The notes below the pieces were generated by a model. That model had not been told where the DNA came from, did not search any database, and worked only from the letters and a program-made list of their open reading frames with translations. Shown piece after piece: positions 1 to 64,000 of a stretch of 64,000 bases of DNA. Source of the DNA: Amoebophrya sp. A120 (Eukaryota; Protista; Dinoflagellata); contig CAJINV010000013.1 in the NCBI GenBank assembly GCA_905178155.1, forward strand, positions 1,326,392 through 1,390,391, written 5' to 3'. A program made the translations under genes and the position numbers. Positions within the stretch are counted from its first letter, which is position 1, and the number at the start of each line of letters is the position of its first letter.

Positions 1-1949
1 GGGCCCCAGTGCGCCTCGTCCCTTTAGGAACAAACAACGTCGGTCCAGAGTAGAAGCAAAGTAATGACGTCGTCCCTCTCACTGACAGCGCCACCGCAGC
101 ACGGGTCACCGCGTAGCCCCGCCAAGGAGTTAGATAAACGGCCTCGGATAGCAATAGCTTAGTAAGAGTAAAAAAGAAAGTCTAGAAACCGGGCCAATAA
201 GTATAGACATAGCGCATAGATTAGTTATACACTCCACCCGCGCCCGCCGTGGTCGTGACCTTCGTGCCGTGATCGAGCGACGCGACAAGGGCCTGCGTTT
301 TTCTTAGGGACGAGGGCGCAGGACATGTCAGTGAGGGGAACCCGTGGGCTTGTCCTTATCGATCTTTTGTCGTTCCCCTGGTTATTCCTTTGATTTCACC
401 CATGCTATCTTTCTTTGTGCATCAGCACAGCCAGCGTGCACGAGAACAACGCCCCTCTTAACGACGTCGGATGTGGACGCGCCTACACGCTCGACAGAAG
501 GACTTCCGCCAACGACGGGGGAGGGTCAGCCGAGGATCGACGACGGGGGAGCTTTCTGTACTACGTCGGAGCGGGCGCCGTTTTTATAATATCATCGTGT
601 TGCACTACTTCATGTCGACGGTGGAGGGATAGGGAGTCCTCCACTGCGGGCTTCAGCCGACAGGTAACTCTGTTGCTTCGCCCTCACAACCATTTCCATT
701 CGACACAGTAGTGGCTCACTTCTTCTCGTCGAACAGGCGTGGCGTCTGGGCACTCCGGGCACGGGCCCTAGCGGACACCAATCGCCTAGTGGTCACCAAC
801 CGGCTGTGGTCAGCGCCACAAATCCAAACTTTGCGCCCCGAGCTCTCTCGCTGTGGTTTGACACGCATCACGGTGTAGCAGCTAGTATGTTGTGTCGTCT
901 CTCCACCGGGAAACTACGACACCAAGTGAAGACGTACAGCTGGCAGATACAACTACCGCGGAACCAGCGAGCCACTACAATCAAGCGGCCAGCGACACCA
1001 TGGGGGCGTTTGCAGTACAGACTCGGGGACGGGCCTTGAGCGGAGAAAAGGAGATCTTCATGGGTCGTGGCACTGAAGTCCTAGGTTTTGTACACCTGGC
1101 AGGGCTATTTGTCCACGATATAAAAAGACCGTCGGTACGCACGCGCGTAGAAAAAAAAAAGGGTTTAGGGTCATACCTACAAGCAGCGCCACGCTTCCAA
1201 AAGAGGAAGAAGTTTTCGTACAAAAAGCTAGTGCGTAATATGAGGATGATACAATAGACAGGGTTTAGGAAAAAAAGTCTGTGCTCAGACTTGGCGCGCT
1301 AGTTCGACTGTTACTTCACTACAAGACCACTTTTGGTGGCCCGCCCTGCATACACGCATCGGGAAGCAATAGTCTTATTAGTGTAGTGCTATGGTGGAGG
1401 GTTTAACTGCTATGCGGTGCCCGAGTCTGTCGAGCGCAAGTAGTTGTACTTGGCACAAGTTTTAGGTGCTACACTACTCGCCACACCGCACCCGTACCCG
1501 TACCCGTAAAAACCTATCCCCAGCTCGGCTAGTCGTCCTCAGAAACATGTCCTATGGTTAGCTTAAGAAAGAGAGTAGCTTAGTAGTTAGAAGCTGACTA
1601 TAGCGGTGTCCTTCTCCTCCTCTTATATGAATTAAGAATGTCGCGTACTGCTGTCGCGAGTCACAAATAAAAGTGTTTAGTTTTTCGCTACTCTCGCGCA
1701 GCTAGAAGCACAATTACCCACGTAGCTATTTCGCGATGGGATTTTTTTTGAACTTTACCCCGGCCCTCATAGTTCGTACTGCTGATGGTGAGACACAACA
1801 AAGGCCAGCCAGTTTCGCACTTTTGATGGTGCGGGCAAGGTTGGCTGCCAGTGCAGCCAGGCTCATCGTGGGCTCCGTCTTATTCTGTTTGCTGTTTCGC
1901 AGACAAAACGGAAACGAAATGAGGTGGCAAGTTCTACAGCAATATATCG

Positions 1950-2510
1950 AAGCACTGATGTATGATGACATTGAAAGGCCACTTGCGATAACATATCAAT
2001 CGCGCGAGATCAACAGTGAGGCACCGTGCAAGGAAATCTAAACTCTCTTGGCCCTACTGATTTCGGTGGCCAAGTGAAATTCCGAAGAGGGGCGAGCGGC
2101 AAAAACGGGATATGTGCAAGCCAGAGCGGCTCGCGAATGAACGGTCTCAGCACTGGCCGTGAAAGACGTGTTTGTTCATCTTCGCATACGGAATATTGAT
2201 ATTTCCGCTCTTCGTAGCGCTCCTGTACATGATGCTGATCATGGTGTTGAAATGCAACACAAGTCTGGAGATGATCTAAAGCTGCCTGACAGATCGCGAT
2301 CCCGGTCTTCTACGTTCAACATGTAAGCACTGTATCAGCGGTATTCTGCAAAGAAAATATCCGATTCGTAGAGTGCCGAATTCGTCTTATGAAGCTCGGT
2401 CTGTGGTATTCGGTGATCGATCGAAAGGCATCAAGCTGGAAATTATGTTGGCATGCAGGGTTGCAGCTTCGACTAACTTTAACGAGCCTTAAATTCTGTG
2501 TATCGTAGGT
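1950..2510. repeat. Copy 1 of a ~550-nt diverged direct repeat (copy 2 at ~5100-5690)
   Basis: Colinear blocks, e.g. CTGATGTATGATGACATTGAAAGGCC / CTGATGTACGATGACATTGAAGGGCC, CTGATCATGGTGTTGAAAT in both, CGGTGATCGATCGAAAGGC in both. Ends are approximate. Confidence 0.8.
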
Positions 2511-3164
2511 ATAGCCAGGCACTTTCGAACAAGATCAGAAGTAACGAAAATCGATCTGCCGATCTTCTCACTGGCTCTCACAACAGGAAGCTACTGCAGC
2601 TCTGATCATGATTCGTCTGCCGGAAAAGCGCGAACACAATTCGGTAAAAATGATTCTTGATTGCTTGAAGTCGAAATGCATCGCTTTCATCACTCAGATG
2701 ACAAAATCATGAAAAAGTCGAACAAAGATCCTCCCTTGCTATTTACCACCTCGATGTATGGAGATCACGTTCAATTGCCAACTTCGCTCCTCGCTGTGTC
2801 TGTGGAGGCTTCATCTCAATGTTCAATTATCGGTACTGCTGTTGTGCACCCGGCGAGCATCCTCTTTTTTTCGTTGAAAAAAAGCTCTCTGTGACACCCC
2901 TCCCAACACCAGAGTGCACTATTTGCGACCTTACCAACGCTGTTGTCAGCGAAGTAAGTAATAACATAGAATTTCGCGTAGCACCGAAAAATCGATAATA
3001 AAACCTGCACTGTCCACCTCATTCTACAAGAAGGTAACAATAAGTTTTATTTCCGAAGCAAGTACTTCCTGTCCACGTCCAGCTTCTTCTGGTTCTGGCT
3101 ATTGAAGTAAAAATAACTTCTTCTCAAGAAAGTTTTCATCTCCGCAAGAACGACCGATCCAACC

Positions 3165-4454
3165 ATGCCTCGTCTTGTCGCGGTTCTTCCGGTGGTCATG
3201 TTTTCCATTTGCCGGCTCTCGCTGGTGCTCGCCACGCCACCTGGAGGAAGCAGGATTCGGGCGGCGTCAGCGCCGGGCACCGCCTCGAATAAGTGGCACG
3301 GTACTAGGCACCCCCGAAGCAGGAGCACTCCGAGGAGTAGCGCCGGGGAGTACGAAAAGTTTTTGCAAAGTCTCTCGGAACAGGAACTGAACGTGGAGTT
3401 TATAAACGTGGTTTTTTCGCTGTCCGGCGAGGGTGAGGAAGGCGATCGATCCGAAAGGAACCGGGGCGGCACTACCACTTTTCTGGATGGTCTGTCTGTC
3501 GACGATCTATTGGGACCGACGCTGGCGGCGAAGCGTCAAGAGATCGAAGCCGCGGGCCGCAAAGTATCCTCCAGTTTTCCCGGTTTCGACGTACCCGCCA
3601 AACACGATTCGCCGCTTTTTCAGCGGGTTTTTCACGCGTTCCTCAAAAATGAGGACCTCCAGACCGGAGCTTCCACAGCTGCAGGCACTCGTGCGCAACG
3701 CGATGACGTACTGAAACGGGCAGCACTCTTCGGCGAATTCAAAGAAAGGACGAAGAGTGGACCGTATGAAGGGACGAAATTGTTTAAGTTTTGGACAGAA
3801 TTCATTGCTACGCGGCTCGCGCCAAGGATGGACGCGAAAAACTGGAGCAATGGATATATCACTTTCCCGGACCCGCTGCATCGTATTCGTCGTAACTGGG
3901 ATCAAGCGGACTACGAAGCCCGTAAGAGAACGAAAGCACTGATTTGGTCATCCGGGGCTGCTCAAGTTGGTACGTAGTTCTGTGGGATCATGCCATCTCT
4001 GTGTGGATCTGTTCCAGTACACAAAATGCAAATCGCGGACCGCAGTAGTTGATTTTGATTTGTCATGCAGAAACTATAGTCGCGCGAACTTTGTTTGTGT
4101 ACGTACGCAGAAGTACTTGCTTTGACAACTTGCGTAGAGCTGGATGACCGCGGTTTTCCGTGCACACACGTTCCTCCAGACGACGGAGCGCGATTTTTTA
4201 GTGTGGACTATAGTTGGCGGAAGGAGAACACGCAACAACTAGCTGCTTCCCAACACGCAACAACAGAACCCGACCCATTGCAGGCTCCCCCCCCACCCGG
4301 CCCGTTGGAACGTTATAATGACGATGACGAGCCCGACTGGTACGGGATAAGGTGTGACTTTGTGTACAACGTGTCTGCAAAGAATCCTCGGGCGCAACTG
4401 GAGTCAGTCTCGATCAGGCGAGATGGAGACTCGCTTATCTTTTGGCTTAAGTAG
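3165..4454 (+). CDS. Secreted hypothetical protein, 2 exons (3165-3969, 4180-4454)
   Basis: Hydrophobic N-terminus MPRLVAVLPVVMFSICRLSLVLA. A canonical GT-AG intron at 3970-4179 joins ORF 3165 in frame to ORF 4095 (…AQV-D-DGARFF…). Confidence 0.7.
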
Positions 4455-5099
4455 CGCACACGCAGTTTTTGTTTTAATGTCATCGCGGCGCTTGAACAGC
4501 GTGAATGTAGTGCGTCAGATTGTATGAATTTAGGGCTGCTTCATCAATTGTTTCCGGGAACAAGAAGCCGCGTTCCGCCATGTTGTTTTGAGCAGTGCGT
4601 GTGATGGTTTTTCGGAAGCGGGCTCTAGGTGCATATTGTTTTGAGGTCTCTTTGATGAGTATAAAGATGGTCCTCGTGCTGATCCCCATTGCATTGTCGT
4701 TGGCCGTTCGACCACTTTGCAGGGTTTCTTTGGCGGCGCTTTAGATTTTTCATTTGCTTTTTTGCCCTTTCAGTTGCAATATGAATGTACAATGTAGTAC
4801 ACAACTTTTGCATTATGTACGAGGCGGTACTTCTAGCAGTAAGTAGAAGTACACAACAAAATAGAAATACCACTTGGATATACCTCCAGACGCACACGAG
4901 TCGCGATGTGCGTAAGTACTGCACACTACTCGTGATGTGAGTAAGTACTGGCTCGTTGCCATGTGCGAAAAGCATAGAACATTTACCGTTTATCTGTCTT
5001 GTACGGTGAACTTATAGATGAAACTTAATACCCTGTGCCGCGAATGGAGAGCATAGCGGAGTGTTTCCAGCATACGCTCGTCCCTCGTCCTCCAGCACT

Positions 5100-5690
5100 C
5101 GTACTGATGTACGATGACATTGAAGGGCCGCCTGCAATGACAAGGAAACCGCTCGAGCTGAACGGTTACCGTGCAAAGAAATATGAACTTCATTGGCACG
5201 ACTGATTTTGGTCGTCAAGTGGAATTTTGACAAGCGGGGAGCGGCAAAAACGTGATATGTGCAAGGCAAGGCGGCTTGCTAATGGATGGTCTCAGCAGTG
5301 GCCGTGAAAGAAGCGTCGTGGTTGTTCATCGCATAAGGAATACGAATATTGATATCCCCGCTCCTTGTAGTGCATCTGTACATGATGAGCCTGATCATGG
5401 TGTTGAAATACAACACCGCTCGGGAATTACTGCACCCATTTGAAGATCTAAAACTGCACAGATCGCGATCCCGCTTTTCTAGGTTCAACAATAGATGGCT
5501 CGCAGAACAAGTGCCGGCCCAGTGCGTGGCTGAGCGTGCAGAAAATATCGAGTTTCGTAGAAAAATGCCGGATTTGTTCGGTCTTTGGTACTCGGTGATC
5601 GATCGAAAGGCGCGCAGGAGATTATGCCGTGCAGCGGCGCAGTGTGCCGGATGAACTCTAAACTCGGTGTAGTTATGTAGCTATATAATT
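5100..5690. repeat. Copy 2 of the ~550-nt diverged direct repeat
   Basis: Aligns by eye to 1950-2510. Confidence 0.8.
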
Positions 5691-5811
5691 TCTTTTGTAC
5701 AAGGTGGAAATGACATACTAAACTTGCGCCCACAACCACATCTAGATTTAAGTGCAGAAGAATTGCCGCTCAGTAAAAATCGAAGAGAGACATTGGATTG
5801 TTTGTAGGCGG

Positions 5812-8800
5812 ATGATGTCGTTCCGCGCGTTTGGTACACAAAGACGAATTGCTCGACGGGGGAAGTTTGCTTCCGTGTGCTGTCTGATTTTCGGCCAGAT
5901 TTTCTTTCCTCCGGCCGCTCACTTTTATTTGCACCACCTTGCAACTGCATGGAAGAGTAAAACCAGCGGCGAGAATGAACAGGAGCCAGATGTGCAGGAA
6001 ATCACGTCCAGGCAGAGCAAGTTTTTGCGGAACAGCCTGCTGCTCACACTGCCGACGACAGCGTCGCGACATCTTCCGCCAAGGCCCATGGCACAAGCGC
6101 TGGTGGGCCAGCCGACCGGGAGAGAAGCGCAGGAAAACGATGCGACAGGGGCGCGGTCTCCGGATCACAAGGAGGAGGAAGTGGGAGAACTCCAGCATGA
6201 AATCGGAACCTCGACAAACTTGAAAAATTCGATCGCCAGACGTCCTCGCCGGCGGAGCCCAAAGTTTTACGACATCCAATCGCGAAGAAGCAAGTGGGCG
6301 AGCGCTATGCGCCCGTTGCTGTTGCAGAGGATTCGGGGCTACATGGAGATCACGCCAGAAGTCTACAATGTGGTGCCCCGGAGCAGAACCAGCGACGAAG
6401 CCATTCGGTTGACAGATCACGTGCCGATTGGGAAATGTGTATCCAAGGTGTGGAAGTGGACTCGGTTGGAGCTGGACCTGCCAAAAGTTTTCACTGCCAG
6501 CGACATTCTGGAACTTGCCCGGCCGGATATGCTAGGAACGTATCTATACGGCTCTTGGATAGCTCTCTTTCATCTGTACCTAGAAGTGTCTTAGCGTTTC
6601 CGTCGCCACCTACAAGGGGAGTCAGGCGCTGTAAAGAGGAGGAACGCTGCGAAATAATAGTAGACAAAGTTCTGCTCCTGCCTTTGTGGTTTTGATGACC
6701 AAGAAGTTGATTTGTGGGTTCCCGGGGCAGTTAGATAGAATGACTGTTCGGTCTTGGTCTGAAATTTGGCACGAGATCGAGTCGAAGCAACTCCTGTCTT
6801 GTCGTACTTCGGGACTACAGTGCGATCGGGAACGAACAGTACAGAATCGCATATATCGAAAGAGCTCTTTTCATTCCAAATCCTGACCCCAGCCGGCCGG
6901 AGACGGAGCACGAGGTCGTGCGCGAAGAGCTGGTGTATCAGGCCGAGAAGTGCAAGCGGGGGTACGGCCGCATGTTCCTTCTCGAGGTCCAGGCGTTCCA
7001 GAACCGCACCCAGCAAGTGGACATGCTGCAGCGGAGCCACGTGTTGACGCAACAGAAGTTCTTTCTCTGCGTGCCGCTGTCTTGCGGCGAGGCCGGAATT
7101 CTGGAGGTCGCCGGGTTGGAAATGCTGTTTGCGGCGTTGCAGCTGCGGTACCTGTCGTCGGACTACTTCGAGATTGCTGAGGAAGATGATGTCGTCGAAA
7201 CTGACCACTCGCAACAAAGAACGCCCTCTGGGACAGGTTTTTCCACCCCTGCTGCAGGACTTTCTCGACGACCGTCGTCGGGACCTCCGGGAGATGATTT
7301 CGACTACATGCTGACAGAAGCCGAGGATCTTCTACTTTCATCACAAAATTATACCACTATTCAGAAGGAATTTTTCCTTTCGGTGGAAATTTTACAGGAG
7401 CCGTCAAACATGGGCAGAATCGTCGAGCTCGCCACGGAGCTGCGGAAGCGGTTTTACGTGAAACGAGCGGAAGCAGTGGTAGTGGTATCGAGACGAGCGA
7501 GCACAACTTCCACGGACAGGATATTATTTGGTCCTGACACGGTTGGAGGAGGTACGGGTGGCGTTGAAAGAACCCGAGCAGCAGCTTCAAGTTCTGCACA
7601 GCATACCATCTCCTGGGTCACGTCGGAGTCCTCGCATCTCGCAAGAAACGTAAACGGCCGCTTTTGCGTCGAGGAGAACTCGTTCGTGAAGGACACAATT
7701 TCATCCACTGAAAGCAGTGGTTTCTATAATGATTCTGCAACCTCCACTTCTAACGGAACTCCTGCAGCATCTTCCGACCATATCATGGCACCGCCTGACG
7801 GAACGTTTGCAGTTCGCCAGGCACTGTTCAAAAATCTCCCCGGCAACTTCTTCCAAGCGAGTGCCCGGGCGCTCGACGCGGGTTCAGTGGTTTCCTACGA
7901 TCAGGGGGAAGTGTTTCGGAATCTGGAGTTACCGCCTGAGGATGAACTAATTCTGGTCCCTGCGGAAACATCGACTACGGTAGAGAGAAGTGGGGCATTT
8001 GGTACAGCTGGTAGAGATCATGATCATCTAGACGACCACGACATCACGCCTTCCTCTTCTCGCGTTGATTTTGCGTTTGCTGCTGTGTACAAGAAGACAG
8101 GGGGACGCCAGAAAGAAGTCCTCGATGTTGAAAAACCATCGGGTGGCAGAGGCATTGCTGGAGAAGACGAGTCTGCTGCAACTTTCGTGCCTAGAAGCAC
8201 CCCCGAAGAGCAAGTCGATAACATCAAGCAGGCGACTCTAACAACAAAAGCATCTTCAGTTGGAACGACATACTACAGGCAGCACAAGGTCGCAAAAATC
8301 CGCAACGCGACGCACTGGCACCACGACCCGCCGGCGCAGTGCTCCGGCTTCCACGCGATTTCGAATTTCAACTGTCTGCGGGAAGAGGCGGACTTCTTTG
8401 CGGATGGTCGGACAACATTCGCTCGCCCACCGACAGATCCTATGTTGATGTTGCCTCCGGGGCAACGAGAAGAGCAGGAACGATTTTTACGGCAAGAATC
8501 AATAAGCGGACAGCGCAGGGAAGAAATCACAAAACCTTCGCAAACACGACATCAAAGTAGAACCTCCAAGCTGTTTGCCATCGTTCACGTGTCCGATCTC
8601 GTATCGCACAGTTATGACCATCGCTGGACGAAGCAGCGATCGAGACATCGGATCTTTCCCTCACGACGACACGACAAGAAGGACGAGGCGTCCAAAAAAG
8701 CGAACAGTGAAGGTTCCGACGACTATAGCGACTACTACCGGCGGCACGACCTCGCGGACGAAGATACGATCGTGGAAGAGGATTCGTTTTCGGATGTCGA

Positions 8801-11395
8801 TTTCTGGAAGAACAACCAGAAAGCGCTAGATTTTATGGAGGACGAGTGTCAGAAAAGGCTAACTACCAAAGCCTCCGTCCAACAAGAATCCGCGACAGGC
8901 AAGGATGGGCAGCTGCGGGAGAAAAACCTCAAGGTGGCAAAGGAACTACAAAAGGACGTCGATGGTGAACACCTTGCGAACTCGAAGATATCATCGGCAA
9001 GTAGACCTCTCCGCTGCATAGACCGCATTCTGGCTATTCCGAAGAACACAGTCCCCGGGCTCCACTACGACGCGTTTGTTGAAAGAGGTGATAAAAATTC
9101 GAAGATGAGCTCCGTTCTACCGCCGCGGAATACAATTGCAGCTCCCACTGCGACCACTTCTGCCGATTCTTCCCCTCTGAAACAGCTGCTACAAGACACG
9201 TACCAAGTCATTATCCGTCAGGACTGGGACCTGCGAACTGACATTTTCCAGCACCTGCACGACTCGCACTACTGGGTGAATTTTGTCTCAAATCAAACGG
9301 CGTACGCGGTGAACATGATTTGCGACCAGTTTAAACTGTTTGTCCTTCTGCAGTTAGCGCAAGAGTACACGGCGGTTCTGACCTTGGACTCTGACTACCT
9401 GATCGTGCAGCCCTACCGGGTTCTGGAGTTTTTTGCGTTTTTGGGCAAAGACGAAAATGAGAATTTGGCGTTTATGACGCCGGAGGGGCCGCTCCACGTG
9501 TCGATGATATCGTGAGGAAAAATCCCCCCTCCCCATACCAAAAAGGGACACTGCTGAAAATTTGCGATGCTGATTTGTGGCCACAGATCGTCTCTGTATT
9601 GCAAGAAGGCCAAGCCAGAGACTCCGCCGCATTTTGCAGGCGGTTTCTGATGCTATGGGGCCTACAGAGTACACATTTGCCATGCTACGCGCCTACGTCA
9701 AAACCCTCCTACTTAGGCTTGGCATGGGCCTGCAGTCCTCTACTGCAAGACAGACCTGATTTGTGTGCCCAAGTCCAGCATTAGAAACTTCCTCTTGATA
9801 TGGGGAGGGGGGATTTCTCCTCTCAGTAGATGATGGCCGCGAGTCACGTCACGTGGCGGGCGGACCTGGCGGTGCAGGAAGCGTGGCGGAGGATCGTTTT
9901 GCGTGTGTTCGATATGCACAGCGGCACGGAACTGTTTCCACCGGCGTATGTGAAGGAACATCAGGCACTTCTTCTAGCGAGCAACAAAAATGAAAGGGGC
10001 GAACAGGAGCTAGCAGCGGAAAGCGAAGTCGTCCCTTCGCGAAGTAGCAATAGTGGCAGAAATGATGTAGAGCGGCGGGAAAAGAACGAAATGCAGAGCA
10101 CGCACTCGTCGACGCCGTTGAGGTCTTGGACGGAAAGCTACGGTCTGACGGAGTACAGGGCGCTGCAGAGAATTGCCGGACGCAGATGGAAAGCCTGGTA
10201 TAAGGAACGACAAGGGCAGCTTTTGAAGGCAGCACCAGTTCTTGGAACCGGACAGGACCTGCAGGCGGAGGAAGGCAATGATTCCCAAAAGAGCAACTAT
10301 GAGAAAAGTAGCACTACATCAACAAGTATCCAACACCACGAGCCTCCAGCAAAAATTACATTTGGCTCGTTCAGAAACTTTTGGGGCAAAGATTTCTTCC
10401 TACACAATTTGTTCGGCGTCACACCGCCGCAAATCGGCACCATTGCGTATCCGAACGCATTAGCCGCGGCTAGCACCGAAGCTGTCGTGAAAAAGCAGCT
10501 GCTCCCGATCTTCGACAGGACTGATTCAGATGATTCTACTGCGAAAGACGATCTAGCTCTACCGACTGCGGCAGGTGCTCCTCGAAAATTCAATCCGGAG
10601 GAGCTTTTCGACTACCAACATAGAAGAAAGCCATCAGGAATTATATCGACGCCCGAACACCAGGAGTTGAGCATGCTACAAGAAGAATATGCCGGAAGAC
10701 CTTCTGCATCCAAGTCGAAGCGGGTGCTGCACAGTCACGAGCACAGCGGGGTGACAGATACTGCAGAAAGTGGCGGCACTGGTAGAATTGTCGTGCGTGG
10801 ACAACATCCAACATCGACTAGCAGTGGTACAACACCAAGTCCGGATGGAAGCAAAATACAAGCCACTGCTGCAAAATCTTCGAACATTTTATTTTCTCCA
10901 AAACCGGACCTGCCCCCGAAGTTCTTCGCGCGGATCGGTCACACCCCTCACCCCGTGCCCCGGACGCACATTGGGTTCCAAACGATCAACGGGCAGAACC
11001 TGTACGGTGTGCGAACGGTCGGCGGGCAGGGGGTGACAGGATATTTGCTTGGGTTCGTCCTGCCGAATTGGGAAAGGAGGTTTGAGATGCTGGAAGAATG
11101 GAAAGACGAGGGTGGTAGAAATATTAAAGCGAAACAAGAACATGATCTCCGTGAAGACCACGCGGAACATGAGTCGGCTCCAACAAATAGAAGCAAGTCC
11201 TCGCCCACGTCGACAAGCTTTCGCCTGCGACTGCTCCCCATGTGCCGTTGGGCCTACATGGTTCAGATGGAACACGACGAGTTTCATTGCGACGGGGACC
11301 TGGGACCCCCGGTTCTCGTGCACAAGCCGGACCAGGGGCTGGCGCTGTACATGCGGAAGTGGGCGCGGTTGCGCCAGTGCAAGGTGGGGGAGTAG
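5812..11395 (+). CDS. Large hypothetical protein, possible type II membrane glycosyltransferase (exons ~5812-6539, 6893-9507, 9834-11395)
   Basis: A GT-AG intron at 6540-6892 joins the ORFs in frame. Removing the TIR element 9508-9828 plus one GATGA gives …HVSM-MAASH…. N-terminal hydrophobic anchor and AVLTLDSDYLIV (DxD) motif. Function is tentative. Confidence 0.6.
9508..9828. mobile_element. TIR introner, family B (321 nt), TSD GATGA
   Basis: TIRs TATCGTGAGGAAAAATCCCCCCTCCCCATA / TATGGGGAGGGGGGATTTCTCCTCTCAGTA. Perfect 5-bp flanking duplication. Frame restored. Confidence 0.92.
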
Positions 11396-11944
11396 ACGGA
11401 ACCTCAGACCTCATCTGCACAGTGGTTGCTTTTTCGCAGAGCAACGCTTCCTCCTGCGCAACGATTCCTCCTAATACATAGGGTATGCCGGGTGTGTGTA
11501 GCATTGAGCTGCAGTGTGGTAGCATGTAGATGTGGCCGCCTGGTGAAGCTTGTCGGTGCTCATGCCGCAGCCGCTGTGATGTGACCGAAATAATGCAGGA
11601 TCCGATTGGGCGGAAAAATTAGATAAAGGACCTGAAATTTTCTCTGTGGCTTCAATAGTTGGTGACAGATTGTTGTCTCAGTCATTTGCCTGAAAAGCAG
11701 AGTTCGCTGTGCCGGTGCTTGCAAGGATTGGATGTGGTGGTCCCCCAGTTCATTTTTTTTGGTTCTAACGGAACAGGAACGGATAGCATTTTTTGTGTGC
11801 TATCAAGAACTAGCGCCTTTTTTGCGGCTGTTTTTTTTCGCACGCATTGTTCATTATCTCATTTTTCTTATCATTTCACGCAATTTTTCTAGTCGGCACT
11901 ACGAACCATTGACGTGACAAAGCACACGAACAAGGGACATAAAA

Positions 11945-12622
11945 ATGTGCGCGCCCGAGGAAAAGAACGCTAGCACTTCTACCGACGAACAGTCCCCGGA
12001 TTTTTCCGCCACCTCGTCGTCGTCGCTGATTCCGGTGTTCGGCTACGGCTCCAATAACCTCGAGCAGGTGGGGCAGCGGGTCCAGGCAACGGATTTGCAG
12101 CTCCGGGCGGCGAAAGCCATCCTGCCAAGGTACCAGCGAAAGTTCGTTTGTCACTCGAACCGGTGGGGCGGGGGAATCGCCACGGTGGTGGAAAATCGTA
12201 GCCAGACTGCGGGGACATCAAGGACCTACTGTCGCGGCTCTGTGATTTGGTTGTCGCGAGAGGAGCTGGAAAGGCTCGACAAGTGGGAGGACGTCGTCAG
12301 TGAAGATCCGAAAAACAGTACTCGCATGTACCGGCGCGAGGAGCTGGAGGTGGAGATAATTATAGGAGAATCTGTGGCCGCTCCACCCGCTCCACCCACG
12401 TCTGGGTCGTCTCATTGCAGCAGCTCACAAGGTGTAGGTGATGCCGGCAAGAGCAAGTCTTTATGCGGTAGTGTACCGCTAGAAAGGGTGAAAACAGTGG
12501 CAGCGCAGGTGTACGTGAAAAATGTAGACACGCCGGAGAATTTGCCGAGTCCGGCGTACCTGACTGCCTGCGTGCGGAATCTCGCGTATTTCTGGAGCGA
12601 GTACGAAATGGAACGAGTATAG
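11945..12622 (+). CDS. Gamma-glutamylcyclotransferase (GGCT/AIG2-like) family protein
   Basis: Motifs VFGYGSN, RWGGGIATV, GSVIWLSREELERLDKWE, AQVYV and PSPAYL. Confidence 0.85.
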   Translation: MCAPEEKNASTSTDEQSPDFSATSSSSLIPVFGYGSNNLEQVGQRVQATDLQLRAAKAILPRYQRKFVCHSNRWGGGIATVVENRSQTAGTSRTYCRGSVIWLSREELERLDKWEDVVSEDPKNSTRMYRREELEVEIIIGESVAAPPAPPTSGSSHCSSSQGVGDAGKSKSLCGSVPLERVKTVAAQVYVKNVDTPENLPSPAYLTACVRNLAYFWSEYEMERV

Positions 12623-13671
12623 GCGTAGTGTGTTTGCTATGCGAGGCTTCTCAAAGTTCAATGCGGCCCTGTGACACTGTCAGAGCTGTGCACATCAAGA
12701 ACTTTGGGAAGTAACGCAGGCTGCAGACGAGTTTTTTTCCAATGGGATATCCGAAAAGAAATCGCGGACGAGCTGCAGGGACTGGAAAAAATAGCGCTGG
12801 CCGAATTTTCGCAGGACTGTATCCGCGCTTGACAAAAATCAAATTGGATTTTGAGGACGTTGGTCGTTTCAGGCATCTGCATAGAAAAGACAATTCGAAC
12901 GCGAAACCGAGCACCACCGTGGAACTCTTTTATCGTCTCTCAGCGCGCAGCACGACATTCACATTCACATTTTGGACATACTTCTATTTCCATTTTCAGT
13001 GGACGAAATTCAGGCAGAATGCTCCAATTTTTCCGCTGTTACAGCAGTTTAAGTAACGGTGTGTGACGAGGACAATTATTTCCGTGGATCTGACGGCAGG
13101 ATTTACAGTTCCTGATACGATCTTCATATGCGATCTGGAACCTACCACTGGAAAAGTTGAAGTTCCGATGAAGCTCAACCTTGTGACATCATTCAGACGA
13201 AAAAGGAAGAACTGTGAATATGATCTTCTTCATCACGGGCAAGAAAATAACACGCTTGTTTGAACGAAAAAAATGTCGATCTTGCAACGGATATGGACGA
13301 TCTTGAACTCTGCGGTCATTAAGGAGCGAGAAATAGTGCGGAAATCCTGGAAGCGAAGTGGAGGCACATGCGCTTCGGATCTGTGTCTGTCTCTCATTCG
13401 ATGGCCACCAAGCTCATCCTCCACCTTGTGCAGCACCTTATGCATTGCATGATGCATGAGAAGATACAATCATACGAGTAGTAGCGTCATCCCCCTTCAG
13501 TAAGCTGCTATGAAATAGTGTGTCGTTATTTGCGGGAGATCAAAGGCGCTAGGTAAGTCAAAAGCTGCTGCCCCATGGAGAACCATTTTTATTTTTGCGC
13601 GACTCGTGCACTAAGTAAAAAAGAGAGCAGTGCTTTTCATTTCTAAATTCGCTTAGCAAGAAGTTTTCACC

Positions 13672-15957
13672 ATGGCACGGCCCTCACCGACCGTCGCAGT
13701 AGCAGCGGTTCCCGACGCCTACGAAGTTGGTACGCGCGTCCTTGTCGTCTCCGCCCCGGATGATGATAGCGCAAACGCCGATTCTGGCCGAAGCCGAACG
13801 GGCACTGTAAAACGGATCGGGAAAAAGAAGCTCCGTGTTGAGTTCGATAGCGGCATAGCTTCTGAGGAAGATACTTCTACTCGCCAGCCAGAGGCGGGCA
13901 ATGCCGGCGCAAGCGTGGGACGAGATCAAGATCAAGAGTCGAAAAATGAGTGGGTGAAGCCGGAGTGCGTAAGGAAAATTGTTGAGGTCGTCGGACCATT
14001 TTCAGAAAAGCGGAGCCGCCCAGAGGTCGTGGTTTCTGTTGCGGAGCAAGATGAAAGAGGAAAAGAAACACGCATGTTGCCTAGCAGGTCTGACGCGAAG
14101 AGAAGAAAAGTTGATGGTGGAGTCAAAGGCGGCGACGCTGTAATTCTTGCCGAAAGTAGAACAACAGAAGGACCACAGTCGGCAACAAAACCTCCGAAGC
14201 AGAGTGAGACATTGACCGGCCACACGACCACCAGAGCAGGAGGCAAACCACAGGTGGTGACTGCTGGGGAGAGACAAATAAGAGCCACGTATTCATCGAC
14301 GTCTGACGGCAAAATAAAAATGCAGAGCAATCCCCCCGCATCAAACCAGCTTTTCTGCAACCACTGCCGCCAGAGCGGGCATGTGGCGAAGACCTGTCAC
14401 TACGGGGCGGTTTCTCACCAGAGGTTTTTGCGCTGCCTGGACTCGTCCACCTGTTTCCCCCGGCAGTTTCTGGTGTTGCTTCGGCGCGCGTGCCCTGACT
14501 TTGAGGTTGATAACTTACGGGACGGGCGGGTAGACGTGGGCGTCTCCTCTGTGTCGGCGGCGCTCTTCCGCTCGCAGAGTTTGCGGCACAACACGTCGAT
14601 TTCCCTCGTGATGACGGGTAATAAAAAGGTCACGGGTGAAGGTGCGTTGGAGATGAAAACAAGTAAATCTTCTACTTCAACGCTCGGTGCTGATGATGCG
14701 AAGAACGATAATGTGACTGAAGGGAACCCACGCTCCTGCGATAGCAAGGCCGAAGCTTCTACTTCCCCGTCTCCGAAAACAGTCACGTTCTACGCCTCAC
14801 ACATTCGCGACTTGAAGTGCGACGATTTGTCCATTGCTTCGAGGCTCAAGCAAGTGTCCGCAGAGACTAGAAAAAGTTTGGAAACCAGGCTGGCCGCCGA
14901 GGAAGCGGACCGCGACGCCTGGTCGCAGAGTGCGTTTCGCGGGTTGCAGACGCTGGAGCACGGGGAAGGGGCGGAGGTAAGCGAGTGTGTGCGGGAAGCG
15001 CTGGAGCTGGGGTGTTTGCGGAGGGACCGAAATTATAAACTTGCGCCGGGGCTTGATCCTTCACTTGATCCCTCTGAAAGCGGGGCCGAGAGGACGAACC
15101 GGAGTGCAATAAAAATGCACGAGCGCGAGGCCTTTTTCAGGGGACAGTTCTACGCTTTGAAGCAGGGAACTGACGGAGCTGATGAAAAGCGTATTAACAC
15201 AAATGTGCCGGCGCTACTACAGCGGGACAAGCAACAAGAAGGTGATATGGAAACGACCAACAAGAATCCCATCGTTTTTCTTTTGTCTGGTGGCTCGACG
15301 AACCATGAGGAGAGTGTTTCTACTGAACGTACATCATCAAAACCCGATGCGCTGAAAAAGCACCATGCCGTGGGTCGCAGTTTTGAGGAGGTTCTCAGCG
15401 AGATCATGACCGATGAGAAGCGGAAAAAACAGCTTGCAGACTACGGCTGCGTCTGCATCCTTGGGGACGACCGGGGGCTGCTACCCGCCGACGAAAAAGT
15501 GATCGAAGACACCGTCCTGAGCCCAGGTCGTGGTGGGAATAGTATGCAAAAAAATTCTTGTAGTTCATCCGCTTCGAACGACAATGACTCGACTCGCAGT
15601 CAGGCTCAGGCCACCGACAGTCAGAACCTCTTTCGCGTGACGCTCGGCCGGGAGATTCTGTTCACTAATCAGTGCATCGTGCTGCTCCACCACTACCTCG
15701 ACAAGGTCTGCCACAGCTGCACCCTACCGCCCCCCAGAAGACTTGCCACAAACAACTGGGCGGGCCGCGGCCAGGCGAAGGGGGGCGCGCGCGGAAGTGG
15801 AAATAAAGAGAGCACGGCTCGAGTGGCTAAAGGCAGCTCCGGGGACAAAATGACGAAGAAAGGAAGCACTTCTGGGCGCGGCACGGGAGGGAAAAGTGGA
15901 TACGGTGCTAGAGGGGGTTTTTCGAACGCGAAGTGTGGAGCAAAGGGCGGGAAGTGA
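13672..15957 (+). CDS. TrmY-like SPOUT tRNA (pseudouridine-54 N1) methyltransferase with N-terminal Tudor/SH3-like region, CCHC zinc knuckle and G/K/R-rich tail
   Basis: Blocks RQFLVL, DNLRDGRVDV..SVSAALFRSQSLRHN, DDLSIA, DAWSQS..G, CILGDDRGL...DE and RVTLGREILFTNQCIVLLHHYLD follow the order of the TrmY/DUF358 family as I recall it. CNHCRQSGHVAKTC is a zinc knuckle. Confidence 0.8.
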   Translation: MARPSPTVAVAAVPDAYEVGTRVLVVSAPDDDSANADSGRSRTGTVKRIGKKKLRVEFDSGIASEEDTSTRQPEAGNAGASVGRDQDQESKNEWVKPECVRKIVEVVGPFSEKRSRPEVVVSVAEQDERGKETRMLPSRSDAKRRKVDGGVKGGDAVILAESRTTEGPQSATKPPKQSETLTGHTTTRAGGKPQVVTAGERQIRATYSSTSDGKIKMQSNPPASNQLFCNHCRQSGHVAKTCHYGAVSHQRFLRCLDSSTCFPRQFLVLLRRACPDFEVDNLRDGRVDVGVSSVSAALFRSQSLRHNTSISLVMTGNKKVTGEGALEMKTSKSSTSTLGADDAKNDNVTEGNPRSCDSKAEASTSPSPKTVTFYASHIRDLKCDDLSIASRLKQVSAETRKSLETRLAAEEADRDAWSQSAFRGLQTLEHGEGAEVSECVREALELGCLRRDRNYKLAPGLDPSLDPSESGAERTNRSAIKMHEREAFFRGQFYALKQGTDGADEKRINTNVPALLQRDKQQEGDMETTNKNPIVFLLSGGSTNHEESVSTERTSSKPDALKKHHAVGRSFEEVLSEIMTDEKRKKQLADYGCVCILGDDRGLLPADEKVIEDTVLSPGRGGNSMQKNSCSSSASNDNDSTRSQAQATDSQNLFRVTLGREILFTNQCIVLLHHYLDKVCHSCTLPPPRRLATNNWAGRGQAKGGARGSGNKESTARVAKGSSGDKMTKKGSTSGRGTGGKSGYGARGGFSNAKCGAKGGK

Positions 15958-17170
15958 TGAATCGCTTCCAGGATAAGATTCGACTGTTGATTGTAATTGT
16001 TGGGTTGAGTTACACATTCTGAATTCGTCCTTAGTTATGTATCTGTAAAGTTTGTTGTGCAACAGGAGCGAGAACCTCAAAAGCGACTTTAATTTGTAGA
16101 ATTGGCAAGCGACTGGACGACATAGTATATGCGATAGCATTTTCGATCGAGACACCAGCAATGTGTAAGTAACTGCAGGTGCAACTTTTGATCATGTGTT
16201 CGCAATGCGAATTTCGAATTGAGTGAATGGCTCGGAAGTTGTCGGTGTAAGGAAACTACGTGCAGCCCTTGTCGGTTACGAGCCTACTGCAAGCTTTCTC
16301 TACCTCAAGAACTTGAGCCACAATTCCAAGATGAGCTATGCCTCTTAATACGCAAGTAAAGAACAAGTTTGAAGGATCAGGATCTCTTCACGAAAAGAAT
16401 TCAAAAAATGAAAAGTCGGTCACAGCAAAAGTAGCTTTGCTTGTCGTGATGAAGCAGCATGATTCCGCGAATATCGGTTGATCTCATTCTCGAAACGACT
16501 ACGCGCACACACAACGTCCCGCTCAAATAAAGATCTTTTCGCAGCAGTCCTTTTTTTTTTCTAGGGCAGAGTGCTGCCGCCCCTCTCTATATATTGTTTG
16601 CAGATAGGTTTTTTCGGTTTTCTTTAGTCTTTAGGAAGCTCTAGATGTTTATTCGTTATTGTGCATCTCACAGTCCGCCTTTGAATCCAAGATTCATCTT
16701 GACAGTCTAGTAAGATGCCTTTGACACACTCTCTCTAGAATTTGCTTTGCGCCAAGAATTCTGTCTCGGTACTGCACAGTCCCGTATGATCTTGAAGGTA
16801 GCGCTTCTCTCGGTTGAGAACGATTCTCTCGATTGTTGCGACCTTTAGGAGTCTGTGTGCAGATGGCATAATCAACTCTATTGCATTTATTTCTCTGGTA
16901 GCGCAAGTTCAGGCTTAATTTTATGTATTCTATTTCCGATTTTTTAGCATAGAAGAAGAGCAGCACTATCTCCGTGTACATTATAGAAAGCTGTGAACAA
17001 AATTTTTGTGGAAGTTCTGAAGTTTTGTACTCTCTCTGATATTAATTTGTTCTGAAATTTCTCGTTGTAACAGTAACTGCTTCACTTCATAACGCAGAAG
17101 TGTTTCTATCGTGCCAGCGCTATTTGCTTTTGTACTATCTATTGGCCATAGATATCTTCCTCTCGGAACA

Positions 17171-19542
17171 ATGGCGTCGAGCTCTGGGGCACAGCAAAAC
17201 TCGAATCACATGGATTTTCTGCGTAACCAATAGCAAAATCTTGAGTCAGTGTCTGCGATACAAAGTTCTTTGAATTATTTTCATACATTTCTGCATGCAT
17301 CAGGTTTTCAAGAGAATCATTTTACAAACTACACGCAGGTCTCGTTGAAGATTTGGGTGCATGATGACACACAGCAACGCATAGAAAGGCGCCATTTTTT
17401 CCTTGACAGCAGGCACTGGACTCAAGTTTTGCGCAGCATACCGCGACGGTTTGCATACGCTGCGTCGTCGGAAAACTCCTCCTCCTTGGGGGCAGTACCT
17501 GGAACGCCACAGAATGGACCGCTGAGCATCAGCATACCCATGTCACCTCTGAATCAGCACTACGGAGCAGCTACCGGAGTTGGGTTCTACAACGATAGTG
17601 CGACGCCGACTCCAAACGGAATGATGCCGTTTCAGGGAATATGGAATGGAAAAAACACGACGACCGAGTAGCTTTTAGTTTGGGAGTCGTGTCACTTCTA
17701 TAAAGACGGGAGGCAGCGCACTCGTGTTGACATCAGACATAAAGAAGACCTCATCTCTGCATTAGGAACAACTTTTTTTTTTCGTAAGCAGGAGCAGATG
17801 AGCCATATGTATGAAAATAACCAGTACTTTGCGACACAAGCTCGTATTTGGTTCCCTGCCACGACCTGTGAAAATATTGTGCATGAATTTCTACTTTATG
17901 GATTCAGCAGGGCTCTTTCTGCTGTGTGCGTTCTCGTATTTTTAGAGTTCCAGTAGTTTATTTTTCTGCAGGTGGTCGCGTTTCCGTATCCGTTTCCGTT
18001 CCATAGAGAAACGGGATGCTGCATGGGTACAGCTTTCCGAACACCCCCGCGGCTATGTCCTCCACTTCGTCGTCTCCGCAGCTCTTTTACCACGAGAATC
18101 AGCAGCAGTATCATGGCAGCGGCAACGTGGGCGGGGCAAGTGGAGATACCAGCAACTCCGTGATGAATAACAACTTTCAGCAACAACGGCAGCCGTTTTT
18201 CCAACACCAGTCATATGGACAGGCTCCACCGCAGCATCCGCAGACCGCTCTGGCTGCGATGAGCGGAGGTGCGGGGATGATGTTCATGAACAGCGGCGGT
18301 TCATTTTTCAATAACGGCTTCAATAACAATCCCGTTTCCACCTCCGCAGCGACGACGCCGGGTGGGCAAATGCAGCACAGCTTCTCGTCGCCTAATGTGA
18401 ACAGCGCGACCGGAACTATGATTGGTGTAGTCGGGGGTAGTGCAAACCACAATCACGCTTCGTACCTGAATAGCCCCTTCGGAGCGTCGTCATCTACCAC
18501 CACTTCCGCAGGGCGGCCGTACTTCAGCTACATTGGGACGGCTCAGAATCCGCACTTGAAGCAGCCAAGCAAGGTGGAAATTTTGAACATGTATCTGCAC
18601 ACAGTGCAGGGGCACGCAGCGGGAAACGGTAAAAATGCTATCAGATAGCAAAAACGCATCAACCCATGATACCTTTCGCGAAGATTGAGTCTTACTTACG
18701 TTCTTTGCATTGACTGAGAAAAAAAAGAGGAAAATAGTTCCTGTGTATTTCAGGGAGCAAGAGAATCATTTTTACGCATATTCTCTGTACTGGGTAACAA
18801 TATGGTCATTCGTGACAATAATTTTTCGAAAGTTATTCTTGAATCTAAAACGATAGACCAGGCACTAGAGGGCTCTATGGGTTGTACGTTTTTCTTCACG
18901 ATATTCGGTGCCGCCAAGCAAAGCAAGGACACTCCTGTCTTAGCGGAGAACATCTGGCCCCTGCCGGTGCCGGTGCTGCCCCCGGGGGCGTTGGACTACC
19001 TGAACGGTGAGTCAGCATTGAATGTGAAGGCGAGTAACACCGCCCCCGGGACGCCCTTCTACAATGGCGCTGCGCACCAGCAACAAGCGCCATTTTATCC
19101 TCCGTCGAACGGGAATATAATTAGTCAGACCGCACCCTACACCCCGACGACCAGTACCGCGACCAGCACCATCGATAACCAAACAAACTCGGCATTCCAG
19201 AGTTCAATGGTGAACGCGAACAACTACGAAGAGGGTGTAAGTAATCGGGGGAGTAACAGCACTAACAGTTCTGGACCGAACTTTTCGAAAACTCCGCGGG
19301 GCGCCGGTGGGAGCGGTCGAAGCCTGAATAATGGTGGGCAGCACGCGGCAATCAACAACGCTATGCATAGCAAGTACAGCAGCTACAGCAACAGTAGCAA
19401 CCATACCTCGCCGTACAACACGAAAAACAGCACCAGCAGCCCAGCAACGCTGAACACGAAGACCCCTAGTAACGCCACAACGGTAGCTGGCGCCACCTCG
19501 CGGCTTTACGACATGTTCAATGCCAACGACGAGCAAGGATGA
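17171..19542 (+). CDS. Q/N/S-rich low-complexity hypothetical protein, 4 exons separated by three TIR introners
   Basis: ATG at 17171. Removing the elements at 17224, 17640 and 18639 (each plus 5 nt) gives MASSSG…DFLRRFAY…FQGNGMLH…KNAAAKQSK… in one frame. Confidence 0.7.
17224..17440. mobile_element. TIR introner (217 nt), TSD CTGCG/CCGCG
   Basis: Inverted repeat GCAAAATCTTGAGTCAGTGTCTGC / GCAGGCACTGGACTCAAGTTTTGC, TA ends, frame restored. Confidence 0.8.
17640..18005. mobile_element. TIR introner (366 nt), TSD GGGAA/GAGAA
   Basis: TATGGAATGGAAA … TTTCCGTTCCATA. Frame restored. Confidence 0.8.
18639..18903. mobile_element. Degenerate TIR introner (265 nt)
   Basis: TATCAG…AAAAACGCATCAACCCAT / ATGGGTTGTACGTTTTT…CGATA. 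The TSD is decayed but element+5 removal is in frame. Confidence 0.65.
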
Positions 19543-20942
19543 GAAGAAACACGCGCAGGAGCAGCTCGCTCCCATTGAACGACAGCGGCTAGATCTGGCA
19601 TCTTATTTCATATCTAATTTTTGGCGAGTGCTTTTGCTTCAGCACTCCTATATTTTCCTAGTACTAAGTTTATCAATAATGTGAAGGGTTGTACTTCCTG
19701 TTCCTTTTCCTGCAAGTTTTTGGACGTAGAAGTTGGAAAAAAGTACAATGATTTCGAGGAGTCACGCCATGAGAGAAGCCTTGTGGCAAGCAAGTATTTC
19801 TGCAGCAGCAGCACAGCTGCATTAGTATTTATTAGGGAGGCCGTTCTGTAGTTTGGACTTTGATAACTTCTATCTCGTAGACGGTTTTCCGTCGCAAGAC
19901 AGAATCGGATCCACTCTACAATTTCTTACATTTGAGGAGATATATACAACTCGTTGCAGGATGAGGATGAAGTCATAAAGGCAGCAGTGTCGCCAGGTCT
20001 TTATTTTGATGCCTCTCGTCTGTCAGGAGGAGGCGGAAAACAAGAATTTTATACCGCCAATGGCAAATAGAAAGAGCAGTACACGAGCTCTTGAGTTGTG
20101 CGCAGTATACTATTCTTGCTTTATTCGACATTGGCAGTAGACAAGATTGAGACTCAGCATCCTTTAGCTTCATGATTGAGTCGGTGACTACAGTCGAGCA
20201 TGGCTCTTTTTGCAAGGAAAGACCGACAAAAATTTGAGGCTTCTTCGGAAAAGCCGCACTCGATTGTGGAAGATGAACAAAATTGTTGTTTAACGTGCGC
20301 CACAAGTCGCTTCGCGTGTTGAATTTTGGAGATGACATGTAGAGCTGTTCCGCGTCTTTGTCGGCTGTCTAGAAGTACCTCTGATTAGTCATTTGGCGTC
20401 TTGTTTGGTTTGTCGTCCTGAATTTGAATTCGTCGACTTCCTAAGGGTAAGTAAAGACTTCGTGCGCTTTTTTCGTACTGATTTCGTGATTGCGTTGATG
20501 CGTGGTGGATTTTTTCGTGCATTAATGAATTTTATCTCGGTCGTCGTCCTGCGTTCTATATCTTTTTCGAAAAGCTATCGGTCCGCTGTGTCGTCCTGCT
20601 GGTGCTTCCGTTCATGAGTAGTTGCCGCAAGGCCGCTTAAAAGAACTGACTATCCGTGCAGAAAACACTTTCTTGAATACCATTCGTTTGCAGTCGTCCC
20701 CTTCCGATTCGGATTACTTGTTTGTATTTCCCAAAGGATTTTTCTTTTTGTCCACCCAGCAGATCCTGCACTACACTCTTGTTGAATTTATTCACGCAAA
20801 AACTGTAAGTGGTCGACGTACAACATTTGTCGACTGCCGACTAGAAGATTTTCAATTTTTTGCAGCGTTTTGAAGAAGTGGAAAAACTTTACCGAGTCAT
20901 TCTTGTTCAAGTGATATATCATCCGCATCTTCTTGTTCCAAC

Positions 20943-23603
20943 ATGCAGATGGTTCGACAAATTTCTTTACTTCTCGCCGGGGTCGTACATCACACCTTCC
21001 CGGATGTGTTGAGCCGTGGGGTTTTCTTCGGGGTTTTACTTTCGCCCACGCTGGTTTACGCCTTGACCGTGAATCGGATCGGAAAGCGAGATGACAGCCG
21101 CGCGCAAAAGCTGCAAGACGATCTGTCTTCCTGTTGCGGCGACGTGCTAGAGATGTATCCAGTGGAAAACAGGCACCCAGCCATTAGAGGTGTCATGCGG
21201 ATCTTGCACGAGCACGAGCAGCAAGTGTCTGTTGCCAGTCCCAGACATCTTCTCGTCACGAGAGCCACTTATTTTCTAGTCATGTTTTTTCAGGCGTTAT
21301 CGTCATGCTTTGAGCAGGATGAAAGCGTGGAGTTGTGATGCGTTCATACTACTTAGCTCATCCCGACTGCTATGCGATACACCGAACTTTCTTGTGATTC
21401 GCGACTCGATGTCCCAGATACGTCTGCTCTTGTGTAAACAGGATTCACGACTGAAGCCTCTATGATGACAGGGTGGCTACGTTTTTCAACGCGATAGGCT
21501 GCCGGAGCCGATCGCCTCGGCAGAGGCGAATGTGACGGGCCGCGCCACCCTGGACAACATGCTTACGATACGCGTTGCAAATGTGTCACATTCGCTTTGG
21601 AGGAGAAGCAAATGATAAAGAATGCCTACGAAATAAGAAGTACCTGCGAAGGGCGGAGTCTGAGTTTGCAGTGCACTTCCGATTATGAGCGTAAGAACAA
21701 CTTCGTAGCTCTGCATTGTACAACAGCATATAATAGGGGTGGCAGAAATATACTGCCTCTTGATAGAATGTTTGTCGCGCGCAAAGAGCCGTGCAATAGT
21801 GAGTCGTGCGGAATTTGGACGATACGAAGCCTGTCAGAGTTTTCCAAATACAGAAACGGCTCCCTCTGTGTGTATTCCTATTGTTCTCCAGGTGATCTGC
21901 GTGGCATGGTTGCGATGCATATGGAGTTTCTGACAGCGTGATGGCGAACAAACCCTCGAACGCGCTTTCGTTTGACCCGGCCAAGGAGGCAGAATTCCTC
22001 GGCAAAATGGAGGATCCCGTGCATATTCTTCTGCAAAGCCGGTCCTTGACAATCAAACATGACCTGGCGGACGCCTTGGTCGTGATCTCCAAGGCTATGG
22101 GCGACACCAGCTATGGGCGACACCAGGCTATTGGGCGACACCTGAAAACGCAGCAAAGGCTTCGCGGAAGAGTTGCGTGACCTGGTGGAAGGTTTGATTG
22201 GCTTGGAGGGCACCCAGTTACCTATTACCGCCGACATTGCCACCGACTTTGCGCCCCTTATTCGTAGAGACGTTGTCACCTTCTCCCTGTGGAATCTGTG
22301 GGACGGACTTACTACGGCATTCCGGCAGCTGCTAATCTCGGCAGAAGAGGCGGAGTCGGCAGCGCAAGCCGCCGAGCTCATGGACAAGGTCGATCTGCTC
22401 CTATCGTGCCTCGAACAACCGATTTTCTCCACGCCCGAGGCTTCTGCGGGCGTTCCGCTTGTCCTGAAACAACACGGCTTTCCGGCGGAAATGGTTGCGT
22501 TGCAGCAACGGAACTTCACCAAGGAGGCGCGCCTCGCTCTGGGGGCCGTTCGCAAGGTCGGGAGTGGGACGACCAATGAGGCAGTCTTCAGTGGTTGGCA
22601 GACACAGTTTGCGGTCTTCGCGAATGCCCGGGCTGCGGCGCTGGACGACCTCGACAAGCTGCTTGACTACGTTCGCGGAGAGACGGCGGTCAATCTCGTC
22701 CTAAACACCGCGGAGCTTGCGGTCCGGGACCTTTCCCAGGGAGATGATCCTTTGCGGGACTGGGCTCAGGTACAGGCCAGGGAGACTTCCTGGGGCGAGG
22801 CCTACAACGCCGCAGAGTACCTCGACTTGGCCAATAAAGCGCGAAGCGCCGCGGAAGGGGAGCCGTGGCAGTGGGTGGTCTACCAACAATTTACCACCGA
22901 TTTCCGTGCTGCCTCGCTCCCGCGCGACGACTGGGAGGTACAGTTCAAGGAGGTTCTTACGGAGCAGGCGAAGAAGTATGTCGACGTTCAAGCGACAGCC
23001 CAAGATGGAGCTAGTACGAATTCTACGGAAACGTCCACTCCTCCCCCAGTGTCTATGAGAGACATTTATGCGAAAGCCGCAGAAGATATCGTCAAAAATA
23101 CAACATCGCCGCTCGGTCAAAAAGTGGATGAGCTTGTTGGCTTGCAGTGCGCTGCTGCCGTCGCCACTCTCCTGGAGGTCAAGTTTGGGCTTAACTTCTC
23201 TCAATTACAAAATGCCACCGCTCTACGCAAGCTAGCGAATTTCAAAGACACTGAAGCACAATTGGAGTTCTTACATGCGTTTTACACGAAAAACTCGTCG
23301 GGCCTCGGTATGGGCGTTCTAGTTCTTTTCGAGATCCTGCACCACGGAGCGAGCAAGGAGTTGGGAGAAATCGCGTTGCTGAAAGACGAAGAAAAGCGTG
23401 TCGAGGTGAACAAAATTTTGTTTTTGGTGCAGCGTCCGAACTATGAGCTGCCGAAACCGGCACCGGCACCTCCGGCACCGGCACCTCCGGCACCAGCACC
23501 TCCGGCACCGGCACCGGCACCTCCGGCACCGGCACCACAAGCGTTTCTTCAAAACCCGTCGCCCAGCAAGGTTGGCACAAGCCGCCCTGTCACGGTTGCG
23601 TAG
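20943..23603 (+). CDS. Secreted/surface hypothetical protein with C-terminal Pro-Ala repeat; two TIR introns and a 34-nt frame disruption near 22110-22143
   Basis: Hydrophobic N-terminus. Exons join in frame across the elements at 21156 and 21569. The long ORF 22173-23603 ends in (PAPAP)n. Confidence 0.6.
21156..21496. mobile_element. Degenerate TIR introner (341 nt), TSD AGATG/GGCTG; also reads as a GT-AG intron
   Basis: TATCCAGTGGAAAAC..CACCC..CATTAGAGG versus the reverse complement of the right end TATCGCGTTGAAAAAC..CACCC..CATAGAGG. Frame restored. Confidence 0.65.
21569..21921. mobile_element. Degenerate family-A-like TIR introner (353 nt)
   Basis: TACGCGTTGCAAATGTGTC … GGCATGGTTGCGATGCATA. 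Element+5 removal gives MLT-I-SDSVMANK in frame. Confidence 0.55.
23457..23537 (+). repeat. Coding tandem repeat (CCGGCACCGGCACCT)n encoding PAPAP
   Basis: Directly visible. Confidence 0.9.
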
Positions 23604-25762
23604 GTGGTGTCTCGGCGAGAGGAAAGGAGAAGGAGAAAAGGGCTACTGTCGTGTCGAGCACCTCGGCACTTTTGTTGACCTTCTTTGTGTGTTTTCTACA
23701 ACAAAAACAAAAAAAACTGCCAAGTGGAGAAGGCACTTCTTCTTGATTCGCACCTTTTTTGCGATTCAGAAAAGTCTTGCATCAAGACGAGTTCAGTTGC
23801 GCAAAAAGTCAAAGCGCGGAAAGCGAAGGTTGCGTCGTCCAGTGGCAAGGACGGTTCAGCTTCTTCTTCCACTTCTGGACCTCTATCTATCGCTAAGGGA
23901 AGTAGATGTGTAAAAGTGAATTCAAAAATCGCAACTCATTGCATCATTTTGGAACCGCAATCACCCCAGTTCGTTGTACATCATATTTGGCTCCTTTCAT
24001 TTCATTTATATTTTCAACGCATGCTCCCGAGTTTTAGTTTTTTTTTTCGCGACGTTTCCTCTTCACAGTTTCCCACAAGAACTTCAGTCGGGATTTCAAA
24101 AATCGATAATCACAAGCACATACTTAGCATGTCTCTGAATTAGTTTCTGTCGAATCTCTACTTCTATGGGTAGGTCAGGCGAGAATGAACCTTTATTAAT
24201 TTTTTTCTTGGAGTTGGAAATCAAAGGCAAAACTTCTTTTATTTTTTTGGGTATTGGAAGGTGCAGGAGCCGCCTAGTTCTGTCTACGGACGATACATGG
24301 CAGTGGCTGAAAAAGGTCGCGCAGAACGTTTTCCGTGAATGCTTTATTGTGCGATTGTCTGTGTCCAAGTCCAATGGCGTATCGCCACCAAGAACGACGG
24401 CCGCGTTGATGTACTTTCTTGCAGATGTAGACCCCAGCTCTCTAAAGACTCACAATACTACTTTTATAATTCCCCGATGCTACTTGGTACTGGATCGACC
24501 GCTTCCACAGTATGACTGTAAGACACTGATCCCAGGGGACCGATCGCGTACGTGCGGTGCTGTGAGAACATGTGCAGCGCAAGCCGTACACTGTCTATCG
24601 AATGGAAGAGCAGATCTAGTTTGCAAGTTTCAAATGTACAAGACCCCCACGCCCGGATGAAGACGAAATTTTTCACCTTTCACTAGCTTCCAGTATCGAG
24701 GTGTGGACCGATGGGAGCGAGCAGACAGTATATCCGCTGTACTGTCGCTCAAGAACTACAAAACAGTCGCAGCCCCTACCAAGCGATACTTCAAAGGGGA
24801 GCGGAGCCCGCGAACCTTATCGATTGGAATGAACCCCGAGCGCGACTACAACGACATTCCATACTAGTTGAGAGCATGACTTTCGCCATATTCGGAAAGA
24901 ATCCTTCCCTTATTCCCTCGGTGGTTTTTTGATTGTCCGAGAGGATCTCTCGGCAACTATGTTAGCTAGAAAGTAGGACGGTGTTGAACTTGAAACCTCA
25001 TATCTCGGTACATGCCATGGTGACATTGACAGTAAACGCTTCACTGCACGTCGGTAGATCAGAAACAGTTTGACTTTGCTAACGTCGGTATAAAGGTAAA
25101 CGGCGCAGAATGAAAATTCCGCGTGCCTCGCTCACGACGTGCATCGGCTCTTGATTCTTGTTGCGAGTACACAATGAGCTCGGTACGACCACAATCGCAG
25201 GATTCGTCAGCGAGGTTGATGTCATTGGACGTCGTGCGCTCAGGAGTCAGAGGAATTTAGAACGATCTTTCGCCTTTCTGAATCTGAAGGATTTGTACCT
25301 GCCTTTTTCTCTCGTGAATTTCAATTTGCTTAAAATTGCTTCTTACAAGCTTAGGCGAGCATAGTTGCGAGGATCTTGAGACACACAGAAGATCCATCGA
25401 TCTTGATCCTTCTCACCTCACTACGCCTCCGTGGTTGTTTCGCAATCTTTTCTTGTTCACCCATGCTCACCATACTTTTACCTTTTCCAGTCAAATGTCC
25501 AACAATGAAAAGCGCTACCCAAAGATAATTTTTCGAAATGACAAGATCAAGAAAATTCGTCGTAGAAGCATGTGTCTAGTAGATAATTCGCCAAGAGTAG
25601 TCTTTTGCGTTTTATTAGTCAAATTACCATGTTCGATGTGATAGTACAGAAGTCGTTTTCTGCTTCTAGAACACTTTCCCAGGGTGTCCAGAAGGCTGTA
25701 GGCCGATACGATATTGTTGAACTAGTAGAGCTCCATTTGTTCTTTTCGAATTCACCACGACC

Positions 25763-28700
25763 ATGTCCTCGGCCAAGTCGCCTGCGCTGAAGCGACAAAA
25801 GCTAGACCCCGCCGGCGCCACGACAAAAACAACGCAGAAAAGCCCAAGGGCACAGCAATTAAATTCACAAGCGCAAAATAAACTACTGCGAGAAACAAAG
25901 CCGAGTGGAGCCGGGAAGCTGCAGGGGCCCGGTAGTGCTGCGGCCTCCCCCCGCGCAGCGCTGGCGCCGCGAAAGAGCAAGATGGATGGGAATCCAGCAG
26001 CAACCACCGGACGCGCTGCTGGCGACGAAAAAGAAGGAGAACTTCTCGCAACTACGACAGAGAACCAGCAGCACACTTCTGCAGTGCAGCTTTGTTATCC
26101 ATTGGACAGCACGAGTAGAGACGAGGAAGACGCACTGCTCGTGGGATTACAAAGAAAAGACGGTCCTTTTCTCTTGTCCGAGGATGGAGTATTAAAGATT
26201 TCAAACGACAGCACGACGTGTCGCACTTACGCCGAGTTTTCCTACCCCATTGAGAAGACGAAGGCAAGTCTGGACAAGAATGAATACCGGCACATTCGCA
26301 TGCATAACGGCATCCACGCAGTGCTGGTCTCGTTGAAAAATGAGGACGAAGATGAGGAAGCAGTAGCAGGCAGAGGTGAACAACAAGCGGAAGATGAAGT
26401 AGAGCACACTGGACGAAATCATGATGCTGGTCCTGCTGCCGTTGACGGTTCATCACTGGCTGTAAAAAAATCCGGAAATAATGATAACCCGCCGGTGCCG
26501 GCCTCCCCTTCCAAAGGCAGCGACGCGGCGGACGACGTGAAGGCGGCCTGCGCCGTGTCGGTTGGGGTGGGTCAGTTTTCGGACCCGGCGGAAGCCCAGG
26601 GGATCGCGCACTTCTGCGAGCACATGCTCTTCATGGGCTCCAGCAAGTACCCCGGGGAGAACGCGCACGAGCAGTGGCTCACGCAGAACGGCGGGTACAG
26701 CAACGCCTTCACCGAGTGCGAACAGACAACCTACTACTTCGAGTGCGACAACGAGGGCTTCGAAAAGGCGTGCGACATGACGTCGCAGTTTTTCATCGAC
26801 CCGCTGTTTGAAAAGGACGCCGTGGAGCGGGAGATTAAGGCGATCGAGTCCGAGTTCCGGCTGTCGCAGAACAGCGACCAGACGCGGATCGACCAGGTTT
26901 TGGCGCACTTGTGCACCAAGGGCCACGTGTATAACAGCTTCGGGTGGGGCAACTGGAAGTCCTTGTGGGAAACGCCGCTGGAGGAGAAGAAAAACGTCTA
27001 CGAGTTGGTGAAGAAGTTTTACCGGGAAGAGTACCTCACTTCTCGAATCTCGGTGTGCCTCGTCGGCTGCATGCCGCTGGATGAACTGGAAAGGTGCCTC
27101 AGAAACTCCTTCGGACAAATCCCGAAGAGGGAGGGTGCAGGAGCAGCAGCTCGTGGTGAGCAGCAGGGGCAGGAGGTATTGCCGTCTAGTAGTACAACCG
27201 CCGCAAAAGTAGAACAGATGGTCAAGAAGAACCCTGCGACAGAGGACGAACCACCACGGACATCAAAAATGGGCATGAAGAAAGCGCCACCTGTAGCTGC
27301 AGGTCCGTCCTCCTCCTCCGCTACCACTAATGGGAATAACAGCCACGACCACCAAAACGACTCGGACGCCGCAAAAACCCGAGCTGCACTACTCTCAGCA
27401 AAAACACCAATTGCGAAAAAGCAGGTTTTTTTCCCCCGCAACCCGTTGCTGCCCTTCTCCTACCGGAAGGACCCGCAACTTTCATCCTACCCCCCCATCA
27501 AGGATTCCGAGTTGCCCATGCTGCTGCGGCAGAAGCCCGTGGCGGACACGCACAAGCTGTATCTGGCCTGGGTTCTGCCCCCGATCAAGGACCCGAAGCA
27601 TCTGTTCTATCAGCACCCGTTGGAGATCATCAGCTATTGCATCGGCCACGAGTCGAAGGGGAGCATCTTGGAGTACCTGAAGCAGAAGCACTACGCTACG
27701 TCGCTGGCCGGGGGCCAGGGGCAGAGCGGGTACGAGGATAGCAGCATTTGCACCATGTTCACGATCGAGATCGGGTTGACGAAGAAGGGGTTGCAGCACT
27801 GGGACGAAGTGGTCGAAATCGTGTTTGCGGGCATGGAAATGATTCGATTGGAGTTCGAGAAGCTCCACGGCGAACTTTCCGACAGTGGAGCGGAAGGAGA
27901 GCAGATTCATCCTGTTGCTGGACTAAATGATGGCACTGCATCTTTGAAAAATAATAAAACGGGTGGAAATGTTAAAATGAAGCGCGCTTCGCTCAAGGAG
28001 AAAGGCGCGAATAATTCGACAAAAGTCGCTGTCGCGGTGGACACGAAATCTTCCACGTCGAACAAAAGAACCAGCGCAGCAGCAGCTACTGGAAATGCCG
28101 GTGCCGCCCAGGAAGAACTACCAGAGCAGCAGCAGAAAATAATAAATCGGCCTTTGTCCAAGCTGCACCAGATTTACGCGGAGGCACGACTGCTGAACAA
28201 CCTCGAGTTCCAGTTTTCCGAGGAGGAGCGGGGCATCGAGACCGCACAGCGCATCGTCGCGACGCTAGCCCCGTTATCAACTGTAAAAATGTCTGGGTCT
28301 GGAAGAATTGATGTTTGTCATGCTTGTCTGGCATGACTCTTAAATCTGTCATGCACGTTACCCAGGAGCTCTGTTTTTCTGTGATGCAGAAACGCAGTTT
28401 GTCATGCAGAATAGGCAACACCTAGAAGCTCAGAAACTTGTCATGCTGGGCCAGCATTTTTGGCCTCATCATGAGACGCTACCCAGCATCACAAGTTTCC
28501 AGACCCAGACACTTTTACATTTGATACCCGTGCTCCGGCATCCGCAAGTGCGACGTGCTGACCGGGGCGTATTTCTTCCCCGAAACGTATGGGAATGTCA
28601 GGATCGAAATCGACAAAATCGAAAAATTTGTAATGCATAAAATGTAGGGCACGCATTACCTGTGTTGGGGAGCAGGCAAATAAGACCGATTACAAGCCTG

Positions 28701-31700
28701 TTTAGGGGAAGACGATATGCTGCTAGAGTAGCATGACAGGAGCAGTCTTTTTGCTCAAACAGCATGACAGACTGAGTTTTGTTGCTCTCGAAATTTGTCA
28801 TGCGCCACTTAGAAACTGAGGCTCCAACTGGTATAGATTTTATGCATCACAAATTATTTCGATTTTGTTGATTTCGATCCTGACACTTCCATAAAACACC
28901 GGATTTGGAGCTCGCGTACGAGTATTTCAAGCAAATGAGCATTGACCGGTGCATTCTCGGGATTTTGTCCTCCAGCTACGGCCAGGCTGTTCGGAACGAA
29001 GAAGAGGAGGACGACGAGGAGGGCGTATCAAAATAAAAAATCCCTCCACCCCATATCCAAACGAAGTTTGTGATGCTGGATTCGCGTACACAAATCAGAT
29101 TTGTCTTGCTGGAGAGGAGTGCGCCCCATACCAAGCCTGAGCAGAGAGGCTTTGGACTAGGCTTTTGGCATGAGAAACGTCTGCGCTATAGGCCCAACAG
29201 CATTGCAAATCGCCTGCATAATGCGGCGCAGCCTGTGGAGTTGCATTCTTGCAAGACGGAGATGATTTGTGGTCGCAAATCAGCATTGCAGATTTTCTGC
29301 GACGTACCTTTTCGATATGGGGAGGGGGGATTTTTCCTCACAATAGGGCGACAATTCTGACGACGAAGATGCTGATGCGAAGCAGGACAATAAATCTATT
29401 ATAAAAGAGGTCGCGTCGTCGATCCAGAAGCGCAGTTCTCCTCGACAGAGCGATGTTGGAGGTTGTGCGTCCGGTGCAGTGATCAACATCCCGAACCGGC
29501 CGCGGAGTCGCAGCTGCCAGCAAGCCGTGCCGACGCCGCACAACGCGGCAGGCCGCAGGCTGTCGAAGCACGGCAGCATGCATAGTTCCGACGAGGATTT
29601 GTCCAGCGATTCTTTATCGGATGAGGAGGAGGAAGAGGAGGACAGCGTGAGCATGTCCGCTGAAGGAATAATAAATCCTCCAGCTGGTCGTGGGTCGCGG
29701 GCTCCTGTGTCGGAGATGAACAAGGTAGGTCCAGCACCGAAGAGGAAAAACAAAAAGAACTTGCCGCGAAATTCGGACGCTGAGCCGGAGCAGGAGGAGG
29801 AACTGTCAGATGAAGATGCCTCCCGGATGACGGTTCGGTCCGCCGCCACCTCCCGCACAAACGCTGCGCACCGAAAAGCGAACGAAAAGCTCGACCCCTG
29901 GCTGCCGCTCGGCGGAGCGGCGGGGCTGGATTGGGAAGTCGAGCCCTACTTCGAAACGGAATTTCACAAGTCCGAGATACCCTTCGTGCTCCTCAAAAAC
30001 TGGCGCAACCGGGACTACCTCCGGAAAAAGTACTTTTTGGGCGGAAATGAGAGTAGTTCTACTACAACGGGCACAACAAAAGTAGACAAGAATACTGCAT
30101 CTTCCTCCGACGTCGAAATGCTGACGCCCCGTGGAGGTGGTGATACTTCTAAAGTTGCACAGCCGCACCATCCGCGGATTCATTTTCCGCCCGCAAACCC
30201 GTTTCTGCCGAAGGATTTTCGGTTGCTGGAGCCCGAGGACGGTAGTCGCGCAGAGAGTAGTAAAGCGGGAGCAACTGCCACTGGTAACAAAACCAGCGGT
30301 CCCGCTGCGACAAGTAGGACAAAGAGAAATTCTGGGAACAATGCAGCGGGAAGTTGTAGTGCCACGCATCTTCAAACAGCCTCAGGAAAGAATGCGTCTG
30401 CTGTCGCACTCGCGGGGAAAGACGCGCTTTCCTTCACGCCCCCCAGCTTGCCGGAAGGACCATTGGCCAAAAGTCTCAGGTTGAAGGACGACAGTGTGTC
30501 TGGTCCTGTTGCGGTCGATGAAAACACGACAGGAAATAATGATGGCACGAGTGCGATCATGAACAGTCATAAAGCCGCGAAAAACACCATAAACGCCAAG
30601 AATAGCAAAACCCCCGCGACGAGCGCCATTAAATCTGTGAGCAATCCACCGTCCCCTCCTGCGCAAACGGCATTGCACACCCTGATTAGTCAGCAAATCG
30701 TCGAGAAGCGGCTGGAAGTGCCAAGGCTGTTCGAGAAGAGTGAGGTCTGCCAGCTCCCGGACCGACTAATATCCCGGTTCGAGAAAAAGACGAAGAAGAC
30801 GGCACAGATTTTGCTCCACACCGTGACCGTCGGAGGAGCATCGGACAATAAAAAAGCTGCAACTACAAGTGCTCAACAGCAGGAGCACCAGCAAATCCTG
30901 ACGCCCCTGTACCGGTTCTACTCTTTCCACAAGCACTTTGACATGCCGAAAACCCACGTTTTCCTCCGGCTGTACCCGACCTTTCACGACATTCTGTCGA
31001 CCATCGATTCGGTCTGCCTTACCTGGCTGTGCCGCACGCTGGAGGACCGGCAGAGCGACATCGCGTACCAGGCGGACACTGCGCAGCTTCATTTCTCCAT
31101 CACCTCCGCCATGGAGGGGTACCTTGTGCTACATTTCTGGGGCTTCAGCGAGAAGCTCGCGGACCTGATGCGTGCGGTTTTGGGGAACGTGATGCGCTTC
31201 TGTGGGGACTACGGACTGAAAACGCCGGGGATGTTGTGCGCTAGCAGGACAACTATTTCTACAGGCGGTGCCCAGACTGGTGGAACAACATCAAAGGCAG
31301 CCAATGCAGGAGCAAATTCATCTACTACAGCGCTGAACAAACCACCAATAGATAATAAAGAACAACTCCACGAGCACGCGGGAGAGCTGTTACACACCGA
31401 CGGCCGCGTGGAGGCGATTCGGCAGAAGCTCGCCCGCAAGTATGCGAACGCGAATCTCGACGCGTCTTCGCACTCCGACCGTTTGCGTCAGGAGCTGTTG
31501 GTTGCTAGTTGCCACGACCTCGAGGCGCAAGTGGCTTTCATCGATCCGCAGTGCGAGGAAGAGGCTGATAGTGTCGCCGCTGTTGGCAGTAGCAAAACCG
31601 CGAACCAGCCCGTGGACTTCAAATCTCTGTTGACATCAACATTTTTGCCCGGAGGTGGAACTTCATCTACAGAGGGAATAAAGGCATTCGCGACAACCAC

Positions 31701-33687
31701 GACGGCCTTGAAAAGTGGAGCAACAACGGCGGGCAATCATAAACTCAACCCTCCGCCGCGTGTAGGAACAATGAATGCGACCAATTCGTCTCATAACAAT
31801 CTCCTCCCCGTTCCAGGACCTTCGCCAAATTTGATTCCGCAGCACAAACAGACGACGCGGGAGCGGTCATCAAGTAAGACGCAGGTTAACAAAGACAACC
31901 CGAAGCTTATTCTGAGTAAAAACGTCCCCATCCCAGAGTTGTCATGCAAATCTGCATGCCAAAACCGTTTCTCATGCAGAGCCCCATGAGAAGCATTTTC
32001 TATTCGTATTTGGAAATTTCTGATGCTAGAATCAGCATGATATGCTGTATCTGTGACGCTTCTGATCTAGCTAAACAGGATTACACTACAAAGACGAACT
32101 TGTCATGCGAAACAACCAAAGCTGTTGGATTTGTATAGCAGATTTCGCATCTTGACTCTGGTGTGGGGACGTTTTTACTCAGGATAAAGCTGGACGAGAC
32201 GTACGCGAAATTCGCGGAATATGCCGAAAGGTTCTTCTCGCTTTTCTATCAAATGTAAAAATGTCTGGGTCTGGAAGGGTTGGAACTTGTGATGCAAACT
32301 CTGGAACACACAAAAATTTGTGTTGCATGAGCGCCAAAAGCTGTCCATTTCTTGGCACGCAAGTAGGAAGTTTCTCATGCGGGACAGGCATCATGAGGCG
32401 TGCTCAAAACCTGTGATGCTTTTGCCTGCATCAGACGCCATTTGCGTGATCCGAAATATGCATGATAAATCTCGCAATCTTCCAGACCCAGACATTTTTA
32501 CATTTCATATTTTCCGGATTGACATGCTGATTGAGGGAAATTTCGACACCCAATTGCAGACGGCGGTCGCAGATCTGGTGAAGGCGGAAACCGGCTGCGG
32601 CACGCGGACGTTGTCGCCCCAGGAACAGAAAATGTTCACAATCGTTGGTAGTGGAACGACTTCTACACCTGCGGAAACCTCAGCAGTTACCGCGGAAAAT
32701 AAGAATGCGACGACAAACAACTTCCAGAGCGATAACAATAAACATCATCAGCTGCAGCTCACCCCCGCGGAGCAGTTTCTGCAGCACTACCCCATCCACT
32801 GCAACTACTGCCAGAAACTGCCGAAGAACACGACGCTGCTGACCGTGCAGCCGTCCGCGGACGCGAAGCAGAAGAACACCGTGATCACGCTGTACTACCA
32901 GTTTGAGCGGACCAGTCCGACGCTGTCGGCCGCGAACGAGTTTCTGCAGGACCTTTTATACGAGCCGATGTTCAACGAGCTGCGCACGAAGCAGCAGCTG
33001 GGCTACAGTGTGAACTGCGCGATCCGCGACACCTACGGGGTGGCAGGGTTTATGTTTACCATCTGTTCCTCGAGTTTTGACTGCGTGTATTTGTTGGAAA
33101 AGTTGCTGAAGTTCATCCACGAGTTCGACTTGGTAAAGGAGCTCGGGGAGGAAGCGATCGAGCAAGTGCGGCACAACTGCGCGAAGAAACTCTTGGAGCC
33201 CTGTCGCAACTTGACCGACTTGGCCGCCCTCCACTGGGGGTGCATGACGGAAACGCGGGCCCCGCGGTGGCAGCACGACCGGGAAATTGCGTACTCGCTG
33301 AAGCACGCCGACGTGGTCGGGTTGTGGAACCAGATCCGGAACTTTGGGCGGCGCACGGAGAAACAAAACTCGCTACTGAACGGACGAATTCTGACGGTCG
33401 TGTTGTCTGAGAAAACGGAAAAAGCGAAAGCAAAACTGGAACAGAAACTGACCAAGCTGCTTACGACAGCAAATAACAGTACTGTGAACGTAACAACAAG
33501 AAGTGGTGAAGGCGCAGTTAGTGCCACAACATCTACTTCACGCAAGCTGGAGAAAGAGCAGAGTCAGACCTCCGGGCCCGCACAGCTGAAAGTAGTTAAG
33601 TATGCCGAAAGTCGAAAGTTTTGGCGCTTGAAAAAAAGCCGGGAAGTAGGGGCGTTCTTCCATCCCGGCGACCTGTTGCTTCATTGA
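25763..33687 (+). CDS. M16A metallopeptidase (insulysin/nardilysin-like), ~2159 aa, 6 exons
   Basis: HXXEH motif (GIAHFCEHMLFMGSSKYP), NAFT, GHESKGS, EPMFNELRTKQQLGYSV, and an acidic insert near the N-terminus. Exons 25763-28274, 28532-28587, 28899-29025, 29351-31907, 32192-32246 and 32515-33687 sum to 6480 nt (a multiple of 3) after removing five TIR elements, each plus one TSD. Confidence 0.9.
28275..28526. mobile_element. TIR introner, family A (252 nt), TSD CCCGT
   Basis: TATCAACTGTAAAAATGTCTGGGTCTGGAA / TTCCAGACCCAGACACTTTTACATTTGATA. Perfect TSD. Confidence 0.93.
28588..28893. mobile_element. TIR introner with ~55-nt TIRs (306 nt), TSD AAACG/AAACA
   Basis: TATGGGAATGTCAGGATCGAAATCGACAAAATCGAAA… / …TTTCGATTTTGTTGATTTCGATCCTGACACTTCCATA. 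Confidence 0.92.
29026..29345. mobile_element. TIR introner, family B, reverse orientation (320 nt), TSD GGGCG
   Basis: Its left arm is the reverse complement of the right arm of the copies at 9508, 43463 and 56902. Perfect TSD. Confidence 0.92.
31908..32186. mobile_element. TIR introner, family C (279 nt), TSD AAGCT
   Basis: TATTCTGAGTAAAAACGTCCCCA / TGGGGACGTTTTTACTCAGGATA. Perfect TSD. Confidence 0.92.
32247..32509. mobile_element. TIR introner, family A (263 nt), TSD TTTTC
   Basis: TATCAAATGTAAAAATGTCTGGGTCTGGAAG / CTTCCAGACCCAGACATTTTTACATTTCATA. The junction restores FFSLF-RIDMLIEGNF. Confidence 0.93.
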
Positions 33688-35148
33688 TAAACGTGGAGTT
33701 GTGCGGGCTCTGCATCGAAGCACTCAGTAGAGAGCCACGGCACCATTGACGCTGCACGATGAAGATGATTTCTACGTTGGTTTTTTTGACGCGACAGTTT
33801 CCAGGCTTTTCAATCGCAAATATCTACGCGGCACTCGTCCAAGGCGAAGCCTAATGGCTCACGCTAAGTTACACTAAAGATGAACGCGTCCACTCTAGTG
33901 CACGATCAACGTGAGTGGTTTATTGTCTCAATCAAAGAAGAAGGACCAATTAAGCTTTTGTATGAACTTCGATCAAATTTTTATCTGGCGCAGAAGCGAC
34001 TAGAGGATGAAGAAGTAGCTTAAAAAGTAACAAGAAAATCAAAACTATCGAGAGAGTGTAGTAGCTGGTCTCTGCCGGCCCGCCAGGCTAACAAAATGCT
34101 CAGAAGTGCAAGCGATTGCTGTTCCTTTGCGGGCGTCTTTTTTTCCGATTGATGTCAGTCTGCATTTTTTTTTCGCACAGAGATGTGTTTGTGTCGGTTC
34201 GTTTTTTCGCATGGTGGCTTCTTGCGTTCATAGTCATTTTGTGCCACCTATTTGGTGCACTAAACTAAGTGAAGAAAAACTTCTTCGATACTCTATGACT
34301 TCGAAACGTAGGTGCAGTTGTAAGTCATCAGCGCCTCTGCTTTTTGGTCGTGCGTTTTTCTGTTTTGTGAAGCCAAGAGCACTTCTATAGGCACCGTCCG
34401 TCCAAGAGTGTCCGTGCAAGGTCGTTTCCGAGTACGAAGTGTCCGTTCTTTCGAAAAGTTTGATTCCGTACAAGTGAGAATGAAAGGTAAAACGCTTCTG
34501 CTCGTCGTATTGTACCATTTTTTTCGTACAACAATTGCCATTTTTTTTTTTCCGTCCCGATTCGTTCTGGTTCGTGCAGTGTTGAAAAAACTGGATCTTG
34601 CCGCGTATAGTACTAAACCTGATTTGTTCAGGGTCAATCGCATGCAGTTGCGTTTAGGTTTTTTCGTACTGCTTCTTGTTTCAACGAAGCCTCTTTGTGA
34701 CGTTTCAACAAGAAAAAAACCAAAGTTTCAGTTAGAGAACCCTTTGCTCCCTATTCCTGAGTCTCAGAAGACACTTGGGATACCCTCTCAACAGCCACTA
34801 CACCAAAAGCGTTTTTTTTGCCTAGAAATTTGCACCTCGCAAACCGCAAAAAATAATACAATCTTAAACAAATAATCTGAATCCACCATTCCAATTAAAA
34901 ACCCTAGGGTGTTTTTTTGGCACGGATTAGACATTTGTTGTCTTAGTAGATTTTGGTACAGTAGGATTTTTTAGCGTCTGTCATACGCTTCTAAAGTTAA
35001 CCATTTTTGAAGGAGCAGATATATTATACGCGAGGAAGAGTAACAAGAACTTCAAATTGACAACTACATTGTTGCGAAACCAAACTCAAACCGCGTCTTC
35101 TGAGGAACAACCGTATCTACTTACTCGGAAGAGGACACCACGACCAAG

Positions 35149-37310
35149 ATGAGCAAGCCGCGACCGAGCATTTTCGCAGTGCCCGAGGTGGACATCATCT
35201 GCGAGCCCGCCGGGCCGCCGAATAAGTACCCGGATGTGCTGGACCCGATTCGCGAGGAGGCGAAGGCGGAGAAGCGAAGGCTGATGGGAAAGTTCGCCCT
35301 CTACTTTGCCCCGCACACCGCCCAGCACGCGTTTGCGTACGAGCCCAACGCGTTCTCGTACGAGATCAACAGCCCCGTGAAGCCGCACGCGTCCTACCCC
35401 CGGTTTCTGGTCTGCCACATGTGCGGGGGCGGATTCGGCCCGCAGTCGCTCGAGTTGCACTTGAAGGTGTGCGAGGAAAAGTGGGACGCGCAGGAGGCGC
35501 AGCGCGAGCCAGGCGAGCCGACTCGGGACATCCCCAGCAGACCCAGCGTCACGCCAGCAGACCCAAATAATTGGACCAGAGGAGAAGTTGACGAATACAA
35601 CAAGCAGGCCACGGAAGCATACAATGAAAATGGTATGGATCATTTTTATTTACGCGGATAAATCTCTACTCAAGATAGAATTTGCTCTCTAGATGTACTT
35701 GTGCCTCTACTTGTAAAAATTTCGCGGAAAAATCATTATAGACAATATTTATGTCGTTCCCTACAAATAAAAAAAATCCGAAAAAATCGTTCCGAAACTA
35801 CAGCCCTGTTCGAGTGTGAGAAATGCGGAAGGAAATTCAATGAGGAGTCCTTCGCCGCGCACTTCAACGGTTGCGACAAAACCGCGGGCGGCAATCCCAA
35901 GATTTCTCCCTGCAACCTGTGCGGAAAAATTCTTTTTGGCGACCAGCACCGGCTGTACCACACGCGAAAGTGTCGCTGCAACTTTTGGGACATGCCGGTA
36001 TGCGGAAGAGCCATCGGGCCGGCGTGCTACGTGTGCGGAAAGGAGTGCAGTTCCAAGAGTTTGGATCGACACGTCGCCATGTGCGAGAAGCAATGGGTGG
36101 CGAGAGAAGAAAACAAAGTATACTTCATATATTGTTCAGACGATAATAGTAGTTGTAGTTGTACTAGTAGATCATCACATTGATTTTTGAACCACGCTAC
36201 GATATGCTGGTCATCTTCTCGCTTCATGCGCGATCACGACTTGGATCTCATTTTCGTTCAAACAAATGCATCTTTATCTTTTCGAAGCGCGGGTCGAAAA
36301 TCTAAATCTGCGAGTGCCCAGCGAAGCTGGTGTGGATTGGTAATGATACGTTTTGTGTACCAGCCTATGCGTATGCCATTAACGTCATCTATGTCGATTA
36401 ATCGTTAAATACCTGATCCTTTCAGGTTTACCCCGACGACCGGCTCCCACTCCCTTCCAAAATTGGGGGTTCCGGCGGTTGGGACGCGCAGAAGCAGGCT
36501 ATGCTGGGCTGCGGCGCGATGAAGACCTGCGAGAACTGCGGCAAGAGCTTTTATGCCGAATCCTATGAGAAGCACATTCGCGGGTGCGGGCAGGAGCAGA
36601 CGTTGGAAAACTTTCTGAAGCAGCAGAAGAACAAAACAAGGAAGCGCGAGCTGGTGCTCGGCTGCGAAGATGGATACTTCCGGAAGTACAACCCGAGACC
36701 CAGCGAGAAGGGCGTGTGTTGCTACATCTGCGGCAGGAAATTCGGGTACGCAAGCATCGACATCCACATTAAGGCCTGCATTCACGTTTGGGAGGAAAGG
36801 GAGAATGCAAAGTCGGACCGCGAGGAGAAAAGGTACAAACAACTGCTCTTTAAATACTGATATTCATCGATGATGCATTTTATTTATTCGCAGTGTGTTC
36901 GCCACGTAATCAGAGTTTCATTTTCGTGACGTCGCCGTGCTTCTGCGCTGAGAAGTTTATCGTCGAACATAAGCCTCACTGAGTGAGTCTCAGTCACATG
37001 AAGATGTAACTACTCAGCTTTTTGATCATGCTGCATGTGTAGATGCATGAAATTAAGAAGCGTTTGTCTTCGAAGATTCGGAAACCTTGGTAAAAATACA
37101 TATGAAAACAGGCCCGTTCCGTCCCGGCCTCCTCAGTTTGACAGCTTCAAGTCGAATGCCATGTCCCTTGCGGAGTGGAATAAGTGGGTCTTTGAGAACT
37201 GCGCGCTCTACGTTCCGTGCAAAAATTGCAACCGCACGTTCTTGCCCGAACAGCTGGCCAAGCACCGTCGCGGCTGCAAACCGCAGGGCGCGCCCGCGGA
37301 GTGGCGATGA
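35149..37310 (+). CDS. ZNF474-like multi C2HC zinc-finger protein, 4 exons with canonical GT-AG introns
   Basis: Repeated CxxCGxxF..S...H...C..W modules (CHMCGGGFGPQSLELHLKVC, CYICGRKFGYASIDIHIKAC, CKNCNRTFLPEQLAKHRRGC). In-frame GT-AG joins. Confidence 0.85.
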
Positions 37311-40025
37311 AGAGCGGGAAAAATCGTTCGTGGGTTCGAACAAGAAGTGTTTTGGCAAAAAAAACACGACGCGACAATATTAATATGCACCAAACTCATC
37401 ATGCTTTTTCAGTACCCCTGGAAACATGAAGAAACGTCTCGGCCTTTTACAAGTTTTACAAAAAGTTTGTTTGTTTTCAATCAGTTCATCAGTAGAATTT
37501 TTACCACTTTACTAAAGTACGCATAGGAAAGATCATGAACCACACAAACATACTACATATATTTTTTTGTCATTTCGTTTCGATCTTCTACAGCAATACA
37601 AATAAAAATCAAGATGGTACAGTATCCACTTTTATTTTCTTCTCAATTCAATTTCAACAAAGCAAAAATTCCAATTTACAATTTACAATATATTACAAGC
37701 AGTTTATTATTATTCTTTTGTCAAGCGTTTGATATTCTACTCTCAGAACCACCACTAGAAACCGATGAATGTGGGCAAGGTTTAGAACTTCTATCTGGGG
37801 AAAAATAAAAAAGCGTAGTATGTCAGAAGTTCTGTACCCCAGAATTGAGTTCGGAAAAGATATTTTATTACGACGGGTAAAAGATATTTTGCACGATTCG
37901 CTCGCGATTTGGGCTGGGAGTTTGTTTTTTAGTAGAAATATCAAGTCGAACAAATTCAAGTTTTCTCGTTTGATGAGTTTCTTTTGTCCTGTCTACCCGA
38001 CAGAGCAAAGTGATTCAAATGGTTCTGCTCTACTTTATTTCCCACCACAGGCACACCCCTAACCCCTTCTCCGCAGAACGACCCCAATCTCCTATGCAAA
38101 GCACCACCACGACGACCCGACGTGCTCTTGCTCGTCATAGCCATGACCATGAAAAGCAAATTTGTCTACCCCGCTGAAGAATTTGAATTTTGTCCCAAAG
38201 TAGACACGGAAACCCTCCAGGAAAGGCTCACAAAGTCATCTTAATGTCATTTACGAATCACTGGCACCTTGTTGCCAGTAAGTACGAAAGAAATATGTTA
38301 ACCGGGTCGTCATGACTGTGTTCCAGCCGGTAAGGCAAGTGGCGGAAGTAGCTCTCCTTTGTGATGAAGCTTGTGCGTTTATAATTCAGAGGCACTTTCA
38401 TCTTTTTCGCCAGACAACGCATTTGTCTCAGGAGCTTGTGCGAAATTAATTACTTCCAATGTGTTTCTCGGAGTTCTAATTCCCTCCTTAATTCGCTGAG
38501 ATGATTCTCGGTAGTGGGTGTGCGTATTTTTTCTGGATGAAGCGATCCATCAAGAACCAGGATCCTCGCAGCGACAGTGCTTCACCGACCGATGCAGCTC
38601 TGGCTGATCATGATCTAGGTTTTCTGTAAGTTCCCGGGTGTTGCGTCAAAGGAAGGTTTGATTCCCGATATTCAGTGTGGTTTATAATATCAAGCTGGTG
38701 TTGTATCACTCGAGTCTTCTTATTCGAGGTGTCAGCTTTTTCCCAGCGAGTAAGAACCAAAATCAATCTGCCCGACTTAGTTAATAGAGCAGTTGATAAA
38801 AAAGTTGTTGATAATTATATATGAAGCAGTTGATTTTCAAGTAAGAAGAAGTTTGTTTGTTTGTTTGTAGTTATGCGTCAAGGTGGGAACGCGTTTACTC
38901 ACCTTTTTTCTCTAGCGCTATTTCAATAAAAATCCTCTCTGGCACCAGAACCAGAAGCGCTGAAAAAACCCGGGACTACTACTGCTCTTGTGAAAGTAAA
39001 GGGAAGTAAGACTGACTAAGAATAGCTGCTAACTCAAAGAAAAATAACCCTTCCTGACTACAACTACGATGCTGTGATCGTCCCTTCTAGCTGTTGCTGT
39101 TCAAAAAATACGGATTGCGTTGTCGAAGTTAAAGCTTCAAGTTTAAATCTCTAAAAGTCGCCAGGTCTATAGTAGAATTTCGATCCGTAAAATTTTCGTT
39201 TGGGATACAAGCTTTTTGAATTTCTTTTATTTCTGTCTGCTTCTGCGTCAAAGTTTCAAAGTCTAAAGTGGTCGCTTACGTCGTAGTTCAGGTTTTCAAG
39301 TACAGCCATACTTAAGTTTCGAATCTTTTTCAAATTTGTCTGAGAGATCCCTGCACGAGCGAAAAGGCTCAGCTTCAACTTCCGATAAGGCCTCCAGCAC
39401 ACTGTTGCGTCCTCCCATCCGTCCTCCACTTCGGCTCCGGAACTGCACGGCCAGTTTCCGCATCTCCCCAGTCACTAAGAAGTTCGACTAATGCATTTTA
39501 TTCCTCCTGTTTTTTCGTTTTGAGTAATACCGATCGAAGATACTCCACTGCACATGTAGTGTTTCTATCAAAGATACTATTCAGAGTGACTGGACTTTTT
39601 TTTGAATTGGCCGGAATTTCAATTTCCATCTATTTTGTTGGACCTTGAATCAAGCGAATGCATGTGTGATCATTGCAAAAAATTCCTCTGTAAAAGGGTA
39701 AAATGAAGGTTGTGTCGTTTGATGAAAAATCTACATTCATCCTTTCATTTTATTTTTTCGGGTTTGGAAAATTTTTTGTATTTTGGCACCTCGGTTATGT
39801 GATATTGCAGACATTGAGATCTTTGTCAGAAAAAATTTTGCCCGGTCTACATTTTTCTTGGGGACGCGCGTCGTTGGAAGGTTCCTTCCGAGATTTCGAC
39901 ACGGGCTGCTTTTTTTTCCCCGTGCAACACAGCGCCCCTCCTGTGCAGAACAACAATCAAGTACTTGAATCATGATGCTATGCATGCGTTTTCTTTTTTT
40001 TTTGGTTCTTCGGAATCTTTTTGAG

Positions 40026-43000
40026 CCGGTCGCCCGGTATCCTACAGAACAGCACACCCACGGTACCAATTGCGCTGCAGTTTCTATGTAAGAAAAAAGC
40101 TGCTTTGTTTTGTTCAGGATTACAAACCTGCTTAGTACCTCTCTGATCCCTTTTCTGCATTAATACAGTGCTTAAAGATAAAAAACTCAAACTGAAACAA
40201 CACACGCCTGGGATTATGGAAGAAGTGTGTTCATATTTTGTAATTGCAGTAATGCATTTGCATGCCGATGCAAGGATCAGCGTGGCAAAGTTTTTTGTGG
40301 TGCCATAAAAACAGCAACACAGATTCATTTTCTGTTGGTATGGGTGTGCTTTCCTCTTGGATAGCCGGGACCTAGGTTTCGAGTGTACGCGGCTGCGGTC
40401 GTCTGCCATATGCATTGCAAATGTGTCTGGATCTGGATGGCTGCAACTTGTGATGTTGCTGACTGTGGATTCTAGAAAAATCTGTATTGCATGACCAGCA
40501 ATACAACGAGTCCAGTTTGTGCTACGCGGAGAGGGCATTTGTCATGCGGAATAGGCATCAGGAACGCGTCTAGCAATCTGTGCTGCTAGGTCATGCATTA
40601 CAGGCATCCTGGGTCATGCAAAATATGCATGACAAGCCTTGCATCCTTCCAGACCCAGACATATTTGCATTTGATATGCTAACCGCCTTGCCGCGAGAGA
40701 TCAACGAGAGCAGGAAAGCGGACGCCGGCCACGACGAATCCAACGTCAGGTATAATGAAAAATCGTAGAAGGGAGTCTTCTATTTGTAAAGATTCCGGTT
40801 GTGTGGAGTTAGACGCAGAAGTCGTACTTTTACTATCTACGAACAATCAAACCTCAGCTTGGACCCGATGTATACTGTGCATTTTACAACAGTTTTGACA
40901 TCATCACTTGTCGGCGCCGTGCTATTGGGCACTATCTGGAGCAGTAATCTGGAGTGTAGAGTTTTCGCATTTCATGGGTGATTCTTCTTAGTACTACTAG
41001 GTAACGCCAGCAGTAGGGGCCAAGCAGCAAGCGCTCACGGCACCGACGTCCTGGGCGGATGAAACAGGTGCGTATAATAGTACCATTCCGTTTGAAACGG
41101 GTTCGACCACATGCAAGATAAGTTTTTTGTCGCAGGTTTTTGTGCGCGCATTTTTTATTGCCGGATTCAAATGCATCAAAAATAAAAAACTTAAATGTGT
41201 AAAAAAAGCATTAAGCGTTTTAATTCATTTACAGTCGATAATCACGATGCGGCGTCGGACGGCAGGCAGCATTCGGAGGAAGCGCGAGGATCAGCAGCAG
41301 CTGATCCGTTCCCGCCGGATTATCAAATGCAAACAGGTCTGGGTGAAGAAAAATGCGTATCATACAAGAAATGGTCTCAAATGCCCGCAAAAGCATTGGA
41401 GGTTTAGCGTAGGTCTCTGGATGCCTTTCCCGCATGAACAGTGCGCTATCTGCGTTGTAGCAGAAGATGGGCAACTGTTGGAATGCATGTGGTATGCAAC
41501 ACTCAGAGAATTTTGTGTGATCCCGAATTTGCATCAAGGACAGACGTATTTGCAATGCATATTAAGGAGCGTCGATCCCCATCCCCAGCTCACAGCGCGG
41601 CCGCGACGGTTGGCAGTTCCGAGCACAGCAGCAAACAATCTCGGTCGGGTTCTCGGTCCGCATCCCCAGCGCACAGCGCGGCCGCGACGGTTGACAGTTC
41701 CGAGCACATCAGCGAACAATCTCGGTCGGGTTCTCGGTCCGCATCCCCAGCGCACAGCAGGGCCGCGACGGTTGACAGTTCCGAACACATCAGCGAACGA
41801 TCTCGGTCGCGTTCTCCGCACTTCGCACGTGCTACGTGAGACAAAAAAGCCGGCGAGTCATGTTTGCAATGAAAAAGAAAAAAACCAAAAAGCAAAGAAA
41901 AACTGGCATGGGCAAACCTGCAGCGTGCTGCTTCAGGCATGTAAGACAGAAAAACCTGGCGTGGGCAATCCTGCAGTGTGCTGCTTCAGGTAGGTAAGAC
42001 AGACTCTTTTGTGTATTTATTTTTGCATTCGTAAGTAGACAGACTCATTGTAGTTGTTCATTGTTCATTTACTGTTGCATTGCAAATGTCCCCCGGCGCC
42101 GGCTTTTACTCTAGGATAATTGTCCAGCTTAGCGCCGTGCATGATCGTGTCCGTGACGGTCCTGCACCGCCGTTGTATGCAGTGCAAGTAAAAAGTCTGG
42201 ATCGGGATGAGTGCAACGTGTGATCATGCTTCCTGTAGGTCATAAAGATTTAGAAATCTGTTTTGTACGAAAAGCAAAAGCTACTCAGTTTTTGCGACGC
42301 ACACGCAAAGTGTGGACAATTTCTTATGCGGTATATTCACAAATTGTCCGACTAGCACTAGGTCCTCAGGGGAACTTCGACCCACCCAGCCGGGTGGGCC
42401 TTAGATCCCCTGCCCAAAAAATTCGGTTATGAGTCCACCACCGCTAAAAGTTAAATTATGAATCCACCCCAAGAATGAGCTCATTGATTTTTTGGGCAGC
42501 AGGGGACCCAAGGGCCAAGGCCCACCCGGCTGGGTGGTGCGAAGTTCCCCGGAGGACCTAGTTGAGCAATTTGTGACCCTCCTCTAAGCATTATGTTTCG
42601 AGCCGAGCAATTAGAAGTTATGCTAGATTCTGCATCAATAAGCCAAACCTTGCGAGCCATGGAAAAATCTGCATCGCAAAGACCTGCATTCTTCCAGACC
42701 AAGACATATTTGCAATGCACACGCTGCAATTATCCGCTGGACTGTCGACGGCTCTTGCCCGCGGCACGTTCTCCCCGAGCCAGGTCCAACGCACAGAAGA
42801 CTCCAGTACAGCCAGCCGCGTGGCGGTCGAGGACCCCCAGCCGTACATCTTCCGAATCCGTGCGTCGCCCATGGGGGAATGGGTTGAGCAGGACGATCAC
42901 ACGCGCATGTGGGATCTGCAGGTACCGTTTCACGAGTTGACATGCGTGTGCACGTTGGCGCTCTGTGGTTCTTCGTCCGGAGGCACCACCCCAGGGGGCC

Positions 43001-46000
43001 GTGTTGTTGCTCCGCGTCAGCCGGTATGTGTTGCAAATATGTCTGTGATGTCCTCTGGGCGAAAGAACTAAACTTGTCATGCTTGTCTGGCATGACTCTG
43101 AGGTACTACATTTTGGTGCAAGATCACGAAAAGATTTTTTTGCTTGTCATGTAAGAACGCAGTCTGCCATTCGGTGCCCCCATTACTATTCGCCGACTAG
43201 CATAATTACAGACATATTTGCAATGCATAGCAGGAAGGCGAACGAGATCCCCCGGCGCGCATGTACAAGCTGTGCTCCAGTCCGGTGGTGATCGACTGTA
43301 AACTGCGGGAGCCCCAAAAAGAATCCGTTCCTCCCCCCGGGGATTTGTCGGGACTTGGTTGGCGGTGCACTAAAATGTCCCAGTTGCGGCTGAATAGCAC
43401 GAGCTCGTCAATTTTCCCCGGCATCCCGCTGGACCGCGTCGCGAAGCTCGCTGTGGACAAGGTATCGTAAAGAAAAATCCCCCCTCCCCATATCGAAAGC
43501 GTATCCGTCTGAAAATTTGCGATGCGCATTTGCGACCTCAAATCCTGTCTGTCTTGCAAGAAGGCAAGTCCAGAAAGCGTTTCGCATTTTGCAGGCGGTT
43601 TGTAATGCTGTTTGGCTTAGAGCATACACGTTTGTCATGCTAGGCGCCTACGTCAAAACCTCTCGACTGAGGCTTGGCATATGCCTGCATTCCTCTACTG
43701 CAAGACAAATCTGATTTGTGTATGGAAATCCAGCATCAGAAACTTCGTTTCGATATGGGGAGGGGGGATTTTTCCTTTCGATACAAGGGAAAGGAGGTTT
43801 ACACGCTACCACACTATGGAGGGAAAGTGCGTGATTTTCCCGGCTGCTGCTAGCTCTAGAAGAAAAAAGCCAGCTGGTCGTGCGAGTTTTCCCATAAGGC
43901 GCTTCTGGTGATGCAAAACGCTAAAGCAAAAAGCACACCAAGCCGCATGGAAGTGAGTGACTTTCATGGAGATAAGTGATATATAATTTTTGGCGTGCTT
44001 TTTGATTTTGCATGATGTAGCAAATCCGCATGACAATTTTCTCAGGGCTAGCATCACTCCCGAAGATCGTTCATTTTCCCGCTATACACCAGAAGGTGCG
44101 GACACGGATAGCGACTCGGAGCCGCCGTCTGGCCTCCAGACGCCCGGTCAGGAGGAAGATCATTCGGGTGATGACGCAGATCGTCCAACCGGCGGACGGC
44201 GTGGGCCCGAGCAAGCGACGAGCCTGGCCCGCGCCGCAAGGAGGCTCCTGAAGCCGACACAAGTGGCTTTTCCGCTGTTCTGTTTCAGTGACAAGTTTTT
44301 GAAGCAGAAGCCGTGCGTGGTCTCCGGGCAGCACGGGACGCGACTGATTTATCAGGACCAGCTGCGGAAATACAAGGAGGCACGGTTCTACGAGAAGCAC
44401 GCAACGAATGTTCCGAATTGGCAGGCCATCTACTTCGTTTCCCGTCTGCGGTTTCCGGATACAACTACCAGCACGAGAGGACGAGATATGGGAGTGCAGA
44501 ACCTCCCTCCCCCTCGTTCTTTGTGCTGCAGAATCAATACAAAGTCTACACCTTGCCTTGAAGCACTCTCTGCATGCTAAATTTTGAAACCTTAAAAAAC
44601 GCCAGCACTTCTGTCCGTGTGGAGATTTGTCGTGCGGAAGCCACATTGACATTGATTTCTCCCGTTGTTTGTGTTGCTACTCACGCCGTTCGTATGAGGG
44701 GAAGAGGGAGTTGTGCAATCTCATACGAGAGCCGTCCACGACGCAAGAGCCCCTCGTGGAAACGCTTGTCATTTGTGACGGAAATTTTCAGCTGCAGCCC
44801 TACTGTCCGGCGGTGTCGCTCGGGGACCCACAGAGGGCACTACCTGCTTCGGGCCAAGGAACCAGTTCTCTACAGGACCCGGAAGACGACGATGCCGACA
44901 TGGAGCAGCTTATTCTGCGCTGGCGGCGGTTCACCGTAGACCCGGAGGAGAAAAACGACGAGCTCCGGTGGATTAAGGCGGACCTGAGGGTTTTTCTGGA
45001 GGATCTGCGTCAGCACCAGAACGGGGAACAGGACGGCGGTGCTGCGATCGACTGCGTCCATCCCGACGCGTGCTTTTTGCACTGGAAAACTGAAACGGTC
45101 GTGCATGCCATGGACGGCTGGAAGGACCTGTACCTGTCGAAGAGCTCCGACTGCGTGGTGGGCCGAACGATCAAAAGCATCTGCCAGGAACAACTGCTAG
45201 CTTCTTGTTCCGATGAAGTTGGGTCGACCACGACGGCTGGGGGTTCCACTTCCTCTTCCTCGGGGATGGAGCAATCTGCGTGTGAACAACGACCTTCCGC
45301 ACCAGCACGCCCGTCGAAGCGCCTGCGCCGTTTCCGGCCCCGGAACGAGCGGCTGCACCGCATTCACACGGAGCCGCCGAGTCCGCTCATTTGGAAGAGC
45401 CGCAAGTTTTGCGACGGGCGGTCTAAGCCTCGTACGAAGACAGCGCGGCGCAGTGCGCTGCACTGGAACGACCCCGAGTTCGTTTCAACGCGGTTTCGGG
45501 AGGAAGCCGCGATCACCGCCCAAGCCACCGCCCGGTTCGACAGCCAAAACATCCGAATGCCGCTCCTGAGGGGCGCCAGTAGCGTGGTTCCCCGCGCTAT
45601 CGCCAGGAAAAACTGTTTCAGTCTCAACTTTGCAGGATCAGCAATACAAGTTTGATCAGCATGACACGGAAAACCCGTGATGCGTAAGACACAAGAGCAA
45701 GCTCATAGGAAAGACGACTTTCTTGCATCTCGAGCATGAAAAAAACTTCCTGAAGGAACTTGCGCATTACAAGTTGAGACTGAGACAGTTTTTTCTCACG
45801 ATGCGCGACCGTGGAACAAGTCCCGCTTCGTCGCCAGCAACTGCTGCAGGACAACCAAGAAGTAGGACAACTACCGGTGATGATCCGGAAATACCGCAGC
45901 GTCATCTCTGTAGTATCGACGTGGCTATTGTTCCCGTCGCGTGCGGGGCGAGGACGGGAGAGGAGCCCATCTATCCTGTGTAACAAGGTCCCCACCTCGC

Positions 46001-46655
46001 CTTTGTCATGCAAAACTGCAAGCCTAATCCTAAACGCTAAAATGTTTCTAACGCGCAGGAACCCCACGGGGAGCATTTCCTCACGTTATCTGGATTCTGG
46101 AAGCTCTTCAACATGAGAAACAGGATGAGAGGAGCCATCGATGTTCTTGATACGGCTCCACTAGCCAAACCGGTCATGCCCAAATTCGTGCAGTCTGTTT
46201 GTACGAGCTGTCATGCGCAACACGACACAGAGCTTGTTGGTTTGTGCAGCAAAATGCCCATCTTGAATTTAACGCGGAGACGTTTTTACAGAGGATACAG
46301 TCCTGGTTTGCCTCATCCCGCTGCGGAATACCATCACGAGGGACGCGATCGTCCGTACCGCAGGCACTACGTCTATGCAAGAAAAAAACTTTCATGTATG
46401 CGCAGGATTCAACACACCTAGACTTGCCATCCTAGCTAGCCATGAAGTCCTCTTTTCAGATGTGTATGCACGTGCTACTGCTCGGTTTGCATGACAGGCT
46501 CTCTCTTGCATGCAGAGCAAATTTATCATGCTGTCACTCCGAAATGCCCACTGGGTACGCGTATAGTAGCACCGTTTTTTTCTTGGATAAGGTCGGTGGA
46601 AGAACTGCTTCACCAGTTCGCGGACCAGCAGGGAACCGCCACCAGGGCCTTTTGA
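40026..46655 (+). CDS. Highly fragmented hypothetical protein gene (5' end not located; at least 15 exons, 12 TIR introns)
   Basis: Sequentially removing the TIR elements (+5 nt) and two GT-AG introns chains ORF fragments 41195, 41441, 42715, 43261, 43990, 44627 and 45723 into one frame ending …GTATRAF* at 46655. No recognisable domain. Confidence 0.65.
40085..40363. mobile_element. Degenerate TIR introner (279 nt)
   Basis: TATGTAAGAAAAAAGC / GCTTTCCTCTTGGATA. TSD decayed. Confidence 0.55.
40409..40676. mobile_element. TIR introner, family A variant (268 nt), TSD TGCCA/TGCTA
   Basis: TATGCATTGCAAATGTGTCTGGATCTGGA / TCCAGACCCAGACATATTTGCATTTGATA. Confidence 0.85.
41321..41561. mobile_element. 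TIR introner, family A variant, opposite orientation to 40409 (241 nt)
   Basis: TATCAAATGCAAACAGGTCTG / CAGACGTATTTGCAATGCATA. TSD decayed, frame restored. Confidence 0.75.
41580..41820 (+). repeat. Three tandem 81-nt coding repeats (27 aa, SPAHSAAATVDSSEHISEQSRSGSRSA)
   Basis: Units start at 41580, 41661 and 41742. Confidence 0.9.
41833..42118. mobile_element. Degenerate TIR introner (286 nt)
   Basis: TACGTGAG..AAAAGCCGGCG / CGCCGGCTTTTACTCTAGGATA. Frame restored (FARA-QLSAVH). Confidence 0.6.
42176..42721. mobile_element. Family A variant introner enlarged by a nested element (546 nt), TSD CGTTG/CGCTG
   Basis: TATGCAGTGCAAG… / …CTTCCAGACCAAGACATATTTGCAATGCACA. Frame restored (PPL-QLSAG). 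Confidence 0.8.
42337..42576. mobile_element. Nested foldback/MITE-like element with ~80-nt inverted arms
   Basis: ACTAGGTCCTCAGGGGAACTTCG..CCACCCAGCCGGGTGGGCC..CTGCCCAAAAAA versus TTTTTTGGGCAG..GGCCCACCCGGCTGGGTGG..CGAAGTTCCCCGGAGGACCTAGT, with outer TCACAAATTG/CAATTTGTGA. Confidence 0.75.
43025..43229. mobile_element. TIR introner, family A variant (205 nt), TSD GCCGG/GCAGG
   Basis: TATGTGTTGCAAATATGTCTGT / ACAGACATATTTGCAATGCATA. Confidence 0.85.
43463..43783. mobile_element. TIR introner, family B (321 nt), TSD CAAGG
   Basis: TATCGTAAAGAAAAATCCCCCCTCCCCATATCGAAA / TTTCGATATGGGGAGGGGGGATTTTTCCTTTCGATA. Perfect TSD. Confidence 0.93.
43815..44086. mobile_element. TIR introner (272 nt), TSD CACAC/CACCA
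   Basis: TATGGAGGGAAAGTG..GAT..TGCTAGC versus the right-end reverse complement TATAGCGGGAAAATG..GAT..TGCTAGC. Frame restored. Confidence 0.75.
44487..44725. mobile_element. TIR introner, family D (239 nt), TSD CGAGA
   Basis: TATGGGAGTGCAGAACCTCCCTC / GAGGGAGTTGTGCAATCTCATA. Perfect TSD. Confidence 0.87.
45598..45803. mobile_element. TIR introner (206 nt), TSD CGCGC/CGCGA
   Basis: TATCGCCAGGAAAAACTGTTTCAGTCTCAACTT / AAGTTGAGACTGAGACAGTTTTTTCTCACGATG. Confidence 0.85.
45972..46297. mobile_element. TIR introner, family C-like (326 nt), TSD CCATC/CAGTC
   Basis: TATCCTGTGTAACAAGGTCCCC / GGAGACGTTTTTACAGAGGATA. The right arm resembles the copy at 31908. Confidence 0.75.
46374..46589. mobile_element. 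TIR introner (216 nt), TSD ACGTC/AGGTC
   Basis: TATGCAAGAAAAAAAC / GTTTTTTTCTTGGATA. Frame restored to the last exon. Confidence 0.8.
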
Positions 46656-49304
46656 GGTTGCGTCACCACGTTATTTGGGGGATCATTTGTAGTTCGTGTC
46701 AAAAGAGGTTTTTTTTTTCCGAAAAGTGTGCGATTTATGTGTTCTTTTATTTGTTCTTTATTACCGTCTGATGAAAACATAAAGATAATTAAACTACTTG
46801 CATAAACAAGAGTGAGCACGAAGACTGTCTTTAGGAGGTGAACTCAGCTCCTTTTTTTTTTGCGAAAAACATGTTTTAGATGTTGGTTTTGTACAAGTTC
46901 TTCGCTCGTATTTTTGCAACCTTTTTGCATATCCATTGTTGGAGGCACGTAGCGTCGATTCTTGCAGAGATTCGTTTTTTTGGGTGCCGCAACATGCACC
47001 CTTTGGAAGGCTTACGACTCAGGGGACACTATTATTTTTCTCTTCGTAACAAGAATACAGCTGTAGCGCATGATCATGAAGATCTTGCTGCCCATGTTGT
47101 GCCAGTCTAGGGCTCTTATTTGTAGGACTGCAGCAGATTATGTCAGCCCCAGGTTAGACTTAGAACACAGAATTACAGGAAACGGGAATATTAATATTAA
47201 AATGCGCGACCGTTTCTAGGACTTAAGTAGGCTTCCATCAAAGCAACTCCACAACGATCACTGCACCGGATAGGAGGATTGTCGAGTAAATTGATTTTAA
47301 GTTTGAAGGCCATGAAGCAGGCAACGATATGCAGATTTGGTGCTGGGTCGTCGGCACCATACAGAGCAAGTGCTAGTACTTATACGTGATGATGAAAATA
47401 GGAATACAATATCGCAGCTTCGAGTGGTTGACCTGTAGCTCCTAGCTTGTGATATTTATGTCGACTTCGAGTATGCCTCGGTGTCCAGAAGATAGAAGAT
47501 GGCTAAGCAAGCACATCGCCGCAGGAGCACCTGTTGCGGAGAAAGTGTCTTGAGCAGAAAGATTCGTTAAGTTGGAGTTGCTATCAAAACCTCTTTTGTC
47601 CTATCGGGCTCCGTGTCGAAACATCATCACGATGTCGCATGAGGCCATTGATTAGCGTGAATCTAGGCGAGATTTTGTTTTTGTGAAGTTGCTAACTTTC
47701 AACACGATTTTTACGATCGAATCCTCAGAGGGATGCTCCCTACCTCTGGATTCTTGCGATTAGCAAGGTTGCGAAACTCGTAATTGTTGGTATAATATCC
47801 GTGCTTCCCTGCTCACCTTTGATATCTAGATCGCGAGAAGCGGCGCACGGAACATATGCTAGCATTTGCGGTATTGCAAATTATATGACGAATATTCGAG
47901 TACGAGTTTTATCTGTATCTGATAGCTGCAATAATGCTAGATTGATGTTGACGTTGATAAAATGATTTGAGGAGCGTGCAAGGAGTGAAACGAATACCGA
48001 AGCAAAATTAGTAGAATCGAGGATAGGAACTGCATGCGGATCAAATTCAGAATAAGTAGAAACGGCGTAGTAGCTGCTGGCGGGGGCGACACTTGCTGCT
48101 ACCGAAGAAACTACGCTTGCGTTGCTGCTATCGAAGAATACGAAATGCGACTGCATCTTCCGAAAAAATGCAAGAGAATACAGAAAACTCACAATTTCGA
48201 AGCCACCCGCGTGTTGGCATGAAGATGATGAGGAAATTATATATAGTGAATCGCGGCGCAATAGAAAATAGAAATGACGAAGCAGTAGAGAATTCGAGCG
48301 CGAGCAAACTAGCAACAGCTACTTCTGCTGAAAAGTAGGGAGACGCTGATTCATAGCAAGAAAGAAAGTGAACGTGAAGCCGAAAAACAAAAAGTATGAA
48401 ATAACCCGGGATGAAAATGGGTAAGATTATACTCGACGAAAATGTCCGAACGTTTTTTCATGGGCAGAGGAAGTGAATGTTGATACATACGAAGAATTTG
48501 TTCCGGCTGCAGGTAGAGGAGAAGAGTGATGGAGTGTGACGAGTGAGCAACGACGAGAGACGAGAAAGCAACAGGTGCCAGTAACAAGGCGAAGCACAAC
48601 AAGTAATCGCTTCGATTCGGACTTCTAAGCATGAGGAAATTTTATTTTTAACACACGCGCTAGGTACTGCTCGTTAGAAATAAAATACCACCTAAAAGTT
48701 GGTTTTTCCCGTGGAAGAGAACTCGCGTTCGTGAGCAGTGAAGGTACATCAACGAATTACAAAGAGTCGGACGAGAGTTCGTTCTTGCTGAGAGAAGAGA
48801 TTTCGTGGTCGATTGTTTCCTGCTTTCCCCCAAACGTTTACATGTGAACTCCTCGTCATATAAGTTAGTCCTTCTTCCACGATTGATGCAATAGCAATTT
48901 CAACATCTTCTACACAGGCCGCGGGACGACCAGTTTTTTGAGTTTCATCTTATGTTGCGGAAAAAAAAACCGAATATTGTGACGTATCAGAGGCGACGAG
49001 AAAATGACAAAAGTTAACATGCGGCCCATTGTGGAAGGATGATCTCAGTTGGAGAATGAAAGAGATCACCTTCTGGTATAAAAGGACAGCGTCTTTTTCT
49101 TCTTTCTGTGCTGTGAGTGTGCAACCACTTCATCTACGTAGAAGTGCCACCTGCGGTGTGCTAAGTCCTCTGCCGCTGCGAGAGCCGGAAAATAGAGAGC
49201 CACTCTGTCCGTGGAATCAATCAAGAAGACCATTTCATCCGTCGAAGAGGAGGATAACGCGTTGAAATAAAGGGTCTACTTTTCGCTGGAGAAACTGCGT
49301 CAAT

Positions 49305-52300
49305 ATGGCGCTGGTGGCGGTGAGCAAGCACCCTGCGGCGCACACGGAAAATTTCCGGTCCACCAATGTGCGTTTTTTGCAGGAACAGAACAAGCAGGCC
49401 TTGTCGGCCTTGCAAAAGGTTGAAGAAGAGAGAAATGAGGTATAGTACACGACTTTTTGCAACTCCTTTCAGTGGTCTTGACTGTCGGCAGTTCTCGTTG
49501 CACTGAGTTTGTTACTAGTACCATTCCTACTGACAATACAGCATCGGAGACACGACCTTTTTCGATATTTTGCACACGTCGTCTATAATAACATCAAGCA
49601 GACCACCGAGCTACTACAAGTTGACCGAAATAATAAATTTTTTTATTTCACCTTTCTCAGGCTTTCGCGGTCATTAAGGAATGGGAGGCCAAGCAGTCGA
49701 AGCTCGAGGGCGAATATGACGACCTGCAGTATCAGCTCGAGGACCTGGAGCAGAGTAACATCAAGTCCCGCGCGGGCCTGCAACAAAAGGATGAGCACGT
49801 GCGCGTGCTGTCGGAGCAGAACCGGCAGCTGCTCACCATGCTGGAAACGGAAGAGGCGAAGGCAAAAAGCAAACAGGAGGAAGTCGTGGTGGCCATTGAT
49901 CTCAACAAAAGTCTAAAAGAACTGCAGGTACTTTGAAAATATGATTTTTGTGATGCTGAAAGGAAAATGATTTATTCCCCGTTCGTTTTCTACACCTAGT
50001 TTTGGAAGGCAAAGTGCCAACTTCTTCAAAATGTTTGAAGTACTCGTCTGCACCATCTCCGTTTTTAATAAAGTTAATGCGTGTTATGAAGTGCATTTGG
50101 CATATACCACAATTACATGATACCACTCGACGAAAATAATTATATCAGGTGAAGTTCGAGAAGATGAAGGCGAGCGGAGATGCCCAGCTGCTGGCCGTTA
50201 CCACTGAGGTGGTGAAGCTACAGGAGGAGGCCAAGAATGCGCGCAACGAAACCGAACAGCTGCAGACGGCGGCGCGGAATTTCACCGCGCAGGCCAAGCG
50301 GGACATCGAGGAACTGGAGGAGCGGCTGCAGGAGGCCAAGAAGCAGAACGTGCTGCACCTGCAGCAGATCCAGCACAACGAGGTGAACGAGCACCGGTTG
50401 CTGGAGAAAATCAACTCCTGGAAGTTGCAGATCGAGGAACTCGGGGTGCAGAAAAAGGCCATCAAGATCCAGCTGGACGGGGACCTCATGGCCCGCGGGA
50501 GTTGGACCAAGAGCAAGATGGACATTTTGAAGCGCACCGAGATGCTGGAAGAAACCGCGGGCGAGCTGCGGGCGGCGATCGTGGCCGCGGAGCAAACCAA
50601 CAGCAACATGACGGAGGAGAATCGCAAGGGGGCGGAAAACTTCCGGGAGATGGGGGACAAGGTGTACTCGCTCATGGACCAGCTGCGCATGAACCAGGTA
50701 AACTTGAAAAAAGAGGAATCCACGGCGAAGGACCGGGAAAAGAAGATCGTGCAGCTGGAGAAACAGTATTTATTAGTTGGGGCTACTAAAGGCGATATTT
50801 TTTGTTCTCCTACTATGAGCTGTAGAAGTTGATGTTGTAGTGCGGTCGTTTCTTGATACGTCGGCGATGATCGGAAAGATGAGTAAAACTTTTGTACAAG
50901 AGCATCAAATACTTCTTTTTACGCATGCAGTTCCCGTTCCGTACGTGATCATGCGGAACATCAAGCGAAGCGAATGAATTTTCCAAACAGGTACCAGCTG
51001 CTGCAGCAAAAGCTTTCGCTGGAGGTGGAGGCCAAGCAGCAAGCCGAGCAGGAGTCCCGGTCTTCGGCGCAGATGCAGGCACTGCTAGGGAAAAAGAACA
51101 AGAAGCTCGAGGAAGGTTTGCAGCTGGCGCTGCGCGGGCAGGAAAAGGCGGAAAAGAAGCAACAGGAACTGGCGGACAAGGGGAACGCGCTGCAGACGCA
51201 GAACGCTTACTTGGCGGCCCGCGTCGACGGGCAGGAGGAGGATAAGATGGCTCTGAAGGCGGAAATACGGAAGCAGGCCGAGGACGGGAAGCAGTGCCAG
51301 CTCACCTACCAGTCGTTGCAAACCCAAAAAACTGAAAAAGAGGACGAGCACAACGCGCTAGAGGCGGAAAAAGCAGCGATAACAGCGGAGTTGGACTACA
51401 TACGAAGAGAGGACATGTTGGACGAAACAGGGAGAACAAAGGTGAGTACTTAGTTTTATAGTCTATAGACAGATAAGGACTTGACTCAAAAGCTGTAGAG
51501 GAGAGTTGCGAAACCCTTAAACAGGGTCTAAAGTTGCGGCTCAACCTGCAGCAAACCTGGAGCAAACCCCTAGGGCTTTTAGAAGTGGCGCAGTTTTCTA
51601 CTCGCGAATGCGCACGCTATTCGACCCAAAAGATGGAGGTCGACCCGTAGGGAACAAGCAAAAATCGCGAAAAGTGCGACATTTTGGAAGCGCTGAACCT
51701 GCATGCTATTACGACAAAACCTGGAGCTTTTCTGGGGCTCGAGCTCTAGAGCTTTTCATGTATTTGCGCTCTTATTTTTCGAAAGCGCGTGCTGCTGTGG
51801 AAATATTTGTATTTCCGACAAATTCTACGACTTGAGCTGTAGGGGTTCAGCGCGATGAGCGACAAAGAAACCCCTGGGCGCTGCAAAAATAGCCCGAGCC
51901 CTACACGCAGCGACAACCCCCGCGCTCAGAAGAGAGCCCCTTGTCGCCTTCAATATGCAAGTGCCCCTCGCCCAGTGTTGTGCGCCCTGCTGCTGGTGGC
52001 GGCAGCCCTTGCCCCTGCGTGCGGGCGCCTGCCACGTCGCCCTGGCAGCATTTCTCGCTCTTTGCGTTAGGTCCTGCCCCTCGCAGTAACTCTTGTCCCT
52101 CGCAGTAGCTCTTGCCCCTCGCAGTAAGTCTTGCCCCTGCGCATACGCCTTGCCCCTGATAGGACTTCTTGCCCTTTGTAATACTAGCACCCCTTGCCCC
52201 TCGCAGAACATCTCGCCCCTGCAGGCACATCTTGCCCCTGATAGGATGTCTTGTCCCTTGTAGTACTAGTGCCCCTTGCCCCTCGAAGTACATCTCGCCC

Positions 52301-54299
52301 CTGCAGGCGCATTTTGCCCCTGATAGGACTTCTTGTCCCTTGTAGTACTAGTGCCCCTCGCCCCTCACAGTACATCTCGCCCCTGCAGGCACATCTATCT
52401 TGCCCCTGCAGGCACATCTATAGTTGGACTACATACGAAGAGAGGACATGCTGGACGAAACAGGGAGAACAAAGGTGAGTATTTATTTTACACTGAAGCT
52501 GGTTGAACTTGTTTTCCTTCATGATATGAACGAATGAAATGCGCGTCGATTCTTTTCATTTTTCATGGTGTTGTTTTATCAGCATGGTCATAAGAATTTA
52601 GATTGGTTTTACTTTCCCTATCAAAACAGCCTGTGCTCATCGAGTCCAACGACAGCAAGCTGGTGGAGCGATTGCAAATAAACGAGTTCCTATACTCCGC
52701 GCAGCAGGCCAGAAACCCAGTGCCCATGATCATCGAAAAGGTACTCCTGGTCGCGGCTATTCTGATGTGTTTTTGCGAATGGTGACGGTCAATAAAAAGA
52801 AAAAATCAACATCTTCTTGATGTGGTAAATCAATAGACAAGAAGATACATAGTATATCCCATCAGGAATGTTGATTAGATGACTACAATCAACCAAGGTT
52901 TCGCACGTTCTTGAGCTGCTCCACACGGCGCAAACCCAGTCAGACCAATACCTGCTCGACCTGCAGAAATCGAACTCCTTGCTGCAAGCGCTGCGACAGA
53001 AGAACCTCACTTTGTATGAAAAGTCGCAGGCGTGCGAGAGCTGGAAGCTGCGTGCGCTGATGAAGATTGTGGCCAACGCGTTCCAGTCGCGTGAAAGCTA
53101 CAGTGGCATGCACACCTCGGACACCTGCAATCTGTTTCTGGACGGGCTGCAGTACACGACGAAGGAGCTCGAGCAGCTGAAGGAGCTGGTGATTTCCTAC
53201 GACAGGCAGGACAAAGTGCACCAGCTGCACCTGCAGGACAACGGTTTGACCGACGACGCGTTGGGCATACTCCAGGACTTGCTCTCCACCATGCCCTACC
53301 TAAAAATTCTGGACGTGAGGAAAAACAAGTTGACCGACATCGGACTGCAGTCCTTAAGGGTGTGGCTCTCGAACCAACCAGGTACTTAACAAGCAAGCAG
53401 AATTTAAGTAAGTAAGTACTTAAGGATTGATTACAAAATTATGTAAGGAAATCATACATTAAGTGGGCTGCACTAGGAGCAGTAGCTTGTTTTTTATGTT
53501 CGCACCATCTGCTTCTGTACGAACCAGACTTTTGCCTGCATCTGCAAATGTAGTGCCACATCGATCTCCTTACTATCACTAATATTGCACGTTCTGGAAC
53601 TAAACTTCTACTCCCAGGTATAACCGATGTGACCCGCGACTTGCAAGAAATTCGGGCGCGCAGTGGGAACCAGATTCGGTTACGCGTCCTTGTGGAGGAG
53701 CAGGGCGAGCTACGAGAGTGCACAACTCCACGTGCTCTCACGGATTTTTCATGCAAAATGTCCGAAAATCCTTTCATGGCAGCTTTTTGGCCATAGTTGA
53801 AGTTGTATGACAAGTTGATGTTCTGGAAGCCCAAACTTCTCTACAATCTCTACGTCGATCATTTGTCATGTAAAGGATCCACGATGTTGCTCTCGGTGCA
53901 GGTTATTTCTGTTGCTCTGCGTTGCAAATGAAGGTGAGCGAAAGTTGTGCACTCTCATACGAGCAGCATCACGAGCCGTTGCCGGTTTCCTTTTCTTCGT
54001 CCAACCAGAGGACCGATATGGCGTCTGTGCAGGCCGACGATTTTCTGGCCAGCGCCGCCGGTGTCACCGCGGAGAAGGGACCGTTGTCCAGCTACATCGA
54101 CGTGCAACATGCGAACCCGGCGGCCGGGGCGGCGAACGGCGGGGCCGCGGCCGGCGGCGAGAGTCTAGACCCGCAGTACGGCGGGGTGCCAGTCGGTTTG
54201 GGTGGGGCGGGTGACACGATGGGCCGTTTGGGGGAAAAAACCGGACTGCCGGCTGTGAAGGCAAAGGCCGGGGCCGGACCCAAGGCAGGCAGGCGGTGA
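49305..54299 (+). CDS. Multi-exon coiled-coil protein with C-terminal leucine-rich repeats
   Basis: E/K/Q/L-rich heptad exons (MALVAVSK…, VKFEKMK…, YQLLQQK…) and LRR motifs LHLQDNGLTDD and LKILDVRKNKLTD. Mostly GT-AG introns plus one TIR intron. Confidence 0.75.
51389..52481 (+). repeat. 60-nt duplicated exon end plus donor (51389-51448 and 52422-52481) flanking a ~970-nt insert
   Basis: AGTTGGACTACATACGAAGAGAGGACATG(T/C)TGGACGAAACAGGGAGAACAAAGGTGAGTA occurs twice with one mismatch. Confidence 0.88.
52070..52420. repeat. Intronic minisatellite built on CTTGCCCCT units with an ~82-nt higher-order repeat
   Basis: TTGCCCCTGATAGGA recurs at ~52150, 52232 and 52314. Confidence 0.85.
53711..53959. 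mobile_element. TIR introner, family D (249 nt), TSD CGAGC
   Basis: TACGAGAGTGCACAACT / AGTTGTGCACTCTCATA. Perfect TSD, frame restored (EQGE-QHHEP). Confidence 0.9.
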
Positions 54300-55691
54300 G
54301 TAGTGGAGGAAATGTTGAGATCTGTCCTGCCTTTTTGAATTCGGAAATCCGACGGTATCATAGAAAAAGAGTTCGATGGGTGGTTTGATTTCACCCACCG
54401 GATGATTTTTACTGTATCTCGTCAACCGAAGGACTTACGAATTAATTAGCCAAAGATGACACGTTATTTTTCAGATTGATGACGCAAGCGTAACGAGAAG
54501 AACAAGGCATTACGTTGTACTGAAAAGACAATGCGCTTGTTCTGTCTCAGATGACACGTTATTTTAGTTTCTCAGATTGATTGACATGGAGAAGGGTTGT
54601 TAGTTTACTACCCGGCTCACGAAGCAGCAGCTGTTAGCTGGCTTTGACGCTGCAGCAGGGCTCAGCAAATCTAACGACGGTAGTACAGCCAAATGCTATT
54701 GCTAACTAATATGCAGAATTGACGGAAAAAAGACTATCCTACGTCCCATACGCAAAATGATGTTTACAGTACGAAGCTGATCAAAATGAACGCAGAAATA
54801 ATTGCTAGTGCTAGGTCAGACCTGGCGCTCTTGCAACGTGGCTACTGGCCTAGGACGTCCACGCACCCCATGAGCTTTGCAAGCCGCCACGTCAGGACTG
54901 TGACCGCGACACTGAATTGAAAAATGTGCTTTTTTCTGCAATGGATGATGTAGTTGTGCAAAAGATGAAAATGCGTTTCTCCTGAACATGCTGTATCAAG
55001 TTTGAAAGTCAAATTTTCAGAATGCGTTTCTGAAAAAAAATAGTTTTGTATCAAAAAGACGCGTATACCGATAGCCTTTGTCGTTTTCGGACAAGGTGGA
55101 CCACAGCTTGTATGTGTTTCCTAGAACAAGTAAGTACAAGATTGTGTTTCTTTTCACTCGGATGAAAATCGATGCAATGTGAATTTTTGATGCAGGACTA
55201 GCAGCGGTCTCCGTTCTGCCACTCCTGCTTCGCACATTTGTTTTGAGAGGATCCGAAGCTTGAGCAAAGTCGATGCACCACCCGCCGGATCTCCTTTCGA
55301 CACGAAAAATGCAGCGCGCAATCAGCACCAAGCAGATCTTTTGATGGCAGCAGGAAGCAACTTGATGAATATCGATCATTTCATCTAGATCCGCCATAAT
55401 ATTTTGGTTGACCGTATTACTTAAACAAGGGCCATGGCAGCTGCATGACCTCAAATGTTCTGCAGAATCCAGGATCATCAAAATCCACAGATACTGATAT
55501 ATCCCCCTATCAACGCTTCGGTTGTTCTATGTTTTTTGACAGGCACTTCTTCCGCCCCACAGCATGATAGGACGTCGCAGATATTTTTGTACAAAGCGTT
55601 GATATAATGCCGCTTATCGATATGACGTTTCTCTTTCCAAGAAGAAAAGCGTAGAACCACTTGATTACAGCCACTACCACTACCTCAAATC

Positions 55692-58600
55692 ATGTCGGAC
55701 GACGAAGCTGAAGTGAAGAAGCGGGCCGCTAAGCCGAGCTCCGACGATGACGAGTCGTCTTCCGACGACCTGGGCCCCATGCCGGCCCCGGAGAAGCCGG
55801 GAAAGGAGGAGAAGAAGAAGAAGAGAAAAATCATGAAAAACGAGAAGCTGTACCAGGAAAACTTGCCAAAGTCGCAGATGTACGAGAAGTCTTTTATGCA
55901 CCGGGAACCCGTGCGGGTGATCTGCACCTCGACGGATTGTGACTTCGTCGTGACCGGCAGTGAGAAGGACGGCATCGTGAAATTCTGGAAAAAACAGCAC
56001 CAGGGGATCGAATTTGTCAAGCTGTACCGGGCGCACGCGCTATCCTTGCTGCACATGACTTTGTCCGCCAGTGACGGGCGAAATTTGGCCACGGTCGGTG
56101 TGGACTGCCAATTTGACGCAAAAGGTATTTTTTTTACTACGAGAGTTTATGCGTATCAATCAATCTTGTGATCCGGGGTCGTGTTTAATATTCCGAACAT
56201 GTTTGAAAATGGATTCTACAACTTCTGCCCAGGCAGGTCCTTACAAGCTTTTTTTCCACGTAAACGCATTGATGCCGATGCGTACTTCTCTATAAACTAT
56301 TATGTTTGTATAGCATGAACACCAAGAAACTGCACGAAACTCATCTCCAGGTAAGCCCATCGCGTCCTCGCGTACCTGCGCTCTGAAATATTTTGACGTG
56401 GCCAATTTCGATCTGTCTCAAATGATCAAGTTGGACTTCGTCCCGCTGGTCTGCTGCTTCGTCAGCCGGAAGGAAAAAGCGGACGTGAGAATCGCCGTCA
56501 CGGATCAGAACTCCGGCGCCATCCGGATCTTCAGTCAGTCGCAGTATTACAGTGAAAAATGCCCCCTCCCCATATCAAAACGGAAATCTGTGATGCAGAT
56601 TTGTGGTCACAAATCAGCTTTGTGATGCTAGAAGGCAAAAGATGCGGACTGTAGTGCTGTCTAGCGTGGGAAAGCCTTGCAGCTCCAGGATGACAAAAGG
56701 CAACTGGAAGTGGGAAACAGCATGACAGATTAACTGCGATTTAGGCCGCAGCTTCGTTTCTTGGCCTTCTAGCAATACAAGTTGATTTGTGTACTCAAAT
56801 ACAGCATCACAAGTTCGCGCATCTTTCGTTTCCGATATGGGGTGGGGGCTTTTTTCACTTTGATACGCAGTCCCAAGTGAGCCAGAAACCTATTCTCGAG
56901 TTATTGTGAGGAAAAATCCCCCCTCCCCATACCAAAACGGGATACTTCTCAAAATTTGTGATGCTGATTTGAGGTCACAAATCGTCTCTGCATTGCAAGA
57001 AGACAAATAAAAAACCCCGCCGCGTTCTGCAGGCAATTTGTAATGCTGTCTGGCCTACAGAGAACGCCCCTACCTTGCTAAGCGCCTACACCAAAACATC
57101 CCTAGTCCGGCTTTGTATCTGTCTGCAGTCCTCTACGGCAAGACAAAGCCGATTTGTGTACACAAATCCCGCATCACAGATTTCCATTTCGATATGGGGT
57201 GGGGGGATTTTTCCTTTTGATACGAGTTCACGCAGCGGCACCAGCACCCGATCTCCATCCTGGAGTACCACCCCGCGCTGGACATGTTATCAAATGTAAA
57301 AATGTCTGGGTCTGGAAGATTGGAACTTCAACTTGTCATGCTAAATCTGCAGCATGCAAAAATCTGTGTTGCATGATTGCCAAAAGTCGTCCAGTTTTGA
57401 CCAAGTCGGGAGGGAGTTTCTCATGCAGGAGAGGCATGAGAAAGGTCCCGCAGAGTCTGTCATGCTAGGTCTTGCATTCCAGACCTCATGGGTCATGGAA
57501 AAGCAGCATGACAAATCGCGCATTCTTCCAGACCCAGACACTTTTACATTTGATACATGTGCCTGTCGCACGATAAAAAGGGGTTTCTGGAACTCTGGGA
57601 TCCCGAGACCGGGAACTGGCCGAGTAGCGGGACCAGCCAGCAAACGGGGGAGAAGCGGTTAGACCGATTTGACATGAACAAACCCGTGAAATTCAACCGT
57701 CAGCTGCTCAAGTTCAAGTCAAAGACGGACGGCACGGATCTGTACGAGCTGAACAAAAAGCAGACCTCCGCGGTATCGCTCAAATTCAGCCCGAACGGCG
57801 AGTACTTCGCCATGCTCTGCTTGGATGAACGGGTCCGGATCTTTCGCACAAGAACCGGAAAGAAGTTTCTCGAACTCGACGAGGCCGTGGACCAGTTGAC
57901 GATAGCGCAGAACGACCCAGCGCAGCGCATTTTGCACCTGGACCACTTTGACTTCGGGAAACGGGTGGCGGTCGAGCGAGAACTGAAAAAGTCGCCCTGC
58001 TACCAGTGGCAGTCGCTTTCCTTCGACGAAAGCTCAAATTATTTACTCTACCCGACCCTGTGCGGCGTGAAAATCTTCAACCTGACATTGCGGAAACTGG
58101 AGAATTTGCTCGGAAAAGTGGAGTCAACAGAAAGGTTTTTGCAGTGCGCGTTATTTCAGGGGAAAGGACAGAAGCGGATGGTCGGGGCGAGTGAGGCACT
58201 CGCTGGGAATGCGTATTTGTTGATATAAGATTTTTGCTTTTCTGCTTCTGCATGTTCAAATAGTATATGTTTGAGTTGTGGGTCAACATCCATTTCAATC
58301 CTGATTTGTGTTTGTTCAGTTGGTCCGGATTTGTGTGAGCCTGACGATGCGTGCTGCAGAACGTTTCTGCAGAGTAGCTGTTCGGCGCGAGCAATACAGG
58401 TGCACGACGTGCTGGTGCAGCACTCGTGTCGAGGGCAGAGCAGGCGAAGTGCAATATAATTTTTAGCTGAAAAGAATAAACTGTCAAACACTACAGCCCC
58501 GGCCAGCAGCTTGAAACCGACCCTACTCTTTTCGCGACGTCGTTTCGCAAGAACCGGTTTTTTCTCTTCACGAAGCGCGACCCCGAGGACGATTTGGGGG

Positions 58601-59160
58601 AGGACGAAGTGGGGCGCGACGTCTTCAACGAGCTCCCCTCCAAGGAGGAGCAGGCCCTCGCGGTCTCGGCCGCGGACACGGTGCGGCTGGGCCGCGAAGC
58701 CATCATATCCACTTCGTTCGGCGACATCGTCATCTCGCTTTTCTTCAACGAGTGCCCGAAGACGGTGGAAAACTTCTGCACGCACGCGAAGAACGGGTAC
58801 TACAATAATCTCCGGTTCCACCGTGTGATCAAGGGCTTCATGATCCAAACCGGCGACCCGCAAGGCGACGGCACCGGTGGGGAATCCATCTGGGGCGGCC
58901 ACTTCGCCGACGAAATTCGGTCGAATCTGCGGCACGACAGGCCGTTCACGGTGTCCATGGCCAACGCCGGACCAAACACCAACGGCTCGCAGTTCTTCAT
59001 CACCACGGTAAATTGCCCGCACTTGGACCGCCTGCATACCGTGTTCGGCCGGGTGGTAAAGGGGGAAGAGGTGGTCTCCCGGATCGAGCGGGTAGCGACG
59101 CGAGTGGACGATAGACCTGTGCAAGATGTGCAAATGATGTCCATACAAGTCACCGGATGA
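55692..59160 (+). CDS. PPWD1: Peptidyl-prolyl isomerase with WD40 repeats (PPWD1/CYP71 orthologue), 6 exons
   Basis: [55 protein letters not shown], and a cyclophilin domain with [27 protein letters not shown] and [17 protein letters not shown]. Four TIR-type introns and one GT-AG intron (58213-58496). Confidence 0.93.
56109..56374. mobile_element. Old non-canonical intron of probable introner origin (266 nt), TSD ACTGC/CCTGC
   Basis: Removal plus 5 nt gives [17 protein letters not shown], matching the PPWD1 pattern. The TIR is barely recognisable. Confidence 0.55.
56545..56865. mobile_element. TIR introner, family B variant (321 nt), TSD CGCAG
   Basis: TATTACAGTGAAAAATGCCCCCTCCCCATATC / GATATGGGGTGGGGGCTTTTTTCACTTTGATA. 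Perfect TSD. Confidence 0.92.
56902..57222. mobile_element. TIR introner, family B (321 nt), TSD CGAGT
   Basis: TATTGTGAGGAAAAATCCCCCCTCCCCATA / TATGGGGTGGGGGGATTTTTCCTTTTGATA. Perfect TSD. Confidence 0.93.
57288..57555. mobile_element. TIR introner, family A (268 nt), TSD CATGT
   Basis: TATCAAATGTAAAAATGTCTGGGTCTGGAAGA / TCTTCCAGACCCAGACACTTTTACATTTGATA. Perfect TSD. Confidence 0.94.
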
Positions 59161-60261
59161 GGATAATGCTTTCAGAGGACCACGCAGATCCGCCATGGTA
59201 AAGATGAAAAACTAGCGACACTTAAAAATCGATGGTATCAGACATATATGAATCACTGAATCTCTATCTCAGTCTGCTATATATACAAGACGAGGTCGAG
59301 CCGTCAAATTCGCCCCCACTCAGAAGATGCCAGTGTTGTGGAAGATTTGGGCAAGACTGTTGAGTTTGCTGATCGCCAATGACTAGACGAAATTCTCGTC
59401 GTCCTCGTCTTCGCCCCATCAAAATCGTGATCGTAGGGCCTGGCTCACCAGGCACGATAGAGAGACAGAGAGAGAGAGAGAAGCAGACGCACTCGTGATT
59501 TTAAGTACTTGGAAAAATGCTAGATGGAACCATCCCACGCTGTTGTTGTGAGTGTGCGAGTGTAGAGTAATCGTCACTGAGTACTAGTAGATGGAGTTGC
59601 ACGAGTGCTCGTCGTAGCGTGTTGAGCTGTCTCTTGAATAGCAACTCTTGCGCGCGCTGCTGGATTCTCGTCACTGTCGGGAATACGTGGAGAAGCATCA
59701 GCCGTCGTTTTTGGCCTTTGCGAATTATATCGTCAGATGACCGTAGAAGTATACTCGATGTTTCACGTGAGCAGGAACTCCAACTTGTGCATAGGAATTC
59801 GTTGCTTGGTGAATTATTGATGAGGAATTTTTCCGAAAAATAGGACGTAGCGTTAGAAGCACGTCATTGGTTCCCCCCATGCAGAATTCAAATGAAATTG
59901 ACCGCTCTCCGAACTACGACTGAGATGTGCTTTGATGAATTGTAAAAATGCGACGTAAAACAAAAACTCTACTGATGCCTCCGCGTAGTTCTGTTTCTGT
60001 TTGCGCGCACGCTTCAGCGCAGACTGTGCTGGAGAGCGTGCTCGAGCTACAAGCGCAAGCCGTGGTCGAAATTGTCAATGCGTGCTGCAACGAGAACTGG
60101 AAACTGCAAATTGTTCCACTGCTGCGACTCTTGGAATGAGGAAGAAAGGGAAAATGCGGAGGTCGTTCAGCGGCACTGATTTTTGCCGCGATTTCTTGTA
60201 AGACTAAGAACAAAAGTAGAGCGCAGCGTCACTGATTCCGTCTCCGTCGCCCGACAGAATC

Positions 60262-62329
60262 ATGCACAACAGCACGCGCAACCGGGCCGGGCCGGCCGAC
60301 CAGGCGGTGATGGGTTCTACCGCGGTCTCGTTCGAGCTGGGGAACGATGACGGGATCATCACGATGGAAGCCCTGGAAAACCGTCTGGGGCAGATCGAGA
60401 ATGAGGAGGAGCACATGACCAACTTCAAAAAGATCGTGTCCGCACAAAAGGAGACGTTGGACGAACTGCAGGCAAGTCTGGAGTACGACCGGACGCATAA
60501 GCGGACGCGGGGGGACTTGCGGAAGGAGTTGCTGAAAAGCTATGGGCAAGAGAATCTGGAGGAGAACATGGTGCCGCAGATCATTGACGGTATTGATGTA
60601 TGTGAAGATGTTTCTGGTCGTTGTGTTTGCGGTTCAGCTTTATTTTTGCGTATTGCTTGCATGGTTTCTTTTCGATGAAGATGTCGGGCTGCAGGTCGTT
60701 TGACGTCACACTTCACAGACAGAATAGACTAGAAGTCGGAAACCAAATATGAAATAACCGTCTAGATCCCGACGATCCACTGTGGAAGCCGAAAGCGTCA
60801 AAATGGCAGAAGGAGAATCTACTCCAGGAGCTCCGGGCGCGGAAAAAACAGGACCCGAGTCAGTTTGATTCGCAGGGAAGAGCGAGGTTTTTGGCTGTGC
60901 TGAATTCTGCCAAGGAGGAAATGATGGAGAAGGCTCCGGGTAATGCAGTGGACGCTTGCGTTTTTGTTTGTCAGTTTGTTTCAGCACAGAAATAATTTTT
61001 GTTTTTGGCTGTGCTAGCTTCTTGGTCCTCTTCGTGGTTCGCACAAAGCAAAAATGTTATCGCCTGCTACCATATCAGCATCACAATCGCTGTTTTGCAC
61101 TCATCAGGGTCTCCCCAAGCGAAGCAGCAGCCGAAGGGGCAGGCGACGGTTCGCGAGCTGCTGACCCAGTCGCGGAAGCAGCAGACCTCCGAGACGTACG
61201 CCGATGTAATGGCGATCGCGGAGCGGGAGATGGACCCGACCCGGAAACTTGTGGATTCAGAGGGTATCAGCCTGGACCGCAAGGTGGTCATCCCCCGGGA
61301 CAGCATGCAGCGCGCGGCCCAGCTCGAGCGGTCGAAGCAGCAGGAGGCGTCCGGGTTGGACTTGGGGGCGAAGGAGCTGGACAAAGTGGCGCAGCGGGCG
61401 ATGCGCGCACCGCAGCGGCAGAAGGGAAAGCGGATGATTAAAAAAGCGCCGCCTCCGCCGCCGCCCGAGGATCCGAACAATCCGGAGGACGTGGACCCGG
61501 CGTACGGGCGTGTCGTCACGAACGTGGACGGATCGACGGTGATTATGAAGGTAAAACACGAGCGGCTCTCCGGGTTTCGACTTACGAAAATCGAGGAGCG
61601 GATCATGATCACGCGGAACCAGCTCATGCTAACCAAGTTTCTGCGTTGGATGGACAGAAGTATCTTGTTGTGTTTTAAAAAATTCACTTTCTGTTTCTGG
61701 TCTAGGAGGTACAAATTTTCTCTCATCATGAAATAATTTTGGTTAAGAAGGAGTAATATGCTTCGATGATGTATGTTGAGCAAGACACCATTTGTTCTCA
61801 CAGCCTCGTCTAGACTGAATGATCACATGTCTGTGATCAGCAGAAAGTTTATGGGCCGCTCCTTGCCGGCATCTTCCGGTGCCGCCGAGGGTTTCGATGT
61901 GCTCGGGGACTGCAGCGGTTCGGCCGATTGGGAAGATGACGCGAGAGATGAAGCCCGCATAGTCGGGGCCTTGAACCGCATTCAAAGGTCGACGAAGCTC
62001 CGGGAAGCACCGCGATGCATTGGAGTGGTACTACAGCTTTTATGGTTTTATTTGCAGGTCTGTAGTACCTCACATTTTTTTCTCGTGCAGAAAAGAGTCG
62101 GATTCATCGCTCCGGCGTCCAATTTGCATCGGAAGCAAGCCGTCCAGTCCGAAAAAAAACCTCCTCCAGGTCCCAACTTTTCTCCCCTACCACCGCGAAG
62201 AAGCTTCTTTTCTGAAAGAGGGAGGTACCGCCCGCGAGCGGGAAAGGACGGCCGCACGGATTCGCGATTTCCGCAAGTCCCGCGGGTTGGACTCCCCCAG
62301 TACCTCGGAGGACGACGGCGCGGCGTCCG
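60262..62329 (+). CDS. Multi-exon hypothetical protein, continuing beyond the window after the introner at 62330
   Basis: GC-rich ORF segments at 60262, ~60766, ~61109, ~61804 and ~62091 join through GT-AG introns. Coiled-coil-like composition, no domain recognised. Confidence 0.6.
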
Positions 62330-64000
62330 TATCAAATGTAAAAATGTCTGGGTCTGGAAACTTGTAATGCTAAAAATGAATGCTAGACGCACTGCAATAC
62401 GCAGCTACGCATGACAATTTTTTTGGCTACCAATGTCTTACGTATTCCGCATGGCAAACTGCGTTTTTGCATGACAGGCGAGGAGCACGCCGGTCAGCAA
62501 ACGCGAGCGAGGAGCACGCCGGTAGCAAACAAAAGAACGGCGGAGCAGAAAACAACGCAGGAGAGACAGAGAGGATCGGGAGGCGACGCGAGTCGTCACC
62601 AATCTGGAAGCCACCAGCGAAAAAACGAAAACCCGCCCACCTCTCGCAATTCTTCAACGTCGCGGACATGTTCGGACCACTAGGGACGGAACTTGGGGGC
62701 AACATCTTCGGCGCAGCTCCACGAGGACAGGGAGAGACAGGAAGCAGCAGCTCCAGCAGCTCCTCACGACCGGCGCAGCCGAACACAGAAAACCCCCCCA
62801 AGGCGAAGCAGCCCCCCCCTTAGCGGCAAACCCCCCTTACCCTCCCCCTTGGGCAGACATGCGGCAGTCGGCCAGCAGCACAAAAGGATAGCAGAAAAAG
62901 CTACAGGGTCCCAGCGCGGCAGGGGCGCACAAACACACGAACACGGAGCCAGGAAAGCGAGGAGTAGCTCACACTAGAAGAAAAACAAGTCAACTTTTAC
63001 CAGAAAAGCAGCAGACTAGTCGTTTTCTTCTTTTTTTAAAAAAAATAGAAGGCTAAAAAAAAACTACTGCAGGAGTACAGGGAGCCAACAAGGCTCACTC
63101 GCCGGCAGAAGACGCGAAAGCTCACAGGAGAAGAGCAGTCGGGTGGGCTGTTCCGGCGGAGGGACAGAGAGAAAAAAAAGAAAGAGAAAAAATAGGAATG
63201 ACAAGATGGCGCGTAGACTGTACGTCCCCCCCTTTCCACAAACTTGGACCCCAAGTCCTCTTTGCACCGAACGCAACCAAAACGAAGCAGAACGAGAACG
63301 GAGGGAGGATTCGCGCCGGAGTTTTATTTTGCATGAAAACAAAAGAAAAACGGAAGAAGAAACCAAGCCCGCAAAACATATTCAAACCATGTGAGGCCAC
63401 CAGTGCGAAAACTTCTACGGAGTCTGTGCCTAACTTAGCCTGCGACCATGGTTGTGAATAGCCCCGAGGTTTTTCATATCCGGCAGCAGTCCGTCGAACA
63501 GTCCCCGTACCCCCAGAGTAGCCCCCCCAACTACTCGCCCGAGCCAATGATCCCACTCGTGCGTCGCACCAACATAGGATGGGCTCACTTTCTCGCTTCC
63601 AGGGAGTGCGAATTGGTAACTAACCGACATTGTGCCAAGAGGAGGGCCTCCCCGGGACCGCCTGGCGAAAGCCTGCCATGGGTTTCACTGTCCACGGGTG
63701 GTGTTGCGGGTAATCCTGACGAAAGCCAAAAACCGGCAGAAAATGGGGCCACGGAAGCGTTCTTGCTGGACATTGCCAACATTTGCCCATGCAGAGCCGT
63801 CCTCTTGCCGGACACAACCCACATCTGTCCGAAACAGCCTAGGGCCAAGACGACATCGTGAGGACGACCACAGGGGGTTCGTCTCAATGATGATGATGAT
63901 GACAGGCAAGAGGGCTTTTTCGTGCCTATGCAACACAGATTTTCGAGTCATGCCAGACAAGCATGACAAACTTGCATTCTTCCAGACCCAGACACTTTTG
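62330..64000. mobile_element. Family A introner (right end cut by the window) interrupted by a nested insert
   Basis: Left TIR TATCAAATGTAAAAATGTCTGGGTCTGGAA at 62330 and right TIR CTTCCAGACCCAGACACTTTTG at the window end. The arms are colinear with the reverse complement of 28275-28526. Confidence 0.88.
62480..63898 (+). mobile_element. Retroposon-like insert (5'-truncated LINE or SINE-like) with (TGA)n tail and 9-bp TSD ATGACAGGC
   Basis: ATGACAGGC at 62471-62479 and 63899-63907. The 3' end is …CTCAATGATGATGATGATGA and there is a short tandem duplication at the 5' end. No reverse-transcriptase motif visible. Confidence 0.7.

Follow-up and report, generated by a model that had tools for sequence, protein, structure and literature searches.

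A shared -1/+4 cut register may underlie the removal of non-canonical introner elements from RNA in Amoebophrya sp. A120

Introner elements of Amoebophrya sp. A120 have already been described by Farhat et al. 2021 (PMC7789003) and Gozashti et al. 2025 (PMC12130899). In the available parts of these sources, the former reports introner borders as variable or unknown, and the dataset of the latter annotates one family (family 38) as '5-bp TSD, TA/TA Termini'. The way in which about 60% of Amoebophrya introns are cut has been a standing question since 2021, their borders being blurred by direct repeats. Among other systems, non-conventional introns make up about 70% of the introns of Euglena (PMC12501133), and the paper on SOS splicing makes no mention of Amoebophrya (PMC12779559). 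The phenomenon studied here is the published A120 introner system, in the same strain: the elements lie in A120 genes, carry inverted repeats and a short direct repeat, fall into families and are removed from RNA at non-canonical borders. The initial annotation of this DNA had made the link to Amoebophrya introners, which is borne out by a PPWD1 exon whose translation matches the A120 protein at NCBI with 100% identity. It overrated the novelty of a system already published, and it overlooked that the direct repeat is dispensable and that decayed copies give a fixed cut register.

The window, i.e. the whole stretch of A120 DNA analysed, is 64,000 nt long, and all element coordinates are positions within it. 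An anchored scan for TA..TA inverted repeats (score of at least 26) returned 20 pairs, vs. 0, 0 and 0 in three shuffles. We delimited 27 complete elements of 148-546 nt each, spanning 9508-57555. To these are added one element split by a 1.4-kb insert, which runs from 62330 to about 64008 across the window edge, and one nested element of a different kind. The earlier count of about 29 elements agrees in number with this total. The elements are repeated and grouped in families (F1, F2, F3), and the 21,026 DNA contigs found on 20 kb are concentrated at them. The RNA evidence consists of assembled contigs, which can hide minor splice forms, from two runs of one study (X3 and X6) that were flagged as RNA by guess. 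In the following list, register 4 is a cut 1 nt before the 5' TA and 4 nt after the 3' TA (-1/+4).

9508..9828, F1 element, flanks GATGA/GATGA, within a 1,397-codon frame (6744-11393) once removed; RNA depth about 1, no RNA joint
12602..12749, old element, flanks GCGAG/TCCGA (1/5 match), in a GGACT-domain gene
17224..17440, old element, flanks CTGCG/CCGCG; RNA skip of 222, i.e. element+5 (X3, X6)
17640..18005, old element, flanks GGGAA/GAGAA; RNA skip of 371
18639..18903, old element, flanks AATGC/TTCGG (1/5 match); RNA skip of 270 (X3, X6), register 3 or 4
21156..21496, old element, flanks AGATG/GGCTG; RNA skip of 346 (X3)
21569..21921, old element, flanks TACGA/TGGAG (1/5 match)
25721..33685, + strand, M16A (insulinase-family) peptidase frame, open only without five elements; 7,119-nt RNA contig
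28275..28526, F2 element, flanks CCCGT/CCCGT; RNA skip of 257 (X3, X6)
28588..28893, element, flanks AAACG/AAACA; RNA skip of 311 (X3, X6), register at most 4
29026..29345, F1 element, inverted relative to 9508, flanks GGGCG/GGGCG; RNA skip of 325 (X3, X6)
31908..32186, F3 element, flanks AAGCT/AAGCT; removed jointly with 32247
32247..32509, F2 element, flanks TTTTC/TTTTC (repeat without G); removed jointly with 31908
40038..40363, element, flanks CCCGG/GCCGG; outside the RNA contigs listed
40409..40676, F2 element, flanks TGCCA/TGCTA
41321..41561, F2-like element, flanks CGGAT/TTAAG (1/5 match); open frame once removed
42176..42721, F2 element, flanks CGTTG/CGCTG, with the nested unrelated inverted-repeat element at about 42336-42577; paralog colinear
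43025..43229, element, flanks GCCGG/GCAGG; GT-AG at -1/+4
43463..43783, F1 element, flanks CAAGG/CAAGG; GT-AG at -1/+4
43815..44086, element, flanks CACAC/CACCA; paralog residue gives register at most 3
44487..44725, element, flanks CGAGA/CGAGA
45598..45803, element, 3' end ATG, flanks CGCGC/CGCGA
45972..46297, F3 element, flanks CCATC/CAGTC; paralog residue gives register at most 2
46374..46589, element, flanks ACGTC/AGGTC; GT-AG at register 2
53711..53959, element, flanks CGAGC/CGAGC, in an LRR gene
55692..59160, + strand, PPWD1 gene, three elements (+5) and two GT-AG introns removed
56545..56865, F1-like element, flanks CGCAG/CGCAG, in the PPWD1 gene
56902..57222, F1 element, flanks CGAGT/CGAGT, in the PPWD1 gene
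57288..57555, F2 element, flanks CATGT/CATGT, in the PPWD1 gene
62330..64000, split F2 element with the 1.4-kb insert, right end past the window edge

The boundaries first proposed, TA(T)...(A)TA, hold for all 27 elements at the 5' end and for 25 of 27 at the 3' end, the exceptions being CA in element 42176 and TG in element 45598. Perfect 5-bp flank repeats occur in 11 of the 27 complete elements, exactly the 11 named before. In the 19 clearest elements, a repeat length of 5 gives 85 matches out of 95 positions, vs. 18-32% for the other lengths from 2 to 10. Of 42 ends, 39-41 match TAT at each of its positions and 30-39 carry an A at each of positions 11-15; the window elements thereby display the published A120 end pattern (TAT, 7 nt, at least three A). 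In a second assembly, 199 of 285 elements bear a perfect 5-bp repeat, while each of the other lengths from 2 to 10 occurs in at most 21 and a perfect 6-nt repeat in none of the 285. A subterminal motif, TGT[ACG]ATGC, is present in 274 of these 285 elements; in the window it has 44 matches in the 8.0 kb of elements vs. 3 in the other 56 kb.

We then compared the elements with the RNA contigs. The gap of element+5 nt that had been predicted was found at all nine element joints. Moreover, 552 nt are removed in all at 31908 and 32247, by contig arithmetic in both X3 and X6, and the TTTTC copy without a G (32247) is therefore among the elements removed, as had been singled out earlier. In the DNA run X1, contigs cross the element junctions at a depth of 27-30, like unique sequence. 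Element 17640 is also kept in one RNA contig (17610-18037), a retained transcript of the kind that the initial annotation had set against its reading, with the skip still seen at 9/9 joints. In the raw RNA runs X12-X14, exons at the elements were not covered (X12, only reads of the end of another copy; X13, one 3' fragment; X14, one read). We are close to certain that the elements are present in the DNA, that element+5 is missing from the RNA and that neither GT-AG nor an intact repeat is required. Because the DNA contigs are unbroken across the junctions and 17640 is retained in one RNA contig, removal at the RNA rather than the DNA level is supported, which upholds precise removal without GT-AG and the RNA-level option of the initial annotation.

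The reading frames are consistent with this removal. Without element+5, no stops remain in any of the six gene stretches tested; removing +2 or +8 clears stops nearly as well, so the frame alone cannot yield the 5, which is supplied by the RNA. The earlier statement that deleting element+5 opens the frame holds in these six stretches. The rebuilt M16A domains and PPWD1 confirm the motifs reported before: the rebuilt PPWD1 is identical over all 677 aa to the A120 protein at NCBI, and the alignment with its A25 ortholog spans the element junctions at the protein level only. Six elements (9508, 40038, 40409, 41321, 46374 and 53711) are placed by frame alone. Most elements do lie inside coding sequence, as had been claimed; 40038, with a weak frame signal, is probably intronic or untranslated. 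In a codon-model test, 15 of 18 confident calls agree with +5, and two of the three misses (17224 and 21156, the third being 41321) are +5 by RNA. In the additional loci, 40 of 43 calls agree, 165 weak calls having been dropped.

Old copies with decayed repeats can fix the position of the cut, a use of them that is new here. The flank repeat matches at only 1/5 positions in three of the nine joints. The cut is exact at -1/+4 at joint 12600>12754 (ends GT..CG; one X6 contig with a 30 nt side) and at joint 21567>21926 (ends AT..GA; one X3 contig with a 68 nt side). The registers allowed by the nine joints are 4; 2-5; 2-5; 3-4; 3-5; 4; 0-5; 0-4; and -1 to 5, and register 4 is the sole value common to all. 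Removal at -1/+4 after decay of the repeat implies that the direct repeat is dispensable. We consider -1/+4 a probable general rule, exact in two contigs and compatible with seven joints. A paralog (84% identity) gives registers of at most 3 at 43815, at most 2 at 45972 and at least 3 at 43025, in a gene with little RNA cover; its residues are weak evidence against -1/+4 at 43815 and 45972. With this register, the element's TA occupies intron positions +2/+3.

Base composition at the cut was examined in 156 strand-called, mostly young copies of the second assembly. Each of the four bases is found at +1, and the 3' ends include all 16 dinucleotides. Neither G+1 (50 vs. 46.4 expected; P = 0.54) nor GT-AG (6/156) is enriched, AG 3' ends are slightly over chance (19 vs. 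12.7 expected; P = 0.08), and end conservation presents no 5'/3' asymmetry. An early AG excess (7/37) had shrunk to this P value under a phase-matched expectation. In the window, 3 of 25 elements (43025, 43463, 46374) read GT-AG in some register and 2 of 25 at -1/+4, unlike the GT/GC..AG ends of U2-type introns; most elements thus lack GT-AG, as first noted. Canonical introns here have a GTAT donor in 4 of 5 confirmed cases and 7 of 14 candidates. Copies occur in both orientations (3 same, 5 opposite).

What removes the elements can be read in several ways. Precise excision of DNA, or reverse transcriptase jumping from one direct repeat to the other across the hairpin, could draw on the strong hairpins and perfect repeats of young copies, on DNA and RNA runs from different samples and on 529 joints outside those listed. 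We regard it as very improbable, given removal at three copies with a 1/5 repeat match and weak folds, DNA contigs unbroken at the junctions, a retained form in RNA and proteins that need the removal. Variable cuts around a hairpin, as in SOS splicing, with only target-restoring products surviving decay and assembly and a register specific to each copy or family, would suit the borders called variable in the legends of Fig. 3 and Fig. S23 (PMC7789003), the mixed mechanisms and 2-6 nt repeats of A120 families in the available part of Dataset S2 (PMC12130899), the paralog residues at 43815 and 45972 and the minor forms that contigs hide. Nine joints at exactly +5 with one shared register in unrelated old copies argue against this, and the published border spread is accounted for by aligners sliding joints at perfect repeats; we find it unlikely.

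A relaxed U2-type spliceosome deserves more weight, without reaching even odds. The element's UAU would be donor positions +2..+4, the 3' site would be set by distance with an A at -7 or -5 as branch, and G+1 and AG would no longer be read. N-TAT matches canonical GTAT/GTAC donors in only one of six possible registers, which is the one found; old copies vary at +4 (TAC, TAA) like canonical donors while keeping TA; and removal is precise. In the available text of PMC7789003, A120 and A25 have spliceosomal proteins with U1 snRNA undetected, and T stands at +2 in 18/18 predominant non-canonical motifs of Table S4; a strain whose introns are canonical does have a U1 snRNA (PMC12005148). According to the review PMC11282704, transposon-derived non-canonical introns are removed by the spliceosome in Fritillaria, which still favours AG-AC/AG-AT. 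Here, three of the four terminal bases must be free, drift to AG is seen in 0/6 old copies confirmed by RNA, G+1 and GT-AG are not enriched, and conservation of the two ends is symmetric in the 156 copies.

The reading that we prefer, at a probability of roughly 0.5, is a spliceosome-independent cut-and-ligate system that would read the element ends and cut at -1/+4. A transposase with a 5-bp stagger would insert abcde-TAT..ATA-abcde, and with both cuts falling after base d, abcd+e, the original target, would remain; with the target restored, insertion in either orientation would be silent for the protein. The signal would be an end motif common to the elements, TAT-N5-G-N-AAAA, which pairs with its complement in RNA, and a two-fold cut at -1/+4 would set free a stem whose 3' overhang is 3 nt long. 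Such an overhang at a stem base is the geometry of a dimeric nuclease. A strong hairpin is unlikely to be the trigger, as the terminal bases are unpaired in the predicted folds of 4 of 6 old copies that are spliced. No cutting nuclease or ligase was identified in this analysis. Against cut-and-ligate, the TAT at intron +2..+4 has the letters of the GTAT donor, which suits the spliceosome, these unpaired old copies are a difficulty, AG is slightly above chance, and the precedent of SOS splicing lacks precision, with indels left behind; against the -1/+4 system, the exact register comes from two contigs, one per run, and 17640 is also retained. SOS splicing (PMC12779559) and the non-conventional introns of Euglena (PMC12501133) are the precedents.

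The elements themselves are non-autonomous inverted-repeat transposons. All families may have been moved by a single integrase-type DDE transposase, or by a few that are related, with recognition of the TA ends and the subterminal TGT[ACG]ATGC repeat. Of the single transposase with a 5-bp stagger suggested earlier, the stagger is common to the families and the enzyme was not found: neither the window nor 572 kb of loci yielded a transposase, none of 29 window frames matched a transposase family, and the search for long coding copies was negative. Five of seven long pairs in the loci are chance pairings of neighbouring short elements (called on both ends or on one perfect end), and none has a transposase-like frame by eye. 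A viral collection gave 0 matches to two end patterns, and none of 154 loci overlapped unique window sequence for an empty-site comparison. An integrase-type (IS3EU/GingerRoot-like) transposase is the best lead. The hAT group, whose target duplication is 5-8 bp, was considered and ranked as a lesser lead.

A single register would turn an 'unprecedented splice-site variability' into one rule, correct annotation and suggest how a transposon saturates coding sequence cheaply; the motifs listed in Table S4 of PMC7789003, with T at +2 throughout, appear to fit it. We tentatively propose, at somewhat less than even odds, that a second precise spliceosome-independent mRNA splicing system removes most A120 introns, its 1+4 ruler being the 5-bp stagger of the transposase. 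If so, a whole transposon superfamily inserts into genes in both orientations and leaves the encoded protein unmarked, an exact genome-scale counterpart of SOS splicing.

Compared with the A120 introners in the available parts of their descriptions, the elements share the TAT + 7 nt + AAA ends, direct repeats, RNA-supported non-canonical borders and the lack of an internal transposase. The published repeats are of 3-5 (or 2-6) nt, whereas they are uniformly 5 here with the -1/+4 cut kept after decay, and the subterminal motif is absent from those parts. IS3EU/GingerRoot elements, whose transposase is integrase-related, also have TA..TA ends but mostly a 6-bp duplication; TDD-4/5 (Ginger2/TDD) share the 5-bp duplication, whereas Ginger1/Ginger2 have TG..CA ends (TGTNR termini) instead of TAT (PMC10045372, PMC6839031, PMC2836005). 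The introns of Fritillaria borealis are likewise transposon-derived, with inverted repeats and target duplications (Henriet 2019, via the available parts of PMC11282704 and PMC13326754), but are removed there by the U2 spliceosome with a preference for AG-AC and AG-AT. In SOS splicing (PMC12779559), DNA transposons are cut out of mRNA in response to their inverted terminal repeats; the lack of GU-AG is shared, whereas such a trigger is putative here. That process is imprecise and multi-site, leaves indels and needs AKAP17A, CAAP1 and RTCB, whereas 9/9 joints are exact here, in contigs that may hide minor forms. Finally, the introns of Euglena (PMC12501133) share the lack of GT-AG, ends that pair at fixed offsets and leave the longer overhang on the 3' side, coexistence with canonical introns and a rule derived from joints that cannot slide; they differ in their CAG/CTG motif, their offsets (3 and 5 vs. 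1 and 4 here) and their unrelated lineage.

An inverted-repeat scan of the window detected 20 strong TA..TA inverted-repeat pairs, versus none in three shuffles. This list was lengthened by self-comparison, by a profile of the element ends and by RNA joints (RNA contigs skipping window sequence). The elements described in the initial annotation were confirmed: we count 27 that are complete (148-546 nt, together spanning 7.8 kb), one split copy (62330) and one nested element. The same 11 perfect 5-nt flank repeats were also recovered. Among the 19 clearest elements, 85 of the 95 positions of the 5-nt repeat match, against 18-32% at lengths of 2-4 and 6-10 nt. Ends share the motif TAT-N5-G-N-AAAA across families, and elements outside the three families below are single members of their families here.

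Element families defined by self-comparison (elements named by window start coordinate)
F1: 9508, 29026, 43463, 56902
F2: 28275, 32247, 40409, 57288
F3: 31908, 45972

The nested element (42336-42577, inside element 42176) is of a different kind from the 27: its inverted repeats are long (93% over 46 nt), and it has neither TA ends nor a clear duplication. A 1.4-kb insert (62479-63900) within an F2 element is bordered by repeated ATGACAGGC and has an (ATG)n run at its end; it resembles a non-LTR-type insertion, and the nine frames scanned gave no Pfam match. An inverted repeat with outward-facing F2-like ends (41860-42088) lies within a probable GT-AG intron. Other repeats are an 81-nt tandem repeat in three copies encoding an RS-rich repeat (41572-41814), 82-nt and 19-nt tandem repeats within an intron-like stretch (52047-52400) and a non-coding two-copy repeat (2023-2171 and 5168-5316, 81% similar).

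Scanning a metagenome collection with the F2 end gave at least 162 stretches from another public assembly, of which 154 were used as loci (572 kb in total), a sample biased towards F2. An element finder blind to flank repeats returned 330 finds in these loci, i.e. 285 unique elements (0 in one shuffle). The 5-nt repeat matches at 4 of 5 positions in 35 of them, and no perfect repeat of 4 or 6 nt was found; groups lacking a flank match are mostly inner pairs mistaken for ends. One 5-nt copy had to be removed in 40 of the 43 elements with a confident frame on both flanks. The motif TGT[ACG]ATGC, chosen from window elements and then counted in the loci, occurs in 274 of the 285 elements, with a peak 30-50 nt from the ends, and in every family of at least 5 copies. 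No target-sequence preference was seen among the loci elements. In one locus (L070, 3200-8100), a single gene carries roughly twelve elements from several families within 5 kb.

The uniform stagger, shared ends and shared subterminal repeat fit mobilization by one or a few related transposases. Of the single transposase with a 5-bp stagger proposed initially, the stagger holds (199 of 285 repeats perfect at 5 nt), while no transposase was found in the window frames or the loci. The TA..TA ends suggest integrase-type enzymes resembling those of IS3EU/GingerRoot, whose duplication is 6 bp, versus 5 bp here, in the accessible parts of PMC10045372 and PMC6839031. As far as PMC12130899 was available, integrase-like frames occur in A120 family 38, which is annotated '5-bp TSD, TA/TA Termini'.

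Run X1 shows even depth near 30, and its contigs cross element junctions, broken only within repeats. It therefore represents DNA with elements in place, a reading based on the contigs listed, and is possibly the source sample itself. In runs X3 and X6, whose RNA label is a guess, depth is uneven and three GT-AG introns are absent. One X3 contig spans the M16A gene, its pieces separated by 188 nt and 55 nt, exactly as expected for loss of element plus one 5-nt repeat copy (element+5) at five elements; X6 gives the 55-nt spacing again. Removal of element+5, first suggested to act on RNA or DNA, is borne out at the RNA level by 9 of the 11 joints listed in a second run comparison; the other two, short and inside element 28275, probably stem from other copies. 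Element 17640 is also retained in one X3 contig. The raw-read runs showed no cover of any element. At 32476-32510, about 90 reads of raw RNA run X12 carry another F2 copy's end with its own flank, which indicates a retained F2 copy in an abundant transcript elsewhere. A 3' fragment of the 17171 gene (19948-20282), polyadenylated and with a sharp start, is abundant only in raw run X13 and was probably amplified from few molecules.

Across the 27 elements, removal is supported by RNA for 11, annotation for 3, a paralog for 7 and frame only for 6. One PPWD1 exon matches an NCBI Amoebophrya sp. A120 protein at 100% identity (65% to A25), and PPWD1 minus three elements (+5 nt each) and two GT-AG introns gives the 677-aa NCBI protein exactly, which is annotation evidence, not raw RNA. 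The gene at 42-46.7 kb has an A120 paralog, 84% identical and colinear over seven element junctions. This gene (42035-46657) holds eight elements, is multi-copy in DNA (depth 70-200) and has almost no RNA cover in the matched runs. At 20943-23603, with two elements removed, a stop interrupts the frame near 22180 and an open frame of 485 codons continues in another phase; an X3 RNA contig matches the DNA gap-free across this break, which is therefore not an assembly slip.

A perfect flank repeat lets the joint slide, and a decayed one fixes it. For a repeat abcde, the left bases kept at the nine joints are 4; 2-5; 2-5; 3-4; 3-5; 4; 0-5; 0-4; and -1 to 5. Register 4 is the sole value compatible with all nine. 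An intron then consists of e + element + abcd: the left cut lies 1 nt ahead of the 5' TA and the right cut 4 nt beyond the 3' TA (-1/+4). The register is fixed exactly at 12602 and 21569, with one contig apiece. Before the RNA comparison, the end profile had marked their ends, pairing 12602-12749 at low rank and giving 21569 and 21921 each a wrong partner; at 21569, the 68-nt exon arithmetic leaves no extra letters. For four further old copies, the conservation of the ends is biased, because the profile that found them had been trained on TAT ends. Paralog residues fit a register of at least 3 at 43025, at most 3 at 43815 and at most 2 at 45972; the latter two are weak but real evidence against register 4, at 84% identity and with little RNA cover.

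Three spliced copies have a flank repeat match of only 1/5. The repeat is thus not required for removal, which makes both template switching and a homology-led excision from DNA less likely. We favour, with a probability of about 0.5, a separate nuclease and ligase that would read the element ends, because three of the four terminal bases are free, the ends are symmetrical and old copies show no drift to AG. These same features speak against a relaxed spliceosome, a serious if somewhat doubtful candidate to which the match of the N-TAT element start to canonical GTAT donors, the weak folding of old copies and the failure to detect U1 in A120 (accessible part of PMC7789003) lend weight. A second finder gave 472 candidates in the loci; among the 156 copies with a strand call, G+1, G-1 and AG are near phase-matched chance.

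The system is already known in strain A120. The -1/+4 cut, repeat independence and lack of GT/AG selection appear unreported, no fixed A120 register and no link to SOS splicing being stated in the partly accessible literature searched (subscription papers outside it); with them, the question of how the elements are spliced can be put to direct tests. Comparable end-reading removal has been proposed in Euglena (PMC12501133, in part), and SOS splicing is a demonstrated, but imprecise, comparable removal (accessible part of PMC12779559).

Follow-up and report, generated by a model that had tools for sequence, protein, structure and literature searches.

Introner elements of Amoebophrya sp. A120 are removed from RNA at exact borders in both orientations

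Host genes and introners of the window

The window (the whole stretch of DNA that was analysed, 64,000 nt in length) contains two genes in which RNA joints across introners were found. The first, on the + strand at 25721..33687, encodes an M16 (insulinase-type) peptidase according to Pfam and carries five introners. Its spliced frame runs for 2173 codons with no internal stop, and it is represented by one 7106-nt RNA contig, with no differences among the pieces listed. The second, on the + strand at 55692..59160, carries three introners and two GT-AG introns and encodes, again by Pfam, a WD40 and cyclophilin protein of 677 aa, presumably PPWD1-like. Its spliced product is identical to an Amoebophrya sp. 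A120 protein and keeps its collinearity with three relatives over the junctions, with net gaps of 0 to 4 residues. Both genes have long + frames, and a codon model for which three genes of the window served as the training set preferred the + strand in 20/20 tiles, in agreement with the initial annotation, which had placed all host genes on that strand.

We refer to each element by its first position. The peptidase gene contains a family A (subfamily A1) introner at 28275..28526 (252 nt, TAT…ATA, with the direct repeat CCCGT on both sides), a family C introner, unrelated to families A, B and D, at 28588..28893 (306 nt, repeat AAACG/AAACA, 4/5), a family B introner at 29026..29345 (320 nt, repeat GGGCG), a family D introner at 31908..32186 (279 nt, repeat AAGCT) and a family A (subfamily A2) introner at 32247..32509 (263 nt, repeat TTTTC). 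In the WD40-cyclophilin gene there are a family B-like introner at 56545..56865 (repeat CGCAG), whose interior is divergent and whose orientation is not callable, a family B introner at 56902..57222 (repeat CGAGT) and a family A2 introner at 57288..57555 (268 nt, repeat CATGT). Elsewhere in the window lie two family B introners, at 9508..9828 (321 nt, terminus GTA and not ATA, repeat GATGA) and at 43463..43783 (321 nt, repeat CAAGG, GT..AG possible at the precise cut), a family A2 copy at 40409..40676 (repeat 4/5), a decayed family A2 copy at 41321..41561, and a family A1 introner at 62330..64000 that is split by a nested insertion and has its right end beyond the window.

The terminal inverted-repeat arms are ~25-37 nt long, and the direct repeat is 5/5 at seven RNA-confirmed copies, 4/5 at 28588 and absent (0/5) at 41321. 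For family B, 131 further copies were found. The elements are short, end in inverted repeats, are flanked by a target duplication of fixed length, occur in either orientation and have no coding frame, as expected of MITEs. They are Amoebophrya A120 introner elements, of the kind already published (Farhat 2021).

The inversion of 29026 relative to 9508, 43463 and 56902, which the initial annotation had claimed, was borne out: full-length reverse alignments of 29026-29345 gave 78.7%, 79.3% and 75.9% identity, respectively, and once the outer 40 nt had been taken off on both sides the reverse scores were 198, 215 and 153 vs 36, 30 and 33 forward, with shuffle maxima of at most 26. The claimed inversion of 28275 relative to 62330 also held, although the latter is no simple copy (reverse match of its two halves at 187/235 nt, score 172 vs 55 forward). 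For 40409 and 41321 the claim found weak agreement (reverse 41 vs forward 15, shuffle maximum 23), and 41321 is more clearly inverted relative to 32247 (57 vs 21). Copy 41321, which has one stop-free frame, is a poor example of an inverted copy.

Exact removal from RNA

We took three runs as RNA because their contigs lacked GT-AG introns; the run records do not label any of them as RNA. All the RNA evidence consists of assembled cDNA contigs, in which neither efficiency nor strand is visible, and the three raw-read runs contributed 35-134 reads each, confined to the ends of elements and to one further short segment. Contig cover was patchy or nil over 40409, 41321 and 43463, none of which has a joint among those listed, with zero depth at 41008-42341 in one run; the copies at 40038-46589 had no RNA cover, which speaks neither for nor against their removal.

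Five joints came from one run. Precisely, joint 28269>28527 skips 257 nt (252+5) at 28275 and has no GT-AG register, joint 28582>28894 skips 311 nt at 28588 and retains the fifth base of the downstream repeat copy, joint 29019>29345 skips 325 nt at 29026 (element plus one repeat), and the joints at 31908 and 32247 skip 284 and 268 nt. In all three runs 326 nt were skipped at 56545, 326 nt at 56902 and 273 nt at 57288. Among the joints listed, 0/8 can be written as GT-AG. The initial annotation had cautioned that 29026 has a usable GT-AG; a frame-keeping cryptic pair does lie at 29025-29346 (322 nt), but the assembled joint skips 325 nt and the caveat falls. At 9508, cutting out exactly the element and one repeat would fuse two + frames into a single one of 1441 codons.

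Copy 62330 holds an insertion of ~1.43 kb at 62480..63907, flanked by the repeat ATGACAGGC and with a terminal (GAT)n run, which from its letters looks like a truncated non-LTR retroelement. In two runs 12.3-kb RNA contigs follow the window as far as 62329 and then continue in sequence that does not belong to the element; a joint across 62480-63907 with other letters between its sides derives from other copies of the insertion's family. Copy 62330 is removed despite its 1.4-kb internal insertion. Removal in both orientations hence occurs for two pairs, 29026/56902, where exactly the element and one repeat are taken out of each copy, and 28275/62330, and to this extent the contigs agree with the earlier proposal that introners are removed in either orientation.

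Reverse transcriptase is known to jump across hairpins between direct repeats, and elements of this anatomy are of the kind that provokes such jumps, which assembled cDNA, blind as it is to efficiency and strand, might record as joints. However, each of the 8 elements with RNA joints is closed by stops in every + frame, so that conserved genes need true removal, and the collinearity of the spliced WD40-cyclophilin protein with its relatives points the same way. Moreover, five elements are missing from a single RNA contig, and a 1.7-kb copy is skipped too. We consider jumps of the enzyme a very unlikely source of the joints.

The elements might instead be absent at the DNA level, because an allele is empty or because they are excised from the DNA in a programmed way; such excision would leave one repeat behind and would not depend on orientation. 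The DNA control that bears on this covers 55000-64000, in contigs that lose rare forms. In that DNA run none of the three joints tested, those at 56545 and 56902 included, is among the joints listed, and its contigs read through exon-element borders. RNA contigs also contain element ends joined to other flanks, which indicates that elements are transcribed in place, and in one RNA run a short low-depth contig retains the 56545 end. Absence from the DNA therefore seems to us extremely improbable.

To survey other loci we used a finder that required TAT/ATA termini and pairing at 15/24 positions and excluded loci <1400 nt; it returned 304 elements, 210 with a host-strand call and 94 without. A second set, with the same exclusion, held 245 elements, 170 of them host-called. 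As for family B, 56/131 copies were dropped for a repeat <4/5 or flanks <300 nt, and 36/75 of the remainder for want of an orientation or host call. Precise removal restored the host frame at 132 of the 210 host-called elements, a figure that fell to 3 if 1 nt was left in and likewise to 3 with 2 nt; 124/132 are from other loci, the codon model, trained on window genes, being circular for the 8 window copies. Copies in coding sequence occurred in both orientations in family B (8/15 forward, 16/30 inverted) and subfamily A2 (9/19 forward, 9/12 inverted), and were skewed in subfamily A1 (9 forward vs 1 inverted, p 0.02, with three families compared). A precise GT..AG cut is possible in 7/132 coding copies and GT/GC/GA..AG in 16/132; a frame-keeping GT-AG, which may be the pair used at these loci, lies within 9 nt in 42/132, including 7/9 inverted A2 copies.

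End sequence and terminal stem

The initial annotation had taken removal in either orientation to mean structure-guided splicing, with the terminal stem as the orientation-invariant signal. The removal stood and the step from it to structure did not, since the end sequence is equally invariant. In family B, when forward copies are compared with inverted ones, the last 35 nt on the sense strand agree at 82%, against 87% among forward copies and 47% in shuffles, and beyond 35 nt the identity of forward and inverted copies is near that of shuffles. The motif TAT-N7-AAA occurs at the 5′ end in 113, at the 3′ end in 112 and at both in 104 of the 132 coding copies, and the end consensus (first 18 nt, position counts) reads TAT(C/G/T)…AAAAA, with no CAG at +4 to +6. 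On these comparisons, the sequence code inside the repeats appears as orientation-invariant as the stem. Because inverted repeats give nearly the same 35 nt per end both ways, orientation independence cannot prove structure and, in elements of this build, cannot tell structure from sequence.

Proteins or snRNAs might thus read the end motifs, the hairpin being a by-product of transposon anatomy. This would fit the likeness of the ends between orientations and the fact that TAT matches positions +2 to +4 of ordinary donors, which in A120 introns (n=9) read GTA in 9/9 and GTAT in 6/9. Polarella, too, has either-orientation introners with ordinary sites (bioRxiv 10.1101/2020.10.14.339549, in the parts available). 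However, the motif is short and is missing at one end at least in 28/132 copies and at the RNA-confirmed 28588, and the acceptor dinucleotide is freely variable. Furthermore, the correct pairing of ends across the exons of 31-59 nt between neighbours would be easier with stems. We regard recognition by sequence alone as unlikely.

TACTAAC is a branch-point motif. We found no branch-point motif shared among the 132 coding copies: TACTAAC occurred in 0/132 and YTRAY in 27/132 vs 23 in a mid-element control, and the nine ordinary introns, inspected by eye, had no clear motif. GCAT(C/G)AC, considered as a shared branch site, was present near the 3′ end in 46/132 copies vs 22 in the control, but in 0/15 forward family B copies, and was rejected.

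The opposite case, the initial annotation's proposal in its strong form, would have a non-spliceosomal machine recognise nothing but the stem and release the element as a circle, as has been proposed for euglenids, which offer a precedent. Folding gave z from -6.0 to -7.6 (28275, -6.05; 56902, -7.63), with a predicted pairing of 0.89-1.00 over positions 11-30 in each of the 10 copies of the window that were folded, so that stable stems are predicted in both orientations. The lack of GT-AG at the RNA joints and of a clear branch motif, the removal of unrelated inverted-repeat sequences and the single TAT or ATA changes in 3 coding-called copies would also suit such a machine. Among the 170 host-called elements, changes of TAT/ATA at the sense 5′ and 3′ ends numbered 4 vs 4, counts too few to compare.

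Against a stem-only machine, the termini of 29026 and 9508 are predicted unpaired, and 29026 is cut exactly although its outer 10 nt have a pairing probability of 0.00. The cut itself falls within the direct repeats, outside the stem, and TAT-N7-AAA is common to several families. Selection for pairing at the RNA level was not detected over 30 nt (G·U 167 vs A·C 160, p 0.39), and over 15 nt the counts (67 vs 98) ran opposite to the direction that it would give. Compensatory changes between the arms, which had been proposed as a check, exceeded shuffles at 1/30 positions only in 79 family B copies. The tests are limited in that the pattern used to scan for family B itself prescribed one arm at positions 11-30, and in that the finder demanded pairing at 15/24 positions. 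Pairing was equal in coding-called (81.4%) and other copies (80.9%), the latter class including short exons. These negative pairing tests would also be in keeping with recognition by sequence. The Euglena introns, too, depend on a short sequence motif, as far as the available text of PMC11282704 and PMC12501133 goes. Cutting on the stem alone is, in our judgement, improbable.

Proposed reading and known systems

The reading that we prefer, with a probability of about 0.5, is that the same end code and a stem holding the ends together, probably with a relaxed spliceosome, explain exact removal both ways. The inverted repeats would supply the same short sequence code at each end and fold into the predicted stem, which spans roughly positions 11-30 and may bring the element ends close. 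The cut register would then be set by the duplicated bases together with the TAT and ATA termini; in one candidate register, with the cuts 1 nt upstream of TAT and 4 nt downstream of ATA, TAT aligns with +2 to +4 of an ordinary donor. The putative catalyst is a relaxed spliceosome. A DNA transposase able to use either of the two strands would account for the insertions. The interior appears irrelevant, because the ends are alike only to 35 nt, the unrelated families A-D are all removed, and 62330 is removed together with its insertion. A sequence part is favoured by the exact cut of 29026 despite its predicted unpaired termini, by the GTA start of the ordinary donors and by AG at repeat positions 3-4, which 18/132 copies carry, compared with 6.8% of flanks (p 0.004 before correction, with four positions compared). 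On the other side, the mirror CT is also somewhat raised (9/132 vs 4.4%), and G before TAT was not selected (47/132 vs 30.5%, p 0.12), the mirror C being more enriched (p 0.011). The negative pairing tests, the want of a shared branch-point motif, the nearby GT-AG in 42/132 copies and the skew of subfamily A1 count against this reading as well.

More speculatively, and with little confidence, one may imagine an RNA-level "transposon eraser" apart from ordinary splicing and convergent with the nonconventional splicing of euglenids, which would read every inverted-repeat stem with TAT…ATA ends, whichever strand it lies on, cut within the duplicated target and restore the pre-insertion message exactly, for interiors of any kind (up to at least 1.7 kb). 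If so, tens of thousands of exon insertions would be nearly harmless in Amoebophrya.

Our result narrows the question of how Amoebophrya removes its many non-canonical introns: the signal is confined to ~35 nt per end and the 5-nt repeat, acts whichever way round the element lies and whatever its interior, and requires neither GT nor AG. The ends suffice to mark the elements, the likely signal being either the hairpin that they form or the sequence that they share, and 29026/56902 and 28275/62330 are usable test pairs. One introner pipeline, according to the accessible part of PMC12130899, keeps same-orientation matches only, and such pipelines may split or undercount these families.

Introners of A120 were described in Farhat 2021 (PMC7789003), of which we refer to the available sections. 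More than 60% of the introns are non-canonical there, the spliceosome proteins are nearly complete, U1 snRNA was not found, and no matching transposase is reported. The introners have inverted repeats of 8-20 nt or more, direct repeats of 3-5 nt and non-canonical borders; they are MITE-like and begin with TAT, seven variable bases and at least three A, a pattern matched here in the same organism. A hairpin joining the exon ends was already proposed (Fig. 4 legend, section 11), and in the text and legends "orientation" is used for gene blocks, not elements. What we add is that the exact pre-insertion sequence is restored in both orientations and that removal proceeds across a nested insertion.

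Introners of Polarella glacialis and Aureococcus are reportedly also treated in Huff 2016. As presented in the part available of bioRxiv 10.1101/2020.10.14.339549, they are transposon-derived, with target duplications, and several classes form introns both ways round, one way frequently being favoured; either-orientation introners as such are therefore already known. Those introners use GT/GC/GA and AG from the element or the duplication, unlike the A120 copies, in which such a pair is possible at the precise cut in the 16/132 given above and at 0/8 RNA joints, 43463 being compatible. The nonconventional introns of euglenids, in the sections seen of PMC11282704 and PMC12501133, share non-GT-AG borders, terminal pairing, junction repeats and a suspected MITE origin, but they belong to an unrelated lineage, need CAG/CTG at set distances and yield circles, whereas the A120 ends carry TAT/ATA and an A-run. 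Finally, symmetrical fungal stwintrons (PMC8469720, in part) are likewise internally symmetrical repeated introns, and differ in that they follow standard U2 splicing with ordinary sites and are functional on the coding strand.

Anatomy and orientation of the copies

The elements of the window are dispersed, 205-326 nt long, with a TAT start, an ATA end, terminal inverted repeats of ~25-37 nt and flanking 5-nt direct repeats. The initial annotation had described the family B introner copy starting at 29026 as inverted relative to those at 9508, 43463 and 56902, and this was borne out both by a reverse match over the length of 29026 (76-79%) and by the interiors alone, in which reverse scores were 153-215, against forward scores of 30-36 and shuffle maxima <=26. 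In family A, the inversion of 28275 relative to 62330 was likewise recovered, 62330 being the left-hand portion of an interrupted A1 copy: a 1.43-kb insertion splits it, and its halves agree with 28275, read in reverse, at 187/235 nt. The inversion of 40409 relative to 41321 also held, though weakly; 41321, which lacks a direct repeat and keeps one frame open, is inverted relative to 32247 as well. Coding potential favoured the + strand in 20/20 tiles, in agreement with the assignment of the host genes to that strand.

Other elements with TAT ends, imperfect in their termini or repeats, lie at 40038-40363, 43025-43229, 45598-45803, 45972-46297 and 46374-46589, in a gene where RNA coverage was too poor to use. 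A decayed family A copy (42176-42722) contains a different, 206-nt element (42357-42562) with 46-nt inverted arms (93%) and the ends ACTAG…CTAGT, not TAT…ATA. The repeated pair 2023-2260 and 5168-5416, 79% identical and in the same orientation, was missed by inverted-repeat finders. The stretches 52047-52396 and 41572-41814 are tandem arrays, of 19/82 nt and of 81 nt respectively, and 51389-52489 spans two near-identical 68-nt copies at a distance of 1033 nt.

Removal from RNA in both orientations

We considered the contig run X3 to be spliced RNA, since three GT-AG introns are missing from one of its contigs. A different X3 contig, of 7106 nt, covers the M16 peptidase gene (25721..33687, + strand) and omits 257, 311, 325, 284 and 268 nt at its five elements, in each case the length of the element and 5 nt more; once joined, the frame runs for 2173 codons with no internal stop. 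At 29026, the usable GT-AG pointed out in the initial annotation (322 nt) would keep the frame too, but the assembled joint skips 325 nt instead. In the WD40-cyclophilin gene (55692..59160, + strand), 326 nt are missing at 56545 and again at 56902, and 273 nt at 57288, in the runs X3, X4 and X6, which represent two samples of one study; the spliced product is identical to a protein named Amoebophrya sp. A120 by its sources. In the DNA-like run X1 these three joints are absent among the joints listed, and its contigs cross the element borders. Finally, in 12.3-kb contigs of X3 and X4 non-element sequence follows past 62329, hence the inverted, insertion-bearing 62330 is also skipped, as seen at its near border, the far border lying outside the window. 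Removal in either orientation, as initially proposed, is thus observed for 29026 and the opposite 56902, and for 28275 and the inverted 62330; the evidence being contigs, it gives joints and not a splicing rate. No equivalent register allows GT..AG, GC..AG or GA..AG at any of the 8 RNA joints. Among the joints listed there was none at 40409, 41321 or 43463.

Such joints could also derive from a reverse-transcriptase artefact or from loss of the elements at the DNA level, but each of the eight elements confirmed on RNA lies within a conserved gene and has stops in all three frames, so we consider both very improbable.

Exons of 31-59 nt between adjacent introners are retained in RNA (56866-56896, 28527-28582, 32187-32241 and 57223-57281). 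The repeats of 56545 and 56902 are similar and mis-pairing across the exon is conceivable; the main contig shows separate removal of each. The insertion within 62330 (62480-63907) has a short repeat on its flanks and a (GAT)n tail; the introner around it is skipped in RNA all the same. Introners may shelter other mobile elements. At 32476-32510, ~86 raw RNA reads (X9) pass from a family A end into other sequence, showing an unspliced copy, and appear to come from another strain or locus. At 59395 and 57880, contigs of X4 come in from elsewhere, with loose ends of 255 nt.

A scan for family B end motifs gave 136 loci, nearly all in one public assembly (prefix JACKZZ01), whose longest matches to the window, among those listed, span elements only; one contig (JACKZZ010018566.1) holds at least six family B-type elements in ~7 kb, in mixed orientations. 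A generic element finder, with 0 matches in 198 kb of shuffled loci, identified 304 elements in loci >=1.4 kb and the window, 210 of them with a host-strand call. For 132 of the latter, exact removal gave a coding frame that reads through the site; leaving 1 or 2 nt behind did so for 3 and 3. Judged from sequence, putative coding copies were 8/15 forward and 16/30 inverted in family B (p 0.15; 7/14 and 14/25 in a stricter pass), 9/19 and 9/12 in A2, and 9/14 and 1/3 in A1 (9 vs 1, p 0.02), the A1 and A2 sets possibly overlapping. A precise GT..AG cut is possible in 7/132 coding copies; a frame-keeping GT-AG lies <=9 nt away in 42/132, including 3/16 inverted B and 7/9 inverted A2, and therefore cryptic sites may be used there.

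Stem and end sequence

Three copies folded more stably than shuffles (z -6.05 to -7.63), and in the ten window copies folded the predicted pairing at positions 11-30 was 0.89-1.00. The terminal stem of the initial annotation thus stands as a stable prediction at 11-30, but not at positions 1-10 of 29026, where the predicted pairing probability was 0.00 and the cut is nevertheless exact; positions 4-7 are predicted to pair in just 42-59% of coding copies. Selection on pairing at the RNA level should raise sense-strand G·U above A·C, and the counts were 167 vs 160 over 30 nt and 67 vs 98 over 15 nt. The repeat arms showed no covariation of the kind expected from compensatory changes in 79 family B copies (1/30 positions at p <0.05, 9 double changes in total). 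Neither test supports the stem, but since both have little power in young copies and are limited by the way in which copies were detected, neither excludes it. A non-spliceosomal route guided by the stem only is, in our judgement, unlikely.

An inverted repeat presents the same sequence at the RNA 5′ end, and at the 3′ end, whichever its orientation. In family B, identity over the last 35 nt is 82% between orientations, 87% within a single orientation and 47% in shuffles, whereas from 35 to 65 nt the values are 54%, 78% and 49%, and TAT-N7-AAA occurs at both ends in 104/132 coding copies. The signal is hence confined to the ends, and it may be sequence, stem or both; the earlier argument from orientation independence to structure does not follow, since the end sequence is equally invariant.

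Nine RNA-supported ordinary introns start with at least GTA (9/9), and with GTAT in 6/9. Cutting 1 nt ahead of TAT and 4 nt beyond ATA takes out the element together with 5 nt, no more and no less, and places TAT at +2 to +4; in this register 43463 reads GT..AG, and the imperfect repeat of 28588 permits it. AG at its acceptor position was about doubled in coding copies (18/132, p 0.004 uncorrected), the mirror of this signal being likewise somewhat raised. Among the 132 copies there was no enrichment of G at +1, and a branch motif shared by the two orientations did not emerge. A route guided by sequence only seems unlikely to the same degree as the stem-only one. We favour, with a probability of about one half, a relaxed spliceosome, for which the stem would hold the two ends close to each other and the sequence that they share would set the cut register.

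Relation to known systems

In Farhat et al. 2021 (PMC7789003), this anatomy is described in A120 under the name introners, hence the window elements are already known; a hairpin joining exon ends is proposed there as a model, and U1 snRNA is reported as not found in A120. A U1-70K homologue is noted in strain A25 in PMC12787238. Neither the elements nor the hairpin model is new to the literature. How the elements of Amoebophrya are oriented was not addressed in the text and supplement of Farhat et al. 2021 as searched by term, or in the literature searched, mostly outside subscription papers; PMC9860276 and PMC12130899, as far as available, handle orientation in methods only. What the analysis adds to this known system is one property, modest but useful. 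Introners of Polarella and Aureococcus also occur in either orientation, like those of Amoebophrya, but with ordinary splice sites, according to Roy et al. (bioRxiv 10.1101/2020.10.14.339549).
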